Part shown: in pieces, positions 1 to 60,517 of the stretch | How the letters are laid out: each line of letters opens with the position of its first letter | Position numbering within the stretch: position 1 is the stretch's first letter | NCBI GenBank assembly: GCA_023137125.1 | Contig: JAGLPW010000107.1 | Coordinates: 1 to 60,517, forward strand | DNA: 60,517 nucleotides | Reading direction: 5' to 3' | From: Candidatus Cloacimonadota bacterium | GTDB taxonomy: Bacteria > Cloacimonadota > Cloacimonadia > Cloacimonadales > TCS61 | Translations under genes and position numbers: made by a program | The notes under the pieces: model-generated | Seen by the model: the letters and a program-made list of their open reading frames with translations, nothing else | Database searches by the model: none | Told to the model about the DNA's origin: nothing

Positions 1-194
1 ACACTTGGGAAATTGAAGCATTCCATATTTATAAGACCGGAATTCATTTTGAAAACTATAATTGAGAAATATAGAATAAATGCAGAAATTACTAAAGAAA
101 GCAAACCTTTAACAATCTTTAATGTTTCCGGTAGAACAAACAGGATCACTCCAAGAATGATCGGTAAAAATATTAGATATTGCAAATTAATCAT
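1..194 (-). CDS. Partial CDS (N-terminus, runs off window): hydrophobic antiporter-like membrane subunit (NuoL/M/N, EchA/MbhH-like)
   Basis: ATG at 192-194 lies 4 nt after the large-subunit stop. My translation is MINLQYLIFLPIILGVILFVLPETLKIVKGLLSLVISAFILYFSIIVF, which is TM-rich. Not in the ORF track because it is truncated by the window edge. Confidence 0.45.
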   Translation of the reverse strand, partial: MINLQYLIFLPIILGVILFVLPETLKIVKGLLSLVISAFILYFSIIVFKMNSGLINMECFNFPS

Positions 195-198
195 AATT

Positions 199-1398
199 TC
201 ATACCTTTAACTTAGTTTTTAAATTTTTGGTTTTCTCCTGGGAGAGTTTTATCAATTCCGCTGCACTCATTATATGCTTTCCGGTAGTATAATCAAAAAC
301 GTGTGACATCCTTTCCGTGCAACAATAGCAAGGATCAACAGCAGCTGTTGCAATAGTAGCATCGGAGATCGTTCCTCCCACACAAGATCTTCTAAAAGTT
401 GGGATATTTGTATAACTCGGTGCACGTATTTTATGTCGAATCGGGCTATTGCCTCCATCGGATTTTACAAAATGAAAGACTTCACCACGGGGAGCTTCAG
501 CATGTCCAATTCCAATCCCAGGTGGAATTTCTTTCACTTTTACTTTTATATCTCCAGCTTCCGTCTTCTTAAGAGCTTCCAGACATTGTTTAATGATACT
601 TATCGATTCATACATTTCCAGAAGACGAACTTCCGCTTTAGCAAAGACATCTCCTCCACTCGCTGTAATTACTTTCCAATCCACCATATCATAAGCAGCA
701 TACGGATCATCTCTACGGACATCAATATCTACTCCAGACGCTCTGGCAGTTGGTCCAACTGCACCAAAATCGTGAATATCTTTTGCAGTAAGAACTCCGA
801 CTCCTTTCAAACGAGCATGAATAACAGGATCGTCCATAACTGCACCAACTAACATTGTGGTTTTAACTTCTACATCATCCAATACTTTTAATAGTTGAGT
901 TGCCTGTTCCGGGCTTATATCTCTTCTTACACCACCAATTGTAAACATTGCATAGTTGTTTCTGTTCCCGGTAATAATTTCAAACATATCCAGAACAGGT
1001 TCACGGTATTTCCATGCCCACATAAAAACCGTATTATATCCAAGAAAATGACCGGCAAGTCCAACCCATAAAAGATGACTATGAATCCTCTCTAATTCTC
1101 CAACGATAGTTCTAATATATTTTGCTCTTTCAGGAATTTCAACATCAGGAATACTTTCCACAGCATTCGCATAGGCAAATGGATGAGAAGTTGAACATAT
1201 ACCGCATATTCTTTCTACTACGTAAAAAACTTGCTCAAATGTTTTTGACTGACATAATTTTTCAATTCCTCGATGATTGTAACCGGTTTCCCAGATAACT
1301 TCTTTTACGATCTCTCCATCACAATAGAGTTTGAAAAATTCGGGCTCTTCTAAAAGCGGATGATATGGTCCTAAAGGGACTAAAGTTCTCTTACCCAT
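199..1398 (-). CDS. [NiFe] hydrogenase large subunit, group 4 (NuoD/EchE/MbhL-like)
   Basis: Start taken at MGKRTL (ATG 1396-1398), with GGAGAAG upstream; the listed ORF extends to 1464. NiFe ligand motifs RICGICSTSH (N-terminal) and DPCYCCTER (C-terminal). Confidence 0.9.
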   Translation of the reverse strand: MGKRTLVPLGPYHPLLEEPEFFKLYCDGEIVKEVIWETGYNHRGIEKLCQSKTFEQVFYVVERICGICSTSHPFAYANAVESIPDVEIPERAKYIRTIVGELERIHSHLLWVGLAGHFLGYNTVFMWAWKYREPVLDMFEIITGNRNNYAMFTIGGVRRDISPEQATQLLKVLDDVEVKTTMLVGAVMDDPVIHARLKGVGVLTAKDIHDFGAVGPTARASGVDIDVRRDDPYAAYDMVDWKVITASGGDVFAKAEVRLLEMYESISIIKQCLEALKKTEAGDIKVKVKEIPPGIGIGHAEAPRGEVFHFVKSDGGNSPIRHKIRAPSYTNIPTFRRSCVGGTISDATIATAAVDPCYCCTERMSHVFDYTTGKHIMSAAELIKLSQEKTKNLKTKLKV

Positions 1399-1399
1399 C

Positions 1400-1846
1400 T
1401 TAATTCTTCTCCTCTTTATAATCTCTTCTGAGCGGATATTTTCCTTCCGGCCAGTCTTCTGCAAAAAGGAATCTTTCCGGTTTTGGATGATTTAGAAATT
1501 TGATTCCCAACAGATCCATGATCTCCCTTTCTATCCATTCTGTACCATAAACTACAGGAGTGAGAGACTCAATTTCCGGTTTGTCTCTTTGCAGCATAAC
1601 ATTAAGATTCACAATCCAGCCGCTACTGTCATCAGAGAAATGGTAAATTATTTCAAATCCTTCTTTTGAATCCATTGCAGTTACAATAATATAACGGTAG
1701 CCCAACTCCTTGAAAACATACTCTGCAATTTCAAGTAAACTGTTTTTTGGAATGTGGATCATTAATCTTTTTGTATTTACAATTTCCACATCAATGATCT
1801 TTGGAAATTTTATTTTAATATCCTCAATATATTTTTCAATATCCAT
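1400..1846 (-). CDS. NuoC-like (30 kDa) hydrogenase subunit
   Basis: 148 aa. Stop abuts the large-subunit start. Position and size match NuoC/EchD/MbhK-type subunits. Confidence 0.75.
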   Translation of the reverse strand: MDIEKYIEDIKIKFPKIIDVEIVNTKRLMIHIPKNSLLEIAEYVFKELGYRYIIVTAMDSKEGFEIIYHFSDDSSGWIVNLNVMLQRDKPEIESLTPVVYGTEWIEREIMDLLGIKFLNHPKPERFLFAEDWPEGKYPLRRDYKEEKN

Positions 1847-1858
1847 ACAAATCTATCC

Positions 1859-2269
1859 TTATTTATTTAATAATTTCATAATACCGGCTAACATTGCTTC
1901 CGGTTTGGGTGGACATCCCGGAACATATGCATCAACTGGGATAACTTTATCGAGTGGTCCTTTAAAAGTGTAGCAGTCTTTAAACATACCACCAGTACAA
2001 GAACACACTCCAATAGCCACCACAACGATCGGTTTTGGGGCTTGATCATATACTTCTTTTATTCGAGGAAGTAACTTTTTAGTAACAACTCCGGTTACCA
2101 GCAAAACATCAGCGTGACGTATACTTCCCACCAACTTCATTCCGAACCTTTCAATATCATATCTGGGAGTAAGGCAGTCCAATATTTCTATATCGCAATT
2201 ATTGCATGAACCTGCACTTAAATGGAACACCCATAACGATTTTTTAAAGCACTTTTCTTTAAAGCCCAA
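1859..2269 (-). CDS. NuoB-like [NiFe] hydrogenase small subunit (EchC/MbhJ-like)
   Basis: Cys pattern CNNC ... GVCSCTGG ... GCPPKPE is typical of NuoB-type 4Fe-4S subunits. Confidence 0.9.
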   Translation of the reverse strand: MGFKEKCFKKSLWVFHLSAGSCNNCDIEILDCLTPRYDIERFGMKLVGSIRHADVLLVTGVVTKKLLPRIKEVYDQAPKPIVVVAIGVCSCTGGMFKDCYTFKGPLDKVIPVDAYVPGCPPKPEAMLAGIMKLLNK

Positions 2270-2278
2270 TGTATTCTC

Positions 2279-3208
2279 CTATAATCCAAAGATCGCTAAA
2301 ATAATACTGACGATTGCCAGCAGATTCATCCAAATCCAGAAGAACCGCATTGCTTGATCAATTCTTACTCTTGGACTTGTATTTCTAATTAAAGTTACTA
2401 ATAATACGACCAGAACTACTTTGAGTACTGACCAAAGAATATTTATTCCCTCAAAATTCATACCGGCAAAGAAGAGACCGACCACAAGAGCCGGAAGAAC
2501 AAATAGCATTATGTATTTTGCAAGATTTACTAAAGCATAAGTAGTTCCCGAAAATTCAATTGTGATTCCATCGCAGATCTCACCTTCTCCTTCTGCCATA
2601 TCGAAAGGCACTAACCCTAGTTTTGCCTGAATACACATCAATATTACAATAAAGCCTATGACCCCTGATACACTTCCAATAAAAGCACCATTGGCGGCTT
2701 GGAACGCAATGATCTCAGATAGTTTTATGCTCATTCCTGATTTTAAAATGATTGAGATCAACACGAGCAAGAAAGGAACTTCATAGCTCAATATCAGTTT
2801 CATTTCACGTGAGGCACCGACAGCTGCCAACGGATTTCCAGATGCTAAAGCACCGATCATATAACTCAGTGAAGGGATATTCAGCAGATAAATGATCACA
2901 ATAAGATCACCTACAAATCCTGTTTTAATTCCAAATAATGGAAGCAGAATGAACACTGCTGATATTACTGCACCAAAAAGTGCTAATATTGGAGCAACAA
3001 AGAATGTGAATTGAGAACCTTTCTTTGGGATCAAGGTCTCTTTGGTTAACAGCTTGATGAAATCATAAAGTGGTTGAAGAAGTGGAGGACCCTGACGGAA
3101 TTGGACTCTTGCAGTTATTTTCCTATCGAACCAGGAAAGAAAACCACCAACTATACCGGAGAATAATAATCCCGGAAAAATTAAAAAATAAAATATTTCT
3201 TTTCCCAT
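2279..3208 (-). CDS. NuoH/HycD/EchB-like integral membrane subunit
   Basis: 309 aa and polytopic. RVQFRQGPPLLQPLYDFIKL resembles the NuoH-family N-terminal signature. Confidence 0.85.
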   Translation of the reverse strand: MGKEIFYFLIFPGLLFSGIVGGFLSWFDRKITARVQFRQGPPLLQPLYDFIKLLTKETLIPKKGSQFTFFVAPILALFGAVISAVFILLPLFGIKTGFVGDLIVIIYLLNIPSLSYMIGALASGNPLAAVGASREMKLILSYEVPFLLVLISIILKSGMSIKLSEIIAFQAANGAFIGSVSGVIGFIVILMCIQAKLGLVPFDMAEGEGEICDGITIEFSGTTYALVNLAKYIMLFVLPALVVGLFFAGMNFEGINILWSVLKVVLVVLLVTLIRNTSPRVRIDQAMRFFWIWMNLLAIVSIILAIFGL

Positions 3209-3217
3209 TTTAATCCT

Positions 3218-3727
3218 TTATTCGTTCTTCATTAATTTATCCCAGATAAACTCTTTAACCAGGATATTATCATTTAATTTATGAATATTTTCTTCTTTAT
3301 TTTCATCGAAATCTACAATTGTAATTGCACCTTTGGGAGCTGTTTCCATACATTTTAAAGATTCTGTATTATCATTAAAATCACAAAGATCGCAAATAGA
3401 TTTTTTGGAAGTAAACACTTCGTTCATAATTGAACCAAACGGACATACGGCTACACAGGATTGACAACCGATACACAAATTTGTAGCTCGAACAATAAAG
3501 CCGTCATCATTCTTTTCCAGAGCTTCTTCCGGACAAACCAAAATGCAGGGGGAATCTTCGCATTGTCTGCAAGTAAACAATATCATTGCTTTTTCTACAA
3601 TATCTTTCATTCCGATATTATTTGGATGGAAATTGTAAATACATTCACCGAAATTGTAATTGCCATCTTTCGGATCTCGGAACTTTGCCAGATCAATTAA
3701 TATTTTTTTGCTCATTTTATCCGCCAA
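3218..3727 (-). CDS. 4Fe-4S dicluster ferredoxin-type subunit (HycB-like)
   Basis: CRQCEDSPCILVCP, CIGCQSCVAVCP and CDLC cysteine clusters. Confidence 0.75.
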   Translation of the reverse strand: MADKMSKKILIDLAKFRDPKDGNYNFGECIYNFHPNNIGMKDIVEKAMILFTCRQCEDSPCILVCPEEALEKNDDGFIVRATNLCIGCQSCVAVCPFGSIMNEVFTSKKSICDLCDFNDNTESLKCMETAPKGAITIVDFDENKEENIHKLNDNILVKEFIWDKLMKNE

Positions 3728-3733
3728 ATCATA

Positions 3734-4579
3734 TTATTTTTTCTCGAAATAACTGCGAAATTCTATCATTTCTGTGGTATCTTTTATCTCATCGTAAGTA
3801 AACACTGGGCCGTCTTTGCAAACATAGAGACCGTCCATTGCACAGTGACCGCATTTCCCTAATCCGCACGACATGTTCGTTTCCATTGAGAGATAAATAT
3901 TTTCTTCTTTTGCACCTAATTCCAACAGACGTTTTGCTCCGAACTTCATCATAATTGGTGGTCCACAAACAATAGCAACAGTCTCTATAAAATCTATTTC
4001 GATCTTATCTAACAGGACTGTAACTACACCTTCCGTTTCATTCCAATTTGCATCCGCTTCATCAACGCTTCTCAATAATTCTACATTTTTATGTTTCTTC
4101 AGTTCATCAAACCAATCTTTGTAAATAAAATCTGAAGGTGTTTTTGCACCGAAGCAAATATAGATTTTTTTAAATTTATCTTCTTCTTTTAATAAAGTGA
4201 GAATAAGACAACGCAGTGGAGCAAGGCCAACACCGCCTCCTAGGATCAGAATCTCTTTTCCATAGAACTTTTCTATTGGATAACCCTTCCCATAAGGTCC
4301 ACGGATACCAATAGTTTCGCCGCCTTTTAGCTCGTGCATTTTTCCGGTTACATATCCGGCATTCATTATTGTGAGTTCCATTTTATTTTTTACATACGGG
4401 GATGAAGAAGGAGTGTATGGCGCTTCACCAATCCCATCAAGTGTAACTTCCACAAACTGACCGGTTTTGAATTCAAATTCCTTTTCTGCACTAATAAAGA
4501 AAGTCTTAATAAGCGGAGTTTCAGTTACAATTTTATCTACTTTATATTTAATTGGTTTATAAATATTCTTTTCTGCCAT
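3734..4579 (-). CDS. FAD/NAD(P)-binding oxidoreductase with C-terminal 2Fe-2S (sulfhydrogenase gamma / AsrB / PyrK-like)
   Basis: Start taken at MAEKNIY (ATG 4577-4579, AGGGA upstream). GGGVGLAP nucleotide-binding motif and CGLGKCGHC...C cluster. Confidence 0.8.
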   Translation of the reverse strand: MAEKNIYKPIKYKVDKIVTETPLIKTFFISAEKEFEFKTGQFVEVTLDGIGEAPYTPSSSPYVKNKMELTIMNAGYVTGKMHELKGGETIGIRGPYGKGYPIEKFYGKEILILGGGVGLAPLRCLILTLLKEEDKFKKIYICFGAKTPSDFIYKDWFDELKKHKNVELLRSVDEADANWNETEGVVTVLLDKIEIDFIETVAIVCGPPIMMKFGAKRLLELGAKEENIYLSMETNMSCGLGKCGHCAMDGLYVCKDGPVFTYDEIKDTTEMIEFRSYFEKK

Positions 4580-4589
4580 TTTCCATCCC

Positions 4590-5588
4590 TTATTTACAAG
4601 CTTCAATTATTAATTCATTTTTATTGATCTTACCAATGCAGGCATCGATACATCTTCCACAACCGGTACAGGCAATTTCACCGAACATATCCGGTTTATG
4701 TACAAATTTACAAAGATAGCGATTTTTTAAGCGATTGTAAATCTTTTCCAGTGGATCTTCATCACCTGCTACCCGTTCAAATGCAGGATATTGGCAGGCA
4801 TCCCAATTCTTTACTTTCTCAAAATTTGCTTTATCTATTAATAAAAAACAATGGCAGGATGGACAAATAACAGCACAAGCTCCACAGGAGACACAATCTT
4901 TGGCATATTTCTTCCAAATCACTGAACCTTCCTTCAATAACATTTTTCTTGTTTCTTCTGTATCGGGAAGTTCCTTGTTCTGCAATTTTAATTCTTCAAT
5001 AATCTTTTGCCTTTTCTCCTCAATCCCTATGGGAATACCATCAATTTCTATAAGTTCAGTAGAAAACTCACTTAAGAATTTCTCACCTTTTTTTGTATGA
5101 ACTTGAAGAGTTATCTTATGATCAATTAGTGAGTAAGAAATATCGCAGTTCTTTTCCGGATACGGATTAACTCCATAGCTCGTACAGTGACAATTATTAT
5201 CTATTTCGTAACAATCTGATCCTATAAGAATTGTGTTATCTCTTTTTTCCTTATAATAAGTATCCAGAAAATCTTCATCCAAGAAAATCTTATCCAACAG
5301 ATTCAATGCACTTAAATCGCAAGAAGGTATTCCAACAATAACTCGTTTTTTATTTTTTTGTTCTTTCACGACATTTTCTTTTATAGGAAAGAAAAAAGCT
5401 TTCAATGGTGTAGTTGGCTTGGTTTTGTTAAAGGTGATCAAATCAACATTATCATCGGAAAGCAGTTCATAATCTGGAAAGTCTTGTCTTAGTAAAGGGG
5501 CAAAAACATTATATTTCGCAGAGACCAAGCTGAGAATTTTTACCCACTGTTTCAATGAAACAGAGTATGTTCTCATAAAATCTTCCAT
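4590..5588 (-). CDS. 4Fe-4S dicluster protein (sulfhydrogenase beta / AsrA-like)
   Basis: CVSCGACAVICPSCHC and CTGCGRCIDAC motifs. First gene of the operon, with an AT-rich leader upstream. Confidence 0.75.
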   Translation of the reverse strand: MEDFMRTYSVSLKQWVKILSLVSAKYNVFAPLLRQDFPDYELLSDDNVDLITFNKTKPTTPLKAFFFPIKENVVKEQKNKKRVIVGIPSCDLSALNLLDKIFLDEDFLDTYYKEKRDNTILIGSDCYEIDNNCHCTSYGVNPYPEKNCDISYSLIDHKITLQVHTKKGEKFLSEFSTELIEIDGIPIGIEEKRQKIIEELKLQNKELPDTEETRKMLLKEGSVIWKKYAKDCVSCGACAVICPSCHCFLLIDKANFEKVKNWDACQYPAFERVAGDEDPLEKIYNRLKNRYLCKFVHKPDMFGEIACTGCGRCIDACIGKINKNELIIEACK

Positions 5589-5885
5589 TCTTTTATTTAT
5601 ATTTTGCGAAGCCGCTTTAACACAACATCACATAAATATTCTAAATGAAACTGCAAATTCATTCGCAACAAAGACACATGTATTTAATCTTGTCAAATAC
5701 TTTTTCTTTGCTCCTTTCGTTTATTATATATTTATTATTAATACTATTAATATATAAAATAATCCATAAAATAAGAATAAAATTTATTTTTTATGTTTAA
5801 TGAAATTATCATTTACTTGAGTGTTAGAATGAAAAGTAATAAGAATTCAATTTGATAATTAATTAATTAATATGCATAATCAGTA

Positions 5886-5945
5886 CAAATAAAAAAGCCA
5901 TACGAATAATCGTACAGCTTAATAATAATGGGGTGGGTGATGGGA
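5886..5945 (-). other. Decayed copy of the tRNA-His 3' end followed (minus strand) by a hairpin and T-run
   Basis: 5929-5945 tggggtgggtgatggga matches 31882-31898 tggggtggatgatggga at 16/17 positions, and the adjacent 9 nt match 7/9. On the minus strand it is followed by gctgtacgattattcgtatggc and then TTTTTTATTT. Confidence 0.6.
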
Positions 5946-6156
5946 ACACAAAAGTTATGGATACTTGGGGACAACAATTTTATAAAGAAATCAAAAATAT
6001 ATAGACAATAATGAACGTCCTTAATCATGATTCGGAGTCAACTACTCTTCGTTATATAGGCTGGGATCAGGAGATCATCGACGATGCTATGGAGAGAATA
6101 GAGGAACTCTATAATCTGTAACATTCACATAAGCATTCTTCTCAGAATTATATATT

Positions 6157-7806
6157 TCATTTCAACAACAAACATTTCTTAACTACTTCAGTTTTACCAT
6201 TCACATTTAGTTTGTAAAGATAAACACCTGAACTGACAGAATTTCCAAAATCATCATCACCATTCCAGATAATTGAATGCTCTCCTGTAGGGATTTGGTC
6301 GTTTAAAAGTGATTTTATCTTCTGTCCTTTGATGTTGTATATACTTAGTTCAACTTCAGATTCTTCATGGATTGAGAAAGAAATTGTTGTAGTGGGATTG
6401 AAGGGATTGGGGTAATTAGTTAAAACATTAATTGTCGTAATTATTTCATCTTCAATAGAAGTAATATTATCTATCTTTGCTACAAATATATCAGAATTCC
6501 CACTACTGGTTAGATTAAAGGAACCAAAACTTGCTATTCCTCTATAATATCCTGTTACATACACATTTCCTTCGGCATCTGTGCTTATTGCAAATCCATT
6601 ATCATAAGTACTTCCCCCGGCACTTTCTGCCCAAATCCAATTACCGTTAGAATCCATCTTTGTAACAAAAATATCTCTCTCACCACTGCTGGTTAAATTA
6701 AAAGAGCCAAAACTTGCTGTGCCATGAAAATATCCTGACACGTAGACATTCTCATCAATGTCTGTGCTTATTCCAGATCCACCATCATACTCACTTCCCC
6801 CAGCATTTTTTGCCCAGATCCAATTTCCATTAGGATCCATCTTTGCTACAAAAATATCAGAGACCCCATTGCTGGTTAGATTATAAGAACCAAAATTTGC
6901 TAAATAATCAAAATATCCAGTTACATATACATTCCCATCAGCATCTGTGTTTATTGCTTTTCCTATATCCCCATAACTTCCCCCAGCACCTTCTACCCAG
7001 AGCCAGTTACCATTAGGATCCATCTTTGCTACAAAAATATCATGGTCCCCACTACTGGTTAAATTGAAAGAACCAAAACTTCCTGTTCCTCGGAAAGATC
7101 CAGTTACATATAAATTCCCATCAGCATCTGTGCTTATTCCAGATCCACCATCATACTCACTTCCCCCAGCATTTTTTGCCCAGAGCCAGTTACCATTAGG
7201 ATCCATCTTTGCTACAAATATATCATCATCTCCATTGCTGGGAAGATCAAAAGAACCAAAACTTGCTGTTCCTTCGAAAATTCCTGTTACATATACATTC
7301 CCATTAGAGTCTGTGCATATTGCAATTCCGTATTCTAAATCACTTCCCCCAGCACTTTCTGCCCAGAGCCAGTTACCATTAGGATCCATCTTTGCTACAA
7401 AAATATCATAGGCCCCATTGCTGGTTAGATTAAAAGAACCAAAATTTGCTGAATAATCAAAATACCCAGTTATATATACGTTTCCATCAACGTCTGTGCT
7501 TATTCCAAATCCACAATCATCAGAACTCCCACCGGCATTTTCTACCCAGAGCCAATTACCATTTGCATCCATCTTTGCTACAAAAATATCAGAGCTCCCA
7601 CTGCTGGTTAAGTTAAAAGAACCAAAACTTGCTGTACCAGAGAAATTTCCAGTTACATATACATTCCCATCACCATCTGTGCTTATTCCAGATCCACCAT
7701 CATAATTATTCCCTCCGGCACTTTCAGCCCATAACCATTCAGGTGCTTGGGCAAAAAGTAAAAATGAAAGTGTAATAAATAATAAAATTGAAAGTAGCCT
7801 TTTCAT
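6157..7806 (-). CDS. Secreted beta-propeller-repeat (SBBP-like) protein with T9SS C-terminal sorting domain
   Basis: Start at MKRLLS (GGAGGA RBS). Signal peptide, seven 61-aa NGNWLW..AGG..DGNVYVTG..SFGSFNLTS..DIFVAKMD repeats, and a C-terminal NYPNPFNPTTTISFSI...LLLK. Confidence 0.8.
   Translation of the reverse strand: MKRLLSILLFITLSFLLFAQAPEWLWAESAGGNNYDGGSGISTDGDGNVYVTGNFSGTASFGSFNLTSSGSSDIFVAKMDANGNWLWVENAGGSSDDCGFGISTDVDGNVYITGYFDYSANFGSFNLTSNGAYDIFVAKMDPNGNWLWAESAGGSDLEYGIAICTDSNGNVYVTGIFEGTASFGSFDLPSNGDDDIFVAKMDPNGNWLWAKNAGGSEYDGGSGISTDADGNLYVTGSFRGTGSFGSFNLTSSGDHDIFVAKMDPNGNWLWVEGAGGSYGDIGKAINTDADGNVYVTGYFDYLANFGSYNLTSNGVSDIFVAKMDPNGNWIWAKNAGGSEYDGGSGISTDIDENVYVSGYFHGTASFGSFNLTSSGERDIFVTKMDSNGNWIWAESAGGSTYDNGFAISTDAEGNVYVTGYYRGIASFGSFNLTSSGNSDIFVAKIDNITSIEDEIITTINVLTNYPNPFNPTTTISFSIHEESEVELSIYNIKGQKIKSLLNDQIPTGEHSIIWNGDDDFGNSVSSGVYLYKLNVNGKTEVVKKCLLLK
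6463..7746 (-). repeat. Seven tandem 183-bp coding repeats
   Basis: ccagttaccattaggatccatctttgctacaaa recurs at about 7003, 7186 and 7369, with variants at about 6637, 6820 and 7552. The period is 183 bp. Confidence 0.85.
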
Positions 7807-7828
7807 CTTTTCCTCCAAAATAAATAGC

Positions 7829-7878
7829 TGCTAATGTTTCGCATGTACTGTGAAATAATACTGACACGCTTGTTATGT
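7829..7878 (-). repeat. attC-like site, short type, minus orientation
   Basis: The minus strand reads acataacaagcgtgtcagtattatttcacagtacatgcgaaacattagca, about 80 percent identical to the 50-nt site at 28643-28692. Confidence 0.75.
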
Positions 7879-7899
7879 GAAATAAAACTCATCATTTGA

Positions 7900-8472
7900 T
7901 TATTTAACCTGGATAAGAAGATTTATTTCCAGACCACTAATTGTTTCTTCAAAATTAAGATCACTAAACATCGAAGCACTTAAGCCAATTTTCTTATAAA
8001 TCATTTTGTTTAGAGTTAGTTTTATTGGCAATGTTATGAATTTATCAAATGTAGACTTTGCCGGACCTGCTTTATCTTGGTTGGTCTTTCTTTGAATAAA
8101 ACCAACTCCAGCAAAAGCAGTAAGATTAAAATTTTTAAATGAATAGATTTCTCTACCATATTTCAAAGCAAAAACTAAAAAATCTTTTCCAGTAATATCA
8201 TCATTTATATCCAGTTCTAGTGCAATAGGATTATTATCAAATTTCTTGTAGTTGAATTCGACACATTGGTTTTTCCATTTAACAATTATTCCATAATTTG
8301 GTGATTTATAAAATATTTTATCATAATAATAACTTTTTGGATTGTCTTCAGTATATATTATTGAACGTCCAGCAGTAAATATAATTTGAAAATTACTTCT
8401 TTCTGCCCATAAACTTGATACCAATAATCCCATTATAATTATTATCAGAGTCTTTATTTTTTTCTTTTTCAT
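7900..8472 (-). CDS. Hypothetical secreted protein, possibly a small OM beta-barrel; cassette-borne
   Basis: Signal peptide MKKKKIKTLIIIIMGLLVSSLWA and alternating beta-strand-like pattern. Flanked by the R' half-site at 8509-8531 and the attC-like site at 7829-7878. Confidence 0.55.
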   Translation of the reverse strand: MKKKKIKTLIIIIMGLLVSSLWAERSNFQIIFTAGRSIIYTEDNPKSYYYDKIFYKSPNYGIIVKWKNQCVEFNYKKFDNNPIALELDINDDITGKDFLVFALKYGREIYSFKNFNLTAFAGVGFIQRKTNQDKAGPAKSTFDKFITLPIKLTLNKMIYKKIGLSASMFSDLNFEETISGLEINLLIQVK

Positions 8473-8508
8473 TGTTACTCCATTTTATCGTCTTCTAAGA
8501 TCTAATTC

Positions 8509-8531
8509 ACATAATATTTTACGTGTGCGTC
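8509..8531 (-). repeat. attC-like half-site (3' arm plus R' box only)
   Basis: The minus strand reads gacgcacacg-taaaat-ATTATGT. The following TTATGTGAA is the reverse complement of TTCACATAA at the 7872-7886 box of the next site. No matching 5' arm was found. Confidence 0.45.
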
Positions 8532-8615
8532 GTCCCAAAATATAACTAACAGACAATCCCCGAATCCCCCTCTTCAGGCCAAGAGAGGGATCTTTGGGAT
8601 AAAATATTCATTAGA

Positions 8616-10448
8616 TTACTTCAACATCAACATTTTCTTCATTATTGTTTCATCTTTAGTTGTTAATTTGTAGAAGAATATCCCTGATGACACACTCTTT
8701 TCGTTATTATCCTTGCCATTCCAGACTGTTTCATACGTTCCGGCCAGCTGTTCTCCTTTCACCAGAGTTTTCACGATCTGTCCTTTGATATTGTACACAA
8801 TGAGTTCAATCATACTATCATTTGGTAGAGAATAAGCAATTGTAGTAGATGGATTGAAAGGATTGGGATAATTGGAAGCAACTAAACTGGATGGTAATTC
8901 TGGTATATCTGGTGATGAGGTTCCATCTGAAATTGTTATTGGGTATACATATTGAACAAAATCACCTTCATCACTATAAACATAACTGATCATTCTAGCT
9001 TCTTCACCGGTTTGAATGCCGGATGTAACAGTGAATGATGTTTCATAATAATCACCAGCAATTACAATTTCTTCTTCAAAATAAGGTTCACCAAATTTTG
9101 TATAGTCTACTTCGTAATAGTATCCATTAATAGAATTTGAATAAAAACAATCATATTCTGACTCAAATGCCTTAAATTCACATTGAGAATAATCAATGGA
9201 GGGAAGCTGTCCGGAAATTGAAATATCATCATTATATAATAATATCTCAGGGTTTCCAATAATTGTAATATTCTCATCACGTTGTGGAGAATTCACAAAA
9301 AGCAATGGATCACCTAGTATATTAAATCTCTTGCTATTGATAATACCTGCTCCACTATTTATTTTAGCATCAAGAAGAGCAGCACCCAGATATTGATAAT
9401 CATTTATTATATTCTGGAAAAAAGCAAGAAATAGAACGCTATTACTACCACCACTTGTTGGTGCTCTGGCAGCAATAGAAGCAATTGCCCCACCATCCTC
9501 ATAGGTAAGGAATTGTTCTGCCATACAATCGAACTCCAAAGAACTGAAATCTCCAACACTACCTGAAGCTGCAGTGAATAGAGGAAGATGATCGGTATTT
9601 TGTAATAATTGAAGCTGGGTAGAAACCCTGAAATAGTCCTCATCACCTAGTACATCTTCGTTTCCATGACCAATAAAATGCCATATCAATTGCCCGTCAT
9701 TTACTTTATCAATAACGTCTTGTGCTGCTTCTGGTTTATTCCCATTTGTATTCATTTCATATTCTATACCCAATACACGATCTATCCAAGCTGCATCAGA
9801 TAATGATTCTGCTAATTCTTGTGATCTGGCTGTATGATTCAAACCACTTGAGTAAGATAATCCCTCTAAAGTTCCTCCTTTATGCTCATCATCTGCAACT
9901 ATGAGCATTTTATTTCGCCACCAATCAAGTGTTGGACTTGTGATATACTGAATATTTCTATTGATGATTAGCTCTAATTGTTCTATATTCTGAGCAGGAA
10001 ATCTACCGATAGGGATATCGGGATAGTAATCTGTATCCAGCATGACAAATTCATCATCTGTATACCCAATTACAACTATTCTGTTTTTATCATTGGGAGT
10101 ATTCCATTCTTCAGTTCCACTTCCCATTATAAGAACAGAACTATCCATCCAGATAGATGGGTCATCGAAAAATTCAATGAGATAATCTAGAATCGCTTCC
10201 GGATATGCTACTCCTCCGCTCATTTGATCAAATATGTCTTGTTGATCTACAACAGAACGTACGATTTGAAATTCATTCCAATAGAAATCTGCTAATAGAT
10301 TTGCCTGAGTTAAGAATTCTTCTGGTGCGATAATAATGTGCTGCCCATCACGAGCTCTTTCAATGTGTTTTTGTTGTTTTGAATTTATCGCCTTCAATCC
10401 TATTAATACTAATATCATCATTCCGATTAGTGTAATACGCTTTGCCAT
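8616..10448 (-). CDS. Peptidase C25 (gingipain)-like secreted protein with T9SS C-terminal domain
   Basis: HFIGHGNEDVLG ... LPLFTAASGSVGDF ... NILGDP resembles the gingipain catalytic region. C-terminal NYPNPFNPSTTIAYSL...MLMLK. Confidence 0.65.
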   Translation of the reverse strand: MAKRITLIGMMILVLIGLKAINSKQQKHIERARDGQHIIIAPEEFLTQANLLADFYWNEFQIVRSVVDQQDIFDQMSGGVAYPEAILDYLIEFFDDPSIWMDSSVLIMGSGTEEWNTPNDKNRIVVIGYTDDEFVMLDTDYYPDIPIGRFPAQNIEQLELIINRNIQYITSPTLDWWRNKMLIVADDEHKGGTLEGLSYSSGLNHTARSQELAESLSDAAWIDRVLGIEYEMNTNGNKPEAAQDVIDKVNDGQLIWHFIGHGNEDVLGDEDYFRVSTQLQLLQNTDHLPLFTAASGSVGDFSSLEFDCMAEQFLTYEDGGAIASIAARAPTSGGSNSVLFLAFFQNIINDYQYLGAALLDAKINSGAGIINSKRFNILGDPLLFVNSPQRDENITIIGNPEILLYNDDISISGQLPSIDYSQCEFKAFESEYDCFYSNSINGYYYEVDYTKFGEPYFEEEIVIAGDYYETSFTVTSGIQTGEEARMISYVYSDEGDFVQYVYPITISDGTSSPDIPELPSSLVASNYPNPFNPSTTIAYSLPNDSMIELIVYNIKGQIVKTLVKGEQLAGTYETVWNGKDNNEKSVSSGIFFYKLTTKDETIMKKMLMLK

Positions 10449-10565
10449 AAAAAACCACCTTTATTAATTTTTTTGCAAAGATAATGAAGCTATCAATATA
10501 GTTTAGCAGCTCCCTTAATAATTTATTGTAAAAATTAAAAATATTAGCAATTTCATTTGATGTAC

Positions 10566-12050
10566 TTATTCTAATAATAGCATTTTTTTGTGCAAGCTTT
10601 TTTTACCGGTGATGAGTGTATATAAATAAACACCTGAACTTACTCGTTTATTATTATAATCTCTTCCATCCCAAATAACTGAATGTTGTCCAACTGATAA
10701 TTGATCGTTAAGAAGTGTTATGATTCTTTGTCCTTTGATGTTGGAAATGGATAATTCTACTTTACTTTCTTCTGGAATTGAGAAAGAGATTGTTGTTGTT
10801 GGGTTGAATGGATTTGGATAAGCTGATTTCAGATCAGTACAATCTATTGTTTCTACAAAATCATTATTTAATGCTGTATAATTCCCAGTTGTAAAATGCC
10901 ACATTCCGCTCCAAAGTGATTCATTTTCAGATGTAGATTTTATTCTCCACCAATACTCTGTATCAGGAAGCAATTCCGGAGAAAAAGTGAATGTATTATT
11001 CGAAGTATAAAGCCCATCACCAATGTAAATGAGATTATCATTTGAAATTCCCAAATAAAGCTCATACATAGCACCGGATTCTGCACCTTGCCAAGATAAC
11101 TCACTATTGTAAGCAACATTCTCCGCATGTCTTGTTGGAAAAGGATAACATGCTACATTTAAGTTTGCTGTAAAAGGATAATTAAGAGTACAGAATCCTC
11201 GACTCTCAAGAATTGGAATATGAACTTCCAATGCTTCTTGGGATATTGGATTAGTAAATATCCCAAGATATTGGATATACAAATAATCATCCAAGCCTAG
11301 ATTGGTGTTCTCCACTAACGGAAAAATATCTGTAATTTGGTTATCCTCTAGATGCAAATTATTTAAGTTCGTTAAATTAGAAATTGCTGAGATGTCGGTG
11401 ATCTGGTTGCTCTCTAGATGCAAAATATTCAAACTCAGCATACTGGAAATCGCTGAGATGTCTATGACCTGATTGTTGTCTAATCTAAATAATGTTAAAT
11501 TTGTAAGTCCGGAAAGTGCAGATATATCACTGATTTGATTATTGTACAAACTCAAAATCGTTAAATATGTAAGTCCGGAAAGTGAGATTATGTCACTGAT
11601 TTGATTATTGTGTAAACTCAAATATGTTAAATTTGTCAGTTCGGAAAGTGCGGTTAAATCACTGATCTGATTACCCAATAATTCCAAACGTGTTAAATTT
11701 ATCAGACCAGTAAGTGCATTTATTTCACTGATCTGATTACTCCACAAATCCAAACGCGTTAAATTCGATAGCCCGGACAGAACAGATATGTCACTGATCT
11801 GATTAATATGTAAATCCAACCATATTAAATTCGTTAAGTACTGAGCACCTTCGATAGATATAATATTTGCATTGCTAGCATTCAGAGTCCCGGTTAAACC
11901 ATTCAAATCGGCAATGGTAGGTTCATACTCTGGGGGTTGGCCAAGCGCTTCATTAATTTCTTCTCGGAAATTATCATCCGGTATAATTTGAGCAAAAAGC
12001 CCAAATCCCATAATACTAATAATAACTATTAAAAATAATTTATTACTCAT
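10566..12050 (-). CDS. Leucine-rich-repeat (internalin-like) secreted protein with T9SS C-terminal domain
   Basis: Start at MSNKLF (GGAGGA RBS). About eight 22-aa LTNLTxLxLxxNQISDISxLSG repeats and a C-terminal AYPNPFNPTTTISFSI...MLLLE. Confidence 0.8.
   Translation of the reverse strand: MSNKLFLIVIISIMGFGLFAQIIPDDNFREEINEALGQPPEYEPTIADLNGLTGTLNASNANIISIEGAQYLTNLIWLDLHINQISDISVLSGLSNLTRLDLWSNQISEINALTGLINLTRLELLGNQISDLTALSELTNLTYLSLHNNQISDIISLSGLTYLTILSLYNNQISDISALSGLTNLTLFRLDNNQVIDISAISSMLSLNILHLESNQITDISAISNLTNLNNLHLEDNQITDIFPLVENTNLGLDDYLYIQYLGIFTNPISQEALEVHIPILESRGFCTLNYPFTANLNVACYPFPTRHAENVAYNSELSWQGAESGAMYELYLGISNDNLIYIGDGLYTSNNTFTFSPELLPDTEYWWRIKSTSENESLWSGMWHFTTGNYTALNNDFVETIDCTDLKSAYPNPFNPTTTISFSIPEESKVELSISNIKGQRIITLLNDQLSVGQHSVIWDGRDYNNKRVSSGVYLYTLITGKKSLHKKMLLLE
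11310..11837 (-). repeat. 66-bp periodic LRR coding repeats
   Basis: Recurrent gtcactgatttgattattgt / tcactgatctgatta units with a 66-bp period. Confidence 0.7.
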
Positions 12051-12080
12051 TCTTCCTCCAAACTCATTATTCAATTATAC

Positions 12081-12139
12081 AGATAATGGTTGGCTGCTGC
12101 TCCGCTCTTCTTGCTTGGCTGTGGAGCTGTGTGTTAGTG
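12081..12139 (-). repeat. attC-like site, divergent short variant, minus orientation
   Basis: The minus strand reads CACTAAC-aca-cagctcc...ggagcagcag-ccaacc-ATTATCT. It has the same AAC...ccaaNc-ATTA frame as the plus-strand sites and starts 10 nt after the stop of the 12150-14306 gene. Confidence 0.5.
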
Positions 12140-12149
12140 GCATCTTCCC

Positions 12150-14306
12150 TCATTTTAATAACAAACATTTATTCACTGCTTCGATTTTTCCGTTAATACT
12201 CAGCTTATAGAAATAGATTCCTGATGAGACTTTCTTTCCTGTGAAGTCTTCCCCATTCCAAACTATTGAATGCTCTCCTGCTGATATTTGATTGCTTAAA
12301 AGTGATTTTATCTTCTGTCCCTTGATGTTGTAAATGGATAATTCTACTTTACTTTCTTCAAGAATTGAGAAAGAAATTGTTGTTGTTGGATTGAAAGGAT
12401 TGGGGTGATTTGATAGAATAAATTCTACTATTTGAATTTCATTATCATCTATTTCATTTAATTGATCAAAATAAAATGCTCCCATGTCTGCGATTGTCCC
12501 ATCAGGATCCAAAGGTGATGTAGGATCTCCAGCATCAATACAGGGTGAATTTTCGGTAAGATGATAATCTCCATTTGCTGCATCTACAAATAATGGATTT
12601 GAATCTATATTACCATCTCCTTCCCAACCTCCTTGAATATCGGAATAGATTACTGTAATTGTGTCTAATGATGAACTATAAATTTCTTGCGGGATATTGT
12701 TCCAAAGAATACAATTTACCAAATTTGGATGAGAATCTAAGATACTATAAATTCCACCACCAGTATCATTAGCCGAATTTCCATTGAATGTAACATTGTA
12801 TAAATTTGGATAAGAGTGAAGACAAGTTATTCCTCCACCCATACTTGATTGATTATTGATTATTGACACTTTTGTCAACGTTGGATTAGAATATATAAAG
12901 TATAGTCCACCACCTGAATTTGCAGTATTTTGAAAGAACTTAATATTTAACAAATTCGGTGAAGAATGAGCACAGAATATTCCGCCACCACGACTTGGAG
13001 AAGAAGTAGCATTTCCATTTTGAATAGTCATATTTTTAATGGAAAGATTATTGTCATCCCAACAATATAAGATATTATTTAATCCTTCACTATCAATAAT
13101 TGTATTTTCCATTTCCTCACCTTCTAATGAAATATAGCTTCTGCAATTAATAGGAAATCTTTCTTCTGTTTGAGAAAGTGAATAGATACCATTTTCTAAA
13201 AATATTGTATGCGGATTTAAACTATCTGCAATAACTTTTGCTAACGCATATTCAATATTTAGTAATGGGTCATCGAGAGTAATTCCACTATTCCCATTTG
13301 AACCAAATGAACTAACGTACAAATCACTATTCACCTGATCAATTTTACTATTTAAGATATCAAAAGAAAATTTATCAATTGGATAAGCAAAATATGAATT
13401 TGGTTGCAATACTGTAAAAGTATCAACAATTACATTTATTGTTTGATAATGAATTGTATGTAAATCATTATCCACATTAGCATGATTTAAATAAATATTG
13501 CATCTATTATTAGTATTAAAAAATATATTGGAATCATCAATAAAAATTCCACCTCCTCTTTTGGCAGAATTATTATTGATTGTAACATTAGATAAATTAA
13601 TTTCAGAACCATAATAGAAAATCCCACCGCCTTCTATACCTGCTTGATTATATGATATGTTAACATTCTCTAGTGATACATTTGATTCTGATATAGCAAT
13701 TCCACCACCACTTCCACCGTAAGTTGCATAAGCCGTGTTATTATTTATTCCTACATTCAATAATTGAATATCTGATTCTAAAATAAGTAACCCAGCACCA
13801 TAAAAAAATGAATTATTATTATAAATTAAGGAATTCGTTAATTTTGCATTCGAATTGTAGAAAAAGATTCCTCCTGCATCACCTTCAGAGACATTATCAT
13901 GAATTATTAAATGCTGCAAATATGGATTCGAATTATTAATACAGTTTATCCCAGCACCTATGGAATTTGGCCAAGATCCTTGAGCAAATCCATTAACGAT
14001 AGAAAATCCATATAGTACTGCAGTAGAGTCTTCACCGCTTTCAAAAATCACAACAATCCCATCAATAATTGTCTGAGAAATAAAGCTAGTATCTTGTGTT
14101 GTTAAGAATAATGATGCTATGGTTATGTCTTTGCCATTGTAATTAATATTCTCTGTATAAGTTCCTGGTTGAACTAAAACAGTATCTGCATCTACAGAGA
14201 TATCAATACCAGCTTGTATAGTTGGTTGATCTGCAGGGATATTAATTATGGTTGAATAAAGATTAGAGATAACAAAAACAAATAGTACTATTATTACTTT
14301 TTTCAT
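12150..14306 (-). CDS. Right-handed parallel beta-helix (PbH1/pectate-lyase-fold) secreted protein with T9SS C-terminal domain
   Basis: Repeated GGGI(F/Y)...N(S/N)...I.NN units, a signal peptide, and a C-terminal NHPNPFNPTTTISFSI...CLLLK. Confidence 0.8.
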   Translation of the reverse strand: MKKVIIVLFVFVISNLYSTIINIPADQPTIQAGIDISVDADTVLVQPGTYTENINYNGKDITIASLFLTTQDTSFISQTIIDGIVVIFESGEDSTAVLYGFSIVNGFAQGSWPNSIGAGINCINNSNPYLQHLIIHDNVSEGDAGGIFFYNSNAKLTNSLIYNNNSFFYGAGLLILESDIQLLNVGINNNTAYATYGGSGGGIAISESNVSLENVNISYNQAGIEGGGIFYYGSEINLSNVTINNNSAKRGGGIFIDDSNIFFNTNNRCNIYLNHANVDNDLHTIHYQTINVIVDTFTVLQPNSYFAYPIDKFSFDILNSKIDQVNSDLYVSSFGSNGNSGITLDDPLLNIEYALAKVIADSLNPHTIFLENGIYSLSQTEERFPINCRSYISLEGEEMENTIIDSEGLNNILYCWDDNNLSIKNMTIQNGNATSSPSRGGGIFCAHSSPNLLNIKFFQNTANSGGGLYFIYSNPTLTKVSIINNQSSMGGGITCLHSYPNLYNVTFNGNSANDTGGGIYSILDSHPNLVNCILWNNIPQEIYSSSLDTITVIYSDIQGGWEGDGNIDSNPLFVDAANGDYHLTENSPCIDAGDPTSPLDPDGTIADMGAFYFDQLNEIDDNEIQIVEFILSNHPNPFNPTTTISFSILEESKVELSIYNIKGQKIKSLLSNQISAGEHSIVWNGEDFTGKKVSSGIYFYKLSINGKIEAVNKCLLLK

Positions 14307-14333
14307 TACGATCTCCTAGTTAATGAAAAATTC

Positions 14334-15650
14334 TTAAAACATATTACGGAAATAATACCTACAACCGAAATAAAATCTCGCACGTTCTTCCCGTTTCAAA
14401 TCAGTTAAATTATAATCATCATATTCGTATAAATCTTTGTCTACATATTTCAATTCAGAACTTATTTGACAATACAATGAAAAATTATCCTCAATATAAT
14501 AATCAATTGATGTGCTTAATTTAACATTAAATTTATAACCATCAATATCCTCGTACCAGTAATAATTATAATTGAAAACGACATTAGAATTCCATCTAAT
14601 GCGATCAGTTACTTCAAATAAGTGACTATTTGAGAAATCAAATATTAAATTTGAATCTTCCGTTGAATCTTCTGTAAAATACTTTCCATAGGATAATGTT
14701 GAAGAAACTCCAATCTGATACTTAAGATTAACATTATTGTAATAATTGAAACTAATACTAGGACCAAGATAAAGCTCCTTGATTATATTGTCATCTCGTT
14801 CATTTATATAACTATGCCATAAATTAATACCGAGAAGGATTTCATTCCCTTGACGACGCGTGATATACTCTTGCATTACTTCAGTTAGATATAAATTCTC
14901 AGATATATTTAGAGCACTAAACTCATTACCCAAGATTGGGGATATCTCTTTCCAGAAATACTTTTCATGTCTATTATATACACTTGCAAATTGATGATAT
15001 TGTGCGAATTTATCTGCAAGTTCTTTTATCTGGTTTTCTGAAAGAGTCATTCCTTTGTTTAAAGCTTCCACTCTTTCCCTTAATCTTAATGCTCTGAAGA
15101 TTGGACTCACATCTCGTATTCTTCCAAAACCTATTCCCAAAAATGAAGTTGAATTCATGCGACGTTGAATGCGATCTTGATCATCTGGAGAAGCGTTTAT
15201 TTCACGGTAGCTTAATTGCGAAGTTAATGAAAAATTCATGAAAAAATCATCTTTAATATAAAAGTTATAATTCCCATGTATTCTTGGAAATAGTTCATAA
15301 CTTCTAGCTATCTCATCTATCTCATGTTCTTCATCCTGATCTTTAGAATAACCGAAATGAGTGTTAACAACAATATTAAAAGCATAAGAATTGTTATCTG
15401 ATTCAAAAGTTCGTGTATAATCAGGTGAAATATTGAGCGAATAATCTTCTCTTATTCGCTTATAAGCTGTTTCTCTTCTTAGAAAATTGCTTCTACCTGA
15501 AAAAGCGACACTGCTAATCGAATATCCCCAAGATGGAAGCTTATATTCCTTAATAAGATCATGATCTTCAATTTTGAAACCAACACTACTCCAACAATAA
15601 ACAAATGATGCTATCAACATGATAAATGCAGTAATAATAATTTTCTTCAA
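14334..15650 (-). CDS. Hypothetical secreted protein, possible OM beta-barrel
   Basis: Signal peptide. Y/F/N-rich with alternating pattern. C-terminus ...RYYFRNMF ends in an aromatic residue. Confidence 0.5.
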   Translation of the reverse strand: MKKIIITAFIMLIASFVYCWSSVGFKIEDHDLIKEYKLPSWGYSISSVAFSGRSNFLRRETAYKRIREDYSLNISPDYTRTFESDNNSYAFNIVVNTHFGYSKDQDEEHEIDEIARSYELFPRIHGNYNFYIKDDFFMNFSLTSQLSYREINASPDDQDRIQRRMNSTSFLGIGFGRIRDVSPIFRALRLRERVEALNKGMTLSENQIKELADKFAQYHQFASVYNRHEKYFWKEISPILGNEFSALNISENLYLTEVMQEYITRRQGNEILLGINLWHSYINERDDNIIKELYLGPSISFNYYNNVNLKYQIGVSSTLSYGKYFTEDSTEDSNLIFDFSNSHLFEVTDRIRWNSNVVFNYNYYWYEDIDGYKFNVKLSTSIDYYIEDNFSLYCQISSELKYVDKDLYEYDDYNLTDLKREERARFYFGCRYYFRNMF

Positions 15651-15769
15651 AATAATCCCCCAATTTTTTTATTAGTGAATATTCAAATTAATATCTCTTA
15701 TATTTATATAGATTAATTTATTAATATATTTGGGTGACTACATATGCTAACATTAATGATCATTAATGA

Positions 15770-16693
15770 TTAAGAAACATCATCTTTTAATATTTTTTTT
15801 GTCTCTTCGAAAGTAAGCGGAATTTTACCCTTTATCTTTTTGGGCAGTTTTTTGAGTATTTGTTTCATTGGCTTTTTGATCACTAAAACCGATTTAGGTT
15901 TAGAAATAAATTCGGTTACTTTAATCCTTTTACGTTTATCTAATTTGAATCTAAATCCACAGAATTGAACTTGATTGAGCGAATCAAAATAAGGTAGAAG
16001 GATTTCATGGATCATTTTATCTTTTAGGCTAATTTTATAATCTAAAACTTTTGCAATGTCCAAAGGCTGAATTTGTTCTGCCGGTATATGTTCCAAATAT
16101 GAATGAAGAGATTTAAGATCATTTGACTTCATCTTCTCTACAAATGTTTTTATAAATTTAACAATTTTTTTATTGGTATTATAATCAATAATATCTTTAG
16201 AAGTAGTATAACCCTCTTTTAACAATTTTTTAGCTTTGAGATTTCTTTTCATTTTGTAAACACGTGTGTGGGCAGAATGATATGACAGGTTCAGTAGTTT
16301 CGCAACTTTTGTAATAGTGAAACCACTTTTTACCCAGAGCCTGAATATTTTATAGTCATCAGCCGAGAGTAGCTGTTTAGCTTCTTCAGAGCTGATCAAT
16401 TTATCAGAATATTGAATTTTTTTCATAATATCTTCTAACTTATCTTCAAAATCTTCAATTTCTTCTTTTTGTAATAATAATTCTGAGTTCTTACCTTTGT
16501 TAAATCTAATATATACTTCATTTTTTGTAACTTTATTACTCCAAGCTATTGGATTCGTGATCTCCTTCTGATTTAATAGATACTTTAAAGATACAATTTG
16601 GGCGATGTCTTCTGCATCATGATAATTTCGTATCATCAAATTTGCTAAATTAAAGGCATTATTACGGACTATACTGTAAATTTCTTCAGTCAT
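15770..16693 (-). CDS. Sigma-70/ECF-like HTH protein with long C-terminal extension
   Basis: Start taken at MTEEIYS (ATG 16691-16693). YHDAEDIAQIVSLKYL is region-2-like and ITKVAKLLNLSYHSAHTRVYKMKRNLK is a region-4-like HTH. About 150 further residues follow. Confidence 0.55.
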   Translation of the reverse strand: MTEEIYSIVRNNAFNLANLMIRNYHDAEDIAQIVSLKYLLNQKEITNPIAWSNKVTKNEVYIRFNKGKNSELLLQKEEIEDFEDKLEDIMKKIQYSDKLISSEEAKQLLSADDYKIFRLWVKSGFTITKVAKLLNLSYHSAHTRVYKMKRNLKAKKLLKEGYTTSKDIIDYNTNKKIVKFIKTFVEKMKSNDLKSLHSYLEHIPAEQIQPLDIAKVLDYKISLKDKMIHEILLPYFDSLNQVQFCGFRFKLDKRKRIKVTEFISKPKSVLVIKKPMKQILKKLPKKIKGKIPLTFEETKKILKDDVS

Positions 16694-17012
16694 GATAATA
16701 TCCTTGCACTTTATTCTTTCATCACGAATTTTTGTTATAATAAATATATATAAAAAATAATAAATAATTTTCAACTTGAAACGGTAAAAAAAATGATTTG
16801 ATGGAATTATGTGTCAAGAATAATAGTATTTTATAGTGTGAAATAAAATAGTCAGAATTCTCCAAATTTTTAATTACTTTTTTGAGAAATCCAACTAGGA
16901 TTTTAAAACCATATTTAAGAGAATGATAATAGCAAAATATGTTGATTTTCTTTTTTTTATAATAAAATATTCGCTAAAAAAGTGACGGATTTTATGTCAA
17001 TCTCATAATATT

Positions 17013-17102
17013 TTTCACAACGTTTTTCCTGAAAAATAGCTAAAAATAACGGCGTAAGCTATTATGCCATAATAGCTTACGCCGATGTTATGGGGTGGAT
17101 AA
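17013..17102 (-). other. Second decayed tRNA-His 3'-end copy with perfect palindrome and TTTCACAACG motif
   Basis: 17089-17100 tatggggtggat is identical to 31880-31891. 17051-17083 ggcgtaagctattatgccataatagcttacgcc is a perfect palindrome followed on the minus strand by gTTATTTTTag. tttcacaacg at 17013-17022 also occurs twice at 31792-31813. Confidence 0.5.
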
Positions 17103-17648
17103 CAAGATGAATTTAGATAAAATGTTTACCAAAAGACTCAATGAACATTTTAATCGAGAAGACATTATGAAGACATACAATTTGGCAAAATATATGTTTT
17201 TGGAAGATCCAAATAGTGATCTGTACAAAATCTTTAAAAAGATATTCCCAGATGCTGAATAAGCTTCTTCGAGGGCAATGTTTCTACGGTGTTTTTAGAT
17301 AGCTCAAATGCGAGATAATTATTTTTATGTGAAATTACATTGATCGACAGTAAAATGAAATTTTACGTGGGTAAAAATAGTAGTTATTCTTGCCCCTATT
17401 TTTATAACTTTATGTCTCGATAATCGCGACTTAGTTAGTAATGAGAGCTGTTAGATTATTAACGTGTATTCCTGCCTCTTACCTAATCGTAATCAAATAA
17501 TATTGGAGAAGTTTGTTCTAATCTTTTCGTTTAAAGAAAATTAATATTTATACATTATTTTAATTGCTGTTCAATTTTATCCAATAGTGAAATCCTCTGA
17601 TGTATTTCATCACTATATTTTATGGGGTCCCTGAACACTTCGTTTTCT

Positions 17649-19574
17649 CTATTTGTTTTTCCCTGTATCAATTATTTTTTCTTCATTTTGTAGTTTTATA
17701 TTTCGAAGTACAACCTTTTTTATCTGCTCCAAACGAACAATATCATCTGTGCTAGATAGTGTGTTTTCTTCTTTTGTTATCTCTATTGCTTGAGTTTGGA
17801 AGAGTAAGGCCTGGTGGGATGCACCTAATTGTGAGGCTTTAAGTCCAAAATCCGCAAGAGCTTTAAAACGCTGCCTATTAAAAAATGATCTATCCAATTC
17901 AAAAGTATTAGACGCAAACAGCCATTTGAAATTCTTATTTTTTTCAAAATAATCTGGTGAGTCAGGTTCAAAGTTATCTTGTGTTAATTCTTCAATTTGT
18001 TGCCTTGTCGTAAGAATAATTTTAAGTTCATTATGTTTTCGTTTTTCTGTTACTGTCCCTGTTGCAAAGAAAGTGGAAGCAGATTCAAGCATTTGTTCAG
18101 CTTTGCTAATATCATCAAGATCTAAATAACCCATAGCAGAATTGAGAGAAAGAGTAAAGATCTTGTCTTCTCTTCCTATTTCTGAATATCCTTTTATTAG
18201 GAGACTTTGTAAATGCGGTAGAGGTTGGAAATTTTTGGGATCTATTTCAGCTAACTGTTTAGCTGTACTCAATGCATGTTCCAGTTGAAAGATCCCATTA
18301 TCAGCTCCCCACCTTGACCATTTTTCTCTCTCTGCATAGATCAATCCAAGGACTGTATGAGACCTTTGGATAGCTTCTAAAGCTCCCATCTCATAACTCG
18401 TACCTTTTTCTCTGAATAGCAGATCCTCAAGGTCTTGAAATTTATCCCCATTAGGATCTAACTGAGGATGCTTAGTATAGAGGCTTGCCAATTCCAGAAC
18501 AATATTCATCCTAATAATAGGTTTGTTTGCTAACTCATGATCATAAGAATAAAATCCAGGAGCAATCCATAAAGCTAATTCATATACGTTAGCAGTACGT
18601 ATTATTTCTCCGTTTACATACATATGTGTCCCAACTGCTTTCAATATCGAAGCTGCAACATGACTTCGTAGGAGATTCTCTCCCCACCAATTCAGATTGT
18701 TAGCATTAATTTCTGGATTTCCCACTAATCCGATAAGTTCATTTATCGCTGAAGAAGACCATTCCTGCACAGGTAAAGCTTGAAGACTCTCTTCGTCTAT
18801 CCATCCTTGAAGGGCACTTAACTCTGCCCAATATATTAGTGCTTCCTCCGCCAAGGAGGAATTAGAAATAAAAGAACGATTAATAACTTGGTCAAATCCA
18901 TCTTTAGCCAATTCCGGATGGTTAATTTCCTCAAGATATACACTATATTCAAAAAGTTCATCTATCTGCTCAACTGGTAGTCTTTTATATAGGGTAAGTA
19001 TTTTCCGATGTGCCGTCTCATTTGTTGGATTCAACCCTACTGCCTTCCGATAAGATTCTAAGGCTTGTGATAAATGGTTATTCTCAAGATATAAGTCTCC
19101 GATTGCTATTAAATAACTTTCACGCTTTTCTGTGTCAATCTCTGCAGCCCGATTAAACATATTAACTGCTTCTTCCCATTTTCCTAAGTGCTGAAGCACC
19201 AATGCAAGGTTACTAATAATTTGTACATTATGTGGTTGATCACTTAGAGCCTTATTATAATATTCAGCAGCCACTGTATGGTTAGTCTTCACATCTCCTA
19301 TATCTTTAATCTGATATAAATACCCTAAATTGAAGTTTAGGATTACTCGACATTCAATAGCCTTTTTCTGATTATCGCAGTTCTGAAGGCCTTCTTGTAA
19401 AAGTTGAATTGCCTCTTCCCAACTTTTTTGGTTCACCAAATTTTGTGCTTGCGAGGTTAAAGATCTTGTCTGCTCTATTTCACTTGTTTGAGCAACAATA
19501 TTACTCGTTGCGAAGAAAATAAATGATGATGAAATAAGCAATACATTTATGCAAATTTTTATTTTTAACTTCAT
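17649..19574 (-). CDS. Secreted TPR-repeat protein
   Basis: Signal peptide. Multiple WEEAI/A..YY.KAL-type TPR units in the N-terminal half. Confidence 0.7.
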   Translation of the reverse strand: MKLKIKICINVLLISSSFIFFATSNIVAQTSEIEQTRSLTSQAQNLVNQKSWEEAIQLLQEGLQNCDNQKKAIECRVILNFNLGYLYQIKDIGDVKTNHTVAAEYYNKALSDQPHNVQIISNLALVLQHLGKWEEAVNMFNRAAEIDTEKRESYLIAIGDLYLENNHLSQALESYRKAVGLNPTNETAHRKILTLYKRLPVEQIDELFEYSVYLEEINHPELAKDGFDQVINRSFISNSSLAEEALIYWAELSALQGWIDEESLQALPVQEWSSSAINELIGLVGNPEINANNLNWWGENLLRSHVAASILKAVGTHMYVNGEIIRTANVYELALWIAPGFYSYDHELANKPIIRMNIVLELASLYTKHPQLDPNGDKFQDLEDLLFREKGTSYEMGALEAIQRSHTVLGLIYAEREKWSRWGADNGIFQLEHALSTAKQLAEIDPKNFQPLPHLQSLLIKGYSEIGREDKIFTLSLNSAMGYLDLDDISKAEQMLESASTFFATGTVTEKRKHNELKIILTTRQQIEELTQDNFEPDSPDYFEKNKNFKWLFASNTFELDRSFFNRQRFKALADFGLKASQLGASHQALLFQTQAIEITKEENTLSSTDDIVRLEQIKKVVLRNIKLQNEEKIIDTGKNK

Positions 19575-20446
19575 GGTTCCACATCCTCTTCTTCAACGCT
19601 TAATTCGACTGGAGAAACTGTTGTAATCGCATCTCCGTAATATGGAATATATTTAATAATATATAGTTCCTGCACTTCCATAGGCGTATTTCCCCTAATG
19701 TCCTCCAAATGTCCTTGTTCCTGTATTGCTTCTGTTAAGATTCCCAAATAATATTCATTTAGTACATCATCATTATTTGAATCAAAAACTCCGGTGGCTT
19801 CTATCACAAACCTCCTTTTTATAAGTCCAAATGGCTCACGGAATCCAACCTCAATTAGAAATTGGCTAAAATCATTGATGCCTAAATCTTCTTTAGAGAA
19901 AGGCAAGATCCATATTAAATGATCTCGTATAGATAATGGGTTGTTAGCAATTATGATTTTGCTGAATAATCTCTCTACTAACATGTCTTTCCGTTCAGAA
20001 AGATTGTTGGTAAAAGCAAGTGTAACTTCTCGAATAAAACCACTAACAGTTCCTAAAGGACGATTATACTCTTCCATTGGACGGAATTTCCAATAAACTG
20101 GATCAATTTCTCCAGAAATATGTGTACCTCTAATAGTAACAAAAAAACCAACCTCACGTAGCTGGCTTAAATGAGTAGCTTCTTGTCGGTTATGTAAAGT
20201 AATAATTAAGCTATCCGCACTCTCATTCTCTGTTAAATTTAGAAAGACATAGTAGTCCCGAAGCGCTGTTATAATCTTTTTTGTCGCTTCCTCTTCTATC
20301 CTTTGGATTTGATCTCTAAAATAATCTTGATAATTTCTTTCTGTGATTTTGAATTTGACAGATAATAAAGGTTTCTCTTTTGCTGAGGCCGTAAGAACAA
20401 ACATTAGTATCAAAATAATCAAAAAAAATCTATAATAAAACGTCAT
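19571..20446 (-). CDS. Hypothetical exported protein
   Basis: N-terminal hydrophobic signal or anchor. 4-nt ATGA overlaps with both neighbouring genes. Confidence 0.55.
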   Translation of the reverse strand: MTFYYRFFLIILILMFVLTASAKEKPLLSVKFKITERNYQDYFRDQIQRIEEEATKKIITALRDYYVFLNLTENESADSLIITLHNRQEATHLSQLREVGFFVTIRGTHISGEIDPVYWKFRPMEEYNRPLGTVSGFIREVTLAFTNNLSERKDMLVERLFSKIIIANNPLSIRDHLIWILPFSKEDLGINDFSQFLIEVGFREPFGLIKRRFVIEATGVFDSNNDDVLNEYYLGILTEAIQEQGHLEDIRGNTPMEVQELYIIKYIPYYGDAITTVSPVELSVEEEDVEP

Positions 20447-21378
20447 GGGATTTCCTCCTCAATTAACATGAGAACATCTTGAATCTCTTCAGATCCAATT
20501 TTAAATTTATTACTTGCCTTAATTTTATTTCCCTCAATTAGAAATTTTACCACTATCGTTTTACCTGGAAAAAGTCGTTCCGATGATGGAACTGCTTTCG
20601 GTTGTTGCCAGGTTAATAAGCTTAAAGCTGCAGCAGATTCTTCAACTTTGTCTGCTATTAGCTCTCTTTTCCATTTTTCGACAAATGCATTAGGAATAGA
20701 CACATTATGACCAACTATTATTGATCCTTGTCTTGCATTTGTTTTCGATTCAGCAATTACTGAATCATTTGAAACCACAACAATCTTTCCTTTAGGAAGA
20801 AACAATTGAACACCTATCGGAACACGTATAAGGATTGATGGTGAAATACTCAAATCCTTGACTACCCGAACTTTCTTTCCAACCCAGGGATATAGATCAA
20901 ATGAGTGCCTAAGGTACCCTTCAACTTCTAAATAGAAAGCTTGTCCGAATGGGCTTGTAAATTTGATATATCGAATCACATCATTGGGACCATAAAGTTC
21001 CTTAATGGTATGTTTAGATGGTGAAGAACCCTCTGGAGCTAGGTTTACCTTCATTTTATCCAACATTCCATCCGACATAAGAGTTACAGATGATACAATA
21101 GATCCAACAGTAAAAAATAAACAAAATAAAATAATCAAAATTGGAGTTTTCAGAAAAAAGAAAAACCATGCACGAATTTTTTCTGTAATTTTAGATGTTT
21201 CTTTTTTTGTCAGAATCTGTATTAAAAAGTTAATAATTGCTACTAACATCAAAGGGCCGTTGGCAAGAAATAAATTCGTTACTTTATCTCCAAAATGATG
21301 TATGGACCAAGAATTAATAACGAAAATTAAGAGTGCAAGAAATAACGTCCTTAGCCACAAATTTTCTGTGGATTTCAT
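20443..21378 (-). CDS. Hypothetical membrane protein (about 3 N-terminal TM helices plus a soluble domain)
   Basis: Hydrophobic segments LFLALLIFVINSW, LMLVAIINFLIQIL and ILIILFCLFFTVGSIV. First gene of the three-gene operon. Confidence 0.55.
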   Translation of the reverse strand: MKSTENLWLRTLFLALLIFVINSWSIHHFGDKVTNLFLANGPLMLVAIINFLIQILTKKETSKITEKIRAWFFFFLKTPILIILFCLFFTVGSIVSSVTLMSDGMLDKMKVNLAPEGSSPSKHTIKELYGPNDVIRYIKFTSPFGQAFYLEVEGYLRHSFDLYPWVGKKVRVVKDLSISPSILIRVPIGVQLFLPKGKIVVVSNDSVIAESKTNARQGSIIVGHNVSIPNAFVEKWKRELIADKVEESAAALSLLTWQQPKAVPSSERLFPGKTIVVKFLIEGNKIKASNKFKIGSEEIQDVLMLIEEEIP

Positions 21379-21602
21379 TTTTCAGTTCCCTTCTTTATTT
21401 TAGGTATTAAACACTTCTCTTTTAAATTTCCTTAATAAATACATGTCAATAAAAAAATATCTCGCAAAAACAAGACAGCTGATTATTTATTTCAATTTTC
21501 TTATTCTCATGCTTCAAAATTATTTTAATTGCTTTCATCACTACATCAATCACGGTATTTACAGTATCCTGGATCGCCTCCTTTTTATAATATCAAAAGC
21601 TT

Positions 21603-22922
21603 CTATCCTATATTTTTACTAAGCCATTGAGGAGGTTGAATTTTATTGTTCTGATAAAATCTTTTTAAACGATTATAGTTTTGATCCCCTGGTAATAAAC
21701 CTAAGAATCGTAGAGCATTACCTCCTAAAAAATCGATTATCTCATCATCATTGAAGAGGTTATTTTGTTGTAACATTTTGACATATTCCGTTTTGAAATT
21801 TTTAAAATTTTTTTCTCTTTTGATCACATGCCAATCAATCCCAAATAGCAATTTTTTCTTTATGACCGGATAATCCCGACATATATCTATATAATCAGAC
21901 TGAAAACGATTATGATATTTTTTCGTCATAACTCTGTGATGAGAAACATCTGTGTATAAGTGTTCAAATTCCTGAAGCATCTCACATATTTCTCTAACCC
22001 AGCTTTTTTTCCCATAGTATCCTTGTTTCTTGCTCCATCCGAAGTGAGCAAGATTCAAGTGGAGTTTCTCAAATTGTTTTTGAGAAAGTACATCTCGCCA
22101 AAACTTTGCTCTTCCAAAATCCCAACTTGCTTTATTATATGACTCTATCCCATCCATTACACAATGAGCTGTAATTGGGACATTTTTTTCGATGCAGTAA
22201 TCATATAATTCAGATAGAACATCATCGTATTCAATTCCTTTAAATACATATTTCTTTTTATGGTGAGCAATTTTTTTTCGTTTCTTTTCCACGGTTTCAT
22301 TATTGAAAGGTTTATAGCCCATCGAATTGTATAATTTTACTCCAATAAAACCTCTATTTTCAATAGCATCTTTAACCAAATTTAAAGAACCATATAATTC
22401 TTGCTTACCTTGAGGATCCTCTAATCCTTTACGAAATGCTAATTCCCTGGTCGGATCAAAAGGTACAAAAGGATGTATCTTACCTCCATAAGGTATTATT
22501 ATTTTATCAGCTATATAATCAATTTGTTCTTTCATTGGATTATCTGAACTGGTTTTAAACCAGTACTCATAATCTATCATTAATGGTATATATAAGTCAA
22601 TCTCATCATTTTCGTAAGTTTTTATCATTTCTGCTGTTATGTCATCAACTTCTTTCATCATCGTGGTAACCCAGTGTCTATACTGTTTTCCTAAAAGTTT
22701 GTATACTAATTGTAATGGTAATCTGCAAAGAATACCACCCAAAAACATTTTGTTTTTCTTGGGTTCAAGTTTCCGACGAATACATTTAGCGACCCATGGG
22801 ATGAGAACCCGACCCAGGATTTTTTCCAAACCTTCTTTTGCTTTCCTGGAGAGTAGATATCCTTTTAATGGGATATCTTTAGCATTAAAAATATGTGAAT
22901 GTACGTCTATTACCGGTTTCAT
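21603..22922 (-). CDS. Amidohydrolase-fold metal-dependent hydrolase (family uncertain)
   Basis: N-terminal VIDVHSHIF metal-binding signature, followed by TAHC, NLAHFG and GIDWH. Confidence 0.6.
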   Translation of the reverse strand: MKPVIDVHSHIFNAKDIPLKGYLLSRKAKEGLEKILGRVLIPWVAKCIRRKLEPKKNKMFLGGILCRLPLQLVYKLLGKQYRHWVTTMMKEVDDITAEMIKTYENDEIDLYIPLMIDYEYWFKTSSDNPMKEQIDYIADKIIIPYGGKIHPFVPFDPTRELAFRKGLEDPQGKQELYGSLNLVKDAIENRGFIGVKLYNSMGYKPFNNETVEKKRKKIAHHKKKYVFKGIEYDDVLSELYDYCIEKNVPITAHCVMDGIESYNKASWDFGRAKFWRDVLSQKQFEKLHLNLAHFGWSKKQGYYGKKSWVREICEMLQEFEHLYTDVSHHRVMTKKYHNRFQSDYIDICRDYPVIKKKLLFGIDWHVIKREKNFKNFKTEYVKMLQQNNLFNDDEIIDFLGGNALRFLGLLPGDQNYNRLKRFYQNNKIQPPQWLSKNIG

Positions 22923-22972
22923 TAGATCCTCCTATATATTAGGAATATAACCAAATCCAAAATAGTCGAAAA

Positions 22973-24019
22973 TTATATCCCCAGTGTTTCTTTAAATGCG
23001 ATGAGATCATCATCCTGCCAGAGTGATTTCCTGTATTTTTCTATCTCTTGTGAACCATCATTATACCATTTGATCAATCTGATTTTTGTTTTTTCAATTT
23101 CAATACTTGTTATACCTTTGCTGTATACACCACTACCTGTATTGAAATAACATGGAAGAAGTTTACCGGATTCTTCCAGAGGATTAATATCCCTGCCTTT
23201 TTTCTTTTCCCTTTTTCTTCTAGCTTTTAATTCTTTGATCTTCTTAGATAATTTTTTTCTAGCTGCTTTATCTAAAGAAGTTTGTTTTTTTTCTGCTTGC
23301 TTTAATTGAATCTGTTCATTCAGCCATTTATAATAGGAACGTGAAGCAAAGATCGCTCTGTGAGTATGACCACATATCAGTATTTTTTTATTTGTTTTTG
23401 CCCATTCATAATATACTTTTTCTCTGTCTTTAGGAATTTGTGACTTAGTAGCTGCAGGATCACCACTACCGATTATGCGAATAAAATGCTCTATTTTCCT
23501 ATAATTGCGAACCCAAAATCGACTTGACCATGCTTTTTTTTCTGAGAGTATATCTCCCTGATGACCATGAACAAGGAATATATAATCATCTAATAGAATT
23601 CCTTCTGGATCACCAAATGGCATATCAGCTTTATCTGAAATTGGATCAAATAAACCTGCCCATTCTTTATCATGATTTCCGTAAACACGATGTACTTTAT
23701 TATCAGGAAAATTCTTCAGTAATTCATATATACTTTTATCGTATTTCTTGCGTATTTCATTGTAGTCAAATTGCCAGAATTCTTCAATATCACCTAGTAA
23801 TATGATAGAGAAGTCATTATCCAGGTAATATTTTAAAGCAGAAACCATTGATGATTTGTTGTGTACAAAATTATCAGCTGTTCCTCCGTTACCTAAGTGT
23901 AAATCACTGAAAACCACATATTTATCACTTTCAGAAAGCGGTAATTTTTTCACGCTTTGAACATCGCTAAAATAGAGTGAATTCAGTCGTTCAATGATAG
24001 CATTTTTTTTATTCAACAT
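22973..24019 (-). CDS. Calcineurin-like metallophosphoesterase (LpxH-like motifs) with Lys-rich insertion
   Basis: Motifs FSDLHLG, LGDIEEF, GNHD, HGHQGD and GHTHR. K/R-rich coiled-coil-like segment KKQTSLDKAARKKLSKKIKELKARRKREKKKGR. Confidence 0.8.
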   Translation of the reverse strand: MLNKKNAIIERLNSLYFSDVQSVKKLPLSESDKYVVFSDLHLGNGGTADNFVHNKSSMVSALKYYLDNDFSIILLGDIEEFWQFDYNEIRKKYDKSIYELLKNFPDNKVHRVYGNHDKEWAGLFDPISDKADMPFGDPEGILLDDYIFLVHGHQGDILSEKKAWSSRFWVRNYRKIEHFIRIIGSGDPAATKSQIPKDREKVYYEWAKTNKKILICGHTHRAIFASRSYYKWLNEQIQLKQAEKKQTSLDKAARKKLSKKIKELKARRKREKKKGRDINPLEESGKLLPCYFNTGSGVYSKGITSIEIEKTKIRLIKWYNDGSQEIEKYRKSLWQDDDLIAFKETLGI

Positions 24020-24237
24020 TGCTAACTCCTTATTATAAAAGTTAATATGAATTGTTCAATTATTAAAGCGCCACTTACAGTGCTCGTAGATAGAAAGAAA
24101 ACTTTTCTCATTTTTTACCTCCCAATTCTCGTCAGACAATCTATGGAGTCTGATCTGTTAATATATACATTCTTTATCAAACGCCTAACATCTCAATAAA
24201 CTGAGATGTTCGCAGTATAATCTCTTCCCAATATTTA

Positions 24238-25044
24238 TCAATCAGCAAAGTATTCATTTGCAAAGCCATTATTTATATTTTGCTCAATATCACTTTCCAA
24301 ATCATCCTCCAGCATCCAAAGAAAATCTAATCCTGATCTTTGTTCTACATCATCAACAGTAACTAGATGATCTAATATATTGTAATCTCTTGATGTATCC
24401 TGATCAAAAATAAAAGCGACCACTTTGATGGATCCCGATTGTTCAATACAGATTATCTTCCAGTAGCCACTAGGAACTTTATGAGGTTCGTCACATCGAG
24501 GAAGTGGATCCATATCTCTCTCATATAGGGGACCTGTCATTACATAGGTAGTATTACAACTTTTTACAATATCTCTTACCTTATTTTCCACTCTAACCCA
24601 TGCTCCTTGATTAAGATCAGATTTTTGAGGTGTTATATTACTTAAATAATTAGTATGAGTGGCATACTTCGATCCTTTATATGATGCAAGTGGAGTTTGA
24701 TGTCCTCTGTCTGTATGAAGTGTATCATTTGCATCTTCATAGTCATCGGGATTCGGTTCTAATGTCTCATTCTCATCTAACCAAGGATCTGCTTTCCAAT
24801 TTTTTTTAACAGTTAACTCCCCGTCAACTTCATGCATGGTTAGTCTATAGGCTACCCAATCTGCAAACTTTGTCGAATCATTGTTAGAAAGCGCATAAAT
24901 ATCCCGTACAATTAAATCATTTGTTTCTGGAGTACCATAAGGATAACCATAAAAAAAATGTTTGCAATGTATCTCTGGACGATGTTCTTGTGCACTAACT
25001 GTAATTGCTATCAAGAACGTTAAAATAAAATAGATAGTCTTCAT
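24238..25044 (-). CDS. Secreted DNA/RNA non-specific endonuclease (Serratia NucA / EndoG family)
   Basis: Signal peptide, the DRGHQTP catalytic motif and a downstream N (SNITPQ). Confidence 0.85.
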   Translation of the reverse strand: MKTIYFILTFLIAITVSAQEHRPEIHCKHFFYGYPYGTPETNDLIVRDIYALSNNDSTKFADWVAYRLTMHEVDGELTVKKNWKADPWLDENETLEPNPDDYEDANDTLHTDRGHQTPLASYKGSKYATHTNYLSNITPQKSDLNQGAWVRVENKVRDIVKSCNTTYVMTGPLYERDMDPLPRCDEPHKVPSGYWKIICIEQSGSIKVVAFIFDQDTSRDYNILDHLVTVDDVEQRSGLDFLWMLEDDLESDIEQNINNGFANEYFAD

Positions 25045-25528
25045 AAAGCACTCCTTTGTTAAAATAGTTAGGCAGCAATGAAGATTAAAAGAAGTGCAAG
25101 TTTATTATAAGAGAGTCAGAAGTATATAAGCATATACAAACTTTACACTTCCTTATCTACAAAGGAAGAAATTTCCCTATCTTTTATTTTGTCAATCATT
25201 TCATATAAATTTCATATGAATTATAGTTTGTAAAAGTACTTTTAAGGTCAATGTGAATATGGGAAAGTTCTCTAAAATAAAAGAAAGGTATTTCTCTTTT
25301 CAGAGGGCTGTCAGGAACATATATCTATTGGCAGGGGGTGTCCCCCTTCTTTGGGGGCTTCCAATTCACTAATAGATATCTTAATTCATAATATTAGAGA
25401 ACTAATCTCAGTAACCGATTCATTAAGAACTATCAAATACTATTATTCTTAACACTAAAATGATTTAAAGTAAATATCTTTTATAATTTGCTTAATAAGA
25501 ACAAAAGGAAAACTCATGAAATTAATTT

Positions 25529-25633
25529 ATGGCGTCATAACTCCCAATTTAAAAGTTATGACGCCATAAAATCTCGTAACTATAGGTTGGTTATGCGCCA
25601 CAAAAAAATAGACGCAGCGTACATATGTTACAG
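25529..25633 (+). other. Conserved cassette-array leader A (hairpin, conserved blocks and GTTACAG box)
   Basis: About 85 percent identical to 59611-59714 in three blocks: atggcgYcataactcccaatttaaaagttatgacg, gtaactataggttggttatgcgc and cgcagcgtRcatatgttacagg. Confidence 0.65.
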
Positions 25634-25994
25634 GCAGTTGGGAACATTAAGTCCGGTGTAGAAGTAACTTCGGGTTGAAACTGATTTTCTAAAACTGGAC
25701 AATTTTTGGAAGCCGACAAAAGTCGGAAAATAAGTTTGTATAACGAAAAGGATAACGGAATTTGCGGTGGAAGTTCAGGATAAGCAAATTTTTTGCCAAT
25801 TCGCCGGAAACTACGACCTGTACGTTCAGTGAAAGTTCCAGCTCAAAGTTTTGAAGTTAATTAGAAGATATAAATCGTGGGTTACCTTTACAGGAATTCA
25901 GAGGTGCAATTGTCACAAAATTTGCAAGTGCTCCTCCACTGTTGTTTGGGCAAATTCCATTCCATTTTCTTATTTGTCCGGTGGAAAGAACTGC

Positions 25995-26122
25995 CTGTAA
26001 CAGGCGTATCTGCGGTAGTGCTGGTTTGTTTGTTTTGGTTTGAATCTAACGATTCAAACTTTGGTTAGTTTGCTTAACGCTGGGATCGTAACCGATCCCG
26101 CCGCATACGCAAAACATTATAC
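25995..26122 (+). repeat. attC-like site 0 (128 nt)
   Basis: CTGTAAC-agg-cgtatCTgcgg ... tttgaatctaacgattcaaa ... gggatcgtaaccgatccc-gccgcatacg-caaaac-ATTATAC. Confidence 0.8.
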
Positions 26123-26138
26123 GTTTCAGGGAGTGTAA

Positions 26139-27248
26139 GTGAAAATAAAATTATTGTTAATAATAGTTTTAAGTCTTTATATAGGATTTTTATATTGTTC
26201 TCTTGAAATTACTGAAATCACTGAAACATACAATAATGGAGCAACAAAAAGAGAAGTATTTTATTTAGGTAATAAAAACACGGAAACTATTTATAGAAAA
26301 AATGGGTCAATACATTTCGTAAAGAGGTATATGGGAGGATATTCAAAAATTGGAACATGGATAGAGTACAATAAAGATGAGCGTGCAGTTAAAGCAGGGA
26401 ATTTTATTGTTGGTGAAAAAGAAGATTCTTTTTTAAAAGATATAAAAGATGGATATTACAATGAGTTTTTCGATAAAGATAAACTCTCTTTAACTACTTT
26501 TTTCTTTGAAAATAAAATTAATGGTGTATGGTTAGAATACTATTCAAATGGAAATTTAAAGTGTAAAGGTATTGTTATAGATGGATACTTTGAAGAATTG
26601 GAACATTATAATGAAGATGGCGTAAAACTTAATGTTGAATTAGAAAATGGAAACTATTCTCACACCATATATTTCAATGATATTGGTAAATTTGAATATT
26701 ATTTTTCACGTAAACTAGATTCTGAAAGTTCAATAATTGAAAGTATGGATTTTGGTTATTATGAAAATGGACATTTACGTAGCGTCGAACAAAAAAATGA
26801 ACATACAGAAATTGATCTTACTTTCTGGGATAATGCAAATATTAAACAACTATATAATACCAATTTGAAGTCTGGTATTTCAAACTTAATAAAGTTTCAT
26901 GAAAATGGAAGAGTAAAAGTAAGTGGTTTTTCTCGAGACAATTCTAATATTGGTAAAATATATGAATACTTTGAATCAGGCAAGATAAAGCAAATTGTTA
27001 AATTTCCTAACGAATCAAAAGACCCCTTTGATCTGGAAGAAATTTCAGAATATTACGAAAATGGTAATCTTAAGTATAAACTTTGTTATGTTGAAAAAAA
27101 AGTTTACAAATCTTTTTCATATTATGCTAAAAATGGTGAATTGATTTTTGAATCATCTGAGCAAGATGATATTGAAAAACTAGTTAGAGTATGGTCTGGT
27201 GGAGCTACATACACAATTGAATTTGACGAAACAAAAGTCGGAAAATGA
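26139..27248 (+). CDS. Secreted MORN-variant / YwqK-like repeat protein (cassette 1)
   Basis: GTG start with AGGGAG RBS and a signal peptide. Repeats such as INGVWLEYYSNGNLKCKG, ISEYYENGNLKYK and GKIYEYFESGKIKQ. Confidence 0.7.
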   Translation: MKIKLLLIIVLSLYIGFLYCSLEITEITETYNNGATKREVFYLGNKNTETIYRKNGSIHFVKRYMGGYSKIGTWIEYNKDERAVKAGNFIVGEKEDSFLKDIKDGYYNEFFDKDKLSLTTFFFENKINGVWLEYYSNGNLKCKGIVIDGYFEELEHYNEDGVKLNVELENGNYSHTIYFNDIGKFEYYFSRKLDSESSIIESMDFGYYENGHLRSVEQKNEHTEIDLTFWDNANIKQLYNTNLKSGISNLIKFHENGRVKVSGFSRDNSNIGKIYEYFESGKIKQIVKFPNESKDPFDLEEISEYYENGNLKYKLCYVEKKVYKSFSYYAKNGELIFESSEQDDIEKLVRVWSGGATYTIEFDETKVGK

Positions 27249-27251
27249 AAC

Positions 27252-27377
27252 GTATAACAAGCGTATCTGCGGGTGGGTTCATTATTCTTTCCAGCTTGAA
27301 TCTTACGATTCAAACCTTGTTTTATTTGTTTCGGGGCGTGATCGTTCCGATCCCGCCGCACACGCAAAACATTAGCA
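27252..27377 (+). repeat. attC-like site 1 (126 nt)
   Basis: GTATAAC-aa-gcgtatctgcgg ... ttgaatcttacgattcaa ... gatcgttccgatc-ccgccgcacacg-caaaac-ATTAGCA. Confidence 0.8.
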
Positions 27378-27463
27378 ACGGCGGGTAACATAAGTAGAAA
27401 CATAATAGAAGTTAGATATATGTGATTCATAAAAAAAGATTATTAAACAATTGGAGGGAAAAA

Positions 27464-28633
27464 ATGAAACGTTTTTTTGTAGTAATTACATTTTTTTTAA
27501 TATCTTTAAATGTATTCTCACAAATTCCAGATAATATTATTAGAGATGATGAAATTTTGGTAGAACAATTCGTAGATGATTGGCAGGCTGAGAATTGGAT
27601 ATACGATGAACATCATATTTACGAGTATAATGATGAAAATTTGCTGTCAGAATATACAATAATGAAATTCATAGATGATGAATGGCACAATAGTAAATTA
27701 CGGACTTATACCTACGATCCAGATGGATTATTAACAGAAATGATAGTTTTCAATACTTCTTATGGAGAATGGATTAATTACCAAAAATATACTTATGCTT
27801 ATTTCGAAAACAATCTGTTAAGTGAATATATTTACAGTATGTGGGAAAATGATTTATGGGAAGCAAGATATCGACACCAGTATATTTATAATGATAATCA
27901 ATTATTAATAAAGCATTATAGGGATGAATGGACAGGCTCAGGATGGCATGCAGAATATGGTAATTGGTTTTCATATAATTCGAATGAAGAATTAATTGAG
28001 GATTTAGCAAAAAGGTGGATTGGGTACTGGACAAATAATAGTCGTCATGAATATAGTTACAATTCTCATGGGGATTGTGAGACTTATCTTTTTTTCATTT
28101 GGGATGATGAATTCTATGAATGGTGGTTAATGAATGATTATTTCTATGAATACGAATATGAAAATAACATAAAGATTACAAAAACTACTTCATATTATTC
28201 AAATTATGATAATAAAGAAGTTTACTCTTATAATATCAATGGTAATCTTATAGAAACAATACAACAGGATTGGTCTTCAGGAACATGGATAAATGACGCA
28301 CGTATTTCTTCAATTTATGAAACTACACATGTTTATGAATATGAAATTGTAAATCAAAAGAATACAATCAATGTTTTTCCAAATCCATTCAATCCATTAA
28401 CAACAATAGAGTTTTCTATCTACAACGATTCAAAAGTTGAACTTACAATATACAACATAAAAGGCCAAAAAATTAAAACCTTAGCTCAAAATGAATTTAC
28501 AAAAGGTTTACATTCAATTATTTGGAATGGTGATGATGAATTGAATAATCCTGTTAGTTCAGGAACCTATTTCTACAAATTAAATATAAATGGTAAAACT
28601 GAAGCAGTCAAGAAGTGTTTGCTTTTAAAATGA
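27464..28633 (+). CDS. Hypothetical secreted W/Y/E-rich protein with T9SS C-terminal domain (cassette 2)
   Basis: Start taken at MKRFFVV (GGAGGG RBS); the listed ORF starts at GTG 27422. C-terminal VFPNPFNPLTTIEFSI...CLLLK. Confidence 0.7.
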   Translation: MKRFFVVITFFLISLNVFSQIPDNIIRDDEILVEQFVDDWQAENWIYDEHHIYEYNDENLLSEYTIMKFIDDEWHNSKLRTYTYDPDGLLTEMIVFNTSYGEWINYQKYTYAYFENNLLSEYIYSMWENDLWEARYRHQYIYNDNQLLIKHYRDEWTGSGWHAEYGNWFSYNSNEELIEDLAKRWIGYWTNNSRHEYSYNSHGDCETYLFFIWDDEFYEWWLMNDYFYEYEYENNIKITKTTSYYSNYDNKEVYSYNINGNLIETIQQDWSSGTWINDARISSIYETTHVYEYEIVNQKNTINVFPNPFNPLTTIEFSIYNDSKVELTIYNIKGQKIKTLAQNEFTKGLHSIIWNGDDELNNPVSSGTYFYKLNINGKTEAVKKCLLLK

Positions 28634-28642
28634 TAGAGATGT

Positions 28643-28692
28643 TGCTAACAAGCGTGTCAGTTTAGTTTCACTGCACACGCAGAACATTAGCA
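28643..28692 (+). repeat. attC-like site 2 (50 nt, short type)
   Basis: TGCTAAC-aag-cgtgtcag-tttagtttca-ctgcacacg-cagaac-ATTAGCA. Confidence 0.8.
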
Positions 28693-28719
28693 GAAATAGT
28701 GTAATAATCAGGAGATATT

Positions 28720-29478
28720 ATGATTGATTTCCAGCAAAAAATGCTTGAAGAACTCAACAAAGATTACAAGTTCTATTTAGGTGAACATCATATAGAATTA
28801 TTTTTACAGAAATATAAAACTCCAGAATTGACTAAAGATGATGTTCTTAATTTATTAGGTGACTTGCTATCAAGAAATTTAATTTACACTAATATTTGTA
28901 ATCGTATGTCAAATAATTGGTTTTATGTTTTATCTCCAAAAGGTAAAATATCATTAAATTCAGGTGATTATGACCCTTACAATGAAACAAGTTATATTAC
29001 ACATCTTGAAAGTGAAATTCCAAATATATCCGAAGATGTTTTAATTTATACTAAAGAATCAATAAAAAGTTTTAACAATCAATGTTATCTTGCAAGTGCA
29101 GTAATGATTGGTGTTGCTTCTGAATGTGCATTTAACGAAATGCTTTTAAACTTTTCATCTTGGCTAAAAGCTGGTAAAGAAAAAACAAAATTCTTAGGTT
29201 TTCAAAATAATTCGAGGATTATGTTTATAAACAAATTCATAGATTTTAGAAAATCAATACAAGTCAGAAAAACACAATTACCTAAGGATTTATCTGACAA
29301 TATGGCTTTAACTTTTGATGCAATATTAGATTTATTGCGAATTTATCGAAATGAGTCTGGTCATCCAACAGGAAAATTTATATCTCACAATAGTGCATTT
29401 CTAAACCTAAATATGTTTGCTCGATACTTACAGAAACTTTATTTGTTTAGGGATTTTTTTTATGTTAATAAAGAATAA
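28720..29478 (+). CDS. Hypothetical protein with HEPN-like Rx4H motif (cassette 3)
   Basis: AGGAG RBS. All-alpha-looking sequence. C-terminal LLRIYRNESGHPTG contains R-x4-H with N after the R. Confidence 0.5.
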   Translation: MIDFQQKMLEELNKDYKFYLGEHHIELFLQKYKTPELTKDDVLNLLGDLLSRNLIYTNICNRMSNNWFYVLSPKGKISLNSGDYDPYNETSYITHLESEIPNISEDVLIYTKESIKSFNNQCYLASAVMIGVASECAFNEMLLNFSSWLKAGKEKTKFLGFQNNSRIMFINKFIDFRKSIQVRKTQLPKDLSDNMALTFDAILDLLRIYRNESGHPTGKFISHNSAFLNLNMFARYLQKLYLFRDFFYVNKE

Positions 29479-29490
29479 TAGAATGACTTC

Positions 29491-29614
29491 TGCTAACAAA
29501 CGTGTCAGCGGTTCAGTCTGTCGGTGCTCTTTGCCTGAATCGTTCCGATTCAGGGTTTAGCGGTTTGTACGGGCTGAATCATTCTGATTCCACCGCACAC
29601 GCCAAACATTAGCT
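29491..29614 (+). repeat. attC-like site 3 (124 nt)
   Basis: TGCTAAC-aaa-cgtgtCAgcgg ... cctgaatcgttccgattcagg ... ggctgaatcattctgattcc-accgcacacg-ccaaac-ATTAGCT. Confidence 0.8.
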
Positions 29615-29647
29615 GAAATTATGTAATTGTTTAAAGATGGTGAATTA

Positions 29648-31606
29648 ATGAATAGAATTAAGTTTTATAGTCCTTCTGATATGTCTGTGGGACACAATCT
29701 TGAGCGAGCATTTGAAATTATAAAAAGTTTTGATTTTAATAGAGATGATTATGGTATAAATGAAATCATTGAGTTTTATAATATTAGCTGTTATATTGAT
29801 AATAACTTATTTTTAACGAGCTGGTCAAAAAGTGACTTAGAAGAAATTAAGATAGTTACAAAACAATATAAGATACTTCTAAGTAAAATTTACAATAATA
29901 TTAGTGATGATAATTTAAGTAATCTATTTAAGAATGTAGAAAGAAATTATACTGATAACTTTTGGGAACTATTTAATAAATATAAGGTTTATAAAAATAT
30001 AACAGAGAAAGAATTCGAAATAATATTAAATGATCTGAACCCTTCATTATTTGAGCTTCTCCAAAACAAACATTTAATAAACTATTTTGAAGTCTCTATC
30101 AGAAACTACATATTGTCTGATTCTAAGAATGCTGAAATATTATTAGATAAGTATGAAGTAAAAAATATGTTTGGAGAAACAAAAATATATTTCCCAAATA
30201 AACTTACTAATAAAGATAAAGAATTAGTAATTCATCAATATATTGATAGTGAGAATGCAAATCTAAATTATCTTAGACTAATTGAGAATATACAGAGCAG
30301 AAAAGATTTATTGGAAATTTCAGACAGAACTCGACTAAAGGCAAAAAAAGTAATTCAAATAAAAAATGAAGAGTTTTTTAAGATAAATGCGGGAATGAAA
30401 TTTGGCATTTCTGTACAATTTCGAGAAGATCAGGAAATTGAACTTGTAGAAAAGAAGGTTGGCAGTATCCTTAAATATTCATATAGTTCAAAGTGGATAC
30501 AAACAAACAATGATTATAGTACTTTGCTCAATAATTTTGTTCATTTGTTCAATTATACAGATTTACAAATGCGCATATCTTTGGTTAGTAAGCCAAATGA
30601 ACTTGGTTTATTTGAAAAGCATATAGGTCTCCAATCTCAGAGCGCATACGTAACAGGTTTAGTTTACTCTCAAAAAAACAATTTATCTATTCTTCAATTA
30701 ATTGGTTATTCTCATCAATTAGAAATAATGGATATTAGCATTGAAAAATTAATTGAGTGGTTTTTTAAAGAGTATCTTCTAAATGAATTCAATATAAAAA
30801 ACTATAGAATAACATTGCCTTCAAATAACTCGAAATTTTTAGAAAAATGTAGAGCAATCCTCCCCGAAATTGAAAGTGTTTTAAAGCAATTCAATTTATT
30901 TATTGAGGATGGTGAGATAAATCAGGAATTGTTTCAAATGTCTTCTGGTCATCTTCTTTTTAGTAATTGTAAAAGCTTAATTGATAAAAAATATATTTAC
31001 CCTCGTGAAGGTGATTTTGTACGAATTTCTTATTACTTTTTTTCAGACCAATGTATGTTAGCTTACGTAAAAAGAATAGAAGATAAATATTCCAATTTTT
31101 TTGAACTTCTTATAAAAGAGTCTATTTATTTTGAAGATTATCCTGAATATCTTAAACCCGATCTAAAATGGTTACTAGAGAACGAATATATAACAATAAA
31201 TGAAAACAAAGAATTAATGTTTTCTAATTTTCTACAAATATTCATTTTAAAAGATTTATATGATAATGAAGTTATTAATTATTGGAATAAATCATCAAAA
31301 TATCAAATTGAAATTGATAAATTATTAAAAAATGGCTTATTTAAATCAGAAAGTTCTTTGTTTTCTAAACCTGAACAAGATTATTTTAATTATCATTTAA
31401 ATAAATCCAAGTTCAACAATTCGTTGGATTTAAGAAATATGTATAGTCACGGCACTCAGCCAAATGATGAAGATGATAATGAAAAACACCAAAACCACTA
31501 TTTGATTTTTCTAAAACTCTTTATTTTATTAATCATCAAAATTAATGATGAGTGTTGCATAGTAAATAACCCTAACTATTTAAAAAAAGATTCAAGTAAT
31601 GAGTAA
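29648..31606 (+). CDS. Large hypothetical protein with C-terminal HEPN-like Rx4H motif (cassette 4)
   Basis: Start taken at MNRIKFY (GGTGA upstream); the listed ORF starts at TTG 29627. Near the C-terminus, SLDLRNMYSHGTQP contains R-x4-H. Confidence 0.5.
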   Translation: MNRIKFYSPSDMSVGHNLERAFEIIKSFDFNRDDYGINEIIEFYNISCYIDNNLFLTSWSKSDLEEIKIVTKQYKILLSKIYNNISDDNLSNLFKNVERNYTDNFWELFNKYKVYKNITEKEFEIILNDLNPSLFELLQNKHLINYFEVSIRNYILSDSKNAEILLDKYEVKNMFGETKIYFPNKLTNKDKELVIHQYIDSENANLNYLRLIENIQSRKDLLEISDRTRLKAKKVIQIKNEEFFKINAGMKFGISVQFREDQEIELVEKKVGSILKYSYSSKWIQTNNDYSTLLNNFVHLFNYTDLQMRISLVSKPNELGLFEKHIGLQSQSAYVTGLVYSQKNNLSILQLIGYSHQLEIMDISIEKLIEWFFKEYLLNEFNIKNYRITLPSNNSKFLEKCRAILPEIESVLKQFNLFIEDGEINQELFQMSSGHLLFSNCKSLIDKKYIYPREGDFVRISYYFFSDQCMLAYVKRIEDKYSNFFELLIKESIYFEDYPEYLKPDLKWLLENEYITINENKELMFSNFLQIFILKDLYDNEVINYWNKSSKYQIEIDKLLKNGLFKSESSLFSKPEQDYFNYHLNKSKFNNSLDLRNMYSHGTQPNDEDDNEKHQNHYLIFLKLFILLIIKINDECCIVNNPNYLKKDSSNE

Positions 31607-31632
31607 GGTTAATTTCTTATATAATAAAATTC

Positions 31633-31716
31633 AGCTAACAAACGTGTCAGCGGGTAAGCTGGGTGGTTTGTTTGGGCTGAATCGTACCGATTCAGGGTTT
31701 GGTCGGTTTGTTTTGG
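31633..31716 (+). repeat. attC-like site 4, truncated (5' arm and first internal hairpin only)
   Basis: AGCTAAC-aaa-cgtgtcagcgg ... ggctgaatcgtaccgattcagg-gtttggtcggtttg. Homology to site 3 then stops, and there is no ccgcacacg...ATTA arm. Confidence 0.65.
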
Positions 31717-31828
31717 ACGTGATTGTATTCTTAAAGAGAATATATAAAGGCAAGGACAGAAAATATTCTGTTTTTGTTGTTTTTGTATAGATTTCACAAC
31801 GATTTTCACAACGATTATAGAATTACTA

Positions 31829-31873
31829 CAAAAAAAATATGGCACAACTCATCATCTGTGAATAAGTTATGCC
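31829..31873 (-). terminator. Rho-independent terminator of the tRNA operon
   Basis: The minus strand reads GGCATAACTTATTCACAGATGATGAGTTGTGCC, then ATATTTTTTTTG, immediately after tRNA-His. Confidence 0.6.
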
Positions 31874-31881
31874 AATAACTA

Positions 31882-31957
31882 TGGGGTGGATGATGGGATT
31901 TGAACCCACAACGCCCGGAACCACAATCCGGTGCTCTACCGTTGAACTACACCCACC
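31882..31957 (-). tRNA. tRNA-His (GTG)
   Basis: The reverse complement reads GGTGGGTGTAGTTCAACGGTAGAGCACCGGATTGTGGTTCCGGGCGTTGTGGGTTCAAATCCCATCATCCACCCCA. Cloverleaf folds by hand, G(-1):C73 is present, and CCA is encoded. Confidence 0.9.
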
Positions 31958-31967
31958 ATAAAAAAAA

Positions 31968-32044
31968 TGGCACGCCAAAAGGGATTCGAACCCCTGACCT
32001 ACGGATTAGAAATCCGTTGCTCTATCCAACTGAGCTATTGGCGC
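31968..32044 (-). tRNA. tRNA-Arg (TCT)
   Basis: The reverse complement reads GCGCCAATAGCTCAGTTGGATAGAGCAACGGATTTCTAATCCGT...GGTTCGAATCCC...GGCGTGCCA. Anticodon loop TTTCTAA. Confidence 0.9.
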
Positions 32045-32055
32045 ATCCTAAAATT

Positions 32056-32132
32056 TGGTAGCGGCGCAGGGACTTGAACCCCGGACACTCGGATTATGAT
32101 TCCGATGCTCTAACCAACTGAGCTACGCCGCC
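32056..32132 (-). tRNA. tRNA with CAT anticodon (elongator Met or Ile2/lysidine)
   Basis: The reverse complement reads GGCGGCGTAGCTCAGTTGGTTAGAGCATCGGAATCATAATCCGA...GGTTCAAGTCCC...CGCCGCTACCA. The acceptor stem is fully paired. Confidence 0.85.
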
Positions 32133-32256
32133 AATTTTGTATTAAGGATTAGATTTTGGCAATGATCTTCAAATTACTAATTAAAAATTCTACCAAACTG
32201 CCCCTTTACACATTAAATAATTATTTATATAAAGATCAATTAAGACCATTAAAAAA

Positions 32257-32333
<77 letters not shown>

Positions 32334-32450
32334 TCAACAGGTAGCAAATAATTTTATTCACCTATTCCATGTCAAGAAAAAGATAAACAGAAATGTCTTG
32401 ACGGAATTATAATAATATCGGCTCTTCCAAATAGGAGAAAAAGATAAAAT

Positions 32451-33935
32451 ATGTTTAATGAAATAATAATAAATTATGGTCAATTTGAGAAGAGAATTGC
32501 TCTTCTTGAAGATAATAGATTGGTCGAGCTTTTTGCTGAAAAAAAAGAACATCAAATACTTGTTGGTAACATCTACGTTGGGATAGTGAAAAATGTGCTA
32601 CCCGGGATGGGTGCTGCTTTTATTGATATTGGTCTTGCACGAACAGCCTTTTTACATTTTACAGATATAGATTCTTTGACGTTAAATAAAACTAAGAAAA
32701 AGATCTTTGCAAAACGAAAATCATCTGATATTGGAAAAATTCTTACGATAGGACAAGAAATAGTAGTTCAAGTGAAAAAAGAACCCATCCTAAAAAAGGG
32801 TGCCCGTGTAACAGGGAAACTTTCAATTCCTGGTAAATTTCTCGTATTTATGCCGGGAGAAAAAAAGGTGGCAATTTCTAGAAAGATATCCTCCGCAGCT
32901 GAAAGAGTCAGAATCAAGAAAATACTTAAAAAAATTAAAGATAAAGATGTAGGAATAATTGTAAGAACAGATACTGAAAGTATTAATGAGGAAGATTTTA
33001 AAAGGGAATATGTTGGAATCGAAAGGACTTGGAAATTAATCAGTAAACAAGCAAAGCATGCTAAACCACCCATATGCATTTATGATGAAAACGATCTTTC
33101 CTATTCTCTTGTTCGTGATATTTTCAATTCATCGATAGACCGAATGGTTGTTGATGACAAAAAAATGAAGAATAGGGTTGTATCTAAGTTAAAAGAGATC
33201 GCTCCGGAATTAATTAACAGGATTGAGTTATATCAAGAAGATTCCCCTATATTCAATGCTTATGGAATAGAAAAAGAGATTGGGAATATCTTTAAATCGA
33301 GAGTTAATCTCCCCAGTGGTGGCAATATCACGATCCAACAAACTGAAGCACTTGTTGCTATTGATGTAAATACGGGCAGCTTTACCGGGAAAGATAACTA
33401 TGAAAAAACAATCACAAAAACAAACTTGGAAGCAGCCATTGAGGCTGCATTACAAATTCGTTTACGAGACCTCAGTGGCATCATGGTAATTGATTTTATC
33501 GACATGAAAAATGAGAAAGATAGGAATAAGGTTTATGCTGCATTAAAAAAATCTTTAATAAGAGATAGAGCTAAACACAAGATATACCCTTTTAGCCCTT
33601 TAGGTTTGATAGAAATTTCACGTAAAAGGACACGCCCCAGTTTACTACTCAGTTATTCTGAGCAGTGTCCACACTGCCACGGCACGGGTCGCCTTCTGTC
33701 TAGAGATTCTATAGCTGTACAAATTTCCCGCTGGCTAAAACGAGCAAGTTACTTTATACAAAAAGAGAGTCTTACAATTAAAGTTCATAAAAATGTAAAA
33801 AAATTCATTGATGAGAATCCTAGTTTCTTTGATGATATTCAGAATTCAATTAAATTCACATCGGATAGTGGATTGGATTTTGATAGGTTCAGGGTTTTCT
33901 CAACTAAAACAAATAAGGAATTTACAAATGAATAA
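32451..33935 (+). CDS. rng: Ribonuclease G/E family
   Basis: N-terminal S1 domain (GNIYVGIVKNVLPGMGAAFIDIG). Catalytic-core DVNTG and the zinc-link CPHCHGTG. Confidence 0.85.
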   Translation: MFNEIIINYGQFEKRIALLEDNRLVELFAEKKEHQILVGNIYVGIVKNVLPGMGAAFIDIGLARTAFLHFTDIDSLTLNKTKKKIFAKRKSSDIGKILTIGQEIVVQVKKEPILKKGARVTGKLSIPGKFLVFMPGEKKVAISRKISSAAERVRIKKILKKIKDKDVGIIVRTDTESINEEDFKREYVGIERTWKLISKQAKHAKPPICIYDENDLSYSLVRDIFNSSIDRMVVDDKKMKNRVVSKLKEIAPELINRIELYQEDSPIFNAYGIEKEIGNIFKSRVNLPSGGNITIQQTEALVAIDVNTGSFTGKDNYEKTITKTNLEAAIEAALQIRLRDLSGIMVIDFIDMKNEKDRNKVYAALKKSLIRDRAKHKIYPFSPLGLIEISRKRTRPSLLLSYSEQCPHCHGTGRLLSRDSIAVQISRWLKRASYFIQKESLTIKVHKNVKKFIDENPSFFDDIQNSIKFTSDSGLDFDRFRVFSTKTNKEFTNE

Positions 33936-34020
33936 GTTAGAGTATAATATGCTTGACAATAAAACTGCTCAAAATTTCTTAGATATTCTCATTATGAATT
34001 GGTAGTTAGAAGGAGATTAA

Positions 34021-34335
34021 ATGTACGCAATAGTAGATTTTAAAGGAACTCAGTTCAGGGTCGAAAAAGACCTAACAATAAAAGTTCCATACATGAGTGA
34101 ACTTGAAGTTGGAGCAGAAATAGAAATGCAAAACGTATTACTTTTGCATACTGACGACAATACCGTTATTGGAACTCCAACTGTAAAAAACGCAAAAGTT
34201 CTTGCTGAGATCATAAGTCATCTTAAAGACAAAAAAGTCATCGTTTTTAAGAAAAAGCGAAGAAAGGGTTATGAAAAGAAGCAAGGTCATAGACAAAATT
34301 ATACCGAAATAAAAATTAAGGATATTATTAAATAA
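34021..34335 (+). CDS. rplU: 50S ribosomal protein L21
   Basis: MYAIVDFKGTQFRVEKD..., 104 aa, GGAG RBS. Confidence 0.95.
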   Translation: MYAIVDFKGTQFRVEKDLTIKVPYMSELEVGAEIEMQNVLLLHTDDNTVIGTPTVKNAKVLAEIISHLKDKKVIVFKKKRRKGYEKKQGHRQNYTEIKIKDIIK

Positions 34336-34344
34336 GGGGGTAAC

Positions 34345-34605
34345 ATGGCACATAAGAAAGGTGTTGGTAGCAGTAAAAATGGAAGAGACAGTAACCCTCA
34401 ATATCTTGGTGTGAAAAAATATGGTGGTCAGAAGGTTTTGGCCGGCAATATCATCATTCGCCAAAGAGGAACTAGAATCCATACAGGTGAAAATGTTGGT
34501 ATTGGAAATGACTACACCATTTTCAGTTTGATTGAAGGTTTTGTAAAATATGAAACTAAAAAGGCCGGACGAAAATTCGTCAGTGTCTATCCAGATAGAA
34601 TTTAG
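34345..34605 (+). CDS. rpmA: 50S ribosomal protein L27
   Basis: [29 protein letters not shown]... Confidence 0.95.
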
Positions 34606-34623
34606 TTTATATCGAAATAATTG

Positions 34624-34648
34624 AAGCAGCTCAGGCTGCTTTTTTTTA
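34624..34648 (+). terminator. Rho-independent terminator after rpmA
   Basis: aagcagc-tcag-gctgctt followed by a T7 run. Confidence 0.7.
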
Positions 34649-34697
34649 TCCCAAAATTTGATTTTTTGCATATTAATTTATTATGTTGGAGGAAATC

Positions 34698-36428
34698 ATG
34701 GCGAGCAAATCAAGTCATCAATATTATTCAAACTTAAAAGACTGTTCAAGAATCCGTGTTGTTGCAGAAACTGTAATGTTAAATCCAAGAGTTCAAAAGA
34801 TTTCAGCTGCAGAAGCCTATAAAATGGCATTAGATCAACCGGGTGTATCCGAAACTGATATTGAAATATATCCTACCTTTGCCAAGAAACTAGGGCTTCC
34901 AAATGGAGCTAAAGTTCTTAATGACTGCCATGGTAAAATAATCGGTAGAACAGCAAAAGCCAGAGTATTCTATAATCGAATTGAAGAAAGTGAGAAGACC
35001 AAAATTGAAGGTGATATCAGAGAAGCTGTTTATCAACTTGAACAGAATGATCTGATTAAAGCTGAGGCCATCATTGGATTAGATAAAGACCTAATGATAA
35101 AAGGAACTTTTGTTACAACTCGATCAGACGCCATGAATGTATTTAATTGGTTAACAAACTTTACACCATTTGAGCTTTTAAAAGAAGAATATAGGAACAG
35201 CAAAGTACTTCCAATACAAGATATCATTATTGTGGCATTCAATGAATGGACTTGCGATGATCCGTATTACTGCAATATCGGTTCGCCTCAACTTGCACTT
35301 GTTGATGAACAACATAATGTAATTTTCAATTTAGGAATGCGTTATTTTGGAGAACGCAAGAAAGGAACGCTTACTCTTGCCTGGACATCAGGAATGCGTC
35401 TTGGAATGGCAGCTTGTCATGGTGGCATCAAAGAGATCGACTTTGCAACTTGTAACGATAAGGATGTTAAGAAATTAGGAAAAAGATCTATAGCTTTTTA
35501 TGGTCTCTCCGGGACAGGAAAATCATCTCATACAAATTCTGCGGATAATGCCGGAACTATGCCTGAGGGATTTTCTAAAGTTGTTCTTCACGATGATGCT
35601 TTCCAGATTGACACAAAGAACAAAATATGTCGTGTTTGGGAACCTTCACTTTTCGATAAAACTGATAGCCGTCCAATTGATCACCCAGACTGGAAATATT
35701 GCATTTCTCTGATGAACCATGCTCTGATCGAGGTTGATGGCAAACTATATCCGATTGGTCTTGATCTGCGTCAAGCTAATGGTAGAGCACTTTTAGATAG
35801 AGACCTACTTGGCAAATGGGTTAATAGGTGCAGTTTTCCAAAAGCTCTTGCTTGGCTCATGAAAGATTCTGTGCTCCCCCCCATATTAAAATTCAGTGAC
35901 CATTACCTTGCTGTGGCAATGGGAGCAGCCCTTATTACAAAAAGAAACAGAGCAGAGAACGTTACCGAGGAAGAACTGAAGAAATTGGTTTTTGAGCCTT
36001 TTGCTAATCCGTTCCGAGTATATGAACTTTGGAGAGATGTAGAATCTTTCCATAAAGTTATTAGCAGTGGTGCTGAGAGTTATTGTTTTAATTCTTCATC
36101 ATATTGGAAATCTTCTGAAGCTGATATGGAAGTGATCAAATTAAATACATCACTCACATTGCAAACAGCAATACTTACTGATCAACTCGAATGGGAAAAA
36201 TGGGATGTTTTAGCTGGTGCAATGATCCCAACAAGAGAGTCCATTGAAAAGATATTACCCGGATATTATGATAAATATGATCCATATAAACGACAAAATG
36301 TAATGGATTATCTAGATCTTCTAAAAAGCAGGTTTAAGCAACGAGAAGATTTTCTAAAAAGTTCTGATCTCAAAACAAAACCCGAACTTCTAAATAAGCT
36401 CTTAGATGCTTTAAAAATCAACGTCTAA
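34698..36428 (+). CDS. pckA: Phosphoenolpyruvate carboxykinase (ATP) family, divergent
   Basis: Start at MASKSS (GGAGGA RBS). FNLGMRYFGERKKG and the kinase-1a-like YGLSGTGKSS. Confidence 0.6.
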   Translation: MASKSSHQYYSNLKDCSRIRVVAETVMLNPRVQKISAAEAYKMALDQPGVSETDIEIYPTFAKKLGLPNGAKVLNDCHGKIIGRTAKARVFYNRIEESEKTKIEGDIREAVYQLEQNDLIKAEAIIGLDKDLMIKGTFVTTRSDAMNVFNWLTNFTPFELLKEEYRNSKVLPIQDIIIVAFNEWTCDDPYYCNIGSPQLALVDEQHNVIFNLGMRYFGERKKGTLTLAWTSGMRLGMAACHGGIKEIDFATCNDKDVKKLGKRSIAFYGLSGTGKSSHTNSADNAGTMPEGFSKVVLHDDAFQIDTKNKICRVWEPSLFDKTDSRPIDHPDWKYCISLMNHALIEVDGKLYPIGLDLRQANGRALLDRDLLGKWVNRCSFPKALAWLMKDSVLPPILKFSDHYLAVAMGAALITKRNRAENVTEEELKKLVFEPFANPFRVYELWRDVESFHKVISSGAESYCFNSSSYWKSSEADMEVIKLNTSLTLQTAILTDQLEWEKWDVLAGAMIPTRESIEKILPGYYDKYDPYKRQNVMDYLDLLKSRFKQREDFLKSSDLKTKPELLNKLLDALKINV

Positions 36429-36457
36429 TACAATAGATATTACATAAATATATTAAA

Positions 36458-36485
36458 CGCCGGTAGTTATCTGCCGGTGTTTTTC
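36458..36485 (+). terminator. Rho-independent terminator after PEPCK
   Basis: cgccggtag-ttat-ctgccggtg followed by TTTTT. Confidence 0.6.
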
Positions 36486-36603
36486 TTAATAACTTTCTAG
36501 AATAATATTTCACTTTGGTCAAATTAATTGACAATTAATTTCATTATCGTAAATAAGACTATATGCAATGAAACATAAGAAATCAATAAAAAAGGGGGAA
36601 AGT

Positions 36604-37296
36604 ATGAAAAACAAGTTTTGGATTTTCTTTTTATTAGTAATTGTTTTTTCAAGTTTTTGGGCATGCTCTCAGAAAGATCCAATTGGGATCAAACAAGTAT
36701 TAATAGATGATCCGGATTCCCATGCTCCGGTTCTTACTAATGTTCAATTAATTGGAGACAGTCTTAAAGTGGAATGGATGGATAATACTCCACTTGACAG
36801 TCAATTTAAGATCTATCGCAAGATAGAAGATGATGCTTTTACAGTAATTACAACTATCGACTCAATATATTTTGAGTATTACGATACTTATGCATTTGAA
36901 GACAGCACATTAATAACTTATTATGTAGAAACGATCGCTCCAACTTATACACAGCAATCAAACCAAATAGAATACCTTTATGGTAGCATTCCATCCGGAA
37001 CTCAAATCACTATCAATGTAACAGTGGATAATGATCCTGATGAAGCATCCTGGAACATATATAATTATTCCACATCTTCCTATTATTTTCTTAATGATCA
37101 GACTTTCAGTTTCAATAATGAAAATCAGATATTAACAATTGATCTGGAAAATGGACATTTCGCAGTTCGTTGTTGGGATACAGCTGGTGATGGAGGTATC
37201 GAAGGAACTGTTACAGATGATGAATCCAATATTCTAGTTGAGTGGGAAGATAATGATTATAATAATTATGGCGAATTTCACTTCTGGGTAAATTAA
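36604..37296 (+). CDS. Hypothetical lipoprotein
   Basis: Start at MKNKFWIFF (AAGGGGGA RBS). Lipobox-like SFWAC. Confidence 0.6.
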   Translation: MKNKFWIFFLLVIVFSSFWACSQKDPIGIKQVLIDDPDSHAPVLTNVQLIGDSLKVEWMDNTPLDSQFKIYRKIEDDAFTVITTIDSIYFEYYDTYAFEDSTLITYYVETIAPTYTQQSNQIEYLYGSIPSGTQITINVTVDNDPDEASWNIYNYSTSSYYFLNDQTFSFNNENQILTIDLENGHFAVRCWDTAGDGGIEGTVTDDESNILVEWEDNDYNNYGEFHFWVN

Positions 37297-37314
37297 TAGG
37301 TAAGGAGCAGAAAA

Positions 37315-39054
37315 ATGAAAAAAATATTAATTATAACAGTTCTCACACTTTTACTGTTCAGTTTGGCAAATGCTCAAGTTGCATCTTTTCGGCACTTAGC
37401 TTTGGGCACAATTATTGATGACGATCTGGATCTTGTAAAAGACCCGATAGAACTGAAATTTGTGGAAGGAAGTAGGTTATACACAAACTTAAGCAATTTG
37501 GTAAGTACAAATGAAGAGATAATGGCAAACAACAGTAACGATACATTTCTAATAGGATATTCTACAAAAAGTCCGTTTATAGAGAATTTTTGGAATTCTG
37601 TTTTTATCGAATTCCAAAAGACAAAAGTTGCAAATCCTATTCAGATCGACTCTGACCTAGATGGAGTTGATGATAATTTCGGACATGGCCTATTAAACAC
37701 TGAATTCACGGGTTATTATGATATTACAGGAGATGATATTTATGATATTATCAGACAGATTTCTCAAGAGAGATCTGATTATGATGAAGTAAATCAAGTT
37801 GAATTTGCATTAAATAATACTTTTGATGCTGGTAATTTTATTATTGGAGCTAAATTCCATTATAGTTCATACACTTCTGATGAAGATATTACTTATGACA
37901 TGAATTACATATATCATGACATTGTAGAGGATTTCGATGATTATACTGAAAACCAACTTGATGATTCAAGCAATCATTATCTGAATTCATTCTTTGATCT
38001 TCAAACTTCCATACTTTTACCGGATGTAAGAGGATATGAAATACGTGGTGACTTTATATTTATGCATCAGAATTATTCTTTTGATGTGCAGATAGATGAT
38101 TACTACCGAGAAGATTTCTTTGATATTAATATCCCAGATATTGAGGATTTTAATATAACAGAGGATGTAAGCAAAAATATAACTGAACTACCCGGGAATG
38201 CTTTTTCTCTTGGAACTTCAATGAGAAAGACTTTTGTAAAAGCTGCACAAAGGAAAAATGACGGTTATTGGAAGATAGGTGGCGGCATTACATTAGGTTC
38301 TTACGACTATTCAGATCTAGATGAAGTAACATTGACTTATACAGAAAAGTACTTTGATGGGTTAGGTATAGGGGGTGTGGATTATCTTCAAACTGATACT
38401 GAAAATGCTTTAATTAATGATAATGGAACTCAAAATACAACTCAATTCTCATTAATGGGAAAGTTGAATTATCCATTCAATGAAAAAGTATATTTTGGCT
38501 TGGGGCTAAATTATAATTACCAAATCCTAAAAAGAGACACCGATTTTGTTGAAAGTATCGAAAACACTTATGAATTCGAAATTCTTGATGAAGAATCTAC
38601 TGTTGCAGATTATATAACAACTGAAACATACTCAATAACTGCAGATAGAACTTATGAACAATACACATCCGAATTCTATGTGCCGGTTGGAATAGAATAT
38701 AAGTTCACAAACAACAATAAATGGGATCTCCGATTTGGAAGTATTTTCAGGTCATTATGTACTACAATAAACGATGCAAAAGAGATCAAGGATGCTTCAC
38801 CCATTACTACTGAAACTATCTATGGCGATGGTTCTGTTGATATCGATATTGATGATAACACCTACGATTCAACAAGTGAACAAACTAACAGTACGAACAG
38901 CTCAACAAACTATTATTATGGTTTGGGATTTCGTCCTACAGATAATCTTCAGATAGATCTTCTGGGATTTTTTGGTGGAGTTGGTGATGAAAATGACCTT
39001 CTCAATGCAGATTTCTACAAGCAGCTCAGGCTCTCTTTTACACTTAAATTCTAA
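37315..39054 (+). CDS. Hypothetical secreted / outer-membrane protein
   Basis: Signal peptide, D/Y/N-rich composition, and C-terminal ...LRLSFTLKF (OMP-like terminal Phe). Confidence 0.6.
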   Translation: MKKILIITVLTLLLFSLANAQVASFRHLALGTIIDDDLDLVKDPIELKFVEGSRLYTNLSNLVSTNEEIMANNSNDTFLIGYSTKSPFIENFWNSVFIEFQKTKVANPIQIDSDLDGVDDNFGHGLLNTEFTGYYDITGDDIYDIIRQISQERSDYDEVNQVEFALNNTFDAGNFIIGAKFHYSSYTSDEDITYDMNYIYHDIVEDFDDYTENQLDDSSNHYLNSFFDLQTSILLPDVRGYEIRGDFIFMHQNYSFDVQIDDYYREDFFDINIPDIEDFNITEDVSKNITELPGNAFSLGTSMRKTFVKAAQRKNDGYWKIGGGITLGSYDYSDLDEVTLTYTEKYFDGLGIGGVDYLQTDTENALINDNGTQNTTQFSLMGKLNYPFNEKVYFGLGLNYNYQILKRDTDFVESIENTYEFEILDEESTVADYITTETYSITADRTYEQYTSEFYVPVGIEYKFTNNNKWDLRFGSIFRSLCTTINDAKEIKDASPITTETIYGDGSVDIDIDDNTYDSTSEQTNSTNSSTNYYYGLGFRPTDNLQIDLLGFFGGVGDENDLLNADFYKQLRLSFTLKF

Positions 39055-39074
39055 ATTTGATCACATAATATAAG

Positions 39075-39105
39075 AAGCACCCGGTATCTATCGGGTGCTT
39101 TTTTA
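39075..39105 (+). terminator. Rho-independent terminator
   Basis: aagcacccg-gtatctat-cgggtgctt followed by TTTT. Confidence 0.7.
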
Positions 39106-39158
39106 CTTGTCATTTAAAACGTATTCCAGAACTTTTACAGAAATTAAAGGAGGAACTA

Positions 39159-40118
39159 ATGAAAAATGTGTTCTATATTATAATAATATTTGCATTATTT
39201 GGATGCAATACTAATAAAAATTCTGAAGTTGGAATTAATCCTTTACCCAATTTTGATGCAATGTGGGATTATCAGCATCCCGATTCAACGGAAATTGTTT
39301 TTACTGAGATTCTAAAAGGATTAACGGATTCCGCTGAAAGTTCTTATGATATAGGATATCATGCAGAACTTCTTACTCAGATCGCACGTACTCAAGGTCT
39401 ACAAAGAAAATTCATTCAAGCCCATGCAACTCTTGATTCAGTAAAAAATATGTTGAATGATAATATGAAAATAGCTTTTATGAGATATCTTTTGGAACGT
39501 GGACGTGTGTTTAATTCCTCAGGTGAAAAAGAAGTATCTAAACCAATTTTTCTAAAAGCTTTTGAGTTTGGCACAGAGAATAATCTTGATATTTACACTA
39601 TTGATGCAGCCCATATGATGGGCATTGTAGAACCACATGAAAAACAACTTGAATGGAACTTAAAAGCGCTGAAAATTGCTGAGGATACCTCAGCTGCTAA
39701 TTGTAAAGGCTGGCTGGCTCCGCTATACAACAATATCGGCTGGACATTCCACGATCTAACGGAATATGATCAGGCGCTCATTTACTTCCAAAAAGGCTAT
39801 GAAAGAAGAATAGAAATTGGAGATGAAAGAGGTACAAGAATTGCAAAATGGACAGTTGGAAGATGCCTTCGTTCTCTGGGTCAGATTGACGAAGCATTGA
39901 AATTACTGAAAGAGATTCAAACGGAACTTGAAGAAAAAAATCTACCAAAAGATGGTTATGTCTTTGAAGAATTAGCCGAATTATATTCATTAAAAGGTAA
40001 CAAGAAATTGGCAAAGATAAACTTTAAACTGGCTTATGAAGAATTATCAAAAGATGCATGGATCAGTGCAAACCAGCCTGAGCGATTAAGCAGACTGAAA
40101 GATTTGGGAGATCAGTAA
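39159..40118 (+). CDS. TPR-like lipoprotein
   Basis: Lipobox LFGC. TPR-like helices such as YDQALIYFQKGYE and IDEALKLLKEIQ. Confidence 0.6.
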   Translation: MKNVFYIIIIFALFGCNTNKNSEVGINPLPNFDAMWDYQHPDSTEIVFTEILKGLTDSAESSYDIGYHAELLTQIARTQGLQRKFIQAHATLDSVKNMLNDNMKIAFMRYLLERGRVFNSSGEKEVSKPIFLKAFEFGTENNLDIYTIDAAHMMGIVEPHEKQLEWNLKALKIAEDTSAANCKGWLAPLYNNIGWTFHDLTEYDQALIYFQKGYERRIEIGDERGTRIAKWTVGRCLRSLGQIDEALKLLKEIQTELEEKNLPKDGYVFEELAELYSLKGNKKLAKINFKLAYEELSKDAWISANQPERLSRLKDLGDQ

Positions 40119-40241
40119 AGGAGAGATAACTTCCAATTTTATTTTAATGAAGAAAAATGTGAAAATCCTTGTCATAGGAACTTAGCCTAGTAAATTAAGC
40201 GCGAATGAAAAAGTATAAATAAAAAAAGGATAGATATTATT

Positions 40242-41345
40242 ATGAATACGATCAACAAAATAATTACCGAAAGCCTATTGAAAGAAAAGAAAGACAGCGA
40301 CAATAGATCCAGAGAATCGAATGCAATTAAAGTTTTTCTTGGAATTATTGCACTTGCGATCATCGTAATCTTCCTGAGAGAATTGAAAACGATATTTATT
40401 CCTCTTACCTTTGCGATCTTTCTCTCATTTATGTTCCAGCCATTGAACCGTTTTTTATACAGCAAAAAAATACCAATTATCGTAAATATTTTCTTGATTG
40501 TAATTATTATTCTCATATTATTTACAGTTTTGGGAACGATTGTTTACACAAGTGTTTCTTCTTTCGTTACAGATTTCCCCAAATATGAGAAACAGATCAC
40601 AGCGGTAGTCACTGGTATGATCACTAAATTTGAGATCCCAATGGAGCAAGTTACTTTCTATTTACAAAATAAAGTTAATTGGCTGCAAATGGCAGATAAA
40701 TTATCACTTTCAAAGATCGTTTCCGGTACAATGGGTAACTTTATAGATTTCTTTATCAAGCTTCTGCTAACTGTTGCTTTCATGATCTTCATTATTTTGG
40801 AAAGGTCAAGAATGTTTAAGAGTGTGGGCAAAGTAGTTTCTAAAGATGAAGCTGACCATTTTGGTGATGTATTAAATAATATTGAAAAACAGATAAAAAC
40901 CTATGTTGTAAACAAAACTCTTATAAGTCTCGCAACCGGATTTATCAGCATGTTTTTTATCGCGATATTCGGTATTGATTTCGTTGTGATGTCTGGTCTG
41001 TTAATCTTTATACTAAATTATATCCCCAATATTGGGTCAATATTTGCCTCTGCTTTTCCCATAATTATTTGTTTCATCCAATACGGCTTTAGCTGGCAGC
41101 TTATTGCAATAACAGTTTCTCTAATTTCAACTCAAATGATTATAGGGAATATTGTAGAGCCAAAAGTTATGGGAACTGGCTTAAAACTTTCACCACTCAT
41201 TGTTCTTATCTCTTTGATATTCTGGTACTGGGTTTGGGGACCCGTTGGCATGATCCTGGCAGTTCCGATAACTTCTGCGATCAATCTTATTTTAAAAGGG
41301 ATTCCTTCCATGAGAGTTGTTTCGGCAGTGATAAGCTCAGATTGA
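40242..41345 (+). CDS. AI-2E family transporter (PerM/UPF0118-like)
   Basis: 367 aa with about 8 TM segments. C-terminal GPVGMILAVPITS is typical of the family. Confidence 0.7.
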   Translation: MNTINKIITESLLKEKKDSDNRSRESNAIKVFLGIIALAIIVIFLRELKTIFIPLTFAIFLSFMFQPLNRFLYSKKIPIIVNIFLIVIIILILFTVLGTIVYTSVSSFVTDFPKYEKQITAVVTGMITKFEIPMEQVTFYLQNKVNWLQMADKLSLSKIVSGTMGNFIDFFIKLLLTVAFMIFIILERSRMFKSVGKVVSKDEADHFGDVLNNIEKQIKTYVVNKTLISLATGFISMFFIAIFGIDFVVMSGLLIFILNYIPNIGSIFASAFPIIICFIQYGFSWQLIAITVSLISTQMIIGNIVEPKVMGTGLKLSPLIVLISLIFWYWVWGPVGMILAVPITSAINLILKGIPSMRVVSAVISSD

Positions 41346-41348
41346 TTT

Positions 41349-42605
41349 ATGCCAATCACAGTTAATGACATTATCAATGGGAGTTTGGCAGATAATTCCA
41401 AACTAAATATTCATGATAGAATAATTTCAATTAATGGGAATGAAGTAAATGATTTTCTTGATCTACAATTTTATACAGCTGACGAAATATTAAAAATAAT
41501 TTATTTAGATAATTCGGGAATTGAACATAGTTTGGAAATACTTCAAGATTGGGAAACTCCTTTAGGTATCATTCCTCATGAACATAAATGTCGTACTTGT
41601 GCAAATGACTGTATTTTTTGTTTTGTTGATCAAATGCCGGATAACTTGAGAAAGACACTTTATATCAAAGACGACGATTACCGTTTTTCATTTGTGTTTG
41701 GGAACTTTATTACATTAACAAATTTATCCGATAAAGATATTTCTCGAATGATCGAGCAAAAATTAAATCCGTTATATATTTCTGTTCACACAACAAATCC
41801 GGTTCTTCATAAGAAGATGCTCCGCTACAAACACAATTTTAACATAATAGAAAAGCTGAAATTTTTAAGTAAGAATGGGATTGAATTCCATACTCAAATT
41901 GTAGTTATCCCGGGTTGGAATGACGGTAAAGAGCTTGAACACACATTAATTGATCTTACTTCAACAGAACTAAATTCTTTATCTGTGGGAATTGTACCAG
42001 TGGGATTATCAAAATTTCGCAACTCACTTACTCAGCTATTTCCTGTTAATTCAAAGCAAGCTGTTCAAATCCTGAAATTATCATCAAAATTTCCACGAAC
42101 TTATTGTTCAGATGAAATTTATCTATTGGCTAATGAGGAGATCCCTCCTGAAGATTTCTATGATGGTTATCCTCAATTAGAAAATGGTATTGGAATGATT
42201 CGATTACTTCTTGAAAATTGGAAACTTAACAAAAATGATTTTATTTCTGATATCCAAGAGATAAGTGAAAAGATCGTTTTTATAACTGCTGAATTAGCCT
42301 ATTCAACAATTTCTGGTATATCAGATGAGATCAATCGATTACATCCCCAAAAAACAAGAACTGTAGAGGTTATTAATAATGCATTCGGTGAAAATGTTAC
42401 AGTAGCAGGACTTCTTACTGCTTCAGACATAATAGATCAAGTTAAGCTGGAAATATATGAGATCCCTGCACTTAGTAGTAATGTTTTTAACGAAGATGAT
42501 CTCACAATTGATGGTTTAAGCAAAGATGAACTAAAAGAGCAGTTTGGTGGTCGATTATTAATAATAAATGAAGAATTTGAAGAGTGGATATTTTTTCATA
42601 AATAA
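41349..42605 (+). CDS. PDZ plus radical-SAM-like DUF512-type protein
   Basis: N-terminal PDZ-like segment followed by the CRTCANDCIFCF Cys cluster. Size is typical of this family. Confidence 0.6.
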   Translation: MPITVNDIINGSLADNSKLNIHDRIISINGNEVNDFLDLQFYTADEILKIIYLDNSGIEHSLEILQDWETPLGIIPHEHKCRTCANDCIFCFVDQMPDNLRKTLYIKDDDYRFSFVFGNFITLTNLSDKDISRMIEQKLNPLYISVHTTNPVLHKKMLRYKHNFNIIEKLKFLSKNGIEFHTQIVVIPGWNDGKELEHTLIDLTSTELNSLSVGIVPVGLSKFRNSLTQLFPVNSKQAVQILKLSSKFPRTYCSDEIYLLANEEIPPEDFYDGYPQLENGIGMIRLLLENWKLNKNDFISDIQEISEKIVFITAELAYSTISGISDEINRLHPQKTRTVEVINNAFGENVTVAGLLTASDIIDQVKLEIYEIPALSSNVFNEDDLTIDGLSKDELKEQFGGRLLIINEEFEEWIFFHK

Positions 42606-42698
42606 TAGTCTTATTTTGAAATAATTATTCCGCTTGACAGAAAAGAAGTGAATTTAATGAATTCAAAAAATTAATTTTATATTTAAAGGAATAACATT

Positions 42699-44201
42699 AT
42701 GTGTAAAGAGCAAATATTAGTCGTTGAAGATGAAGCTGTAGTAGCAGAAGACATCAGAAAGATCCTACAGGGTTACGATTATGTAGTTCCAGAAGCGATT
42801 TCAACTGGTGAAGCTGCTATCAAATCAATAAATAATACACGTCCAGACTTAATACTTTTAGACATTATGTTAAAAGATAAACTTAGTGGAATTGATGTTG
42901 CTAAGCATATCATTAATATGAATATACCAGTTATATATCTTACGGCTTATTCTGATAAAGAAGTTATTGAAAAAGCTAAAGCAACTGGACCTTTTGGATA
43001 TCTTATCAAACCTTTCAGGGAGAGAGAACTCATAGCAACAATACAAATGGCTCTATACAAACATAAAATGGAACAAAAATTAATAGAGAGTGAAGCTAAA
43101 TTTCGAACACTAGTTGAAACAACCGATGAAGGCATCTGCACGTTCGATACGGAAGATTATTTTACTTTCATTAATGAAGCTGGTGCAAAGATCTTCGGCG
43201 GTGTGATCAGCGATTTTGAAGACACTAATTTGTCTGATTATCTTAATAAATACAACTTAGAAAAAGTACATAAACACCTTAAATTGAGAAAAGAAAATAA
43301 ATCTTCACGGTATGAGCTGGAAATTATACGTAAAGATGGAAGAAAACGTTTCCTAAATATCATTGGAAGTCCTAGATTTAATCTTGATAAATTCGTTGGT
43401 ACATTTGGAATCTTTAATGATATCACTGAAAAGAAAATGGCCCAGTTAAAATTAAAGCGAACAATGGACAGTTACACTCGTATTTTCGAAAATATACAAG
43501 ATATTTACTACGAAACTGAATTTGACGGAACAATTCTTGAGATCAGTCCATCGATAGAAAATAATTCAAGTTATACACGTGAAGAATTAATTGGAAAATC
43601 TATTTATGATCTTTATTTTAATGAGAATCAGCATGATCTTTTCCTAACAAAATTAACCAAAGATGGGCACGTTACTGATTATGAGATTATTTTAGAAGAT
43701 AAAGACAAAACACAATTAACCTGTACAATAAATGCTAAGATAATTGAAGATGAAGATTCAAGTAAAGTTAGGATCATTGGTTCATTAAAGAACGTAACCG
43801 AACAAAGAGAAAGTGAATTTGCTCGTCAAGAATTTGAGAAAAGATACCGCAAACTATTTGAATCTTCAACTGATGCTGTGATCTTGCAGGACAAAAATGG
43901 CTTAATTGATTGTAATAATGCAGCTCTAAAATTATTAGGATATACAAAAAAAGATGAGCTTTTAAATCTTAAACTTGCTGATGTTTCACCTTTGATGCAA
44001 GCCAACAACAAACCATCTCGAGAAACATCTGAAAAATATTACAACCAAATCCTTAAGAATGGGAATATGAAATTTGAATGGATATTGAAGAAGAAAAATG
44101 GAAAAATATTCACTGCTGAGATATGGTTGAGTAGTTTTGAATTGAATGGTAAATCTTTTATTCAAGCTACAATGCGGGAATTAACTAATATTAAAGATTA
44201 A
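42699..44201 (+). CDS. Response-regulator receiver plus PAS domains
   Basis: The REC domain shows ILVVEDE, DLILLDIML and the conserved K in LIKPF. About three PAS-like segments follow. Confidence 0.8.
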   Translation: MCKEQILVVEDEAVVAEDIRKILQGYDYVVPEAISTGEAAIKSINNTRPDLILLDIMLKDKLSGIDVAKHIINMNIPVIYLTAYSDKEVIEKAKATGPFGYLIKPFRERELIATIQMALYKHKMEQKLIESEAKFRTLVETTDEGICTFDTEDYFTFINEAGAKIFGGVISDFEDTNLSDYLNKYNLEKVHKHLKLRKENKSSRYELEIIRKDGRKRFLNIIGSPRFNLDKFVGTFGIFNDITEKKMAQLKLKRTMDSYTRIFENIQDIYYETEFDGTILEISPSIENNSSYTREELIGKSIYDLYFNENQHDLFLTKLTKDGHVTDYEIILEDKDKTQLTCTINAKIIEDEDSSKVRIIGSLKNVTEQRESEFARQEFEKRYRKLFESSTDAVILQDKNGLIDCNNAALKLLGYTKKDELLNLKLADVSPLMQANNKPSRETSEKYYNQILKNGNMKFEWILKKKNGKIFTAEIWLSSFELNGKSFIQATMRELTNIKD

Positions 44202-44214
44202 TAATAATATAGAT

Positions 44215-46236
44215 ATGAAAAATACAAACACAGAAGATAATCCGCATTTGGTAGAACTAAATAAAAAATTACAAAATGAGATTAATGACCGGAGTAAGAT
44301 TGAAAAAGAACTTCAAAGAAAGAACTATGAATTACAGTTAATTCTAAATACATCAAGACACATAAATTCCAGTTTAGATCTGAACGAAGTATTTCAACGA
44401 ATAGCAATTGGCGTAATGGACCATCTTAATTCTTATGGATGTGCTATCTACCTTCTCTCAGAAGATGGGAAAGAACTATATCCACAGTTTGTAATTGATC
44501 CTGCTTATGAGAAAGAGATCATGGCTACACCTTTAGATATCAATTCAAGTTTTACCGGAAAAGTAGTAAAAACTAAAAAAAGTATGATGTTCAATGATGC
44601 AGGACCAAATGAGGCAGGATTCCAGATTCCCGGTACGTCAGAGGAAGAAGAAGAAAGAATCATTGCAGCTCCTTTTATCTTCAATAACGAAGTACTCGGT
44701 GCTATTTGTCTTAATAAGATCGGATCATATTTTTCTGAAAATGACCTAAACCTGCTTGATACATTTGCAAATCATGTAACAACATCTATTAAAAATGCTC
44801 AGAATTATAAGAAATTTCAAAGTGAAATCTTGGGTCGCACTTCCGCAGAAAAAGCAAAAGAAGAAAGTGATGAAAAATTCATGAATCTACGCTCTAATGT
44901 TCCGGTGGGATTATTCAGGGCTACCCCAAAAGGGGAATTTATATCTGCAAATCCGGCAATTTTATCAATGTTTGGCTTCGATTCTGAACAAGAATTTCTC
45001 TCTACCCCCTCAAATGCGTTTTATGTAAATGAAGAAAGTAAGAATAATTTGATAGATACCTTAGAAAAAAAGGGTGGAGTACGAGATCTCGAGATTGAAC
45101 TACAAAAGAAAAATGGTGAAAAACTTTGGTGTTTATTAAACATATATACCATTGTTGACGATTCCGGAACCAGGTTATTCCAGGATGGGATCATTACGGA
45201 TATTTCTAAAGAAAAAATAGCAGCAAAAGACCTCGCTAAAACTCAATTTCGTCTAGCAACCATATTAGATAACGTTCCGAATATTATTTTATATGAGACT
45301 GGAGGGGCTAAAGAATTTGTTTCAAAAAACATTGAAGAAATGTTGGGGTATCCAGCAGAAGATTTTGAAAAAGATAAAAATAAATTCACTTCTCTAATTC
45401 ATCCGGACGACAAAGAATATATTAAACAGAAATATTCAGAATGGGAAAAAAATGGCAAAAGTGGTATGTTAACATCGTGGTTCAGGGTACAAAAAAAAGA
45501 TGGAACATATATTTGGATTGAAGATAGAATGCTTGAAATAACCGATAAAAATAATGTGAAATACCATGCAGGTGTAAATATTGACATTACAAATCTAAAA
45601 AATGCTGAAGAGCAACTAAAGGAAAGTTATAGCACATTGCAGCGAATTCTTGAAGAGACAGTAGAAGGACTTGTTCAGGCAGTTGAAATGCGTGATCCAT
45701 ATACTGCCGGTCATCAACGACGTGTATCTGATCTTGCTTCTGCTATCGCTGCTGAGATGAAATTTCCAGAGGATAAAATTAACGGACTTAAATTAGCTGC
45801 ATTAGTTCATGATATTGGGAAAATAAATATCCCTGCAGAAATATTGAGCAAACCGGGAAAACTTACAGCACCCGAATTTAATTTGATAAAAATGCATCCC
45901 CAAACAGGTTATGATATTTTAAAATCTATCGAATTCCCATGGCCTATTGCAGAAATAGTACTCCAGCATCAAGAACGTTATGATGGGTCTTCTTATCCGA
46001 ATGGATTAAAAGGTGAAGATATCCTCATAAAAGCTCGGATCCTAGCGGTAGCAGACGTTATTGAAGCAATGTCTTCTCATCGTCCATACAGACCTTCGTT
46101 AGGAATTGATTTTGCTCTGGAGGAAATTGAAAAAAACAGAAATATTTTATATGATCCGGAAGTTACAGATGTTTGTTTGTCATTATTCAGAGAAAAAGGT
46201 TACAAATTTCCTGATGCCCCTTCTGATACAATATAA
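44215..46236 (+). CDS. GAF-PAS-PAS-HD(-GYP-like) signalling protein
   Basis: HD motifs GHQRRV, HDIGKI and HQERYDGSSYP, the last being a degenerate HHExxDGxGYP. Confidence 0.75.
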   Translation: MKNTNTEDNPHLVELNKKLQNEINDRSKIEKELQRKNYELQLILNTSRHINSSLDLNEVFQRIAIGVMDHLNSYGCAIYLLSEDGKELYPQFVIDPAYEKEIMATPLDINSSFTGKVVKTKKSMMFNDAGPNEAGFQIPGTSEEEEERIIAAPFIFNNEVLGAICLNKIGSYFSENDLNLLDTFANHVTTSIKNAQNYKKFQSEILGRTSAEKAKEESDEKFMNLRSNVPVGLFRATPKGEFISANPAILSMFGFDSEQEFLSTPSNAFYVNEESKNNLIDTLEKKGGVRDLEIELQKKNGEKLWCLLNIYTIVDDSGTRLFQDGIITDISKEKIAAKDLAKTQFRLATILDNVPNIILYETGGAKEFVSKNIEEMLGYPAEDFEKDKNKFTSLIHPDDKEYIKQKYSEWEKNGKSGMLTSWFRVQKKDGTYIWIEDRMLEITDKNNVKYHAGVNIDITNLKNAEEQLKESYSTLQRILEETVEGLVQAVEMRDPYTAGHQRRVSDLASAIAAEMKFPEDKINGLKLAALVHDIGKINIPAEILSKPGKLTAPEFNLIKMHPQTGYDILKSIEFPWPIAEIVLQHQERYDGSSYPNGLKGEDILIKARILAVADVIEAMSSHRPYRPSLGIDFALEEIEKNRNILYDPEVTDVCLSLFREKGYKFPDAPSDTI

Positions 46237-46246
46237 TTAGAATTTC

Positions 46247-46675
46247 TTAATCGAAAAAACGATTTCTTTCAAATGGTGAATTATACTGCCTGAATTCTAT
46301 TGTGAAATTCATTTTTTCAGAAGGCTTATAATTCAATTGAAAATTTGGTAGAACCCGCGAAGTATTATCATTATTGCCATCAAATTCTATCCCACCTTGA
46401 TACGTTGCAGTACCAAAATTAATAAAATTTAGATCTACTTTCAGATTCAATTTAGAACTAAACTTATAATTTATATGATTTGTATATACCGATTCATAAG
46501 CACTCTGGCTATTTGAAGAGATACTACTGCTGAATGACATTGAATGATTTATCGTAAGATTGTTCATATTCATCATTGATGGCATTAATAATTCTGGAGT
46601 AAATGCACTGTTTATTATTTCAGCATTCAGGCTGAATGCTAAAATCAATAAAGTAACCAATATTATTTTTTTCAT
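46247..46675 (-). CDS. Hypothetical small secreted protein
   Basis: Signal peptide MKKIILVTLLILAFSLNA. No recognisable motif. Confidence 0.5.
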   Translation of the reverse strand: MKKIILVTLLILAFSLNAEIINSAFTPELLMPSMMNMNNLTINHSMSFSSSISSNSQSAYESVYTNHINYKFSSKLNLKVDLNFINFGTATYQGGIEFDGNNDNTSRVLPNFQLNYKPSEKMNFTIEFRQYNSPFERNRFFD

Positions 46676-46761
46676 AATTACCTCTCGATTCCTTTTATAG
46701 ATTAAGTTGATTTTATGTCAAATTACTTATGTAAAAACTCTCTCATAATTCAAAAAATCAA

Positions 46762-49395
46762 CTATTTAATCAAGATCATTTTTTTTATGGCTACAACCTT
46801 ATCATCTAACTTCAATCTGTATAGATAAGTTCCACTTGCAACCTTATTACCATTATCATTTTCACTATTCCAAATAACCTTATTCACCGAATTTATAATA
46901 GGATTTACTACATTCAATGTCTTTACTTTCTGCCCTTTTATATTGAATATTTCAATTTCTGCTTGGTAAACTGAACTTTGTATATTGAAAGATATTGTCG
47001 TCTCAGGGTTGAATGGATTTGGATAATTCTGGTATAAATCCACTCCAACAGTTACAATGTCTTCTGTTATGCCTGTATTCAGATCATCCAGATCCATTGT
47101 ATAAGCCGAACAACCGTAAGTTCCTAGTAACAACGTTCGGGTTGGATTGTGAATTAGCATATCAATAACGGGTACATTGGGTAATCCATCAGAAAGACTT
47201 TGCCACTCATCTCCCCCATTCTCTGTAAAAAATACTCCTGCATCCGAACCAATAAAAATTCTATTTGGAAATTCTTGATCAAGAGTAATACAATTTATTG
47301 GTAACTGTGGAAGATTAGAAGATATATCGATCCAATTCTGTCCTAGATCTGTAGATTTAAAGACATGAGGATAAGGATCATCCCAGCGGAAACCTGATAC
47401 AGTTACATAGATCGTGTTCATATCAAAAGGATCTCCAGCGACTCTGGTTATCCAACGATTTGGCAATCCTGCAGTAACATCCGACCAGTTATTTCCATCA
47501 TCAGTAGAAACATGCACATTCCCATCATCTGTTCCTGCAATTACCACATTGGGATAATTCGGATTCACTGCAATCGTAGAAACAGTATGATAACTGGTAC
47601 CAGAATCACCATCTGTCAGATCGTTACTTACCGCTGTCCAGTTGTCTCCACTGTTGGTAGTTTTCCAAACCCGATATGTACCAAAATATAGAATTGTAGG
47701 GTCAACAGGATGCATAGCAAGTGGAGAAGACCAGTTTTTCCGATCATAACTCATCTGGTCAGCTATATTTTCAAACCAGTTACCACCATTTGTAGATCTA
47801 TGCAGATTCCCCCATTGTGATTCAGCAAAAATTATGTTAGGATTTGTGTGATTAACTTTACAATAGAATCCATCTCCACCTAGAATCACATACCAGTCAT
47901 CCAATGCACCGGTCATGGTTCTGATCGTGCTATTGTCCTGAGTACCGCCATAGATTCTTCCCGGATTCAGGTAGTCCATTTCTATCGCATAAAACTGTGT
48001 AAGTGGGATATTATCAATTTTGTCCCAGTTATTACCATAGTCATCACTCGTATATAATCCGCCATCATTACCTTCTACAATTCTGCCTGTAAATTCATCG
48101 ATGATCATTGCATGATGATCTACGTGTATTTCATCCATATTTCCATAATCAGCAATGACCTGCCAATTGTTACCACCATTTTCGGTTCGACAGAGAGCTA
48201 CACCCATAGCATACACCCTATTTTCATTTGCAGGGTCAACACATATCTGTCCAAAATACCAACCGAAACTGGAATTCATGTCGGTGATATTCCAATCATT
48301 GGTTTGATTCCAACTTGCTCCTCCATCAGTGGTTTTAAATATTCCCAAATAAGAATAACCTCCTACCGGTTGCTGGTCATAAAATGCATATAAAACTTCC
48401 GGATTACTTTTAGCAATCGTTAGTCCAATCCTGCCAACCCCATCATGGCTGGGAAGACCACTGGTTAGTTCATCCCAAGTATCTCCGCCATCTGTAGATT
48501 TGTAGATACCGGAAGATAACCCTCCTGAACGACGATATTCTCGACCTCTCATACGTTCCCACATAGAAGCATACAAGATATCAGGATCGGTGGGATGTTG
48601 AACCAGATCTATAGCTGCAGTTGAATCAGTGACAAACAGCTTTCTATCCCAGTTTAATCCACCATCATCACTACGATAAATTCCCCGCTCTTCATTAGGA
48701 CTGAATAATGTTCCGGTTGCGGCTACAAATACTCTTTCAGAATTGGAATGATCTACGATTATTCTGCCAATATAAGCTGAGTTTTCTAAGCCGATATGTT
48801 GCCAACTCTCACCTGCATTCACAGATTTATACAAACCATCTCCAACAAAACTAAAACTAGAAGAATTTGCCTCTCCGGTTCCAGCATATATTATGTTTTC
48901 ATTATTAGGATCAATAGCTAGATCACCAATAGCAATGACAGGTGCATCAGTAAAAATATTCTCCCAATTCACCCCTTCATCAGTGGTTTTGTAAATCCCA
49001 CCTGAAGCAGCCCCGATATACCAGGTCTGAGGGCTGGAAGGGTGTATTGCTAAATCAGTAATACGCCCTCCAACATTAACTGGACCAGCCAATTCCCAGT
49101 TATATTCACGGTTTCCCCTTGTTTGAGAATGCAATTCTGTAGCTTGCTGTAATGCTTCTAAATAATATTCATGCTTTATCTCATGATAAGGATAAGCTCT
49201 TTGATATCCAAACCATTCATTGGGTAATGCTTTTGGTTCTTTTTTTATTTTTCCCCCGTAAGGTGTTTCAATAAATTCTGGATGAGAGATTTTTTTATGT
49301 TTAGGAACAAGTTTAAATAACAATATGCCTACTACAACAAAAATTATCACTATTACAATAAATGCAATAAATCTGGTTTTCAAAATTTCCTCCAA
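46762..49395 (-). CDS. BNR/Asp-box repeat (sortilin/VPS10-like) protein with T9SS C-terminal domain
   Basis: N-terminal TM anchor. Many SxDxGxxW boxes, including TTDEGVNW, SDDGGLNW, STDGGDTW, TTDGGASW and STDLGQNW. C-terminal NYPNPFNPETTISFNI... Confidence 0.8.
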   Translation of the reverse strand: MEEILKTRFIAFIVIVIIFVVVGILLFKLVPKHKKISHPEFIETPYGGKIKKEPKALPNEWFGYQRAYPYHEIKHEYYLEALQQATELHSQTRGNREYNWELAGPVNVGGRITDLAIHPSSPQTWYIGAASGGIYKTTDEGVNWENIFTDAPVIAIGDLAIDPNNENIIYAGTGEANSSSFSFVGDGLYKSVNAGESWQHIGLENSAYIGRIIVDHSNSERVFVAATGTLFSPNEERGIYRSDDGGLNWDRKLFVTDSTAAIDLVQHPTDPDILYASMWERMRGREYRRSGGLSSGIYKSTDGGDTWDELTSGLPSHDGVGRIGLTIAKSNPEVLYAFYDQQPVGGYSYLGIFKTTDGGASWNQTNDWNITDMNSSFGWYFGQICVDPANENRVYAMGVALCRTENGGNNWQVIADYGNMDEIHVDHHAMIIDEFTGRIVEGNDGGLYTSDDYGNNWDKIDNIPLTQFYAIEMDYLNPGRIYGGTQDNSTIRTMTGALDDWYVILGGDGFYCKVNHTNPNIIFAESQWGNLHRSTNGGNWFENIADQMSYDRKNWSSPLAMHPVDPTILYFGTYRVWKTTNSGDNWTAVSNDLTDGDSGTSYHTVSTIAVNPNYPNVVIAGTDDGNVHVSTDDGNNWSDVTAGLPNRWITRVAGDPFDMNTIYVTVSGFRWDDPYPHVFKSTDLGQNWIDISSNLPQLPINCITLDQEFPNRIFIGSDAGVFFTENGGDEWQSLSDGLPNVPVIDMLIHNPTRTLLLGTYGCSAYTMDLDDLNTGITEDIVTVGVDLYQNYPNPFNPETTISFNIQSSVYQAEIEIFNIKGQKVKTLNVVNPIINSVNKVIWNSENDNGNKVASGTYLYRLKLDDKVVAIKKMILIK

Positions 49396-49401
49396 TTTCT
49401 A

Positions 49402-50034
49402 CTATAATTCTCTAATTTTTTTTACATCTCTCTTTTTTAGTTTTTTAATATGTGGAAGAAGCTTCTTTAGTCGCAAATAAAGTTCATTAATATCCTCTTC
49501 ATTTGTGATATTAATATTTGCAAGCTTCTGTCTATCTAATTCAGCCATTTGAGAACTAATTCTTTTTTGAGCAGCTTCTTCTGATATTTTATCTCTTTCA
49601 ATTATTCTTTTTATTCTTATTTCATTTTGTGTTGAGATATTTATCGTAAGATCAAATGCATTTTGTAAACCATTTTCAAAAAGGAGTGGAATTTCAAATA
49701 TTAGAATTTCTTGAAAACTTGTATCAATAATTTGCTGCATTCTCTTTTTGATCTCAGGATGTAGAAGTTCATTAAGTTGTTTTCTTTTGTCTGCTGAATC
49801 AAAAACAATTTTACCAAGTTTTACTCGATCAATTGAATTATCAAGTATAATTTCTTCTCCAAATATACCTTTAATTTTATTTATGAAATATTGTTCTTCA
49901 AGTAATTCATGCCCAATTTTATCAGCATAGAATACTGAGAATTTTTGCTTTTCAAACCACGTAGAAACAACTGATTTACCTGAAGCTATCCCACCTGTTA
50001 TTGCAATTAATAATGGTCTATCAAGATGTTTCAT
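49402..50034 (-). CDS. coaE: Dephospho-CoA kinase
   Basis: ITGGIASGKS P-loop, 210 aa. Confidence 0.85.
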   Translation of the reverse strand: MKHLDRPLLIAITGGIASGKSVVSTWFEKQKFSVFYADKIGHELLEEQYFINKIKGIFGEEIILDNSIDRVKLGKIVFDSADKRKQLNELLHPEIKKRMQQIIDTSFQEILIFEIPLLFENGLQNAFDLTINISTQNEIRIKRIIERDKISEEAAQKRISSQMAELDRQKLANINITNEEDINELYLRLKKLLPHIKKLKKRDVKKIREL

Positions 50035-50764
50035 CCTTTATCCTTTGTGATAGTTCATCAATTGTAAGTCCGCTATAGATCACTCCGTTTTTTGCAACTG
50101 ATATTTTACCCGTCTCTTCCGAAACTATTATAGAAAAAGCATCCGTATTCTCTGTTACACCCACCCCAGCAAGATGACGCGTTCCCAGTTTTTGAGAATA
50201 TTCCACACTTTCGGAGAGAGGCAACACAACCTTAACAGCATACAATCTTTCATTTCTAACAATAACAGCCCCATCGTGAAGAATTGTTTTATTATTAAAA
50301 ATTGTTAGAAGTAATTTTACTGAGATCTGGGCATCGATGATCTCTCCGCTATCGATATAATTATCTAGCTTACGTTTATTCTCAATAATTATCAGAGCAC
50401 CTATTTTTCTAAAAGACATGATAGAAACTGCATTTAAAAGTGGAGAATAGAAAGATTTCTTTGCACTTTGAAAAAGTGTTCTCATGTCATGTGTCTGCGC
50501 AATACGAGTAAATAAATTTCTAATCTCGTACTGAAACAGAACTATGAAAATAATGATCCAATAATCTTTAAAAACTCTTAAAATGGATGTCATCATATTT
50601 AGTTTTAACAACGATGCGGTTAAATATATCATGAATACTCCAAGCAATCCTAATAACATCTGATAGCCACCGCTTTTCGTTAACAGGATAAAAACTCTAT
50701 ATAAAATAAACGCAACAATTATTATGTCGATAATATCGGTAACTTTTGGTATGAAAATACTCAT
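50021..50764 (-). CDS. cdaA: Diadenylate cyclase, membrane-anchored (CdaA-type)
   Basis: Three N-terminal TM helices. DAC-domain motifs HDGAVIV and LGTRHLAG. Confidence 0.8.
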   Translation of the reverse strand: MSIFIPKVTDIIDIIIVAFILYRVFILLTKSGGYQMLLGLLGVFMIYLTASLLKLNMMTSILRVFKDYWIIIFIVLFQYEIRNLFTRIAQTHDMRTLFQSAKKSFYSPLLNAVSIMSFRKIGALIIIENKRKLDNYIDSGEIIDAQISVKLLLTIFNNKTILHDGAVIVRNERLYAVKVVLPLSESVEYSQKLGTRHLAGVGVTENTDAFSIIVSEETGKISVAKNGVIYSGLTIDELSQRIKDETS

Positions 50765-51966
50765 TATACTTTCCTTATTTCTTTCATTACATTTAGAAAT
50801 CTGCTTTGCTGTATCACATCATGTGCGCGTATTATTTCTATATCATTTTGGAACGCAAACGCTGTAGAAGCAAGGCTTCCGGCAAGTCGTCCTTCCATAT
50901 CCGAATCGTAGATATTTCCAATAAAACTTTTTCGGGAAGCACCCAATATTATGGGCACACCAAGACACTTAAATTCAGATATTTTCTTCAAAATAATCAG
51001 GTTATCTTTCTGCCTTTTTCCAAAACCAATTCCGGGATCAATTATTAATCGCTCTTTATGAATTCCATTCTCTTCACAGAAATTTATGCGCTCTTCAAAG
51101 AAAGACAAAATCTCTTCAACAACATCTTCATAATGCGGATTATCCTGCATAGTTTCGGGTGTCCCTCTCATATGCATTAAAACTACTGGTACTTCAGGAA
51201 AATTCTGTAAAACTTTAATCATATCTGCATCAAATAATAGAGCACTGATATCATTTAATATGGAAGCTCCTGCCTGCAATGCTTCTTTTGCAACCTCAGC
51301 TTTAGTTGTATCGATAGAAATTGGGATATCAGAATTTTTACGTAATTCCTTAATAATCGGAATAACCCGTTCTATTTCAGATTCTGCATTGATCTTCTTA
51401 GCTCCGGGTCTGGTCGATTCACCACCAATATCAATAATGTCAGCTCCCTCAGCTATCATTTCCAAGGCACGCTTAACAGCTTTATCCGCATCAAAATACT
51501 GGTTCCCATCAGAAAAACTATCGGGTGTAACATTGAGGATTCCCATTATTTTAGTTTCATTTAATTCCAGTTTGGTTCCATTACAATTGAGGATTTTCGA
51601 GTGTGGATTTTCCTGACCATTAATAATATTTATTAAATCTTGTTTTATTTCCGGTAACCCGAAAATTGTTTGATTATTTAATTTTTTTATCAGTTTTTTA
51701 ATTTTGTCAAGATTTCCCAAAAGGATCATATTACTAATTTCAAGCCTACCGTTCACAACACCTCGTGCAACAGCAGCATCACCACCTATCGAGAGCATTT
51801 CCTGTTTAAGGATATTAGCAGCTCCAACCTTCACATTTGTAATCTTTATCGAAAGTCCAATTGCTTTTGGTGCCATCACTTCAACCCCTTGTGAAGAGAC
51901 GTTGATCTTTTCTAATTCCCTTTTTGCATCTTGCAGCGAATTAATATTTAAGATCCTATTCATCAA
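50764..51966 (-). CDS. folP: Dihydropteroate synthase with ~130-aa N-terminal extension
   Basis: GILNVTPDSFSDG, DIGGESTRPG and the pterin-binding core. The stop overlaps the cdaA start (TAATG). Confidence 0.85.
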   Translation of the reverse strand: MMNRILNINSLQDAKRELEKINVSSQGVEVMAPKAIGLSIKITNVKVGAANILKQEMLSIGGDAAVARGVVNGRLEISNMILLGNLDKIKKLIKKLNNQTIFGLPEIKQDLINIINGQENPHSKILNCNGTKLELNETKIMGILNVTPDSFSDGNQYFDADKAVKRALEMIAEGADIIDIGGESTRPGAKKINAESEIERVIPIIKELRKNSDIPISIDTTKAEVAKEALQAGASILNDISALLFDADMIKVLQNFPEVPVVLMHMRGTPETMQDNPHYEDVVEEILSFFEERINFCEENGIHKERLIIDPGIGFGKRQKDNLIILKKISEFKCLGVPIILGASRKSFIGNIYDSDMEGRLAGSLASTAFAFQNDIEIIRAHDVIQQSRFLNVMKEIRKV

Positions 51967-51977
51967 TCATTACCTAA

Positions 51978-52739
51978 TTATTTCAATTCATAAATAAAGG
52001 TGATCACGCCTTTCTGAACAACATCCTGAGAGATTGGATTGAACTTCCATTTGTTGATTGCATTTAAACTATTAAATTCTAATCTGGATTCAGCTTTTTG
52101 AATAATAATAATATTTGTGACTGAGCCATCAGGAAGCACATCAAATTTCATTTTTACTTTAACGCTCTGCTGAACGCCTTCGGGGTAGGAAGGGATAACT
52201 TTATTTAATATTCTCCGGTTAGTTATTTCACCTTCCAAAATATATGGAGAGTCACTTTCGGTTTCTCCAAGAAGTCTATTCGTGAGTGAATTTAAATAAT
52301 CATCATTTGTAAGAGTAGTGACATCTTCAGCCTTGCTGATCTCAGATGTATTTATCAAATTTTTATCAATTTTAGCTTTAATTTTAGTTTGGGAATTCCC
52401 AATTTTCTTATTCATATCAAGTTGATTAAAAGCTGTCTCTTCATGTGCTGGTATATAAACAGACTCTTCCGATTTGGAAAATGTTTTTGGTAGATCAACT
52501 TTTTTGGGGATTAAATTGCTCAATCTTCCAATATCTTGCGTGTCTGAAGTTCTGGATGGTTGAGATGAGTGTGAGATATATCTTTCATTATTTGCATTTT
52601 CATCAAAACCAAATTCTATGAATTCAATGCGCTTATAAACGCTATCCGGTAAAATTGAGAAATGAACAAATATAGCAATTCCAATTAATATAAGATGGAA
52701 AAAGATGGATGTAAGAATTCCTATATTTTTTTCACTCAT
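51978..52739 (-). CDS. TonB-family protein
   Basis: N-terminal anchor. C-terminal YPEGVQQSVKVKMKFDVLPDGSV...WKFNP is TonB-C-like. Confidence 0.7.
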   Translation of the reverse strand: MSEKNIGILTSIFFHLILIGIAIFVHFSILPDSVYKRIEFIEFGFDENANNERYISHSSQPSRTSDTQDIGRLSNLIPKKVDLPKTFSKSEESVYIPAHEETAFNQLDMNKKIGNSQTKIKAKIDKNLINTSEISKAEDVTTLTNDDYLNSLTNRLLGETESDSPYILEGEITNRRILNKVIPSYPEGVQQSVKVKMKFDVLPDGSVTNIIIIQKAESRLEFNSLNAINKWKFNPISQDVVQKGVITFIYELK

Positions 52740-52741
52740 TT

Positions 52742-53158
52742 TTATTTTTCTAGTTCCTCAACTTGAATCTCAGTTGCGATGAAAAATCTATTCGTTCCGG
52801 ATAATTTAGCTATATCCAAAAGTCTTACTACATTTTTTAATTGCACTGTCTCATCTGCTCGAACCACTACAACCTGCTCAGGATCATCAATAAGTTTTCT
52901 ATTAAGTACTTCAGGAAGTTCTTCCCAACCTACAATTTCATTATTGATAAAAATCTCATTGTTCTTTGTAAGCGTAAGGCTGATATTTTTGTTATATTCA
53001 TTCTGCTGTGAATTTGAACCAGGTAGATCAACCTTGATACCTGAGTGTGTAATAAAATTTGAAGAGATCAGGAGGAAGATCAGCAGGAGAAAGATAACAT
53101 CAGTAAATGAGATCAATCCAATTGTTGAGATCCGCTTTTTCTTCGTTTTAATTACCAT
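52742..53158 (-). CDS. exbD: ExbD/TolR biopolymer transport protein
   Basis: 138 aa with a single TM (SFTDVIFLLLIFLL) and a periplasmic domain. Confidence 0.8.
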   Translation of the reverse strand: MVIKTKKKRISTIGLISFTDVIFLLLIFLLISSNFITHSGIKVDLPGSNSQQNEYNKNISLTLTKNNEIFINNEIVGWEELPEVLNRKLIDDPEQVVVVRADETVQLKNVVRLLDIAKLSGTNRFFIATEIQVEELEK

Positions 53159-53816
53159 CCTTCATACCTCTAATATTGTAGATAAATTCATTAGTGTTCT
53201 CTTCTAATTCGTGAGCAAGATCCTCAACTTTCCCAACCAGATAATTATAAAAAAGAATTGCAATGATCCCTACAGTAAGACCGCCAATAGTAGTTATCAA
53301 AGCTTCCCAAATACCACCAGCTAATAAACTTATGTCAACTCCACCACCAGTTTCACCTAATTTCATAAAAACTTTTACCATACCGGTAACAGTTCCCAAA
53401 AAACCTATAAGAGGTGCAACCGCTGCAAAAGTAGCAAGTGTTCCCAGATTCTTTTCCAGATAATGGATCTCCTTATTTACAGCAGATTCAATCACTTCTT
53501 TTGTTTCAACCATTCCCCTATCCAGAACACTTATCGCTTTGGCAATTATGTTAGCAATCGGACTGCTGTTTCGATCTTCACATACACGAATTGCTATCTC
53601 AAGTTTCTTCTCTCCAAGATAGCCATAAACTTCCTGCAAGAACTCTTCTTCATTCTTATGTGATTTTTTTAGTTTGATCAATCTCTCTATTATTATTGAT
53701 AATGCTGCAATTGATATGATAAATAAAATTATCATTAAGAAACCACCTTTCGAAGCTATCGAAAACAAGCTGGTTTCCATTGGAACGTCCGCTGCTAAAA
53801 CCATTAAATTCATCAT
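53148..53816 (-). CDS. exbB: MotA/TolQ/ExbB proton channel
   Basis: APLIGFLGTVTGMVKVF signature, 3 TM helices. Confidence 0.85.
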   Translation of the reverse strand: MMNLMVLAADVPMETSLFSIASKGGFLMIILFIISIAALSIIIERLIKLKKSHKNEEEFLQEVYGYLGEKKLEIAIRVCEDRNSSPIANIIAKAISVLDRGMVETKEVIESAVNKEIHYLEKNLGTLATFAAVAPLIGFLGTVTGMVKVFMKLGETGGGVDISLLAGGIWEALITTIGGLTVGIIAILFYNYLVGKVEDLAHELEENTNEFIYNIRGMKDGN

Positions 53817-53974
53817 TCCTCCTCATGAAATATGTACGCCGATGAGAAGTATTCCGTTAATATTGTCAAATTATCTTTTTTTGAAATCGATTGAAGCCAA
53901 ATTGGAAAGGTTTTATTTGACATTGAACTCGAATATTCAATCATATCCGCAGTTTTAGAATAAAGGATAAGAAT

Positions 53975-55276
53975 ATGAAATCGAACAGTTATGAGAGATA
54001 TTATGGGATAACAACTTTCGGTGAGAGTCATGGAAAAGCAATCGGAGTTGTTATCGAAGATGTGAAACCTGGTATTGATTTTCCTTATGAAAAGATCCAG
54101 AATGCCCTAAACAAGCGCAAACCAGGCACAGGGAAATTTTCTTCAACAAGAAATGAGAAAGATGAAATTCAGGTTTTGTCAGGTGTATTCGAAGGCAAAA
54201 CCACCGGTATGCCGATCTGCTTAATTGTATATAATGAAGATGCTCGTGAGCAAGATTATGAACATTTAAAAGACCTGTTCCGTCCTAGTCATGCAGATTT
54301 CTCATATTTTAAAAAATTTAAGATCTATGATCATCGTGGTGGTGGTAGGGCTTCCGGCAGAGAGACTATCTCACGAGTTGCAGCTTCCGGATTAGTTGAG
54401 AATATTTTAGAAGATATCAAGATAAATATTTATCCAATAAAAATTGGGAAATTTGAAACAACTCAAACTGATCTCTCGTTCCAAAACGAATTGTCCTGGT
54501 ACGATAAAACAAACTACAAAGATTTAATTGAGTATTTGAACAATATAAAAAATGAAGGTAACTCGATCGGTGGGATCGTAGAAGTAAAGGTCGCAAATAT
54601 CCCCTCCGGATTGGGAGATCCTGTTTTTGAGAAACTGGATGCAAACCTGGCAAAAGCGATCCTTTCGATAGGAGCAGTGAAGGGAATAGAATTTGGAAAT
54701 GGCTTTAAACTTGCAGCGCTGAAGGGCAACGATGCTAGTGATCAGATGAATAAAGATGGATTTATTACAAATCATAATGGTGGGATTCTGGGTGGAATAA
54801 GCACAGGGAATGAACTCATATTTCGCTTTGTAGTCAAACCTACTCCTTCAATAAATATAATTCAGAAAACAATAACGAAAAATAACGAAGAAGTTGAATT
54901 CAAATCTCATGGAAGACATGACACATGCATTATCCCACGAATTATTCCGGTTGCTAAAGCAATGATAAAGCTTGTTTTAGCAGATGCATTGAGCTTTCAA
55001 AAACTTATCTCGAACAATAAATTAGAATTAACAGATTATCGAGAAGCAATTGATAAAATTGATGAAGATATTTTAATTGCACTCGGAAGAAGGCAAAAAA
55101 TATCTGAACTAATCGGGAGATTCAAACAAGAAAACAAACTTCCGATCGAGAATAAAGATCGCGAAGAAAAGCTTATGAACAAACTGAAACAGAAAGCAAA
55201 GTTATGGGATATCGATGAATCATTTGTTGCAAATATCTGGGATATAATTATCTCAGAAAGCAAAAAAAGACAATGA
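53975..55276 (+). CDS. aroC: Chorismate synthase fused to C-terminal AroQ-type chorismate mutase
   Basis: GESHG, RPSHAD..GGGRASGRET and GRHD core. The C-terminal ~85 aa LTDYREAIDKIDEDILIALGRRQKISELIG... is CM_2-like. Confidence 0.8.
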   Translation: MKSNSYERYYGITTFGESHGKAIGVVIEDVKPGIDFPYEKIQNALNKRKPGTGKFSSTRNEKDEIQVLSGVFEGKTTGMPICLIVYNEDAREQDYEHLKDLFRPSHADFSYFKKFKIYDHRGGGRASGRETISRVAASGLVENILEDIKINIYPIKIGKFETTQTDLSFQNELSWYDKTNYKDLIEYLNNIKNEGNSIGGIVEVKVANIPSGLGDPVFEKLDANLAKAILSIGAVKGIEFGNGFKLAALKGNDASDQMNKDGFITNHNGGILGGISTGNELIFRFVVKPTPSINIIQKTITKNNEEVEFKSHGRHDTCIIPRIIPVAKAMIKLVLADALSFQKLISNNKLELTDYREAIDKIDEDILIALGRRQKISELIGRFKQENKLPIENKDREEKLMNKLKQKAKLWDIDESFVANIWDIIISESKKRQ

Positions 55277-56646
55277 TAATTCTTTCAATTCCATACCTTA
55301 ATAACAATTACGTAATTCAAAAAGCAAAAGAATATCCAAATTATTGGAAAGAATTCCGACTCGATTATTCTACAGATTTTCAAGCTTTCCCACTTGAAGT
55401 AATTGATGAAAAAACAATTCTTACAATTCGCAGTGAAAAGGAAGGTGGAAAATACAGAATTGATATTAATGATAAAATCAAATTTTATAAAGACAGGATC
55501 TCTAATACAAACTGTCTTTGTGATCTTGAGATCAATGAAATTACTGATCAAGATATTTTGCATATTCCCAAAAACAATCTGATCTTATCGTATCATGACT
55601 TCGCTGAAGAAATTGATTTTACAAAATTGAAAGAAATTGTTAGAAAATCGAATTCACTTCCTTCCGGATTCCTAAAAATTGCTGTTAATATTTCAAAATA
55701 TTCAGATTTAATAAGATTATCAAAATTAATACCTGAATCCAATAAACCTGTTATCTTTGCAGGGATGGGAAAACTTGGAAAGATCAGCAGAATATTATTC
55801 CGGTATCTTGACGCTGATGCAACATTTATTGGGCTTCCAAACAATCCAACAGCTAAAGGACAATTAACTACAGAAGAAGCAGAATTTTTCAAACTTAATT
55901 CAATCTCCCAAAAGACACAGATCGGTGGGATAATTGGTGGGAACCAGGTTGAATATTCTCTTGGCATAAAATATTACAACGATCTTTTCACAAAAGAAAA
56001 ACTTGATGCGCTTTATCTTCCTTTTGTAACCGATGATGTTGATGACATGTGGAATTGGATAAATAAAGCAAACATTAATTTCTATGGATTTTCCATCACA
56101 ATGCCTTTCAAGAAAATTATCGGGGCAAAAAAACAGCTCTCTGCTGTGAATTTATTCCTTCCAAAAACCAGTGAAATGTTGAATACGGATCTAACAGCTT
56201 TTCAAAAATCAATAGAAATTTTAAAGATAAAAAAGGCAGAATCTATCCTGATAATTGGAAGCGGAGCAACTGCCGAAATTGCCTTAAGGGCGTTCCAAAC
56301 TTTTGATAATATTACTATTTCCAGTCGAAATGAATTTTCCGGTAATAAATTAGCAAAAGAGAACAATAAAGAATTCACTCAATTAAAATTACTGAAAAAC
56401 TGCAGGTATGATCTTATCATAAATTGTACACCTCTAGGCACAAAAAATGAAGACATTATTGAATTGCTCAAACTGAAGTTGCCTAAAAAAGTCATAGAAC
56501 TGCCTTACAAACAAAAAAATACTTTACTTATTAATAGATGTATCGAAAATGAAATTGATTATATTGATGGTAAGCGCTTCTGGATTCTTCAAGCAAAGGT
56601 CCAACAGCAGAAATTTATAATAACAATACATGCTTTAGGAGGATAG
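55273..56646 (+). CDS. Bifunctional 3-dehydroquinate dehydratase (type I) / shikimate dehydrogenase
   Basis: The N-terminal ~220 aa are AroD-like (ILSYHDF, LKIAV). The C-terminal part is AroE-like (GFSITMPFKK, IIGSGATA). ATGA overlap with aroC. Confidence 0.7.
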   Translation: MIILSIPYLNNNYVIQKAKEYPNYWKEFRLDYSTDFQAFPLEVIDEKTILTIRSEKEGGKYRIDINDKIKFYKDRISNTNCLCDLEINEITDQDILHIPKNNLILSYHDFAEEIDFTKLKEIVRKSNSLPSGFLKIAVNISKYSDLIRLSKLIPESNKPVIFAGMGKLGKISRILFRYLDADATFIGLPNNPTAKGQLTTEEAEFFKLNSISQKTQIGGIIGGNQVEYSLGIKYYNDLFTKEKLDALYLPFVTDDVDDMWNWINKANINFYGFSITMPFKKIIGAKKQLSAVNLFLPKTSEMLNTDLTAFQKSIEILKIKKAESILIIGSGATAEIALRAFQTFDNITISSRNEFSGNKLAKENNKEFTQLKLLKNCRYDLIINCTPLGTKNEDIIELLKLKLPKKVIELPYKQKNTLLINRCIENEIDYIDGKRFWILQAKVQQQKFIITIHALGG

Positions 56647-56647
56647 A

Positions 56648-58213
56648 ATGAAAATCAAAACCATACTCTTTTTTGGAATTAGTCTTTTTTTAATTTCCTG
56701 TTCTATGGTGAAATATACAGAGCAGGCAAAACTAACAATACAAAGTGCAGAAAAAAATAAAAAGCAACTCAAAAAAGCTGCAAAGTACTTTCATAAAAAT
56801 AAACAATCCGATAGATTAGATGCTCTTCTTTTTCTATATGAAAACATGCCAAGTCATTCGTATGTTAAGGTTGGGCTTTTTGATGAAAATGAAGTTGAAG
56901 TAACTTGGAATTTTTCAGAATTTAAAGATTATGATGAAGCAAAGAATAAGATGGATTCGTTGGAGGTAGAATTTGGCGAATTACATTGGAGCAAGAAGGA
57001 AAAGAAAATTGATCATCAAACTATCTCTTCTGAATTTATAATTGATAATATTGATCTCGCTTTTAAGGCTTGGGAAAATAAACCCTGGTCCAAAGAGTAC
57101 GATTACACAATCTTCAAGGAATATATATTGCCTTACCGGGGAAGTAATGAACCAATCGAATCATGGCGTTCATGGCGCGGATATTTCATGGATAGTTATA
57201 AAGATATTGCCTCTCAAATGTTTGATCAGACAGACATAATTGAAGCTGCCGAATTGATAAATAATGATTTGAAAACCTGGTTTAAATTCAATTCAAAATA
57301 TTATCTGCATCCAACCGATCAAGGGCTGTTTGAAATGCTCATGAGTAAAGAAGGCAGATGCGAGGATATTACAAATCTCACAATTTATGCATTGAGAGCT
57401 AATGGAATTGGCGCAACAAGCGATTATACTCCACATTGGGCAAACGCGGGGAATAATCATGCTTGGAATGTAATAATTATGCCAGATGGAAAAGCTACTC
57501 CATTCATGGGTGCTGAATCTGATCCCGGAGAATATAAACTTTCCAGTAAAGCTGCTAAGGTTTATAGAAAAGTTTTTTCTGAGCAAAAAGATAACCTTGC
57601 CTTCAAATTAATTGATGATGAAAAAGCGCCGGCATGGCTTTCCGGTAAGTGTTATAAAGATGTGACAAAAGAATACACGAAGGTTACTGATGTGAGATTA
57701 GAGCTTAATTGTGAATTCCCTGATAGCACATATAATCTTTATTTATGTGTTTTTAATTCCGGGGAATGGAAGGCAATCCATTGGGCAAAGCTGAATAATA
57801 AAACAGCAAATTTTACAGATATGGGAGTTGATATTGCCTATCTACCCATGTTCTACGTCGATGAGAAACTCTTCCCTGCTGCCAATCCGTTTATTCTCAC
57901 AAAGAACGGTGACCAAAAAAATCTTAATGGAAATGATCTATTTGAAAAAGAAGTTGTACTACGCTCTGTAACCAAAAAAAATATCGACCGGTCTAACAAT
58001 GATGGGCGCACAGTATTTTTAGAAAAGGGAGAAAAATATGAGCTCTTCTATTGGGAAGATGGATGGGAATCTTTTGGAACAAAGACTGCAACCGAATCAC
58101 CATTAAAATTCAATGAACTCCCGGCTAAAAGGTTATATTGGTTGGTAAAAGAAAATTCAGATGAAGAAGAGCGAATCTTTACTTATGATAACAACAAACA
58201 GATCTGGTGGTAA
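56648..58213 (+). CDS. Transglutaminase-like lipoprotein
   Basis: Lipobox LISC. Cys-His-Asp core context EGRCEDITNLTIYALRANGI ... NHAWNVI. Confidence 0.65.
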   Translation: MKIKTILFFGISLFLISCSMVKYTEQAKLTIQSAEKNKKQLKKAAKYFHKNKQSDRLDALLFLYENMPSHSYVKVGLFDENEVEVTWNFSEFKDYDEAKNKMDSLEVEFGELHWSKKEKKIDHQTISSEFIIDNIDLAFKAWENKPWSKEYDYTIFKEYILPYRGSNEPIESWRSWRGYFMDSYKDIASQMFDQTDIIEAAELINNDLKTWFKFNSKYYLHPTDQGLFEMLMSKEGRCEDITNLTIYALRANGIGATSDYTPHWANAGNNHAWNVIIMPDGKATPFMGAESDPGEYKLSSKAAKVYRKVFSEQKDNLAFKLIDDEKAPAWLSGKCYKDVTKEYTKVTDVRLELNCEFPDSTYNLYLCVFNSGEWKAIHWAKLNNKTANFTDMGVDIAYLPMFYVDEKLFPAANPFILTKNGDQKNLNGNDLFEKEVVLRSVTKKNIDRSNNDGRTVFLEKGEKYELFYWEDGWESFGTKTATESPLKFNELPAKRLYWLVKENSDEEERIFTYDNNKQIWW

Positions 58214-58231
58214 ATTTATAAAGGAGATAAA

Positions 58232-59539
58232 ATGATATTAAATCCAGTAGAATTAATTATAAAGAAGAAAACCGGAAAAGAATTAACACAAACTGAATTG
58301 GAATATTTTATTAATTCCTATATAAATAATGAGATCCCAGAGTACCAGATGTCTGCAATGCTGATGGCGATCTATTTCAAAAGTATGAAGATCGAAGAAA
58401 TTCAGACCTTAGCAAAAGTATATATCGAATCCGGAAAACAGATCACATTTCCAAAATCTGATAAAACTGTAGATAAGCATTCCACCGGTGGTGTTGGAGA
58501 TAAAATAACCATTATGCTGGCACCAATTGTTGCGGCTTGTGGTGGGAAGATCCCGATGATATCCGGTCGTGGATTAGGTCATACAGGCGGTACATTAGAT
58601 AAACTTGAATCAATTCCCGGTTTTAGAACTGATTTCAATGACACAGAATTCAAAGAAATAATTGAGAAAGTTGGATTTTGCATTATAAGTCAATCAGAAG
58701 AACTGGTCCCTGCCGACCGTAGGATCTACGCTTTGAGGGATGTTACCGGGACTGTGGAAAGTCTGCCGTTAATTACTGCCAGTATAATGAGTAAGAAAAT
58801 TGCTGAAGGCGCACAAAATCTTGTAATCGATCTTAAAATTGGGTCAGGTGCATTTATAAAAGATCTTGAAACCGGCAAAGAACTCGCTAACCTTCTCATA
58901 AAGACCGGAGTAAAATTCGGACAGAAAGTTTCCGTAGTATTTTCTAATATGAATTCCCCGCTTGGTGGATATATCGGTAATGCTTTAGAGATAAAGGAAA
59001 CTATTGAATACTTGCAAGGTAAAGATATTCCGGATATAGATATTTTAACAAAAACTTTAGCTGTAGAAATGCTATTACTCTCTGAAGTTGCTGCCACAGA
59101 AGAAGAAGCTATGACCATGATAGAAGATGTGATAAAAAGTGGTAAAGCTCTGGAATGTTTCAAAGATTCCATCGCTGCTCAAGGTGGAAACCCAGGAATT
59201 TGCGATGATGTATCTCTATTACCTCAAGCTAAATATAAGATCCCAATTATTTCACAAAGATCCGGATGGATAAATTCTATTAATTCCCAACAGATCGGTT
59301 ATGCCCTAATTGAAATAGGGGCAGGTAGAAAAACTCTTGATTCCAAATTAGATTACTCCTCAGGAGCATATCTAACCAAGAAGATCGGTGATGAAATTAG
59401 TGAAGGTGAAACTATTGGATATGTATTCTGTAATAATAAGAGTGAGGGAGAAAATATCATCCCTAAAATACTGAACAGCTATGAGCTGATTAATGAAAAA
59501 GTTCAAAAGGAAAACTTAATTCTCGAAATCTTGAAATAA
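58232..59539 (+). CDS. deoA: Thymidine / pyrimidine-nucleoside phosphorylase
   Basis: DKHSTGGVGDK, SGRGLGHTGGTLDKLE and IMSKK motifs. Confidence 0.9.
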   Translation: MILNPVELIIKKKTGKELTQTELEYFINSYINNEIPEYQMSAMLMAIYFKSMKIEEIQTLAKVYIESGKQITFPKSDKTVDKHSTGGVGDKITIMLAPIVAACGGKIPMISGRGLGHTGGTLDKLESIPGFRTDFNDTEFKEIIEKVGFCIISQSEELVPADRRIYALRDVTGTVESLPLITASIMSKKIAEGAQNLVIDLKIGSGAFIKDLETGKELANLLIKTGVKFGQKVSVVFSNMNSPLGGYIGNALEIKETIEYLQGKDIPDIDILTKTLAVEMLLLSEVAATEEEAMTMIEDVIKSGKALECFKDSIAAQGGNPGICDDVSLLPQAKYKIPIISQRSGWINSINSQQIGYALIEIGAGRKTLDSKLDYSSGAYLTKKIGDEISEGETIGYVFCNNKSEGENIIPKILNSYELINEKVQKENLILEILK

Positions 59540-59610
59540 TTTTGAAATTAAATGAGAAAATATATAATAAAAAGCCCTTCAGATTAAATTGATTTAGATG
59601 ATGATAATTA

Positions 59611-59714
59611 ATGGCGCCATAACTCCCAATTTAAAAGTTATGACGAACCTTTTGGTGTAACTATAGGTTGGTTATGCGCACCTTTTTGGTGGGCGCAGCG
59701 TGCATATGTTACAG
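59611..59714 (+). other. Conserved cassette-array leader B
   Basis: Same three conserved blocks as 25529-25633. Ends in catatG-TTACAGG. Confidence 0.65.
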
Positions 59715-59743
59715 GTAATTAAATATAAAAAATAGGAGATTTT

Positions 59744-60445
59744 ATGAAAAAAACGAAAATTCTTACATATACACTTTCAGTTTTGATTCTATTGATTGTG
59801 AGTTGTACAGATTCGACAGAACCCGATGAAAATGCAAAAATTAATGGTCAGGTAACAAATTCTCTGGGTGAACCAATTTCTGATGCAAAAATAATGCTAA
59901 CTTATTATACTGAGTCAATTGCTACAAGACCACTTACGACTTTTTCGTATGACTTAACTGATTCATTACATATAAAATTATGGATTACTTATCACAATGT
60001 ATCTGATACAGTCAAAGTTTTAATCGACGAGTATCTAGAACCTGGAAATTACAGTGTCCAATGGGATTCTACAAATAGTTATGGACTTATTGAAGTGAGC
60101 AATTATTATGATTGGCATATTAAAATGGGTACTAATCAAATAGACGATAAATTATTATTAAATGTGACATATTCTGATATTACAAGTGATGATGTGAATA
60201 AATATGAATGTTTTGCAATGACTGACGGTAATGGTCATTATGATTTTGAAATTGATAAACTGCCTTTTTCATTTTCTGATAATGAAATTGAGATTACAGA
60301 TGAATATGGCAATGTAATTGATATTGTAAAAGTTAGTAGAACTGTTAAAATTTGGGCTCTACATACAGATTATGATCCTGTTTTTATTGATTCAGTTTAT
60401 ATAAATGAGAATTCGATAACTGAAGGTAATCTAAGCTTTGATTGA
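59744..60445 (+). CDS. Hypothetical lipoprotein (CarboxypepD_reg-like N-terminus?), cassette-borne
   Basis: Lipobox LIVSC. INGQVTNSLGEPISDAKIML resembles the start of a carboxypeptidase-regulatory-like domain. Confidence 0.6.
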   Translation: MKKTKILTYTLSVLILLIVSCTDSTEPDENAKINGQVTNSLGEPISDAKIMLTYYTESIATRPLTTFSYDLTDSLHIKLWITYHNVSDTVKVLIDEYLEPGNYSVQWDSTNSYGLIEVSNYYDWHIKMGTNQIDDKLLLNVTYSDITSDDVNKYECFAMTDGNGHYDFEIDKLPFSFSDNEIEITDEYGNVIDIVKVSRTVKIWALHTDYDPVFIDSVYINENSITEGNLSFD

Positions 60446-60453
60446 GAAACTAC

Positions 60454-60517
60454 CTGTAACAAGCGTGTCAGCGGTTGGGTCAGTTGGTGTTTTTCGTCTG
60501 AATCGTTCCGATTCAGG
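60454..60517 (+). repeat. attC-like site (5' part; cut by window end)
   Basis: CTGTAAC-aag-cgtgtcagcgg-ttgggtcagttggtg...tctgaatcgttccgattcagg. About 80 percent identical to the first 64 nt of site 3. Confidence 0.75.

Follow-up and report, generated by a model that had tools for sequence, protein, structure and literature searches.

A probable decayed tandem array of integrative elements at the tRNA-His gene of a Cloacimonadota genome

The 3' end of the tRNA-His gene occurs three times in the window analyzed here, a 60,517-nt stretch of DNA from a Tenebribacter-like Cloacimonadota genome, and the copies delimit two segments between the intact gene and a hydrogenase operon. Are these copies the scars of site-specific integration, and did the DNA between them arrive as integrative elements? 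With a probability that we put at roughly 80%, the 26-kb stretch from tRNA-His to the hydrogenase represents two or more integrative elements in a decayed tandem array, members of a Cloacimonadota family whose insertion site is the 3' end of tRNA-His. The features are collected in Table 1; loci from other assemblies are designated by numbers with the prefix L.

Table 1. Features of the tRNA-His region, with positions in the window, strand, and basis or remarks
Feature	Position	Strand	Basis or remarks
Chromosomal flank, group-4-like [NiFe]-hydrogenase / Complex-I-like operon	199-5588	-	Pfam: 49 kDa/NiFe, 30 kDa, 20 kDa, NuoH-like, Fer4, FAD/NAD-binding, Fer4_22
Native terminator of tRNA-His (type GCYGYACG...CGTRYGGC), now displaced along with the remnant	5895-5920	-	Terminator scan, folding, homology
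Displaced original tRNA-His 3' end, attR-side remnant	5928-5945	+	17/18
Segment 1, 11.1 kb	5946-17088	all genes -	Pfam, PHROG, composition, relatives' clusters
Sigma-70-like regulator, segment 1	15770-16774	-	PHROG sigma factor
P' arm of segment 1	17013-17088	+	Putative arm repeat, decayed first repeat, private terminator hairpin 17050-17084 (minus strand)
Middle core copy, TATGGGGTGGAT	17089-17100	+	12/12
Segment 2, 14.8 kb	17101-31881	mixed	Pfam, PADLOC, composition, similarity to L007 island
TTTCACAACGAT x2, putative arm-type repeats in tandem, P' arm of segment 2 (the tRNA-proximal element)	31792-31815	+	Motif search
Element-supplied intrinsic terminator, type-B flank, now closing the tRNA operon	31840-31874	-	Terminator scan, folding
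Intact tRNA-His (GTG)	31882-31957	-	Last gene of the tRNA-Met/Met/Arg/His cluster 31882-32333; ARAGORN, Rfam

The intact tRNA-His gene with the GTG anticodon was located by ARAGORN at 31882-31956 of the minus strand (Rfam RF00005 tRNA, 60.3 bits), and an encoded G-1 at 31957 as well as an encoded CCA can be read off the sequence. At the gathering threshold, Rfam yielded four tRNAs and nothing else. The att core is formed by the 3'-terminal 17-27 nt of this gene, on the attL side. Both repeats of the tRNA 3' end that the original prediction had reported are real, and all three copies lie on the same strand. The terminal TGGGGTGGATGATGGGA (31882-31898) recurs as TGGGGTGGGTGATGGGA at 5929-5945 with 16/17 identity, or 17/18 if the preceding A is counted, whereas shuffled sequences give 0.06 matches per window for an 18-mer with up to three mismatches. 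The middle copy is exact, and with at most one mismatch allowed its 12-mer matches only this site and the tRNA (0.25 expected). The further claim that 7 of the 9 flanking nucleotides match at the distal copy did not survive a recount, which gave 6/9 (caataacta vs taataataa) in an AT-rich and uninformative flank. The 8 nt that follow the middle core differ from tRNA-His solely by four transitions, and judging from this stretch the decayed core may extend to about 17108. In relatives the distal remnant is 27 nt long; judged by sequence comparison, about 5-7 nt of its T-loop part seem to have been lost from the copy in the window. Assembly artefacts do not account for the junctions, as the arrangement, including the 17.1-kb junction, recurs in assemblies made independently from other samples (L001, L002, L101, and L102). 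When strain variants missing one segment were sought by exact-protein look-ups, only identical arrangements came back.

Each core copy is followed on the minus strand, 5-10 nt further on, by a distinct hairpin and a T-run, as had been predicted, and all three hairpins passed a terminator scan (5920-5895, 17084-17050, and 31874-31840), with folding energies of -13.5, -24.0, and -17.5 kcal/mol (z = -5.8, -8.0, and -6.3), respectively. The 5.9-kb copy together with its hairpin aligns to the 3' end of tRNA-His and the native terminator that follows it in L003, L005, and L010 (71-82% identity over 55-118 nt), and the hairpin, the stem of which is maintained through G-U pairs on the minus strand only, is also homologous to the terminators that follow the remnants in L084 and L108. 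Thus, this copy is the displaced original 3' end of the gene: its flank is homologous to the native terminator of relatives and not to the present flank of tRNA-His in the window. The terminator now standing at tRNA-His is unlike the native one and has its homologues in the flanks of L007 and L011.

The hydrogenase flank is syntenic in five other loci (L084-L086, L088, and L089), and its Fer4_22 protein is 83 and 79% identical to those of L084 and L086, respectively. In both of the latter the same tRNA-His remnant lies upstream of this gene, at a distance of about 310 nt. Past the remnant come TTCACAACG repeats, a 369-aa tyrosine integrase, and an HTH_17 gene in L084, and a truncated recombinase in L086. 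The remnant in relatives lies about 250 nt upstream of the 369-aa integrase with the TTCACAACG repeats in between; seven loci with integrases of the L084 clade share the order of remnant, about 158 nt, TTCACAACG repeats, and integrase, and the motif is found between remnant and integrase in L084 and L103-L109. The integrases at these seven loci are 58-77% identical (computed directly for these loci: 73% for L103 and 64% for L107). A complete element of 13,043 bp, extending from the remnant to an intact tRNA-His with a type-B P' arm at the tRNA, was found on contig NODE_18, which combines L103 and L011 (identical across their overlap).

An empty site and its occupied counterpart are represented by L005 (intact tRNA, terminator, and lon) and L108/L109 (remnant, the same terminator, the same lon flank, and integrase), between which identity breaks off after GAACCCA. 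A comparison with relatives having an empty tRNA-His site joined directly to the 5.9-kb flank had been suggested; an empty/occupied pair exists in the lon-flank lineage, but at the tRNA-His/hydrogenase junction itself a genome scan with RNase G and a metagenome scan with Fer4_22 revealed only occupied or truncated contigs. That site is occupied in L084 and L086, whereas L083 and L085 stop short of it; in L088 and L089, which are more distant, it is taken up by 7-9 kb of ordinary genes. A shared ancestral operon was considered from the similar sizes of genes following tRNA-His in L088/L089 (319/334/639 aa vs 311/291/641 aa in the window) and rejected, as the proteins lack sequence similarity and those of L089 belong to an unrelated MBL/NMT1/SpoIIE set. 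Scans of IMG/VR with the arm-repeat pattern and with the core/P-arm pattern gave no matches, and the integrase relatives there are only 27-34% identical; by these sequence searches, the element is not a recognizable phage.

The integrase that L084 and L103-L109 carry at the corresponding position is absent from the window. The statement that neither segment retains one agrees with the lack of recombinase Pfam domains in ORFs of at least 70 aa between 5.9 and 31.9 kb, and with the outcome of a maximum-sensitivity search of the six-frame translation of the whole window with a profile of 120 family integrases, which gave no match (best E = 1). The resemblance by eye of a 36-aa ORF at 6011-6121 (MNVLNHDSESTTLRYIGW...) to the C-terminus of a tyrosine recombinase was borne out neither by the family HMM nor by tblastn searches with the integrase of L084 as query or Pfam searches at E <= 10. 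The loss goes beyond the integrase, since both segments lack the entire five-gene backbone, consisting of the integrase, a 446-532-aa protein, HTH_17, a 116-125-aa protein, and a 600-641-aa protein: backbone proteins of L084, L103, L107, and L110 had no tblastn match in the window at E <= 0.01. The P arm (a conserved CCAATT..TTGACA.. stretch and TTCACAACG repeats) likewise has no similarity to the DNA right of 5945 or of 17100. As a result, the assignment of the segments to the family is based on P' arms of about 100 nt and on the cores. The backbone genes of intact elements have no Pfam match, and no conjugation or mobilization genes were recognized in intact family members.

The sizes proposed for the two segments (about 11 and 14.8 kb) hold, and both are comparable to the 13-kb complete element. 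Besides the sigma-like regulator, segment 1 encodes a 438-aa protein, a 190-aa protein, and four T9SS-sorted proteins, namely a 718-aa protein, an LRR protein (502 aa), a C25 peptidase (610 aa), and an SBBP beta-propeller protein (553 aa). Segment 2, which resembles the L007 island, has two parts. The part at 25.1-31.9 kb has a GC content of 28.8%, is laid out like known cargo, and encodes on the plus strand a MORN protein, a T9SS-sorted protein, a 252-aa protein, and, adjoining the tRNA, a 659-aa PDC-S56 candidate defense protein (29627-31606; PADLOC, E 5e-232). The minus-strand block at 17.6-25.0 kb encodes a TPR module, an amidohydrolase, a metallophosphatase, and a non-specific endonuclease; since PDC-S56 was the only PADLOC match among ten island proteins, this block is not a known defense system. 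A promoter-like motif is shared by 16811-16831 and 25435-25455; the gene following this motif in L110 was considered as a homologue of the sigma-like gene and proved not to be one. A sign change of GC skew near 25 kb tracks the switch of gene strand and recurs at 46 and 54 kb.

It had been claimed that everything between the copies is accessory, and a comparison of GC content and k-mers of the segments with their flanks had been proposed. The P'-proximal parts (13-17 and 25-32 kb) have GC contents of 28.3 and 28.8% vs 34-35% and are tetranucleotide outliers, and the 6-13 kb part is also a compositional outlier, but 17.1-25.1 kb is core-like. The content downstream of tRNA-His is different in every relative examined, so that hypervariability of the interval is confirmed, but accessory status of all its genes is not, since the sigma/T9SS cluster and the TPR module occur elsewhere without att sites. 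Not all of the content therefore need be element cargo.

These observations give a possible, although on balance doubtful, place to a second reading, namely that the att scars are real but much of the intervening DNA was never element cargo, so that the segments are not the original elements. The sigma and T9SS cluster (6.1-16.8 kb) and the TPR-to-endonuclease block (17.6-25.0 kb) would then have come to lie between the cores by rearrangement, backbone replacement, or gene capture. Consistent with this, relatives possess orthologues of the sigma-like gene (72-77% identity) that are followed by T9SS cargo and have neither a core nor an arm motif in their vicinity, the TPR module is found in att-free contexts, the genes at 6157-25044 are oriented opposite to the cargo of intact elements, and the window has no backbone homologue; the core-like composition of 17.1-25.1 kb points the same way. 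On the other hand, T9SS cargo does occur in intact elements (that of the complete element is 42% identical to 12150-14306 of the window), the sigma/T9SS clusters of relatives are situated in variable neighborhoods rich in RM systems, the 6-13 and 13-17 kb parts are outliers in composition, and the entire interval varies between relatives. This reading refines the tandem-array explanation and does not exclude it.

The TTCACAACG repeats are putative arm-type sites of the integrase, judged by position and conservation. The second TTTCACAACGAT repeat at the tRNA begins 75 nt ahead of the core, and the pair has the same position in L007, L011, and L107. At the middle copy, one intact repeat (TTTCACAACGTT, 17013-17024) is also found 75 nt from the core, so the TTCACAACG-to-core spacing is exactly the same at 31.8 and 17.0 kb. 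The window contains three occurrences of TTCACAACG (0.27 expected), all on the same strand and no more than 90 nt from a core. The P' arm typical of the family, with tandem TTCACAACG about 75-78 nt from the core and a private hairpin in between, is thus found at 31792-31881 and at 17013-17088, the latter with one repeat decayed, and the middle junction at 17.0-17.1 kb aligns in register with four other P' arms. The occurrence of motif, private hairpin, and core in register at both places identifies the middle copy as a true element-end junction and not a chance match. The same junction, composed of P' arm, hairpin, core, P arm, and integrase, is present in L107.

Both segments might have come together as one pre-formed accreted tandem that integrated as a unit instead of through two insertions in the lineage. 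Transfer of accreted composites has been documented for ICE/CIME tandems (PMC5704250), and a junction such as that of L107 could travel in this way. Decay has, however, gone further in the P' arm and core at the middle copy, where one arm repeat of the pair is lost and the core has transitions, than in their tRNA-proximal counterparts, which suggests different ages; we consider arrival as a unit unlikely. Still less probable, to the point of being nearly negligible, is a single integration with the 17.1-kb 12-mer as a chance match within one 26-kb island: the exact match is only 12 nt long and no P arm or integrase lies beside it, but the 12-mer is preceded by a terminator hairpin and a family arm repeat at the spacing seen at the tRNA, the TTCACAACG 9-mer occurs nowhere else in the 60.5-kb window, and the chance of such a composite is roughly <=1e-5. 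Finally, apart from the shortness of the repeats nothing favors an unrelated G-rich motif, common genome-wide, or decayed tRNA-gene duplicates formed without site-specific integration, and this can be dismissed, as TGGGGTGGAT in about 119 fetched loci occurs solely at tRNA-His genes or integrase-adjacent remnants and identity in all remnants stops at one position, after GAACCCA. The original prediction of att scars left by successive insertions at tRNA-His is accordingly supported by the displaced terminator, the integrase-side remnants, the 13-kb element, the empty/occupied pair, and the in-register middle P' arm.

For the tandem array we propose the following origin. Intact members encode a tyrosine integrase of 366-369 aa (Phage_int_SAM_5 and Phage_integrase), which, by analogy with lambda-type and Bacteroides-type integrases, would bind TTCACAACG arm-type sites on either side of the core. 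The core would copy the last ~27 nt of tRNA-His, with strand exchange inside the terminal 17 nt. Upon insertion, the 3'-end copy of the element and its own terminator hairpin would complete the tRNA operon, and the original 3' end with the native terminator would be moved to the far end, beside the integrase gene. A second insertion would then create the internal junction of P' arm and core. Both integrase-proximal backbones, i.e., the P arm and the five genes, including the excisionase-like HTH_17 protein and the helicase-like protein of 600-641 aa, would subsequently have been lost, presumably by deletion rather than replacement, leaving two integrase-less segments locked in the chromosome and comparable to "cis-mobilizable elements".

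The scheme has parallels in known systems. In the lambda-type attP, the core is flanked by arm-type integrase-binding repeats; the Cloacimonadota elements similarly have 9-12-nt repeats, set at constant distances from the core in each arm, together with an excisionase-like HTH_17 gene, whereas binding is here suggested by position and conservation only. Integrative mobilizable elements of the NBU1/NBU2 type in Bacteroides target the 3' end of a tRNA gene through a short common core. The Cloacimonadota integrase has the Bacteroidota-type combination of Phage_int_SAM_5 and Phage_integrase, and relatives of it also carry Arm-DNA-bind_5, the likeness to IntN1 and IntN2 being one of architecture; the target tRNA and the arm-site sequence are different, and the Cloacimonadota elements have no identified oriT or Mob genes.

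In outcome, the array is like the CIMEs and the tandem accretion of ICE/IME-derived islands described for ICESt1/ICESt3 of Streptococcus thermophilus, where integration is site-specific at the 3' end of a conserved gene, the resident decays to an att-flanked island without integration and transfer genes, and tandem arrays form once a further element enters an att site (PMC5704250). Lacking integration and transfer genes and flanked by eroded att sites, the segments in the window are CIME-like relics. In contrast to CIMEs, both members of this array are decayed and their att cores are eroded (16/17; 12 nt exact), the host phylum is uncultivated, and intact family members lack recognized conjugation or mobilization genes; as the P arms in the window are gone, mobilization in cis is doubtful. 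The tandem ssrA-specific genomic islands of Dehalococcoides likewise comprise several islands downstream of a small-RNA gene, each with a direct repeat of roughly 20 bp of its 3' end; they insert in the T-loop region, have a conserved integration module along one edge, although some members are without it, and carry niche-specific cargo (PMC3146451). They differ in using the serine recombinase DsiB and tmRNA as the target, instead of a tyrosine integrase with arm-type repeats and tRNA-His, and in carrying reductive dehalogenases, as opposed to T9SS surface proteins and defense genes.

A more far-reaching proposal, which we put forward as speculative and rather improbable, is that the tRNA-His elements, an undescribed family with a conserved five-gene backbone mostly of unknown function and its own replacement terminator, might serve as a major vehicle shuttling T9SS-secreted surface proteins and phage-defense genes among Cloacimonadota; the segments in the window could then still be captured and moved by accretion and cis-mobilization upon the arrival of a new element at the intact attL core.

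Cloacimonadota are, to our knowledge, a phylum without cultured members, and the literature searched contains no described mobile elements for it. Tandem tRNA-targeted islands decaying to integrase-less relics are a textbook principle and a known route of accessory-gene gain, and the value of the present case lies in annotation and comparison of a known process in a little-studied phylum, not in a new concept. Tandem tRNA-His islands would explain the hypervariable, assembly-breaking region downstream of tRNA-His in Tenebribacter-like Cloacimonadota MAGs. The att system defined here by its core, arm repeats, and integrase provides a concrete sequence-based reference for the phylum, and the T9SS surface proteins, the sigma-like regulator, and the PDC-S56 candidate defense gene are marked as part of a flexible gene pool.

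The three copies of the tRNA-His 3' end lie at the positions originally noted. A second copy of the terminal 17-mer TGGGGTGGATGATGGGA, with one mismatch, is found at 5929-5945; for the 18-mer, shuffles give an expectation of 0.06 matches even with up to 3 mismatches. An exact repeat of TATGGGGTGGAT lies at 17089-17100. As had also been noted, every copy has its own, differing hairpin and T-run downstream on the minus strand. All three pass a terminator scan and fold much more stably than shuffled controls (z = -5.8 to -8.0), and the same junctions are present in independent assemblies from other samples.

In three related loci (L003, L005, and L010), a hairpin GCCGYACG...CGTRCGGC directly follows the intact tRNA-His gene, and the 5.9-kb copy with its hairpin (GCCATACGAATAATCGTACAGC) aligns to their tRNA-His end and terminator. 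Read from this alignment, the 5.9-kb copy is the original 3' end, displaced. The stem of its hairpin is kept via G-U pairs, present only in the minus-strand transcript, and now probably serves as the terminator of the upstream T9SS gene (6157-7818). The intact tRNA-His gene of the window is flanked by another sequence, type B, with tandem TTTCACAACGAT repeats and a GGCAYAACTCA hairpin, common to the window and the related loci L007 and L011.

The 60.5-kb window contains the motif TTCACAACG three times (0.27 expected), twice beside the intact tRNA and once at 17014, and the core-proximal repeat and TATGGGGTGGAT have a spacing of exactly 75 nt at both the intact tRNA and the middle copy. The stretch at 17.0-17.1 kb can be aligned in register with the P' arms of the window's tRNA flank, L007, L011, and L107, sharing the order arm-type repeats, private hairpin, core. 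The eight bases beyond the 12 exact ones differ from the tRNA by transitions only (ATAACAAGAT against ATGATGGGAT), which fits a core decaying in an AT-rich genome. L107 has an undecayed junction of this kind (P' arm, hairpin, core, P arm, integrase gene), either an attP or a tandem-array junction. We regard the middle copy, on its sequence, as a genuine element-end junction; given the P' arm architecture, the 75-nt spacing, and the L107 form, two element-derived segments were accepted (5946-17088 and 17101-31881). Upstream of its junction, L107 (1-9640) encodes an SNF2/PLD helicase, an Eco57I-type RM enzyme, and a CAP12-PCTIR TIR protein, a defence-island cargo within the same att system.

Scanning metagenomes with Fer4_22 (4590-5588), the first protein of the hydrogenase operon, yielded two loci, L084 and L086 (83 and 79% identity to the window protein, respectively), both with a perfect tRNA-His 3' remnant and native-type terminator ~310 nt upstream of the Fer4_22 gene, the tRNA being absent. 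The 27-nt remnant of L084, which has GAACCCA at its end, leads into a conserved stretch, then three TTCACAACG motifs (two direct, one inverted) and a gene whose 369-aa product has the domains Phage_int_SAM_5 and Phage_integrase; an excisionase-like HTH_17 protein is encoded farther along. This integrase belongs to a clade of homologues at 58-77% identity, and every retrieved context of the tRNA-His clade (L103-L109) has the remnant upstream of int at a distance of 150-250 nt, TTCACAACG repeats lying between the two. The elements share a backbone of int, a 446-532-aa protein, HTH_17, a 116-125-aa protein, and a 600-641-aa protein with faint helicase similarity. Two overlapping pieces of a single 89-kb contig (L103 and L011) together contain a complete element of 13,043 bp, reaching from the remnant to an intact tRNA-His gene. 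Its P' arm at the tRNA is of type B, and its cargo is a 1272-aa T9SS protein. The remnant of this element and the genomic tRNA diverge in the T-loop and agree in the terminal 17 nt, which places strand exchange within those 17 nt. L005 and L108/L109 form an empty/occupied pair: L005 has the intact tRNA, the native terminator, and lon, and L108/L109 have the remnant with the same terminator and lon flank, then P arm and int.

Another integrase of this family, 60% identical, adjoins the 3' end of another tRNA (TGGCGGAGAGTCAGGGATTCGAACCC) and has a single TTCACAACG (L110, 9830-10001). In L086 (1-480, reverse strand), tandem TTGTTGCATAA repeats and a 5'-truncated XerC/D-like recombinase adjoin the same tRNA-His remnant; the recombinase, ~280 nt away, is of a type other than that of L084. 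At least two recombinase families thus seem to use the tRNA-His site, and L086 may represent an intermediate state.

The window itself retains no integrase, as had been noted for the two segments: an integrase-family HMM had no match in its six-frame translation. Backbone proteins of L084, L103, L107, and L110 gave zero tblastn matches in the window, and P-arm-like sequence was not found there right of either distal core; hence each segment is short of at least ~5 kb, the loss beginning inside or at the core. The 548 nt between the middle core and the TPR gene end (17101-17648) have a longest ORF of at most 55 aa and no detected similarity to a P arm or integrase, and may be a residue of deleted backbone or a long 3' UTR.

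The expectation that all DNA between the copies is accessory-type was borne out only in part. The 25.1-31.9 kb region (G+C 28.8%) is a tetranucleotide outlier resembling the L007 island; its genes face the P' arm, the orientation found in intact elements, and it looks like canonical-type cargo. Its last gene, adjoining tRNA-His (29627-31606, plus strand), encodes a 659-aa protein with no Pfam domain and a full-length match to the PADLOC candidate defence family PDC-S56 (E 5e-232); PDC-S56 is unmentioned in the literature searched. G+C is likewise low at 13.0-17.1 kb (28.3%), whereas 17.1-25.1 kb is compositionally core-like. All genes from 6157 to 25044 are oriented opposite to those of 25.1-31.9 kb and to intact-element cargo. 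Orthologues of the sigma-70-like gene (15770-16774) in other Cloacimonadota (72-77%) have T9SS cargo downstream and no core or arm motif nearby, and homologues of the TPR three-gene module are few, distant, and in att-free contexts. Given this mixed content, some DNA between the cores may stem from capture or rearrangement later than integration. A sigma-70-like regulator with a variable T9SS-sorted set (C25 peptidase, beta-helix, LRR) downstream is a recurring Cloacimonadota module (window 5946-16774; L116-L119), and in relatives restriction-modification genes often come after it.

In two more distant relatives, L088 and L089, the order is still RNase G, tRNAs, hydrogenase, with 7-9 kb of ordinary genes and no tRNA-His remnant between, which marks the tRNA-hydrogenase interval as an old variable spot. 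An empty site with tRNA-His joined directly to the hydrogenase flank was not found for the window's lineage. In the same two loci, a peroxiredoxin gene (AhpC-TSA; L089 6981-7700 and L088 5188-5907, minus strand) is split at the same place into adjacent ORFs of 83 and 132-137 aa; the in-frame stop is conserved and could encode selenocysteine instead of marking a pseudogene.

The window has ~33% G+C, and many of its proteins end in FlgD_ig and Por_Secre_tail (T9SS) sorting domains (Pfam). Its RNase G (32451-33935) shares 86-96% identity with proteins from Candidatus Cloacimonadota MAGs, Ca. Tenebribacter burtonii and Ca. T. mawsonii among them; the paper naming this genus mentions no integrases, mobile elements, or tRNA genes (PMC8542988). 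Contigs of related MAGs (L003, L006, L008, L010, L012, and L015) often stop in or just past the tRNA cluster, which fits assemblies broken by repeats or strain-level variation downstream of tRNA-His.

A structured repeat occupies intergenic spaces, after the stop of one gene and ahead of the next gene's start. It has two hairpins inside a closing stem GCGTGT..GCGG / CCGC..ACACGC (10 pairs, 1 compensatory). Rfam gave no match; the repeat could act on T9SS-cargo genes as a leader, stabiliser, or attenuator, or could be REP-like. The 21-nt promoter-like motif AAATACTATTATTCTTGACAC upstream of the sigma-like gene (16811-16831, minus strand) recurs with one mismatch at 25435-25455 (plus strand; 0.01 expected by chance), in the divergent region that precedes the gene row 26139-31606. 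Further copies lie upstream of sigma orthologues and within an integrase-bearing element (L110); the motif might link regulation of the two segments.

Coordinates of the tRNA genes, intergenic repeats, and promoter-like motifs
Feature	Locus	Coordinates	Strand	Remark
tRNA cluster Met-Met-Arg-His	window		minus	transcription directed away from RNase G
tRNA-His	window	31882-31957	minus	last gene of cluster; G-1 and CCA encoded
~130-nt repeat	window	25994-26125, 27252-27380, 29490-29617, 31630-31726		last copy partial
~55-nt short form	window	28643-28697
~55-nt short form	window	7820-7878	minus
~130-nt repeat	L007	955-1085, 2186-2314
Promoter-like motif	L116	9888-9906
Promoter-like motif	L117	3140-3158
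Promoter-like motif	L110	20518-20536

Classical tyrosine-integrase recombination into tRNA-His is the best-supported mechanism. An attP core mimicking the tRNA-His 3' end would recombine with the chromosomal gene, and the incoming element would supply its own terminator, so that the tRNA operon would remain intact; further insertions would produce a tandem array, whose integration modules would then decay. The reading of the repeats as att scars of successive insertions is supported, with qualifications: the missing modules, the mixed content, and the empty site that was not found. The integrase architecture resembles that of integrases of Bacteroidota mobilizable elements.

The array matches the three-step accretion/CIME scheme of streptococcal ICE/IME relatives (PMC5704250). 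The tandem ssrA islands of Dehalococcoides (PMC3146451) are a close parallel, although they combine a serine recombinase with tmRNA, whereas the Cloacimonadota family combines a tyrosine integrase with tRNA-His. The biology of tandem tRNA-His islands is ordinary; the att system and backbone of the Cloacimonadota family appear undescribed in the literature searched, and the L110 integrase and the tRNA-His integrases make a natural pair for the study of shifts in target specificity.

Follow-up and report, generated by a model that had tools for sequence, protein, structure and literature searches.

Fixed pieces of integron-like cassette arrays probably lodged in a chromosomal T9SS cargo cluster of a Candidatus Cloacimonadota bacterium

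The window analyzed here (60,517 nucleotides of contig JAGLPW010000107.1) carries on its minus strand, at 6157–14306, what is probably a chromosomal cluster of T9SS cargo genes that has taken up pieces of cassette arrays, now immobilized, with no live array. At least one gene of this cluster, encoding a 190-aa barrel protein, came as a mobile cassette. The immobilized-fragment reading is based on the eroded state of the sites, on the lack of either an attI block or a recombinase gene on the minus strand in or near the cluster, on attC-free orthologues of the C25 peptidase gene in relatives, and on the finding that an apparent attC 5′ half is in fact the terminator of that gene.

Two models trained on other genomes were used to score sites: R1, from 30 sites, and R2, for a second subfamily, from 9 sites. 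The window has 7 copies of the 15-nt 5′ box (TAACAAGCGTGTCAG) where 0.83 would be expected, and a 5′-box genome scan returned mostly Cloacimonadota MAGs. At a threshold of E < 0.01, R1 detects 119 sites distributed over 76 loci, in co-oriented arrays at a spacing of ~0.7–2.7 kb. Phylum-wide, these sites are imperfect palindromes of 50–140 nt with the form R″(xxxTAAC)–L″...L′–AAAC–R′(A|TTAxxx), in which R′ is ATTA in 29 of 30 sites and the crossover is A|TTA rather than G|TT. The few bases past a site's crossover are reverse-complementary to the pre-TAAC bases of the next site, with runs of at least 7 nt in 37 of the 49 neighboring pairs across Cloacimonadota, compared with ~2.6% of control pairs and ~1% for the two flanks of one and the same site. 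This rule is the signature of units that form circles and are reinserted through site-specific recombination at one end of the site.

On the minus strand, the site at 7829–7878 had been described in the initial annotation as a relative of that at 28643–28692, and R1, trained on other genomes only, recovers both (31.7 bits, E 6.3e-7, and 37.1 bits, respectively). The former is a short subfamily-1 attC of 50 nt (TAAC at 7875–7872, crossover A7835|T7834). It is shorter than the long form through an internal deletion, has two bases of its L′ arm substituted, and does not form the canonical hairpin (fold z −0.3). Together with the site at 7829–7878, the 190-aa gene (7900–8472, minus strand) forms a complete cassette of 680 nt running from 8514 to 7835, up to the crossover. 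Its other boundary is marked by a subfamily-1 attC 3′ half-site (L′–spacer–R′) at 8509–8531 of the minus strand, which reads ACGCACACGTAAAAT|ATTATGT, is the sole minus-strand match of the 3′-box regular expression, and places the crossover at A8515|T8514. The complementarity noted earlier between the 9 nt past the A of this half-site (TTATGTGAA, 8514–8506) and the pre-TAAC flank of 7878–7829 was reproduced, and a run of 9 or more is reached by just ~1% of non-neighbor control pairs in the flank test.

The half-site and the circular-cassette character of the 190-aa gene, both proposed initially, are borne out by these data, and a search for the 7835–8514 unit in other arrays found homologues of the gene between full-length sites at two loci. 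At one (L125) the homologue is flanked by a 95-bit and a 108-bit site, with a run of 11; at the other (L124) it is preceded by a 119-bit site and followed by a long-form site whose R″ flank (AATTCACATAAC) is identical to that of 7829–7878, the ends of this orthologous cassette being near-identical to those of 8514–7835. As the boundary test is passed and homologues lie between full-length sites, we conclude that the 190-aa gene is a cassette. All samples with this exact gene (L121–L123) show the same arrangement, with no presence/absence polymorphism. By its predicted structure (AlphaFold pLDDT 73; best Foldseek matches Ail, OmpA-TM, NspA and OmpX, E ~1e-6), the product is a small 8-stranded outer-membrane beta-barrel, and no T9SS tail was found in it by Pfam or AlphaFold/Foldseek analyses.

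The full-length R1 match in this region (8509–8616, minus strand) is weak (12.2 bits, E 0.41), and the half-site is its 3′ end. Its 5′ part was considered as an attC 5′ half and rejected: positions 8539–8615 (minus strand) constitute the 3′ region native to the C25 gene, aligning downstream of attC-less C25 orthologues, and contain a terminator-like hairpin (~8592–8563) that is also present in attC-free relatives. With this part assigned to the C25 terminator, only 8509–8531 is left as a half-site. The gene itself, a 610-aa C25 peptidase T9SS cargo gene (8616–10448, minus strand; Peptidase_C25, 2e-61), has orthologues of 65–86% identity at 7 loci of relatives, where its neighbors differ and no attC of either subfamily was found. 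It is therefore resident chromosomal sequence, no cassette, and its cluster varies without involvement of attC.

The minus-strand scan also yielded the best R2 match in the window at 12081–12139 (44.7 bits, E 3.7e-11), such that the divergent site initially placed after the beta-helix gene belongs to the second attC subfamily; R1 scores it weakly (11.7 bits, E 0.59). It begins 10 nt past the stop codon of a 718-aa T9SS cargo gene of the PMP-repeat/beta-helix type (12150–14306, minus strand; Por_Secre_tail and Chlam_PMP matches in Pfam), with TAAC at 12136–12133 and an inferred crossover at A12087|T12086, and its 5′ half is identical at 32 of 32 positions to a site at locus L077. This attC-like site is eroded: 3 of 13 modelled pairs are broken, the fold z-score is ~0, and by-eye comparison shows substitutions and extra bases in the L′ arm relative to the subfamily consensus. 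Upstream of the 718-aa gene no cassette boundary was found, and the R″ flank of its site has no partner. The next gene, a 502-aa LRR T9SS cargo gene (10566–12074, minus strand; Pfam), begins past the crossover, and neither R1 nor R2 has a match between it and the C25 gene (10449–10565).

Directly after the barrel cassette lies a 553-aa SBBP T9SS cargo unit whose own attC is missing (6157–7834, minus strand, identified by Pfam and by its paralogue; gene at 6157–7818). It begins exactly at the crossover with TTAGCAGC (unit start listed as TTAGCAGCTAT), and its paralogue, 61% identical, is a complete cassette just past the window end (L112, 11921–13573), the DNA homology between the two extending from the attC 3′ end to the stop codon. 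No site follows the SBBP gene with R1 or R2. Both boundaries are present in one unit only (8514–7835), while the 718-aa, LRR and SBBP genes have at most one each. Taking these observations together, the proposal that cassette recombination built part of the secreted-protein cluster stands for the sites, the 190-aa cassette and the SBBP start, but not for the C25 gene or the LRR–C25 gap. The proposed link between an integron-like system and the T9SS secretome likewise holds in part, as 7 of 50 sampled cassettes encode proteins with a T9SS tail (4 of 47 once the three that served to train the profile of this tail are set aside), but the 190-aa product has no such tail.

The plus strand of the window bears two arrays, each anchored by an attI block (25.6 and 59.7 kb). 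The first block (25529–25630) aligns with the block after the full-length recombinase gene at locus L126 and consists of a hairpin followed by CTATAGGTTGGTTATG...CATATG|TTACAGGCAG, with its crossover at G25627|T25628 and a 12-nt run that is the reverse complement of the flank of site A. Array 1 (25995–31771) has sites at 25995–26122, 27252–27377, 28643–28692, 29491–29614 and 31633–31771 (R1 scores of 122, 108, 94, 57 and 37 bits across the array; flank runs of 12, 8, 9 and 9), the last having its 3′ half destroyed, and includes a T9SS cargo cassette gene (27422–28633, Pfam). The second block (59605–60517 with a 233-aa first cassette and a site from 60454; crossover before T59709, run 9) heads an array whose continuation past the window end includes two T9SS cargo cassettes and L112 sites of 130, 115 and 32 bits. 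A complete unit is found at L126, with a full recombinase gene, an attI block and 4 sites of 73–118 bits (runs 11, 7, 13 and 11).

The L126 recombinase is a 365-aa Xer-like tyrosine recombinase, co-oriented with the cassettes and comprising HARP-like N-terminal, SAM-like and catalytic domains; domain and alignment comparison did not find the IntI additional domain. The system is thus integron-like but fails this defining integron feature, and we found no literature on an A|TTA site system with a Xer-like recombinase bearing a HARP-like N-terminus. Recombinase remnants lie upstream of arrays at seven loci (L094, L074, L014, L098, L029, L069, L020), and decayed 3′ remnants adjoin the attI blocks of most sampled arrays, including those of the window. 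Judging from this conserved adjacency to attI, an L126-type recombinase most likely made and moved such cassettes. A canonical IntI could nevertheless be encoded elsewhere in these genomes, which are fragmented MAGs, and act on the sites, with the HARP/Xer-like gene being the recombinase of another element or a bystander. The best NCBIfam match of P0128, TIGR02249 (integron integrase), albeit below cut-off, and the alignment of the C-terminal SPLD tail with VchIntIA would fit such a scenario, which we nevertheless consider unlikely: the HARP/Xer-like gene or its 3′ remnant lies directly upstream of, and co-oriented with, attI in at least 10 loci, the arrangement recurs in Dehalobacter, and tblastn of the fetched loci with an approximate IntI1 query returned only these remnants.

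For the minus-strand cluster, we envisage that an array fragment (attC tail, barrel cassette and SBBP cassette) would have been joined downstream of the resident C25 terminator by an imprecise junction rather than a clean site-specific event, and that the 718-aa gene and the subfamily-2 site after it may represent a second cassette-derived piece. Subsequent erosion would have cost all three minus-strand sites their L′-arm pairing or half their length, leaving the units as immobile, CALIN-like relics. With eroded sites and neither attI nor recombinase on this strand, the units are expected to be immobile now, and recombination activity there can be read only as history.

Insertion at nonspecific secondary sites is known for IntI1, and one might therefore suppose that the barrel cassette, the ends of which are exact, was inserted alone downstream of C25, with SBBP already present. 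This route to isolated cassettes is accepted (PMC4889954), but here it appears improbable: the left junction retains ~22 nt of the upstream attC, including L′ and spacer (ACGCACACGTAAAAT), where a clean single-cassette insertion would leave none, the SBBP gene and its cassette paralogue both open with TTAGCAGC, their homology beginning inside the attC 3′ end, and the gene after C25 differs in relatives. Less plausible still, and largely refuted, is a live array in which each T9SS cargo gene of the cluster is a mobile cassette. While three co-oriented sites do fall within 4.3 kb, and the plus-strand arrays, L112 and L126 have T9SS cargo genes as cassettes, the gaps without sites between LRR and C25 and after SBBP, the lack of a minus-strand attI block, the eroded sites and the site-free C25 orthologues all argue against it. 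Chance similarity or generic terminator/REP-type intergenic repeats, suggested by palindromic sites directly past stop codons and by the terminator within 8509–8616, are refuted for 7829–7878 and 12081–12139 by E-values of 6e-7 and 4e-11 under models built from other genomes, by the flank rule, and by the same cassette occurring in different arrays.

Among known systems, CALIN are attC clusters without an integron integrase, with array break-up or secondary-site insertion as proposed origins (Cury et al. 2016, PMC4889954). CALIN and isolated cassettes share with the present cluster co-oriented attC-type sites and cassettes with no nearby integrase, whereas here the sites are eroded, one half-site is fused to the terminator of a resident gene, and the crossover lineage is A|TTA. 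Sedentary chromosomal integrons of the Vibrio cholerae type have sequence-conserved attC repeats of ~125 nt. Such long, alike attC within and between related genomes, unrelated small genes, arrays headed by attI and the cassette boundary rule are common to both, but the Cloacimonadota genomes have several attI-anchored arrays each, with a mostly decayed recombinase co-oriented with the cassettes, an R′ of ATTA rather than GTTR, and a single bulged L-box base on the L′ arm.

With respect to IntI itself, VchIntIA (2a3v) is the best PDB sequence match and TIGR02249 the best NCBIfam match of the L126 recombinase, and SAM_4, the catalytic domain and the SPLD-type C-terminal tail are common to both; the L126 enzyme, however, has 20 residues where VchIntIA has 63 (the additional, or I2, domain), scores 223 against a TIGR02249 cut-off of 265, and has the extra HARP-like N-terminal domain. 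Reverse-orientation integrons of Spirochaetota (Treponema-type) are unusual in the orientation of the recombinase relative to the cassettes (10.1101/2022.02.06.479319). An unusual orientation of this gene is a feature shared with the system described here. The enzymes of Treponema are probably canonical IntI that contain the additional domain, unlike the L126 recombinase. Xer-dependent modules (pdif modules, and IMEX such as CTX phage, which uses a folded single strand, PMC4792948) resemble the system proposed here in having a Xer-like enzyme without the I2 domain that works, or is proposed to work, on mobile DNA, but they differ in their alternating 28-bp dif-like sites, in place of which we observe long hairpins with a bulged base in one orientation, a dedicated recombinase and attI. 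XerA aligns end to end with the L126 recombinase. The strand asymmetry in folding energy of the sites is weak, favoring the bottom strand by ~1 kcal/mol at 22 of 30 sites.

On the minus strand, the sites are worn remnants of cassette traffic that are no longer mobile and lie within a resident T9SS cargo cluster (6157–14306). Their family is represented by the site at 7878–7829, which on the minus strand reads ACATAACAAGCGTGTCAG-tattatttca-CAGTACATGCGAAACATTAGCA, and by that at 28643–28692 on the plus strand, TGCTAACAAGCGTGTCAG-tttagtttca-CTGCACACGCAGAACATTAGCA. Against an expectation of 0.83, the window has seven copies of the 15-nt 5′ box, six on the plus strand (25998, 27255, 28646, 29494, 31636 and 60457) and one on the minus strand. 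The plus-strand boxes head imperfect palindromes of 50–130 nt that lie a few bases past a stop codon and 20–45 nt ahead of the next start. When one genome per species was scanned with TAACAARCGTRTCWGCGG, most hits fell in Candidatus Cloacimonadota MAGs, including Tenebribacter, Celaenobacter and Cloacimonas, and the others were scattered chance matches.

We described the family by a covariance model, R1, trained on 30 complete sites from the scanned loci and none from the window, with the structure set by hand because RNAalifold recovered the L stem alone. The structure combines an R box formed by TAAC and ATTA, a 10-pair L box that contains one bulged base, and two hairpins further in, which show compensatory changes with 18 cells altered on both sides, a count reached in 0 of 500 shuffles. 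The bulged base is single and lies on the L′ arm, being visible in the fold of 28643–28692, where L″ is GCGTGTCAGT and L′ is ACTG-C-ACACGC, and folding energies make the bottom strand the more stable one in 22 of the 30 sites, a weak bias. R′ is ATTA rather than GTTA in 29 of the 30 training sites and in all sites of the window, and is thus not the core triplet GTT (AAC on the bottom strand) by which integrons are recognised. R1 finds five plus-strand sites in the window (122, 108, 94, 57 and 37 bits) and matches the plus-strand site cut by the window's end; across 76 loci, it gives 119 sites at E < 0.01, mostly co-oriented and spaced by approximately 0.7–2.7 kb. Searching the window against Rfam returned four tRNAs alone and no family matching the sites. 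We note that, in three of the compared loci (L112 11747–11905, L074 4645–4845 and L094 3268–3456), spurious ORFs of 50–66 aa have been called across long attC sites.

If a unit circularises by end-joining, its post-crossover bases must pair with the bases preceding TAAC of the next site. We scored this as the identical run, counted from TTA, of post-crossover bases against the pre-TAAC flank of the next site. A run of at least 7 was obtained in 37 of 49 neighbouring pairs, many of them with 9–12, compared to approximately 2.6% of pairs from different loci and 1% of a site's own two flanks. All four plus-strand cassettes of the window pass this test (runs of 12, 8, 9 and 9), and the minus-strand pair 8509–8616 and 7829–7878 gives a run of 9, TTATGTGAA. 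As this is the behaviour of integron cassettes, the family consists of attC-type sites.

Two conserved plus-strand blocks, at 25529–25630 (upstream of array 1, the plus-strand array at 25995–31771) and at 59605–59712, head separate arrays, and share a hairpin (ATGGCG.CATAACT...AGTTATGACG), the motif CTATAGGTTGGTTATG and an end in ...CATATG|TTA, which in the first block continues as ...CATATG|TTACAGGCAG. In both blocks, the bases past G|TTA match the reverse-complemented flank of the first site (runs of 12 and 9), which identifies the blocks as probable attI sites. An attI at the head of an array, as in integrons, is seen on the plus strand of the window and in L126, a compared locus discussed below; the minus strand of the window carries no such block. 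Upstream of the window's attI blocks there are only traces of a recombinase gene, such as ...AGCCCTTCAGATTAA... at about 59573. The first unit after the attI of array 1 (25628–25994, plus strand) is approximately 370 nt long and has matching flanks, with no ORF of at least 80 aa, and the last site of this array (31633–31771, plus strand) has kept its 5′ two-thirds and had its 3′ arm swapped for unrelated sequence; a His-Arg-Met-Met tRNA cluster follows at 31882–32333 on the minus strand.

The minus-strand sites differ in how they have decayed. The kinship between 7829–7878 and 28643–28692 proposed in the initial annotation is borne out, as the former scores 31.7 bits with R1 (E 6.3e-7), which places it in subfamily 1, and the two have the 5′ box in common. 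It is a short form of the site, and since the orthologous cassette of locus L124 ends in the long form with the same flank, AATTCACATAAC-AAACGTGTCAGCGGGT, the window copy has lost its centre. It also carries two substitutions in the L′ arm and gives no hairpin fold (z –0.3); 28643–28692 folds canonically (–10.6 kcal mol–1, z –3.0). The more divergent site at 12081–12139 (minus strand) is at noise level with R1 (11.7 bits), and proved to be a significant match, ranked first in the window, to a second model, R2, with 44.7 bits (E 3.7e-11). R2 was trained on nine sites of other genomes that are close relatives of 12081–12139, such relatives being present in L077, L010, L091, L038, L066, L053, L046, L031 and L120. 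This subfamily 2, with the consensus xCTAACAcACAGCTCCAC...GTGG-C-AGCTGCCAAACATTA, has the R boxes, the AAAC spacer and the arm of the bulged C all as in subfamily 1. In 12081–12139, 3 of 13 pairs are broken, the L′ arm departs by eye from the subfamily consensus through substitutions and extra bases, and z is about 0, with no canonical fold. Neither this site nor 7829–7878, then, adopts the R-stem and L-stem fold, with its bulged base, that characterises a functional attC.

The third element, 8509–8616 (minus strand), scores 12.2 bits with R1 (E 0.41), which is noise level, and resembles the family in its 3′ 22 nt alone. The half-site recognised earlier at 8509–8531, ACGCACACGTAAAAT|ATTATGT, is the sole minus-strand match of the 3′-box pattern in the window. 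An attC reading of the 5′ part was rejected, as its hairpin GATCCCTCTCTT...AAGAGGGGGAT and approximately 25 further nucleotides align downstream of site-free orthologues of the neighbouring C25 peptidase gene. From these alignments, 8509–8531 is a half-site fused to the terminator of the resident C25 gene, which accounts for the remainder of the R1 hit. We also note that, between the LRR and C25 genes (approximately 10480–10515, minus strand), GAGCTGCTAAAC-tatattgatagcttc-ATTATCT (GAGCTGCTAAAC...TTCATTATCT) resembles a very short decayed site, its ATTATCT being the R′ of 12081–12139; neither R1 nor R2 supports it as a site.

The half-site and 7829–7878 bound the only complete cassette of the minus strand, the unit 8514–7835 with its 190-aa gene (7900–8472). 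The run of 9 between its ends upholds the earlier proposal that this unit could have been a circle, and the further expectation, that the unit should be found at other array positions, is also borne out. Homologues of the 190-aa protein number three in 5.8 billion proteins, and all are array-associated. That of L125 (54% identity) is flanked by full-length sites of 95 and 108 bits with a run of 11, that of L124 (74% identity) is preceded by a 119-bit site and has the same end sequences as the window's unit, and that of L120 (58% identity) stands in a third context, with a recombinase remnant before it and a subfamily-2-like site after it. Both marks of a mobile cassette, obedience to the circularisation rule and presence of the same unit elsewhere, are therefore seen here. 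Excision would be predicted to give a circle with the junction ...CATGCGAAACA|TTATGTGAA... and an emptied site ...CACACGTAAAATA|TTAGCAGCTAT...; no such empty allele was found, as same-strain contigs all carry the cassette and the neighbours differ in relatives.

The 190-aa protein has no Pfam match, Por_Secre_tail included. Its AlphaFold model (four sequences, pLDDT 73) consists of a signal peptide and eight strands, for which Foldseek returned Ail, OmpA-TM, NspA and OmpX at E values of about 1e-6. On the strength of this eight-stranded model and its structural matches, the product of the cassette is probably a small outer-membrane barrel and not a T9SS cargo protein.

The four remaining genes of the cluster, all on the minus strand, do encode proteins with the Por_Secre_tail domain (PF18962, 28–32 bits against a cut-off of 27): a 553-aa SBBP protein (6157–7818), a 610-aa Peptidase_C25 protein (8616–10448), a 502-aa LRR protein (10566–12074) and a 718-aa PMP-repeat protein (12150–14306). 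The SBBP gene starts at a crossover, with TTAGCAGCTAT. Its paralogue just past the window's end (61% identity) is a complete cassette that begins with TTAGCAGCAACT and ends in a short site, and DNA homology between the two extends from the 3′ end of attC to the stop codon, with no site following the window copy. The 718-aa gene is followed by a site with no partner boundary found, and the LRR gene is followed by none. One boundary is thus absent in each of the SBBP, LRR and 718-aa units, which do not obey the circularisation rule, and a search for their missing attC partners found none. Orthologues of the C25 protein (65–86% identity) occur in seven metagenome loci, none of which has a site of subfamily 1 or 2, and their neighbours differ except for the common T9SS tail. 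Because these loci vary without sites, the C25 gene is taken to be resident, and such clusters also vary by other means.

The proposal that cassette recombination assembled at least part of the secreted-protein cluster thus stands in reduced form: what is array-derived is one complete cassette, that of the outer-membrane barrel, together with one or two cargo genes that have a single boundary, whereas the C25 gene is resident and the barrel has no T9SS tail. The T9SS-tail profile matches 7 of 50 cassettes, or 4 of 47 without the three on which it was trained, and enrichment is not claimed. As judged by R1 and R2, 12081–12139, 7829–7878 and the half-site, with no recombinase domain in the neighbouring genes, agree with the definition of a CALIN, a cluster of at least two attC sites within a few kb and no integrase nearby, for which such a fate of cassettes is ordinary (PMC4889954). 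What is unusual here is the lineage of the system and not the fate of its cassettes. Cassette traffic has supplied a variable T9SS cargo cluster with an OmpX-like barrel and an SBBP cargo protein, probably also with a cargo protein of the beta-helix type, and the locus illustrates how cassettes become fixed in a chromosome, either by loss of half a site or by loss of stem pairing. At the far end of the cluster, in the AT-rich non-coding stretch 5589–6156, a 36-aa ORF (6011–6121, plus strand; MNVLNHDSESTTLRYIGWDQEIIDDAMERIEELYNL), convergent with the SBBP gene at its end, has a sequence reminiscent of a tyrosine-recombinase C-terminus and no Pfam hit. Upstream of the cluster, an 870-nt non-coding gap (16775–17648) holds a perfect 16-bp hairpin (GGCGTAAGCTATTATG/CATAATAGCTTACGCC; 17045–17095, minus strand) and a small plus-strand ORF.

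The window contains no integrase, and no recombinase came up in Pfam scans covering the cluster and the genes next to the arrays, nor in tblastn of the window with recombinase remnants. In other loci, a co-oriented ORF of 54–100 aa precedes the attI block and corresponds to the C-terminal part of a tyrosine recombinase (...HSLRHSFATHLLE.GEDLRYIQKILGHK..KTTEIYTH...KIKSPLD); the genes immediately upstream of it are unrelated. As this is also seen in internal loci, gene-calling artefacts at contig ends were rejected as an explanation. A database search with a 59-aa C-terminus gave 1922 hits, of which the best 120 all measure 54–104 aa, represent many phyla of bacteria and archaea, and frequently lie on short contigs; decayed stubs of this recombinase clade are very common. 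The same layout is found in a Firmicute, Dehalobacter (L117 6001–7000, CP157399.1), with a 64-aa recombinase remnant, an attI (GAC|GTTATACGCC), a canonical G|TTA attC and five co-oriented unrelated genes. The flank rule holds for this site (TTATACGCC), R′ is GTTA, and by our reading the bulge is on the L″ arm, rather than on L′ as in Cloacimonadota.

An all-against-library search yielded full-length relatives of 353–386 aa. One of these, the 365-aa P0128 of L126, precedes an attI block and four sites of 73–118 bits (runs of 11, 7, 13 and 11), making L126 a complete unit of recombinase, attI and sites; two further full-length recombinases were each found on a 1.5-kb contig that stops shortly past the gene. 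P0128 has the domains PF13495 and PF00589, and its best NCBIfam match is the integron integrase TIGR02249, which scores 223 bits where the cut-off is 265, in two stretches that leave out profile positions of approximately 180–237. In the alignment to its best PDB match, VchIntIA, 20 residues (268–288) stand opposite VchIntIA 184–247, whereas XerA can be aligned from one end to the other. An AlphaFold model (17 sequences, pLDDT 84) has no inserted helix at the position of I2, the IntI-specific additional domain, so that the enzyme lacks the feature by which integron integrases are recognised (Cury et al. 2016; Ghaly et al. 2022). In the model, the first 68 residues instead form a compact alpha/beta domain, with a conserved sequence (FPY..IK.I.GR.W...K.W.IP); in 7 of 17 members this domain matches PF07443 (HARP), at best with E 1.7e-7. 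We infer that an enzyme of the P0128 type acts on these sites. A link to IS91-associated integrases was dropped because the locus concerned, L119, has no array; at 5027–6315, it has a full-length 322-aa integrase with a 104-aa C-terminal duplicate 5 nt downstream, and an integrase and an IS91-type transposase 3 kb on.

The additional domain is a defining feature of IntI and has been described as necessary for integron-mediated recombination (10.1101/2022.02.06.479319). Folded attC sites are held to need it for their recombination (10.1101/2022.02.06.479319; PMC4792948), and XerCD is said to lack adaptations of this kind for single-stranded substrates (PMC4792948). The Cloacimonadota system works like an integron, and is not classed as one because the IntI additional domain is missing. 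It further differs from canonical integrons in its ATT crossover triplet, in a recombinase co-oriented with the cassettes, in the presence of several arrays with an attI per genome, most of which have a decayed recombinase, and in the single bulged base on the L′ arm. Unlike pdif or Xer modules, with their 28-bp dif-like sites in alternating orientation, its sites are hairpins of 50–140 nt, all co-oriented with the genes.

Taken together, these features allow for a tentative reading, to which we give somewhat less than even chances, as a separate integron-type capture lineage, with a HARP-domain Xer-like enzyme without I2 that is co-oriented with its cassettes, its own attI, crossover at A|TTA in Cloacimonadota and G|TTA in Dehalobacter, and stubs across phyla, which in Cloacimonadota traffics T9SS cargo and surface proteins. 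If so, detection based on IntI would miss such platforms, which could explain part of the puzzle of CALINs without an integrase, and could represent a stage of integron evolution before or after I2. Our literature search found no paper that connects integrons or attC sites with Cloacimonadota, with T9SS cargo or with HARP-type recombinases, and as its coverage is incomplete, the novelty is provisional. Arrays that obey the cassette boundary rule do adjoin a recombinase with a HARP-like domain in place of I2. Were this enzyme active on these sites, cassette capture at hairpin sites would be possible without I2, integron-like systems could then also be sought in phyla reported to be without complete integrons, such as Firmicutes (PMC4889954), and the origin of integrons from Xer-like ancestors would become testable. 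Finally, in L126, a 1204-aa C25/T9SS gene adjoins the locus of the intact recombinase, and a 711-aa T9SS-tail protein is present as a cassette (2708–6322 and 9975–12110, respectively).

Follow-up and report, generated by a model that had tools for sequence, protein, structure and literature searches.

An integron-type gene-cassette array in a Cloacimonadota chromosome that may depend on a recombinase lacking the I2 domain

The DNA analysed here, a 60,517-nt stretch of a Cloacimonadota chromosome (the window), carries a plus-strand array of five gene cassettes, A1, preceded by an attI-like head. In the list below, bit scores come from a covariance model (R1) trained on 13 sites from other contigs only and searched against the window with filters off, and complementarity is the perfect match between a cassette's start and its own site, counted from the TT.

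25526..25570, plus strand: first part of the A1 head, a 17-bp inverted repeat (TTTATGGCGTCATAACT / AGTTATGACGCCATAAA), from fold and conservation
25576..25627, plus strand: second part of the A1 head, an attI-like core (GTAACTATAGGTTGGTTATGCGCC...CGCAGCGTACATATG) with a putative crossover at G25627|T25628
25628-31746, plus strand: array A1, five cassettes, each ending in an attC-type site
25628..26116, plus strand: cassette 1, no ORF; 12-nt complementarity; attC at 25991-26123 (110.8 bits)
26117..27371, plus strand: cassette 2, ORF 26139-27248 (369 aa, weak MORN-variant repeats in Pfam); 12-nt complementarity; attC at 27248-27378 (106.8 bits)
27372..28686, plus strand: cassette 3, ORF 27422/27464-28633 with a T9SS C-terminal sorting domain; 8-nt complementarity; short attC at 28639-28693 (35.5 bits, E 4e-8)
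28687..29608, plus strand: cassette 4, ORF 28720-29478 (252 aa); 9-nt complementarity; attC at 29487-29615 (109.7 bits)
29609..31746, plus strand: cassette 5, ORF 29627/29648-31606, a candidate anti-phage protein PDC-S56; 9-nt complementarity; terminal attC at 31629-31746, truncated and without its L'/R' (3') arm (32.1 bits)
31882..31956, minus strand: tRNA-His (ARAGORN, Rfam), outside the recombination system

Because cassette 1 has no credible ORF (none above 63 aa), the claim of the initial annotation that all cassette ORFs are co-oriented with their sites holds for four cassettes. Cassette 1 has sequence patches in common with an ORF-less cassette (16194-16558) of the related locus L007. 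The cassette 3 protein matches Por_Secre_tail (Pfam/NCBIfam), the cassette 4 ORF had no family match in Pfam, PADLOC or NCBIfam, and the cassette 5 ORF matches PADLOC PDC-S56 over its full length (E 5e-232). The GC content of the array, 0.287 compared with 0.33 for the window, suggests imported DNA. Although the array does adjoin tRNA-His, as originally described, this neighbourhood looks incidental, merely the place where conserved synteny resumes. Homology of three relatives (L103, L101, L105) to the window begins at 31874-31882 and their upstream genes differ; no attC was found at the tRNA-His boundary of the relatives searched, and the arrays are absent from the syntenic position in the 96%, 88% and 70% relatives.

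The observation at the centre of the initial annotation, that the start of each unit is complementary to the 5' box of its own downstream site, was borne out: self pairs match over 8-12 nt and non-self pairs over at most 7 nt. Cassettes of L018, L022, L098 and L007 follow this rule too, matching over up to 21 nt. Since each cassette start pairs with its own R'' box, the sequences show that every unit was once a circle, opened at its site next to the TT and joined to the array.

A lack of attC-model matches had been named as fatal to this reading; instead R1, built independently of the window, matched every A1 site on the plus strand (E 1e-30 to 5e-7); over the whole window it picked out all the sites on their proper strand and little else. 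All five sites lie where they had been placed, except that the truncated last one extends to about 31746 rather than 31716. The proposed motif (TAAC, an A-rich spacer, a CGTRTC..GCGG arm, a variable part, a CCGCAYACG arm, a CAAAAC spacer and ATTA) is likewise correct, although the short sites lack the GCGG/CCGC extension. In the window the 5' arm pattern occurs 7 times compared with 0.08 expected, and the 3' arm pattern 5 times compared with 0.15. The layout is that of an attC: first an R'' box that ends in TAAC, next a spacer that stays unpaired, then an L stem bearing a 2-nt bulge. The variable region that follows is a 3-10 nt loop in some sites and ∼80 nt long with two conserved hairpins in others, and it leads into the L' arm, another spacer and the R' box A|TTA. 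The R' of the window sites reads A|TT and not the conserved canonical G|TT; distant loci have textbook attCs of the form GCCTAAC...GTTAGGC.

Both inner mini-hairpins proposed for the long sites were confirmed and show covariation (G:C to A:U at 95:107 and 99:103; C:G to U:A at 55:62 and 50:67). In the 13 sites from outside the window, pairing holds for 90.3% of cells, compared with at most 36% when partners are slid; 6 pairs (24 cells) changed on both sides, and the covariation score of 0.198, compared with 0.126 in shuffles, was reached by 0 of 500 shuffles. DNA folding of the bottom strand of the short attC of cassette 3 gave the R stem, the unpaired spacer and the L stem with its bulge. Because minimum-free-energy folds of the long sites did not recover the R and L stems and showed no energy bias between top and bottom strands, the case for single-strand use rests on covariation and analogy.

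The repeat had been described as a feature of 25574-31716, but further copies lie in two other arrays, A2 and A3.

About 12143..7828, minus strand: array A2 region, with attC-type sites
8514..7835, minus strand: intact A2 cassette, ORF 8472..7900 (190 aa); short attC at 7882..7828 (R1 33.7 bits, E 1.5e-7)
8512..8533, minus strand: orphan 3' half of an attC (GACGACGCACACGTAAAATATTA), fitting the 3' arm pattern with 2 mismatches, at the upstream junction of the A2 cassette
12080..12143, minus strand: attC of a second sequence type (..CCACTAAC ACA CAGCTCCAC .. GGAGCAGCAG CCAACC ATTATCTG), between two T9SS protein genes
59607..59708, plus strand: A3 head, with an imperfect inverted repeat, GTTATG repeats and an attI-like core; putative crossover at G59708|T59709
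59709 to the window end (60517), plus strand: array A3
59709..60517, plus strand: A3 cassette 1, ORF 59744-60445 (233 aa); 9-nt complementarity; attC from 60450, cut by the window end

The A2 cassette, whose ORF has no family match, starts with TTATGTGAA, to be compared with TTCACATAA in its R''. The full-model R1 match around the orphan half-site is weak (8620..8508, 10.1 bits). The second-type site (R1 10.9 bits, E 0.85) resembles a site at ∼15430-15510 of L007, and is probably decayed, because a search for its partner cassette start found none. A3 continues in the strain contig L098 with two more cassettes; there the attC of its first cassette is complete (12219-12347, 111 bits), and further sites lie at 13281-13410 and 15089-15143. 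The order of cassettes at the A1 locus is identical in strain-level contigs. The scatter expected of REP or MITE elements was not seen in the window, where all significant R1 matches lie at gene 3' ends, co-oriented with the genes.

The A1 and A3 heads are conserved elements of ∼100 nt in which two or three GTTATG-N6 direct repeats, some copies arranged as an inverted repeat, are followed by ..CATATG|TTA. The two are 79% identical over 114 nt, and a 23-mer of the A1 core recurs identically at 59657-59679, with none expected by chance. The A1 inverted repeat (DNA fold −17.3 kcal/mol, z −9.9), whose right arm is the first direct-repeat copy, is conserved in A3 and in L001/L002, and its arm covaries with the second repeat copy between loci. 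The ∼30 nt preceding the A3 head match the 3' end of a recombinase gene (..GATGATGATAATTAA), and the same ∼30 bases end the recombinase reading frame in L001/L002. The head element also follows the recombinase gene in L002, L003, L007, L018, L020, L022 and L012-L021, with ∼100 nt separating it from the stop codon in the last five of these entries. Variation among relatives at the level of single cassettes occurs exactly at the predicted junction: L015 and L016, L017 (=L019) and L020, and L001 and L002 are identical through CATATGTTA (..CATATG|TTA), are unrelated beyond it and carry different cassettes.

As the initial annotation stated, the window encodes no tyrosine recombinase in any frame (best tblastn E 0.15). 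In relatives, a co-oriented tyrosine recombinase is found ∼100 nt upstream of the same head and attC family. Eighty loci were gathered by recombinase homology alone; a strict chain detector identified co-oriented cassette chains downstream of the recombinase gene in 15 loci (28 linked junctions), compared with 2 loci in reversed sequence and 0-2 in shuffles. The first cassette begins ∼50-140 nt past the recombinase stop codon, and L007, L018, L020 and L022 carry the same attC type downstream.

The array-linked recombinase of relatives has all catalytic residues. One such protein, P0126, scores 220 bits in two stretches on the integron integrase model TIGR02249, compared with 213 bits on XerA. 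Among PDB sequences it matches VchIntIA best (2a3v; aligned 36-205/15-183 and 223-297/244-318), but it has 17 residues where IntIA has 60, and the 43 residues of the IntI-specific (I2) domain are absent. In the AlphaFold model (pLDDT 83), helix H193-206 is followed by H223-236 with no other helix in between, and the closest folds are those of XerA and IntIA, with XerA best. The enzyme comes either with a 75-aa N-terminal extension or together with a second, paralogous protein whose catalytic residues are altered; in one clade this paralog is conserved, has the catalytic Arg/His/Arg positions replaced and always lies directly upstream of the active enzyme. The single-recombinase lineages L018, L029 and L083 have no altered paralog. 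No I2-type integrase was present among 107 loci, which were chosen for other purposes than finding one.

We conclude with high confidence that the cassette arrays are real. A CALIN is a cluster of attC sites without an integron integrase (Cury et al. 2016, PMC4889954), and "CALIN, probably served in trans" fits the A1 locus; the earlier label "CALIN-type or served in trans" was apt. The cassette geometry, co-orientation, attC-type architecture and lack of a recombinase in the window were all verified. The related loci make it fairly probable, if well short of certain, that the I2-less recombinase is the cognate integrase. The A1 and A3 arrays would then be the passive parts of a system whose enzyme copy is encoded elsewhere in the genome. 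This enzyme would excise cassettes by attC x attC recombination and insert them at the G|TT of the head, probably using the attC as a folded single strand, although on this last step we regard the evidence as evenly balanced. According to published work on canonical integrons, attC recombination requires the I2 helix, which is also needed to prevent exchange of the second strand (PMC7790495; Messier and Roy 2001, cited in PMC9668308). One could speculate that a mixed tetramer of active enzyme and altered paralog performs only one strand exchange, the paralog playing the role of the I2 helix; this idea cannot be general, because the three lineages above have no such paralog.

Several observations count against this explanation, namely the absence of a recombinase from the window, the identical cassette order in strain contigs, the ATT in R' and the fold results, and two published positions count against an I2-less enzyme as the integrase: the necessity of I2, and the conclusion of Cury et al. 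2016 that a recombinase adjoining attC sites but lacking intI_Cterm is not an IntI (PMC4889954). One alternative is that the locus is an ordinary CALIN whose cassettes were made, and are moved, by a canonical I2-bearing IntI elsewhere in the genome or in another organism, with the I2-less recombinase belonging to a different element or being a bystander. CALINs are common, and for half of them IntI is encoded elsewhere in the genome (PMC4889954). The published view of I2 as essential (PMC7790495), the lack of a recombinase in the window and an attC architecture that departs little from the canonical one also speak for this account. However, in at least 12 related contigs the head that opens A1 and A3 is physically joined to the I2-less recombinase gene at its 3' end, and remnants of that gene's last codons precede the window heads; arrays follow this family far more often than controls, and the 107 loci, though not selected for one, include no I2-type integrase. 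We consider the ordinary-CALIN account distinctly improbable. A REP/BIME- or MITE-like identity, with extragenic palindromes unrelated to site-specific recombination, would explain repeated palindromic units of ∼55 or 130 nt in intergenic positions, with copies at three places in the window. It is already contradicted by gene-end position and orientation, by pairing of each copy only with the start of its own unit and by the exact swapping of units at the junction in relatives; in addition, this family of repeats is linked to a recombinase gene and lacks the target-site duplications and terminal inverted repeats of MITEs. We give it practically no credence.

The two other alternatives concern how, and whether still, the I2-less recombinase acts. 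Recombination might be of the classical double-strand Xer-like type, with two strand exchanges at duplex core sites (TAAC..GTTA-type boxes) and the palindromic attC as a by-product. The Xer/XerA fold and length of the enzyme without an I2 helix, the putative resemblance of the heads to duplex binding-site arrays, and predicted single-strand folds of long sites and heads that are weak or non-canonical and lack strand bias are all consistent with this. Duplex sites, however, need neither the cassette-specific complementarity of 8-21 nt between start and R'' nor the compensatory substitutions seen in the L stem and in the two inner hairpins, both of which are predicted by selection for intramolecular pairing; moreover, by analogy, the conserved asymmetric L-stem bulge resembles the extrahelical bases used for strand choice. 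We think double-strand exchange rather unlikely. The arrays may instead be fossils: the recombinase would have built them before each head lost its gene by deletion, leaving the cassettes as fixed genes of the chromosome that are not mobilised any more. Deletion of the recombinase at both heads, truncation of the last A1 attC, half-sites and a partnerless orphan site in A2, and constant cassette order in strain contigs argue for this, yet complete A1 sites score on par with those of enzyme-bearing arrays (107-111 compared with 112-142 bits) and retain perfect pairing with their own starts, and low GC and absence from the syntenic position in the 96%, 88% and 70% relatives point the other way. 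Fossil arrays are a serious alternative, but still an unlikely one. Taken as a whole, including enzyme and mechanism, our preferred explanation, a genuine integron-type array of five cassettes and one of three arrays in the window, is likely to be right.

In many respects the locus resembles sedentary chromosomal integrons and CALINs: cassettes are tandem, co-oriented and mostly promoter-less; sites are imperfect palindromes that combine R''/L''/L'/R' boxes with an unpaired spacer, a bulge and a terminal structure that varies, and they are homogeneous within a lineage and complementary in R'' to their own cassette start; cargo includes defence-type and secreted proteins; and no integrase lies nearby. 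It differs in its R' (A|TTA, where theirs has the conserved G|TT) and in its attI-like head with recombinase-gene remnants. In Treponema denticola-type integrons, intI is co-oriented with the cassettes and attI lies directly downstream of intI. Archaeal integrons fall in the same co-oriented class, of the intI-attI-cassette type (PMC9668308). The order of recombinase, attI less than ∼100 nt from the stop codon and same-strand cassettes, with insertion at G|TT, is shared with these systems, but their IntIs carry an additional domain around patch III that the enzyme here does not have. The attI1 of class 1 integrons has accessory direct repeats, DR1 and DR2, upstream of the L-R core. Upstream of their crossover the heads here likewise contain several repeats that resemble integrase boxes, with GTTA cores, at which binding is putative, but they show no sequence similarity to attI1, and two of the repeats often pair up as an inverted repeat of 12-18 bp right after the recombinase stop codon.

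XerC/XerD-dif recombination is hijacked by single-stranded CTX phage DNA (PMC7790495). There an I2-less Xer-type enzyme works on a folded single-strand hairpin, and exchange is limited to one strand because one of the partners is kept inactive, which offers an analogy for an active enzyme that would pair with its altered paralog. XerC/XerD, however, are housekeeping enzymes with one dif site, whereas the enzyme here is an accessory one, present in several copies or degraded, and goes with cassette arrays. Archaeal and bacterial XerA-type recombinases (NCBIfam NF040815; PDB 5hxy) share its length, predicted fold and lack of an extra domain, and are the best structural match of the model; P0126 nevertheless falls below the NF040815 cut-off (212.8 compared with 220), scores slightly higher on the integron-integrase model, and has cassette arrays rather than dif as its genomic context.

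Because the array-heading recombinase of relatives is a non-canonical IntI, the label integron is apt for how the locus works and less so for strict family membership. Since that recombinase has no IntI-specific domain, even complete arrays of this kind would be reported as CALINs. In relatives, the same arrays sit behind an integrase relative without the extra domain thought essential for integron recombination.

Direct reading of the region between 25.5 and 31.8 kb gave five units in one shared orientation, which make up array A1 (25628-31746, plus strand). In units 1-4 the closing site consists of a box with TAAC at its end, an A-rich spacer of 3 nt, a CGTRTC(N)GCGG arm, a variable part, a CCGCAYACG arm, a 6-nt CAAAAC-like spacer and ATTA; unit 5 has only the 5′ half of its site. 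In the window there are seven occurrences of the 5′ arm pattern (0.08 expected) and five of the 3′ arm pattern (0.15 expected). In integron cassettes the first bases (TTRRRY...) are the reverse complement of R″ in the cassette's own attC site and not in its neighbour's. With the first T of the units set at 25628, 26117, 27372, 28687 and 29609, each unit start was compared with the reverse complement of all 5′ boxes, and the match to the unit's own box was 12, 12, 8, 9 and 9 nt, respectively, as against at most 7 nt for any non-self box. Self-pairing of the cassette start was also found in L007, L018 and L022 (contigs of related or more distant genomes and metagenomes) and in strain contig L098, over 9-21 nt. 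Thus, the cassette geometry proposed in the initial annotation is borne out: the pairing between unit start and own box shows the geometry of circular permutation typical of integron cassettes, far above chance.

An attC site is an imperfect palindrome (R″-L″...L′-R′) whose central spacer is unpaired, whose L stem has one or more extrahelical bases and whose terminal structure varies, also in length. To guard against circularity, a covariance model (R1) was trained on 13 long sites taken from other contigs only (L002, L003, L007, L018 and L022). Its structure, comprising the R stem, the L stem (bulged by 2 nt) and a pair of inner hairpins, was drawn by hand on long sites alone, RNAalifold on a mixed long and short alignment having been spoiled by misalignment. 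In the R1 alignment 90.3% of the cells were paired, compared with 20-36% when the 3′ partners were slid; both-side changes occurred in six pairs (24 cells); and the covariation score of 0.198 (0.126 for shuffles) was attained in 0 of 500 shuffles. The alignment and pair counts of these 13 independent sites and the fold of the short site both follow the attC layout.

Matches of covariance model R1 in the entire window, both strands, filters off
25991-26123, plus strand, long attC, 111 bits
29487-29615, plus strand, long attC, 110 bits
27248-27378, plus strand, long attC, 107 bits
28639-28693, plus strand, short attC, 35.5 bits
7882..7828, minus strand, short attC, 33.7 bits
31629-31746, plus strand, truncated attC, 32 bits
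60478-60514, plus strand, attC fragment cut by the window end, 15.9 bits (E 0.029)

All further matches on either strand of the window had E > 0.3, so the repeat is not scattered, and each real copy in the 60 kb lies at the 3′ end of a gene and is co-oriented with that gene. REP/BIME elements and MITEs are dispersed without a fixed relation to gene ends, and MITEs add terminal inverted repeats and target-site duplications. We considered both as the source of the repeat; gene 3′-end placement, co-orientation and unit-specific pairing rule them out, and the scatter without regard to gene ends that the earlier reading had named as its refutation did not occur in the 60 kb. An Rfam gathering scan of the window returned four tRNAs and nothing else, Rfam having no attC family. 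Unconstrained DNA folding of the long sites recovered the inner hairpins and not the R and L stems, and across 22 sites the energies favoured neither the top nor the bottom strand (mean difference −0.46 kcal/mol; the bottom one was the more stable in 13 of 22).

The attC-type sites are 55-63 or 128-133 nt long. Canonical attC sites carry the conserved triplets 5′-AAC-3′ in R″ and 5′-GTT-3′ in R′. In the Cloacimonadota-type sites AAC is invariant, whereas R′ in this lineage is ATT in 22 of 22 sites; GTT is found in the head elements described below and in attC sites of more distant loci.

The initial annotation had placed one array in the window, and A1 stands; A2 (about 12143..7828, minus strand), which takes in an attC of a second type, and A3 (from 59709, plus strand) are additional.

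Cassettes and further array features of the window
25628-26116, plus strand, A1 cassette 1, no ORF longer than 63 aa
plus strand, A1 cassette 2, MORN-variant repeat protein
plus strand, A1 cassette 3, T9SS-sorted protein
plus strand, A1 cassette 4, unknown protein
29627-31606, plus strand, A1 cassette 5, full-length match to the PADLOC candidate defence gene PDC-S56 (E 5e-232)
8514..7835, minus strand, intact A2 cassette with ORF 8472..7900 and a short closing site
12143..12080, minus strand, second-type attC between two T9SS protein genes
59709 to beyond the window end, plus strand, A3 array, continuing in strain contig L098

The GC content of the array is 0.287, compared with 0.33 for the window. 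A1 cassette 1 has conserved patches in common with an ORF-less cassette of L007 (16194-16558) and, judged from these, may be non-coding, such as an RNA or a promoter. The A2 cassette starts with TTATGTGAA, the 5′ box of its closing site is TTCACATAAC, and an orphan 3′ half-site precedes it. The second-type attC is similar to one site in L007; searches for its partner cassette start, and for an attC after ORF 6157..7818, found neither. The 6-14 kb region resembles an array of secreted-protein genes that is older and in decay, and the attC remnants interspersed in 6157-14306 suggest that such genes are stocked as cassettes. On its minus strand, 6157-14306 encodes four large proteins and a small one in succession. 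T9SS sorting domains are present in the large proteins, namely a C25 peptidase, an LRR protein, an SBBP propeller and a PMP-repeat protein; the LRR gene contains 66-nt repeats at 11326-11787 and the propeller gene six 183-nt tandem repeats at 6469-7683. In L098, A3 consists of three site-bearing cassettes, after which core genes begin.

Roughly 100 nt ahead of A1 and of A3 are conserved between the two; we refer to this element as the head. In A1 it opens with an inverted repeat that is perfect over 17 bp (−17.3 kcal/mol, z −9.9), followed by GTAACTATAGGTTGGTTATGCGC, a variable stretch and CGCAGCGTRCATATG|TTA; the head cores had no significant structure by DNA folding (z 0.1 and −1.8). As at an attI site, where the crossover at the head of the array is G|TT, CATATG|TTA stands before cassette 1 of both A1 and A3. 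When genomes, one for each species, were scanned for exact matches to a 23-mer of the head, only a Cloacimonadota MAG had it, at two loci; the RNase G homologs of the window support the same phylum for the window. In related contigs the head lies about 100 nt past the stop codon of a recombinase gene: in L007 it follows a full-length 303-aa tyrosine recombinase (P0126), with downstream cassettes bearing the same site family, and in L002 and L003 it directly follows the C-terminal 100-140 codons of one. The A3 head of the window is itself preceded by the still recognisable last codons of a recombinase gene.

Across 14 heads tabulated out of 20 listed, what stays constant is a direct repeat, in two or three copies, of GTTAT(T)G with a tail of about six bases that varies between lineages and agrees among the copies inside one head; the left arm that creates the inverted repeat is present in about half. 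The head hairpin could be a mere terminator of the recombinase gene. We set this reading aside because the direct repeats are what all heads retain, whereas the left arm is missing in L021/L022 and the T-run is absent in several loci. From this comparison the head appears to be an attI-type site with putative accessory binding repeats, which would act as a recombination site. In a complete integron the cassettes are driven from a Pc promoter ahead of the array. A scan for sigma-70-type promoters gave 38 against 41.5 expected, no enrichment, with a tool whose promoter type excludes that of this phylum.

Heads without a recombinase also occur at unrelated chromosomal sites (window 25526-25627 and 59607-59708; L001 2094-2223 compared with L002 3063-3192), and the homology between these copies starts just 10-45 nt before the recombinase stop codon. 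Truncated recombinases of 100-135 aa lie next to heads or attC sites at L002 2671-3090, L003 10001-10309 and L106 8001-8342 (P0001-P0004, P0013 and P0030). All of the truncated C-terminal recombinases carry an in-frame 12-aa insert, PI[RH]FFK[TI]TGQA, just before the catalytic Tyr, which is absent from full-length recombinases; the fragments are 58-82% identical and their reading frame is still open. In L003 (1-10000) an array head neighbours a defence island that encodes BrxC/PglY-like, GmrSD, SIR2 and kinase proteins. The sole viral match to the head motif, AACTATAGKTTRGTTATG, is at the end of an IMG/VR viral contig (L100 4147-4164, minus strand); the attC pattern had 0 matches in viral contigs.

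Within the window, searched in all frames over 60 kb, the last codons before the A3 head are the only trace of a tyrosine recombinase, as the initial annotation had stated for an integrase. The catalytic set of P0126 is complete: R in GLRLSE, K in GGKGKKDR, H and R in HTLRH, H in LGH and Y in IYTH. P0126 scores 220 bits in two stretches against the integron integrase model TIGR02249 (cut-off 265) and 212.8 bits against XerA (NF040815; cut-off 220), which places it outside XerA, and it falls far under the cut-offs of the XerC and XerD models. The I2 element is a helix in a region of ~35 residues near patch III of IntI. The closest sequence match to P0126 among solved structures is VchIntIA (2a3v; E 1e-43), and in that alignment 17 residues of P0126 (between 205 and 223) stand opposite 60 of IntIA (184-243), 43 short, in the region of the IntI-specific domain. 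In an AlphaFold model of P0126 (pLDDT 83) nothing but short strands separates helix 193-206 from helix 223-236, and the top fold matches are XerA (5e-16) and IntIA (5e-15). Taken together, the scores, the alignment gap and the model indicate that P0126 is an IntI/Xer-intermediate enzyme predicted to lack I2.

A metagenome scan with P0126 yielded 80 loci with relatives 44-81% identical, picked regardless of downstream content, and at least 2.5 kb of downstream sequence was available in just 26 of the recombinase loci. The Cloacimonadota site type (R1) was found downstream of the recombinase in L007, L018, L020 and L022. A generic chain detector relying on a 9-nt match only was swamped by chance matches in AT-rich DNA and was replaced by a strict one, under which a chain counted only if two or more cassettes were linked, each with an xTT start that matched its own ..AAC box for 8 nt or more and with an L stem of 6 perfect base pairs. 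On the window the strict detector returned A1 alone; downstream of the recombinases it returned chains in 15 loci (28 linked junctions), compared with 2 loci in reversed sequence and 0-2 in shuffles. First cassettes start ~50-140 nt past the recombinase stop codon, on the same strand. More distant loci have textbook attC sites, e.g. GCCTAAC...GTTAGGC, and in Pontibacter (L011 7001-9420; GCA_014773225.1) the cassettes downstream of a 297-aa recombinase without I2 have CTAAC...GTTAG sites and include a HigB/HTH pair. This cultivated Bacteroidota genome could be an experimental model.

Directly upstream of the active gene, L007 (8781-9824), L013, L014, L015, L017, L021, L022 and L024 encode a 347-aa paralog, and a partial copy in L023 is cut by the contig end. 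The paralogs are 59-72% conserved between loci and have altered catalytic residues, the first catalytic Arg being Ser or Thr and HxLRH being TILKN; their 75-aa N-terminal extension has no Pfam match. In L018, L029 and L083 a single active enzyme bears that same extension. CTX phage uses XerC alone (PMC7790495). By analogy, we hypothesize that a mixed tetramer of active enzyme and paralog could limit the reaction to one strand exchange.

Variation in cassette content at the junction, which had been proposed as a test of the array, was seen in three contig comparisons of relatives (L015 and L016; L017, which equals L019, and L020; L001 and L002): the contigs are identical up to CATATGTTA and unrelated past it. 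The identity spans the recombinase gene and the head in the first two pairs, and in L001/L002 it is 130 bp only, the head itself. Strain contigs covering A1 had the same cassette order and no cassette-level polymorphism. One of them, L095, departs from the window at 30492, inside the cassette 5 ORF and not at a junction, with a 343-aa product. Relatives whose RNase G is 96%, 88% and 70% identical are without the array, so cassette swaps at this position cannot show there. In these relatives homology to the window picks up again precisely at tRNA-His (31874-31882), and we therefore regard this gene as a synteny boundary, not evidently a target. Relatives share the tRNA cluster His-Arg-Met-Met (31874-32333, minus strand) and, after it, RNase G, L21 and L27; what lies upstream of tRNA-His changes from one to the next (a CBS gene, Lon, cobW or the array), which marks a variable spot at the tRNA gene. 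Two facing terminator-like hairpins (31749-31778, plus strand; 31874..31840, minus strand) lie between the truncated last attC and tRNA-His.

CALINs are defined as at least two clustered attC sites, within ~4 kb of each other, with no integron integrase nearby. If the sites are taken to be attC, five of them in 6.1 kb with the recombinase absent from 60 kb make A1 a CALIN. We conclude that A1 works like an integron cassette array and fits the CALIN definition, so that both the observation and the CALIN-type interpretation of the initial annotation stand. Its term "integron-type" holds for the array organization and not in the strict sense, because an I2-bearing integrase is absent and R′ is ATT, not GTT. 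A complete integron has an adjacent I2-bearing intI; here the window is without a recombinase, and the array-heading enzyme of relatives is without I2, unlike canonical IntI, which I2 defines. The part of PMC9668308 that cites Messier and Roy describes integron integrases as defined by an additional domain that is reported as necessary for activity, as it is in PMC7790495, where the I2 helix is considered an innovation that allows recombination of folded single strands and avoids a lethal second strand exchange. The standard integron detection tool requires I2, and the few PF00589 proteins without intI_Cterm that Cury et al. found beside attC sites in complete genomes were judged not to be IntI (PMC4889954). 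The literature covered, which was incomplete, gave no account of an integron integrase without I2 or of integrons in Cloacimonadota, and both are probably novel.

Members of this coherent family of recombinases without I2 precede co-oriented attC arrays by ~100 nt in no fewer than 15 metagenomic loci that are unrelated to one another, with variants that have the 75-aa N-terminal extension or the conserved partner paralog with altered catalytic residues. These context statistics come from related loci, not from a gene encoded in the window, and point to the family as a candidate integrase. We tentatively propose, at slightly less than an even chance, that this widespread IntI/Xer-intermediate family supplies the true integrase for the present cassette arrays and for many others.

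The window arrays show that Cloacimonadota keep T9SS-secreted proteins, together with one candidate anti-phage gene, in cassette arrays. If the enzyme is active on the sites, it would offer a natural test of strand choice and single exchange without I2, for which the partner subunit with altered catalytic residues is a candidate substitute; it would inform the choice between a single gain of I2 and its loss; and part of the "unexpected abundance of CALINs" would be reclassified. If the proposal is true, the window arrays would be products of a system without I2, a second lineage of integron-like systems would recombine attC sites without the defining I2 element, and many "CALINs" of uncultivated phyla would be complete elements that present detection rules overlook.

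Follow-up and report, generated by a model that had tools for sequence, protein, structure and literature searches.

What is the conserved stretch of DNA that stands at the head of two separate cassette arrays in one genome of Candidatus Cloacimonadota, and can it be the primary recombination site of an integron when no integrase gene adjoins it? The window considered here, i.e. the whole stretch of DNA analysed, is 60,517 nt of contig JAGLPW010000107.1 (assembly GCA_023137125.1). Two leaders of about 105 nt had been reported in a preliminary description at 25529-25633 and 59611-59714, and both are present where it placed them, except that the similarity between them starts approximately 13 nt further left, at 25516 and 59598. 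Leader copy A spans 25516..25627 and copy B 59598..59708, both on the plus strand, with the crossover G as the last base of each (25627 and 59708), and each lies directly upstream of an integron-type cassette array. Their upstream genes differ, as had been stated: the left neighbour of array A is a divergent Endonuclease_NS gene on the minus strand (24238..25044), and that of array B is deoA on the plus strand (58232..59539), whose stop codon lies 58 nt from the conserved unit (59598) and 71 nt from its first block (59611).

Three near-identical blocks had been described within the leader, and the counts for two of them stand: block 2, GTAACTATAGGTTGGTTATGCGC, is the same at 23/23 positions between copies A and B, and block 3, CGCAGCGTRCATATGTTACAGG, at 21/22. 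Block 1, ATGGCGYCATAACTCCCAATTTAAAAGTTATGACG, is 35 nt long and matches at 34/35 positions in the pairwise alignment, not at 36/37; its left half is specific to the window genome. Overall the blocks are approximately 98% identical, and the two spacers between them are almost equal in length and unrelated in sequence, as had also been reported (their dissimilarity, judged by eye on the alignment, is at about the level of unrelated sequence).

In both arrays the cassettes alternate with repeats that read ...NNNTAAC-AAGCGTGTCAGCGG...CCGCACACGC-AAAACA↓TTANNN..., where the arrow marks the crossover; these attCs read A↓TTA (A↓TTAGC), compared with G↓TT in the leader. Array A holds five plus-strand cassettes. 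A1 (25628..26116) is without an ORF and ends in an attC at 25994-26116, whose outer stem ACTGCCTGTAAC shows 12 nt of complementarity to the cassette start. A2 (26117..27371; ORF 26139-27248, 369 aa; attC 27251-27371) also displays 12 nt of end complementarity. A3 (27372..28686), whose ORF 27422-28633 encodes a C-terminal sorting domain of the type IX secretion system (T9SS), carries the shortest attC, at 28641-28686. The bottom strand of this attC takes the textbook form, with R-box and L-box stems on either side of an unpaired central spacer and a loop at the end; the R-box stem contains a T·G wobble and the L-box stem a single extrahelical base. The longer attC repeats have one or two extra inner hairpins. 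A4 (28687..29608; ORF 28720-29478; attC 29488-29608) is followed by A5 (29609..31722; ORF 29627-31606), whose terminal attC (31630-31722) has R''-L'' together with the first inner hairpin but no L'-R'; the array ends approximately 160 nt before tRNA-His (31882). Cassette B1 (59709..60517, plus strand; ORF 59744-60445) has an attC from 60453 that is cut by the window end. Array B is whole in another contig of the same organism (L001), where it comprises four cassettes and a last attC without its L'-R' half, with a 305-aa MauE-family ORF followed by the rpmF promoter and the rpmF-plsX-fabH operon, so that both arrays of this genome end in a half attC. With five attCs in array A, four to five in array B and no intI nearby, both are CALINs by definition (at least two attC, no intI nearby). 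A1 was also considered in other terms: as RNA it has no notable fold, no known RNA family gave a match, and the idea of an invertible switch was dropped, the SNP cluster there not being an inversion.

Three additional copies of the leader, C, D and E, were found in contigs from other metagenomes, giving n=5. Copy C was first found in L003 by scanning JGI metagenomes with the exact pattern GGTTGGTTATGCGC-N8-30-CATATGTTAC; L090, a longer version of that locus, and then L100-L102, which carry D and E, were reached by walking through cassette-encoded proteins, the latter via a CoiA-like cassette protein. The upstream neighbour of copy C is an EamA transporter. The same pattern gave no match in 185,579 species-representative genomes, one in the JGI metagenomes and none in viral contigs; its final C is a cassette base and its GCGC excludes copy D, so that copies resembling D or E are missed and the count is a lower bound. 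Leader-carrying populations number two in the exact-pattern scan and protein-homologue walks combined, and among the loci reached through protein homologues no leader was present in L095-L099, in L103-L107 or in 80 deoA loci. A profile built from the five copies matched only the leader copies in the 1.66 Mb searched, with E-values of 1e-21 to 1e-29, and all were co-oriented with their array. Copies away from arrays, which would have counted against a primary site, were not met in that search, and each of the five directly precedes cassettes on the same strand, i.e. it marks the 5' boundary of an array (for copy D, an ORF without attC).

The alignment of all five copies reduces the leader to a core common to them, which in copy A occupies 25554-25630, from AGTTATGACG to CATATGTTA, and in copy B 59636-59711. 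Across this core 50/82 columns are invariant, with the invariant runs AGTTATGACG, TAACTATAGGTTGGTTATGCG and CATATGTTA, and the spacers contain A-runs in copy A and T-runs in copies B-E. The core of copy B is 83-87% identical to those of C, D and E, but its identity to copy A, which is in the same genome, is only 70%. Within the core, motifs of the GTTAY/RTAAC type recur at fixed offsets from the junction, 0, -37, -51 (inverted) and about -71, in all five copies. The outermost of these, the direct motif GTTATGACG, is invariant in 5/5 copies and lies on the plus strand at -72 in copy A (25555..25563) and at -71 in copy B (59637-59645). It is followed by the inverted RTAAC at -51 (25576..25580, minus strand; 59657-59661 in B), which opens the invariant run TAACTATAGGTTGGTTATGCG, by the direct motif GTTATGCGC at -37 (25590..25598, plus strand; 59671-59679 in B), whose minus strand reads GCGCATAAC, and by the junction box GTTACAGG (25627..25634, plus strand; 59708-59715 in B), whose G is the final leader base. 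A further inverted motif, reading CGTCATAAC on the top strand, is found at -90 in copies A and B (25537..25541, minus strand, in A) and is variable, since at -95 a direct GTTATTGCG takes its place in C and D, and neither form is present in E. Five such motifs per 110 nt occur in the window only in the two leaders, against a window mean of 0.5, and those clustered at -37, -51 and -71 are candidate integrase-binding repeats.

Where the leader ends and the cassette begins can be read from the same alignment, in which identity among the five copies stops exactly after ...CATATG↓TTA. The bases that follow TTA are CAGGCAG, CAGGTAA, CAGGCAA, CACGAAA and GTGGCAA, so the terminal boxes read GTTACAG, GTTACAC or GTTAGTG. 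The ‘canonical GTTACAG box’ of the preliminary description does not survive this comparison: only GTTA is constant, the later bases (CAGG, CACG, GTGG) belong to the cassette, and GTTACAG departs from the strict GTTRRRY consensus of an R box. Its proposal that the first cassette starts right after the G is borne out. A cassette start that is complementary to the outer stem of its own attC is the classic mark of an integrase-made junction, and our criterion was that the start be the reverse complement of the cassette's own downstream attC outer stem, not that of the upstream attC. In A1, which starts with TTACAGGCAGTT, this complementarity extends over 12 nt, and in B1 over 9 nt. Cassette E1, which consists of two helicase-like ORFs with a canonical attC at the end (outer stem TGCCACTAAC), starts with TTAGTGGCA and has a 9-nt reverse-complement match to its own attC, TGCCACTAA, approximately 4.8 kb downstream. 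Perfect runs of 8-12 nt were found in this way in nine cassettes, A1-A5, B1-B3 and E1, and the arrays are therefore genuine integron-type arrays. The nine-base start of E2, TTAGGTGAT, matches by eye, the script being one base out of register there; B4 needs an indel to match, and complementarity with the cassette's own attC is absent for C1 and for the ORF that follows leader D.

Three unrelated cassettes, A1, B1 and E1, were in this way joined to the leader at the same phosphodiester bond, G↓TT, and this shared junction is the strongest single result for an attI reading. One feature complicates it, namely that A, B and C all have TTACAGG after the G position, copy C having been ascertained with a pattern that requires TTAC. 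The common TTACAGG could be a native right arm and not cassette DNA; in A1 and B1 it is explained because their own attCs match it, while the first attC of C, GCACTTAAC, does not. The first cassette of C may perhaps be a fusion, because its first bases resemble the start of A1.

The leader could also be an attC of a special kind, belonging to a small ORF-less cassette or to the upstream unit and recombined as folded single-stranded DNA, and the GTAAC...GTTAC frame present in the leader had been described as an attC-like R''...R' arrangement. Copy A does fold as an imperfect, attC-like hairpin, copy E sits at the 3' end of an ORF, which is an attC-like position, and the unit in L090/L003 is preceded by ...GAAAG↓TTATTGAC, a 7/8 match to the inner GTTAATAAC of the leader, although this reduces to four matches at five free bases, with p of about 0.02. 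The hairpin reported for block 1 is real in copy A, where it extends over 17 bp (not 14) with z = -5.5 in single-stranded DNA folding against shuffles, and the fold of copy A derives mainly from this private hairpin; it is not kept in copies B (z = -1.8) and C (z = -1.7), which fold no better than their shuffles. RNAalifold gave a weak consensus fold with no compensatory pairs on either strand, so the R''...R' pairing is not a conserved fold and the covariation envisaged in the diverged spacers is absent. The attCs of the arrays, by contrast, fold as canonical R/L-box hairpins, and the general rule for attCs, that structure is kept and sequence lost, is reversed in the leader; selection on it appears to act on sequence and not on fold. 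The matching R'' sequences that would be predicted if the leader were itself carried on a cassette were sought and none was found upstream of A or B, and deoA ends only 58 nt before 59598. We consider a special attC improbable. In the population of C and D the leader may sit downstream of other cassettes, because these two copies share approximately 170 nt more upstream, beginning ...CGTGAAAG↓TTATTGAC, and this shared stretch is preceded by an attC-like hairpin in two contigs. For the 85-aa ORF upstream of D an N-terminal methylase identity was considered and has no Pfam support.

The leader could instead be a Xer-type, dif-like site for the host XerC/XerD, as in IMEX elements or the pdif modules of Acinetobacter, and block 2 invites this comparison. 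Its minus strand reads GGTGCGCATAA-CCAACC-TATAGTTAC, and the left 11-mer agrees at 11/11 positions with GGTGCGCATAATGTATATTATGTTAAAT, which is the XerC arm in E. coli dif (PMC3025954); the full 11-mer is present in copies B, C and E. The likeness was noticed post hoc and does not extend to the other arm. An arm like TTATGTNAANT is widely conserved among dif sites as the XerD arm, and the leader agrees with such an arm at only 6/11 positions, so that the 11-6-11 layout of a dif core fails; among three dif seed sequences the XerD arm matches closely (PMC3025954). In addition, the two copies in the window are 34 kb apart with neither at the replication terminus, and the cassettes are joined at block 3 and not at block 2, elsewhere in the leader than a dif-like core would place them. 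A dif-like site, which unlike the leader would have a proper XerD arm and not several copies, is very improbable here. What dif/XerCD and IMEX share with this system is the 11-nt XerC arm and related families of recombinase; as Xer and integron integrases share ancestry (PMC7790495), the likeness may reflect that ancestry, or chance.

A leader placed ahead of promoter-less genes may instead be mainly regulatory, acting as a promoter, an operator or a 5' leader for the cassettes, similar to Pc. The cassettes are without promoters, array A needs one of its own because the gene upstream of it is divergent, and the A/T tracts, like the repeated motifs, could serve as operators. No sigma-70-like promoter, however, is present on the array strand inside leader A or B, the conserved motifs belong to the recombinase-core type, and the conserved sequence ends exactly at the crossover; a mainly regulatory role is hardly probable. 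Class 1 attI regions also carry promoters, and the regulatory and attI readings do not exclude one another.

If the leader is an attI-type site, an integrase gene would be expected beside it, and the intI that had been envisaged upstream was searched for and is not adjacent. For about 33 kb around A and B, and for 10 kb upstream of C, no tyrosine recombinase was found. The Phage_integrase family is missing from the gene and Pfam tables of these flanks, which covered approximately 8.8 kb left of the window, the window itself and the sequence to approximately 10 kb past deoA, together with the 10 kb upstream of C, and tblastn with IntI1 and XerD gave no matches in the window and 83 loci. The gaps between the upstream gene and the leader, 470 nt (A), 58 nt (B) and about 350 nt (C), hold no integrase remnant and are too short for a gene.

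The arrays themselves have the look of discrete additions to the chromosome. Array A has the divergent Endonuclease_NS gene on its left and a tRNA His/Arg/Met/Met cluster on its right. For array B, the best tblastn matches of deoA are in Cloacimonadota MAGs, at 53-65% identity, and three related genomes have only 160-200 nt between deoA and rpmF (-plsX-fabH), with the same CTTGACA promoter. Array B is therefore an insertion of roughly 5.6-5.7 kb between deoA and rpmF. The same arrays are found in all contigs of the window organism (5-6 samples, from several ENA assemblies of one project, and the NCBI MAG GCA_030643505.1), and no cassette turnover was seen among them.

These observations bear on another reading, in which the leader is a relic or a passive hitch-hiker: an ancestral platform or mobile carrier would have brought whole arrays to new loci, and the leader, as its conserved end, would have lost, or never have had, a role in cassette insertion. 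The lack of a nearby integrase, arrays that are identical across samples, the TTACAGG shared by A, B and C past the G, the insertion of arrays as discrete units between housekeeping genes and the truncated last attCs would all suit such a history. A relic would decay evenly, yet the blocks are approximately 98% identical next to unrelated spacers and the invariant columns of the core extend across two populations; and the cassette joined to leader E at G↓TT is a different one, with an attC of its own that fits this junction. The carrier, which the preliminary description had offered as its alternative, finds no footing: a search of both arrays gave no partner end and neither inverted nor direct repeats, the two right ends resemble each other no more than shuffles do (a score of 18, against 17.8 for shuffles), and there is no target duplication above chance, the 11-mer TTTGAAATTAA that flanks B being expected approximately 0.4 times by our own estimate and nothing flanking A. 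A transposon or IS end was rejected on the same grounds, with no inverted-repeat partner and no target-site duplication. We consider a passive relic unlikely.

The attI-type reading gains from the tandem leaders of L100-L102, in which D has the long form and E the short form, without everything upstream of about -83. In L102, leader D (770-876) and leader E (1626-1706) enclose an ORF (914-1540) that encodes a 208-aa lipoprotein, and the interval holds no attC, i.e. the locus has an attI-ORF-ΔattI-type architecture. Arrangements of attI-ORF-ΔattI, and once of attI1-ORF-attI1, occur in class 1 and 2 integrons and are recombinationally active there (PMC12901181). As in the ΔattI-type cassettes described by Gonzales Machuca et al. 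2026 (PMC12901181), the site downstream of the ORF in L100-102 is of attI type and not an attC. The known cases differ in lying within class 1/2 mobile integrons beside intI (PMC12901181), whereas L100-102 have no nearby integrase, and most of them keep 14-18 nt of attI, whereas leader E keeps about 85 nt. A circle of ORF plus leader that integrated into another leader at G↓TT would be expected to give the order D-ORF208-E.

Considering the question of whether the leader is an attI, the closest comparison is with attI1, a 65-bp site made up of DR2, DR1, an L box and an R box. To our knowledge, attI sites have been characterised for only a handful of integron classes. The attI1 sequence compared here was confirmed in at least 5000 plasmids and has GTTATGG, GTTACGC and GTTAGGC in direct order. 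Both sites stand at the array head, with several GTTA-core motifs and an inverted motif; both have their crossover at G↓TT of the last motif and are conserved in sequence and not in structure, and attI1 is recognised as duplex DNA, as the leader would be judging by its pattern of conservation. IntI1 binds four regions of duplex attI1, namely DR2, DR1, L and R (PMC12901181). The leader is unlike attI1 in having no adjacent integrase gene, in occurring at least twice per genome, at loci unrelated to one another, in a motif spacing of 34-37 bp compared with 19 and 32 bp, and in sharing no sequence similarity with it outside the GTTAY core. Of the properties of an attI, the leader has the position, the G↓TT junction and the duplex-type conservation, and it lacks intI adjacency and a GTTRRRY box. 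The proposal of an attI-type primary site is upheld in these respects, with the attI-ORF-ΔattI locus added, and fails on the adjacent intI. It is rather probable, in our judgement, that the leader is a double-stranded, sequence-specific attI-type recombination site and the fixed left partner for an integron-type integrase. It acts like an attI and yet is not part of a complete integron, because an attI adjoins intI and no tyrosine recombinase lies nearby; the absence of an integrase beside it departs from the usual integron build.

Among integrase-less arrays, those described as CALINs by Cury et al. 2016 (PMC4889954) are like arrays A and B in having at least two attC and no intI nearby. The CALIN definition includes no primary site, whereas the arrays here have a conserved head of approximately 85 nt. 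The origins proposed for CALINs are loss of intI, rearrangement and cassette insertion at attG (PMC4889954), none of which predicts a head of this length common to unlinked arrays and two populations; about 95% of CALINs are not near an intI pseudogene. The attG sites and SALINs described by Loot et al. (bioRxiv 10.1101/2022.09.11.507474) also concern cassettes outside a complete integron, but attG sites are short and differ from one insertion point to the next, unlike the leader, a left junction that is long and conserved. In the literature we found no paper on a conserved primary site that heads integrase-less arrays, and the motif strings occur in no indexed paper.

We therefore describe these arrays as CALINs headed by a portable attI-like site, presumably served by an integrase that acts in trans, because the leader is detached from any integrase gene and has several copies per genome. 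The binding of an integrase to the motifs, its action in trans and the present-day activity of the leader are what we infer from the sequences. In such a system the core of approximately 85 nt, with direct GTTAY motifs at 0, -37 and -71 and the inverted motif at -51, would provide the integrase-binding sites, set apart by A- or T-run spacers of fixed length, and the bound motifs would assemble a synaptic complex in the manner of DR2, DR1, L and R of attI1. Exchange with the folded bottom strand of a cassette attC would then take place at the G↓TT of the last motif, where the array would grow, and each array would be an integrase-less satellite integron served in trans. A wider reading, possible but in our view somewhat doubtful, is that the leaders are portable attI modules, self-contained docking sites of approximately 85 nt, several per genome and shared between populations, that seed and maintain arrays wherever in the chromosome they happen to lie, with no integrase linked to them, and could travel as leader-ORF-leader units via duplex recombination of the attI x attI type.

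A conserved, multi-copy primary site would show that at least some CALINs are organised, maintained platforms and not debris, and would make the service of an integrase in trans directly testable. If the portable modules are real, the CALINs of this lineage would be organised satellite integrons served by one distant integrase, and the modules would show the ancestral duplex (Xer-like) route of integron integrases at work in nature. The leader would also provide a sequence handle for array starts in a poorly known phylum, and its profile, together with attCs of the A↓TTA type, could serve to mine the cassette pools in metagenomes of Cloacimonadota.

The three conserved blocks of the leader are separated by spacers, which in leader A (25564-25575 and 25599-25612 of the window) carry A-runs, whereas those of leader B (59646-59656 and 59680-59693), and likewise of leaders C to E from other metagenomes, carry T-runs. 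The two kinds are equal in length and resemble reverse complements of one another, and what is required of the spacers could be intrinsic bending rather than sequence. On the minus strand, both window leaders also carry GGTGCGCATAA (25590-25600 and 59671-59683), the exact sequence of the arm that XerC binds in E. coli dif, followed by a 6-nt spacer and then a poor XerD-like arm.

Upstream of leader A, the gap that separates it from the nuclease gene contains a GC-rich plus-strand hairpin, GGGGGTGTCCCCC, followed by TTCTTT (25331-25352), with no plus-strand gene on its upstream side. In the region 5' of leader D (L102:100-360), a motif with the pattern TTTCYTTACC..ATAGGTARAAAT occurs four times, and an 85-aa ORF there runs into the conserved unit and has no Pfam match.

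Cassette A1, the first of array A (25628-26116), has no credible ORF. Compared with two other assemblies of the same organism over 12.4 and 3.2 kb, the window shows 4-5 SNPs, every one of them confined to 75 nt within A1 (25777, 25778, 25795, 25833 and 25850), which suggests either paralogous copies or a hypervariable spot; inversion was ruled out as the source of the cluster. Three contigs from the metagenomes that carry leaders C to E (L092:1-125, L093:1-140 and L094:1-115) all start within an attC 86% identical to that of A1, with the outer stem CTGCCTGTAAC, and run on into a 10-kb array. That all three break at one point suggests that an A1-like cassette is repeated, perhaps behind another leader.

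At their right ends, both arrays finish in an attC with an intact R''-L'' half and no L'-R' half (window 31630-31722 for array A; L001:15971-16060, on the contig spanning array B, for array B), and the DNA past these final sites shows no significant similarity between the two. In array B, the truncated final site is separated from the rpmF promoter by a MauE-family membrane ORF of 305 aa (L001:16092-17009); since related genomes lack this ORF between deoA and rpmF, it seems to be part of the insertion despite having no attC of its own. One contig of the same organism (L087:1-315) departs from the window at 30492 onward, midway through a 659-aa cassette ORF, and is probably an assembly chimera.

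Repeats also occur elsewhere in the window, namely six tandem copies of 183 nt within a 553-aa ORF (6157-7818) and 66-nt repeats within a 502-aa ORF (11326-11787), the latter numbering five to seven, with five in family D3, to which D6 adds two (11326-11457). Several adjacent minus-strand ORFs have their 3'-terminal ~200 nt in common (family D2), which fits the annotation of FlgD_ig/Por_Secre_tail C-terminal domains in the same genes.

The cassette joined to leader E (L100:1297-6101) encodes a UvrD-like protein, whose matches to GajB are weak, together with a helicase that hits the Mokosh MkoA model (E 1e-46); this cassette may serve in anti-phage defence.
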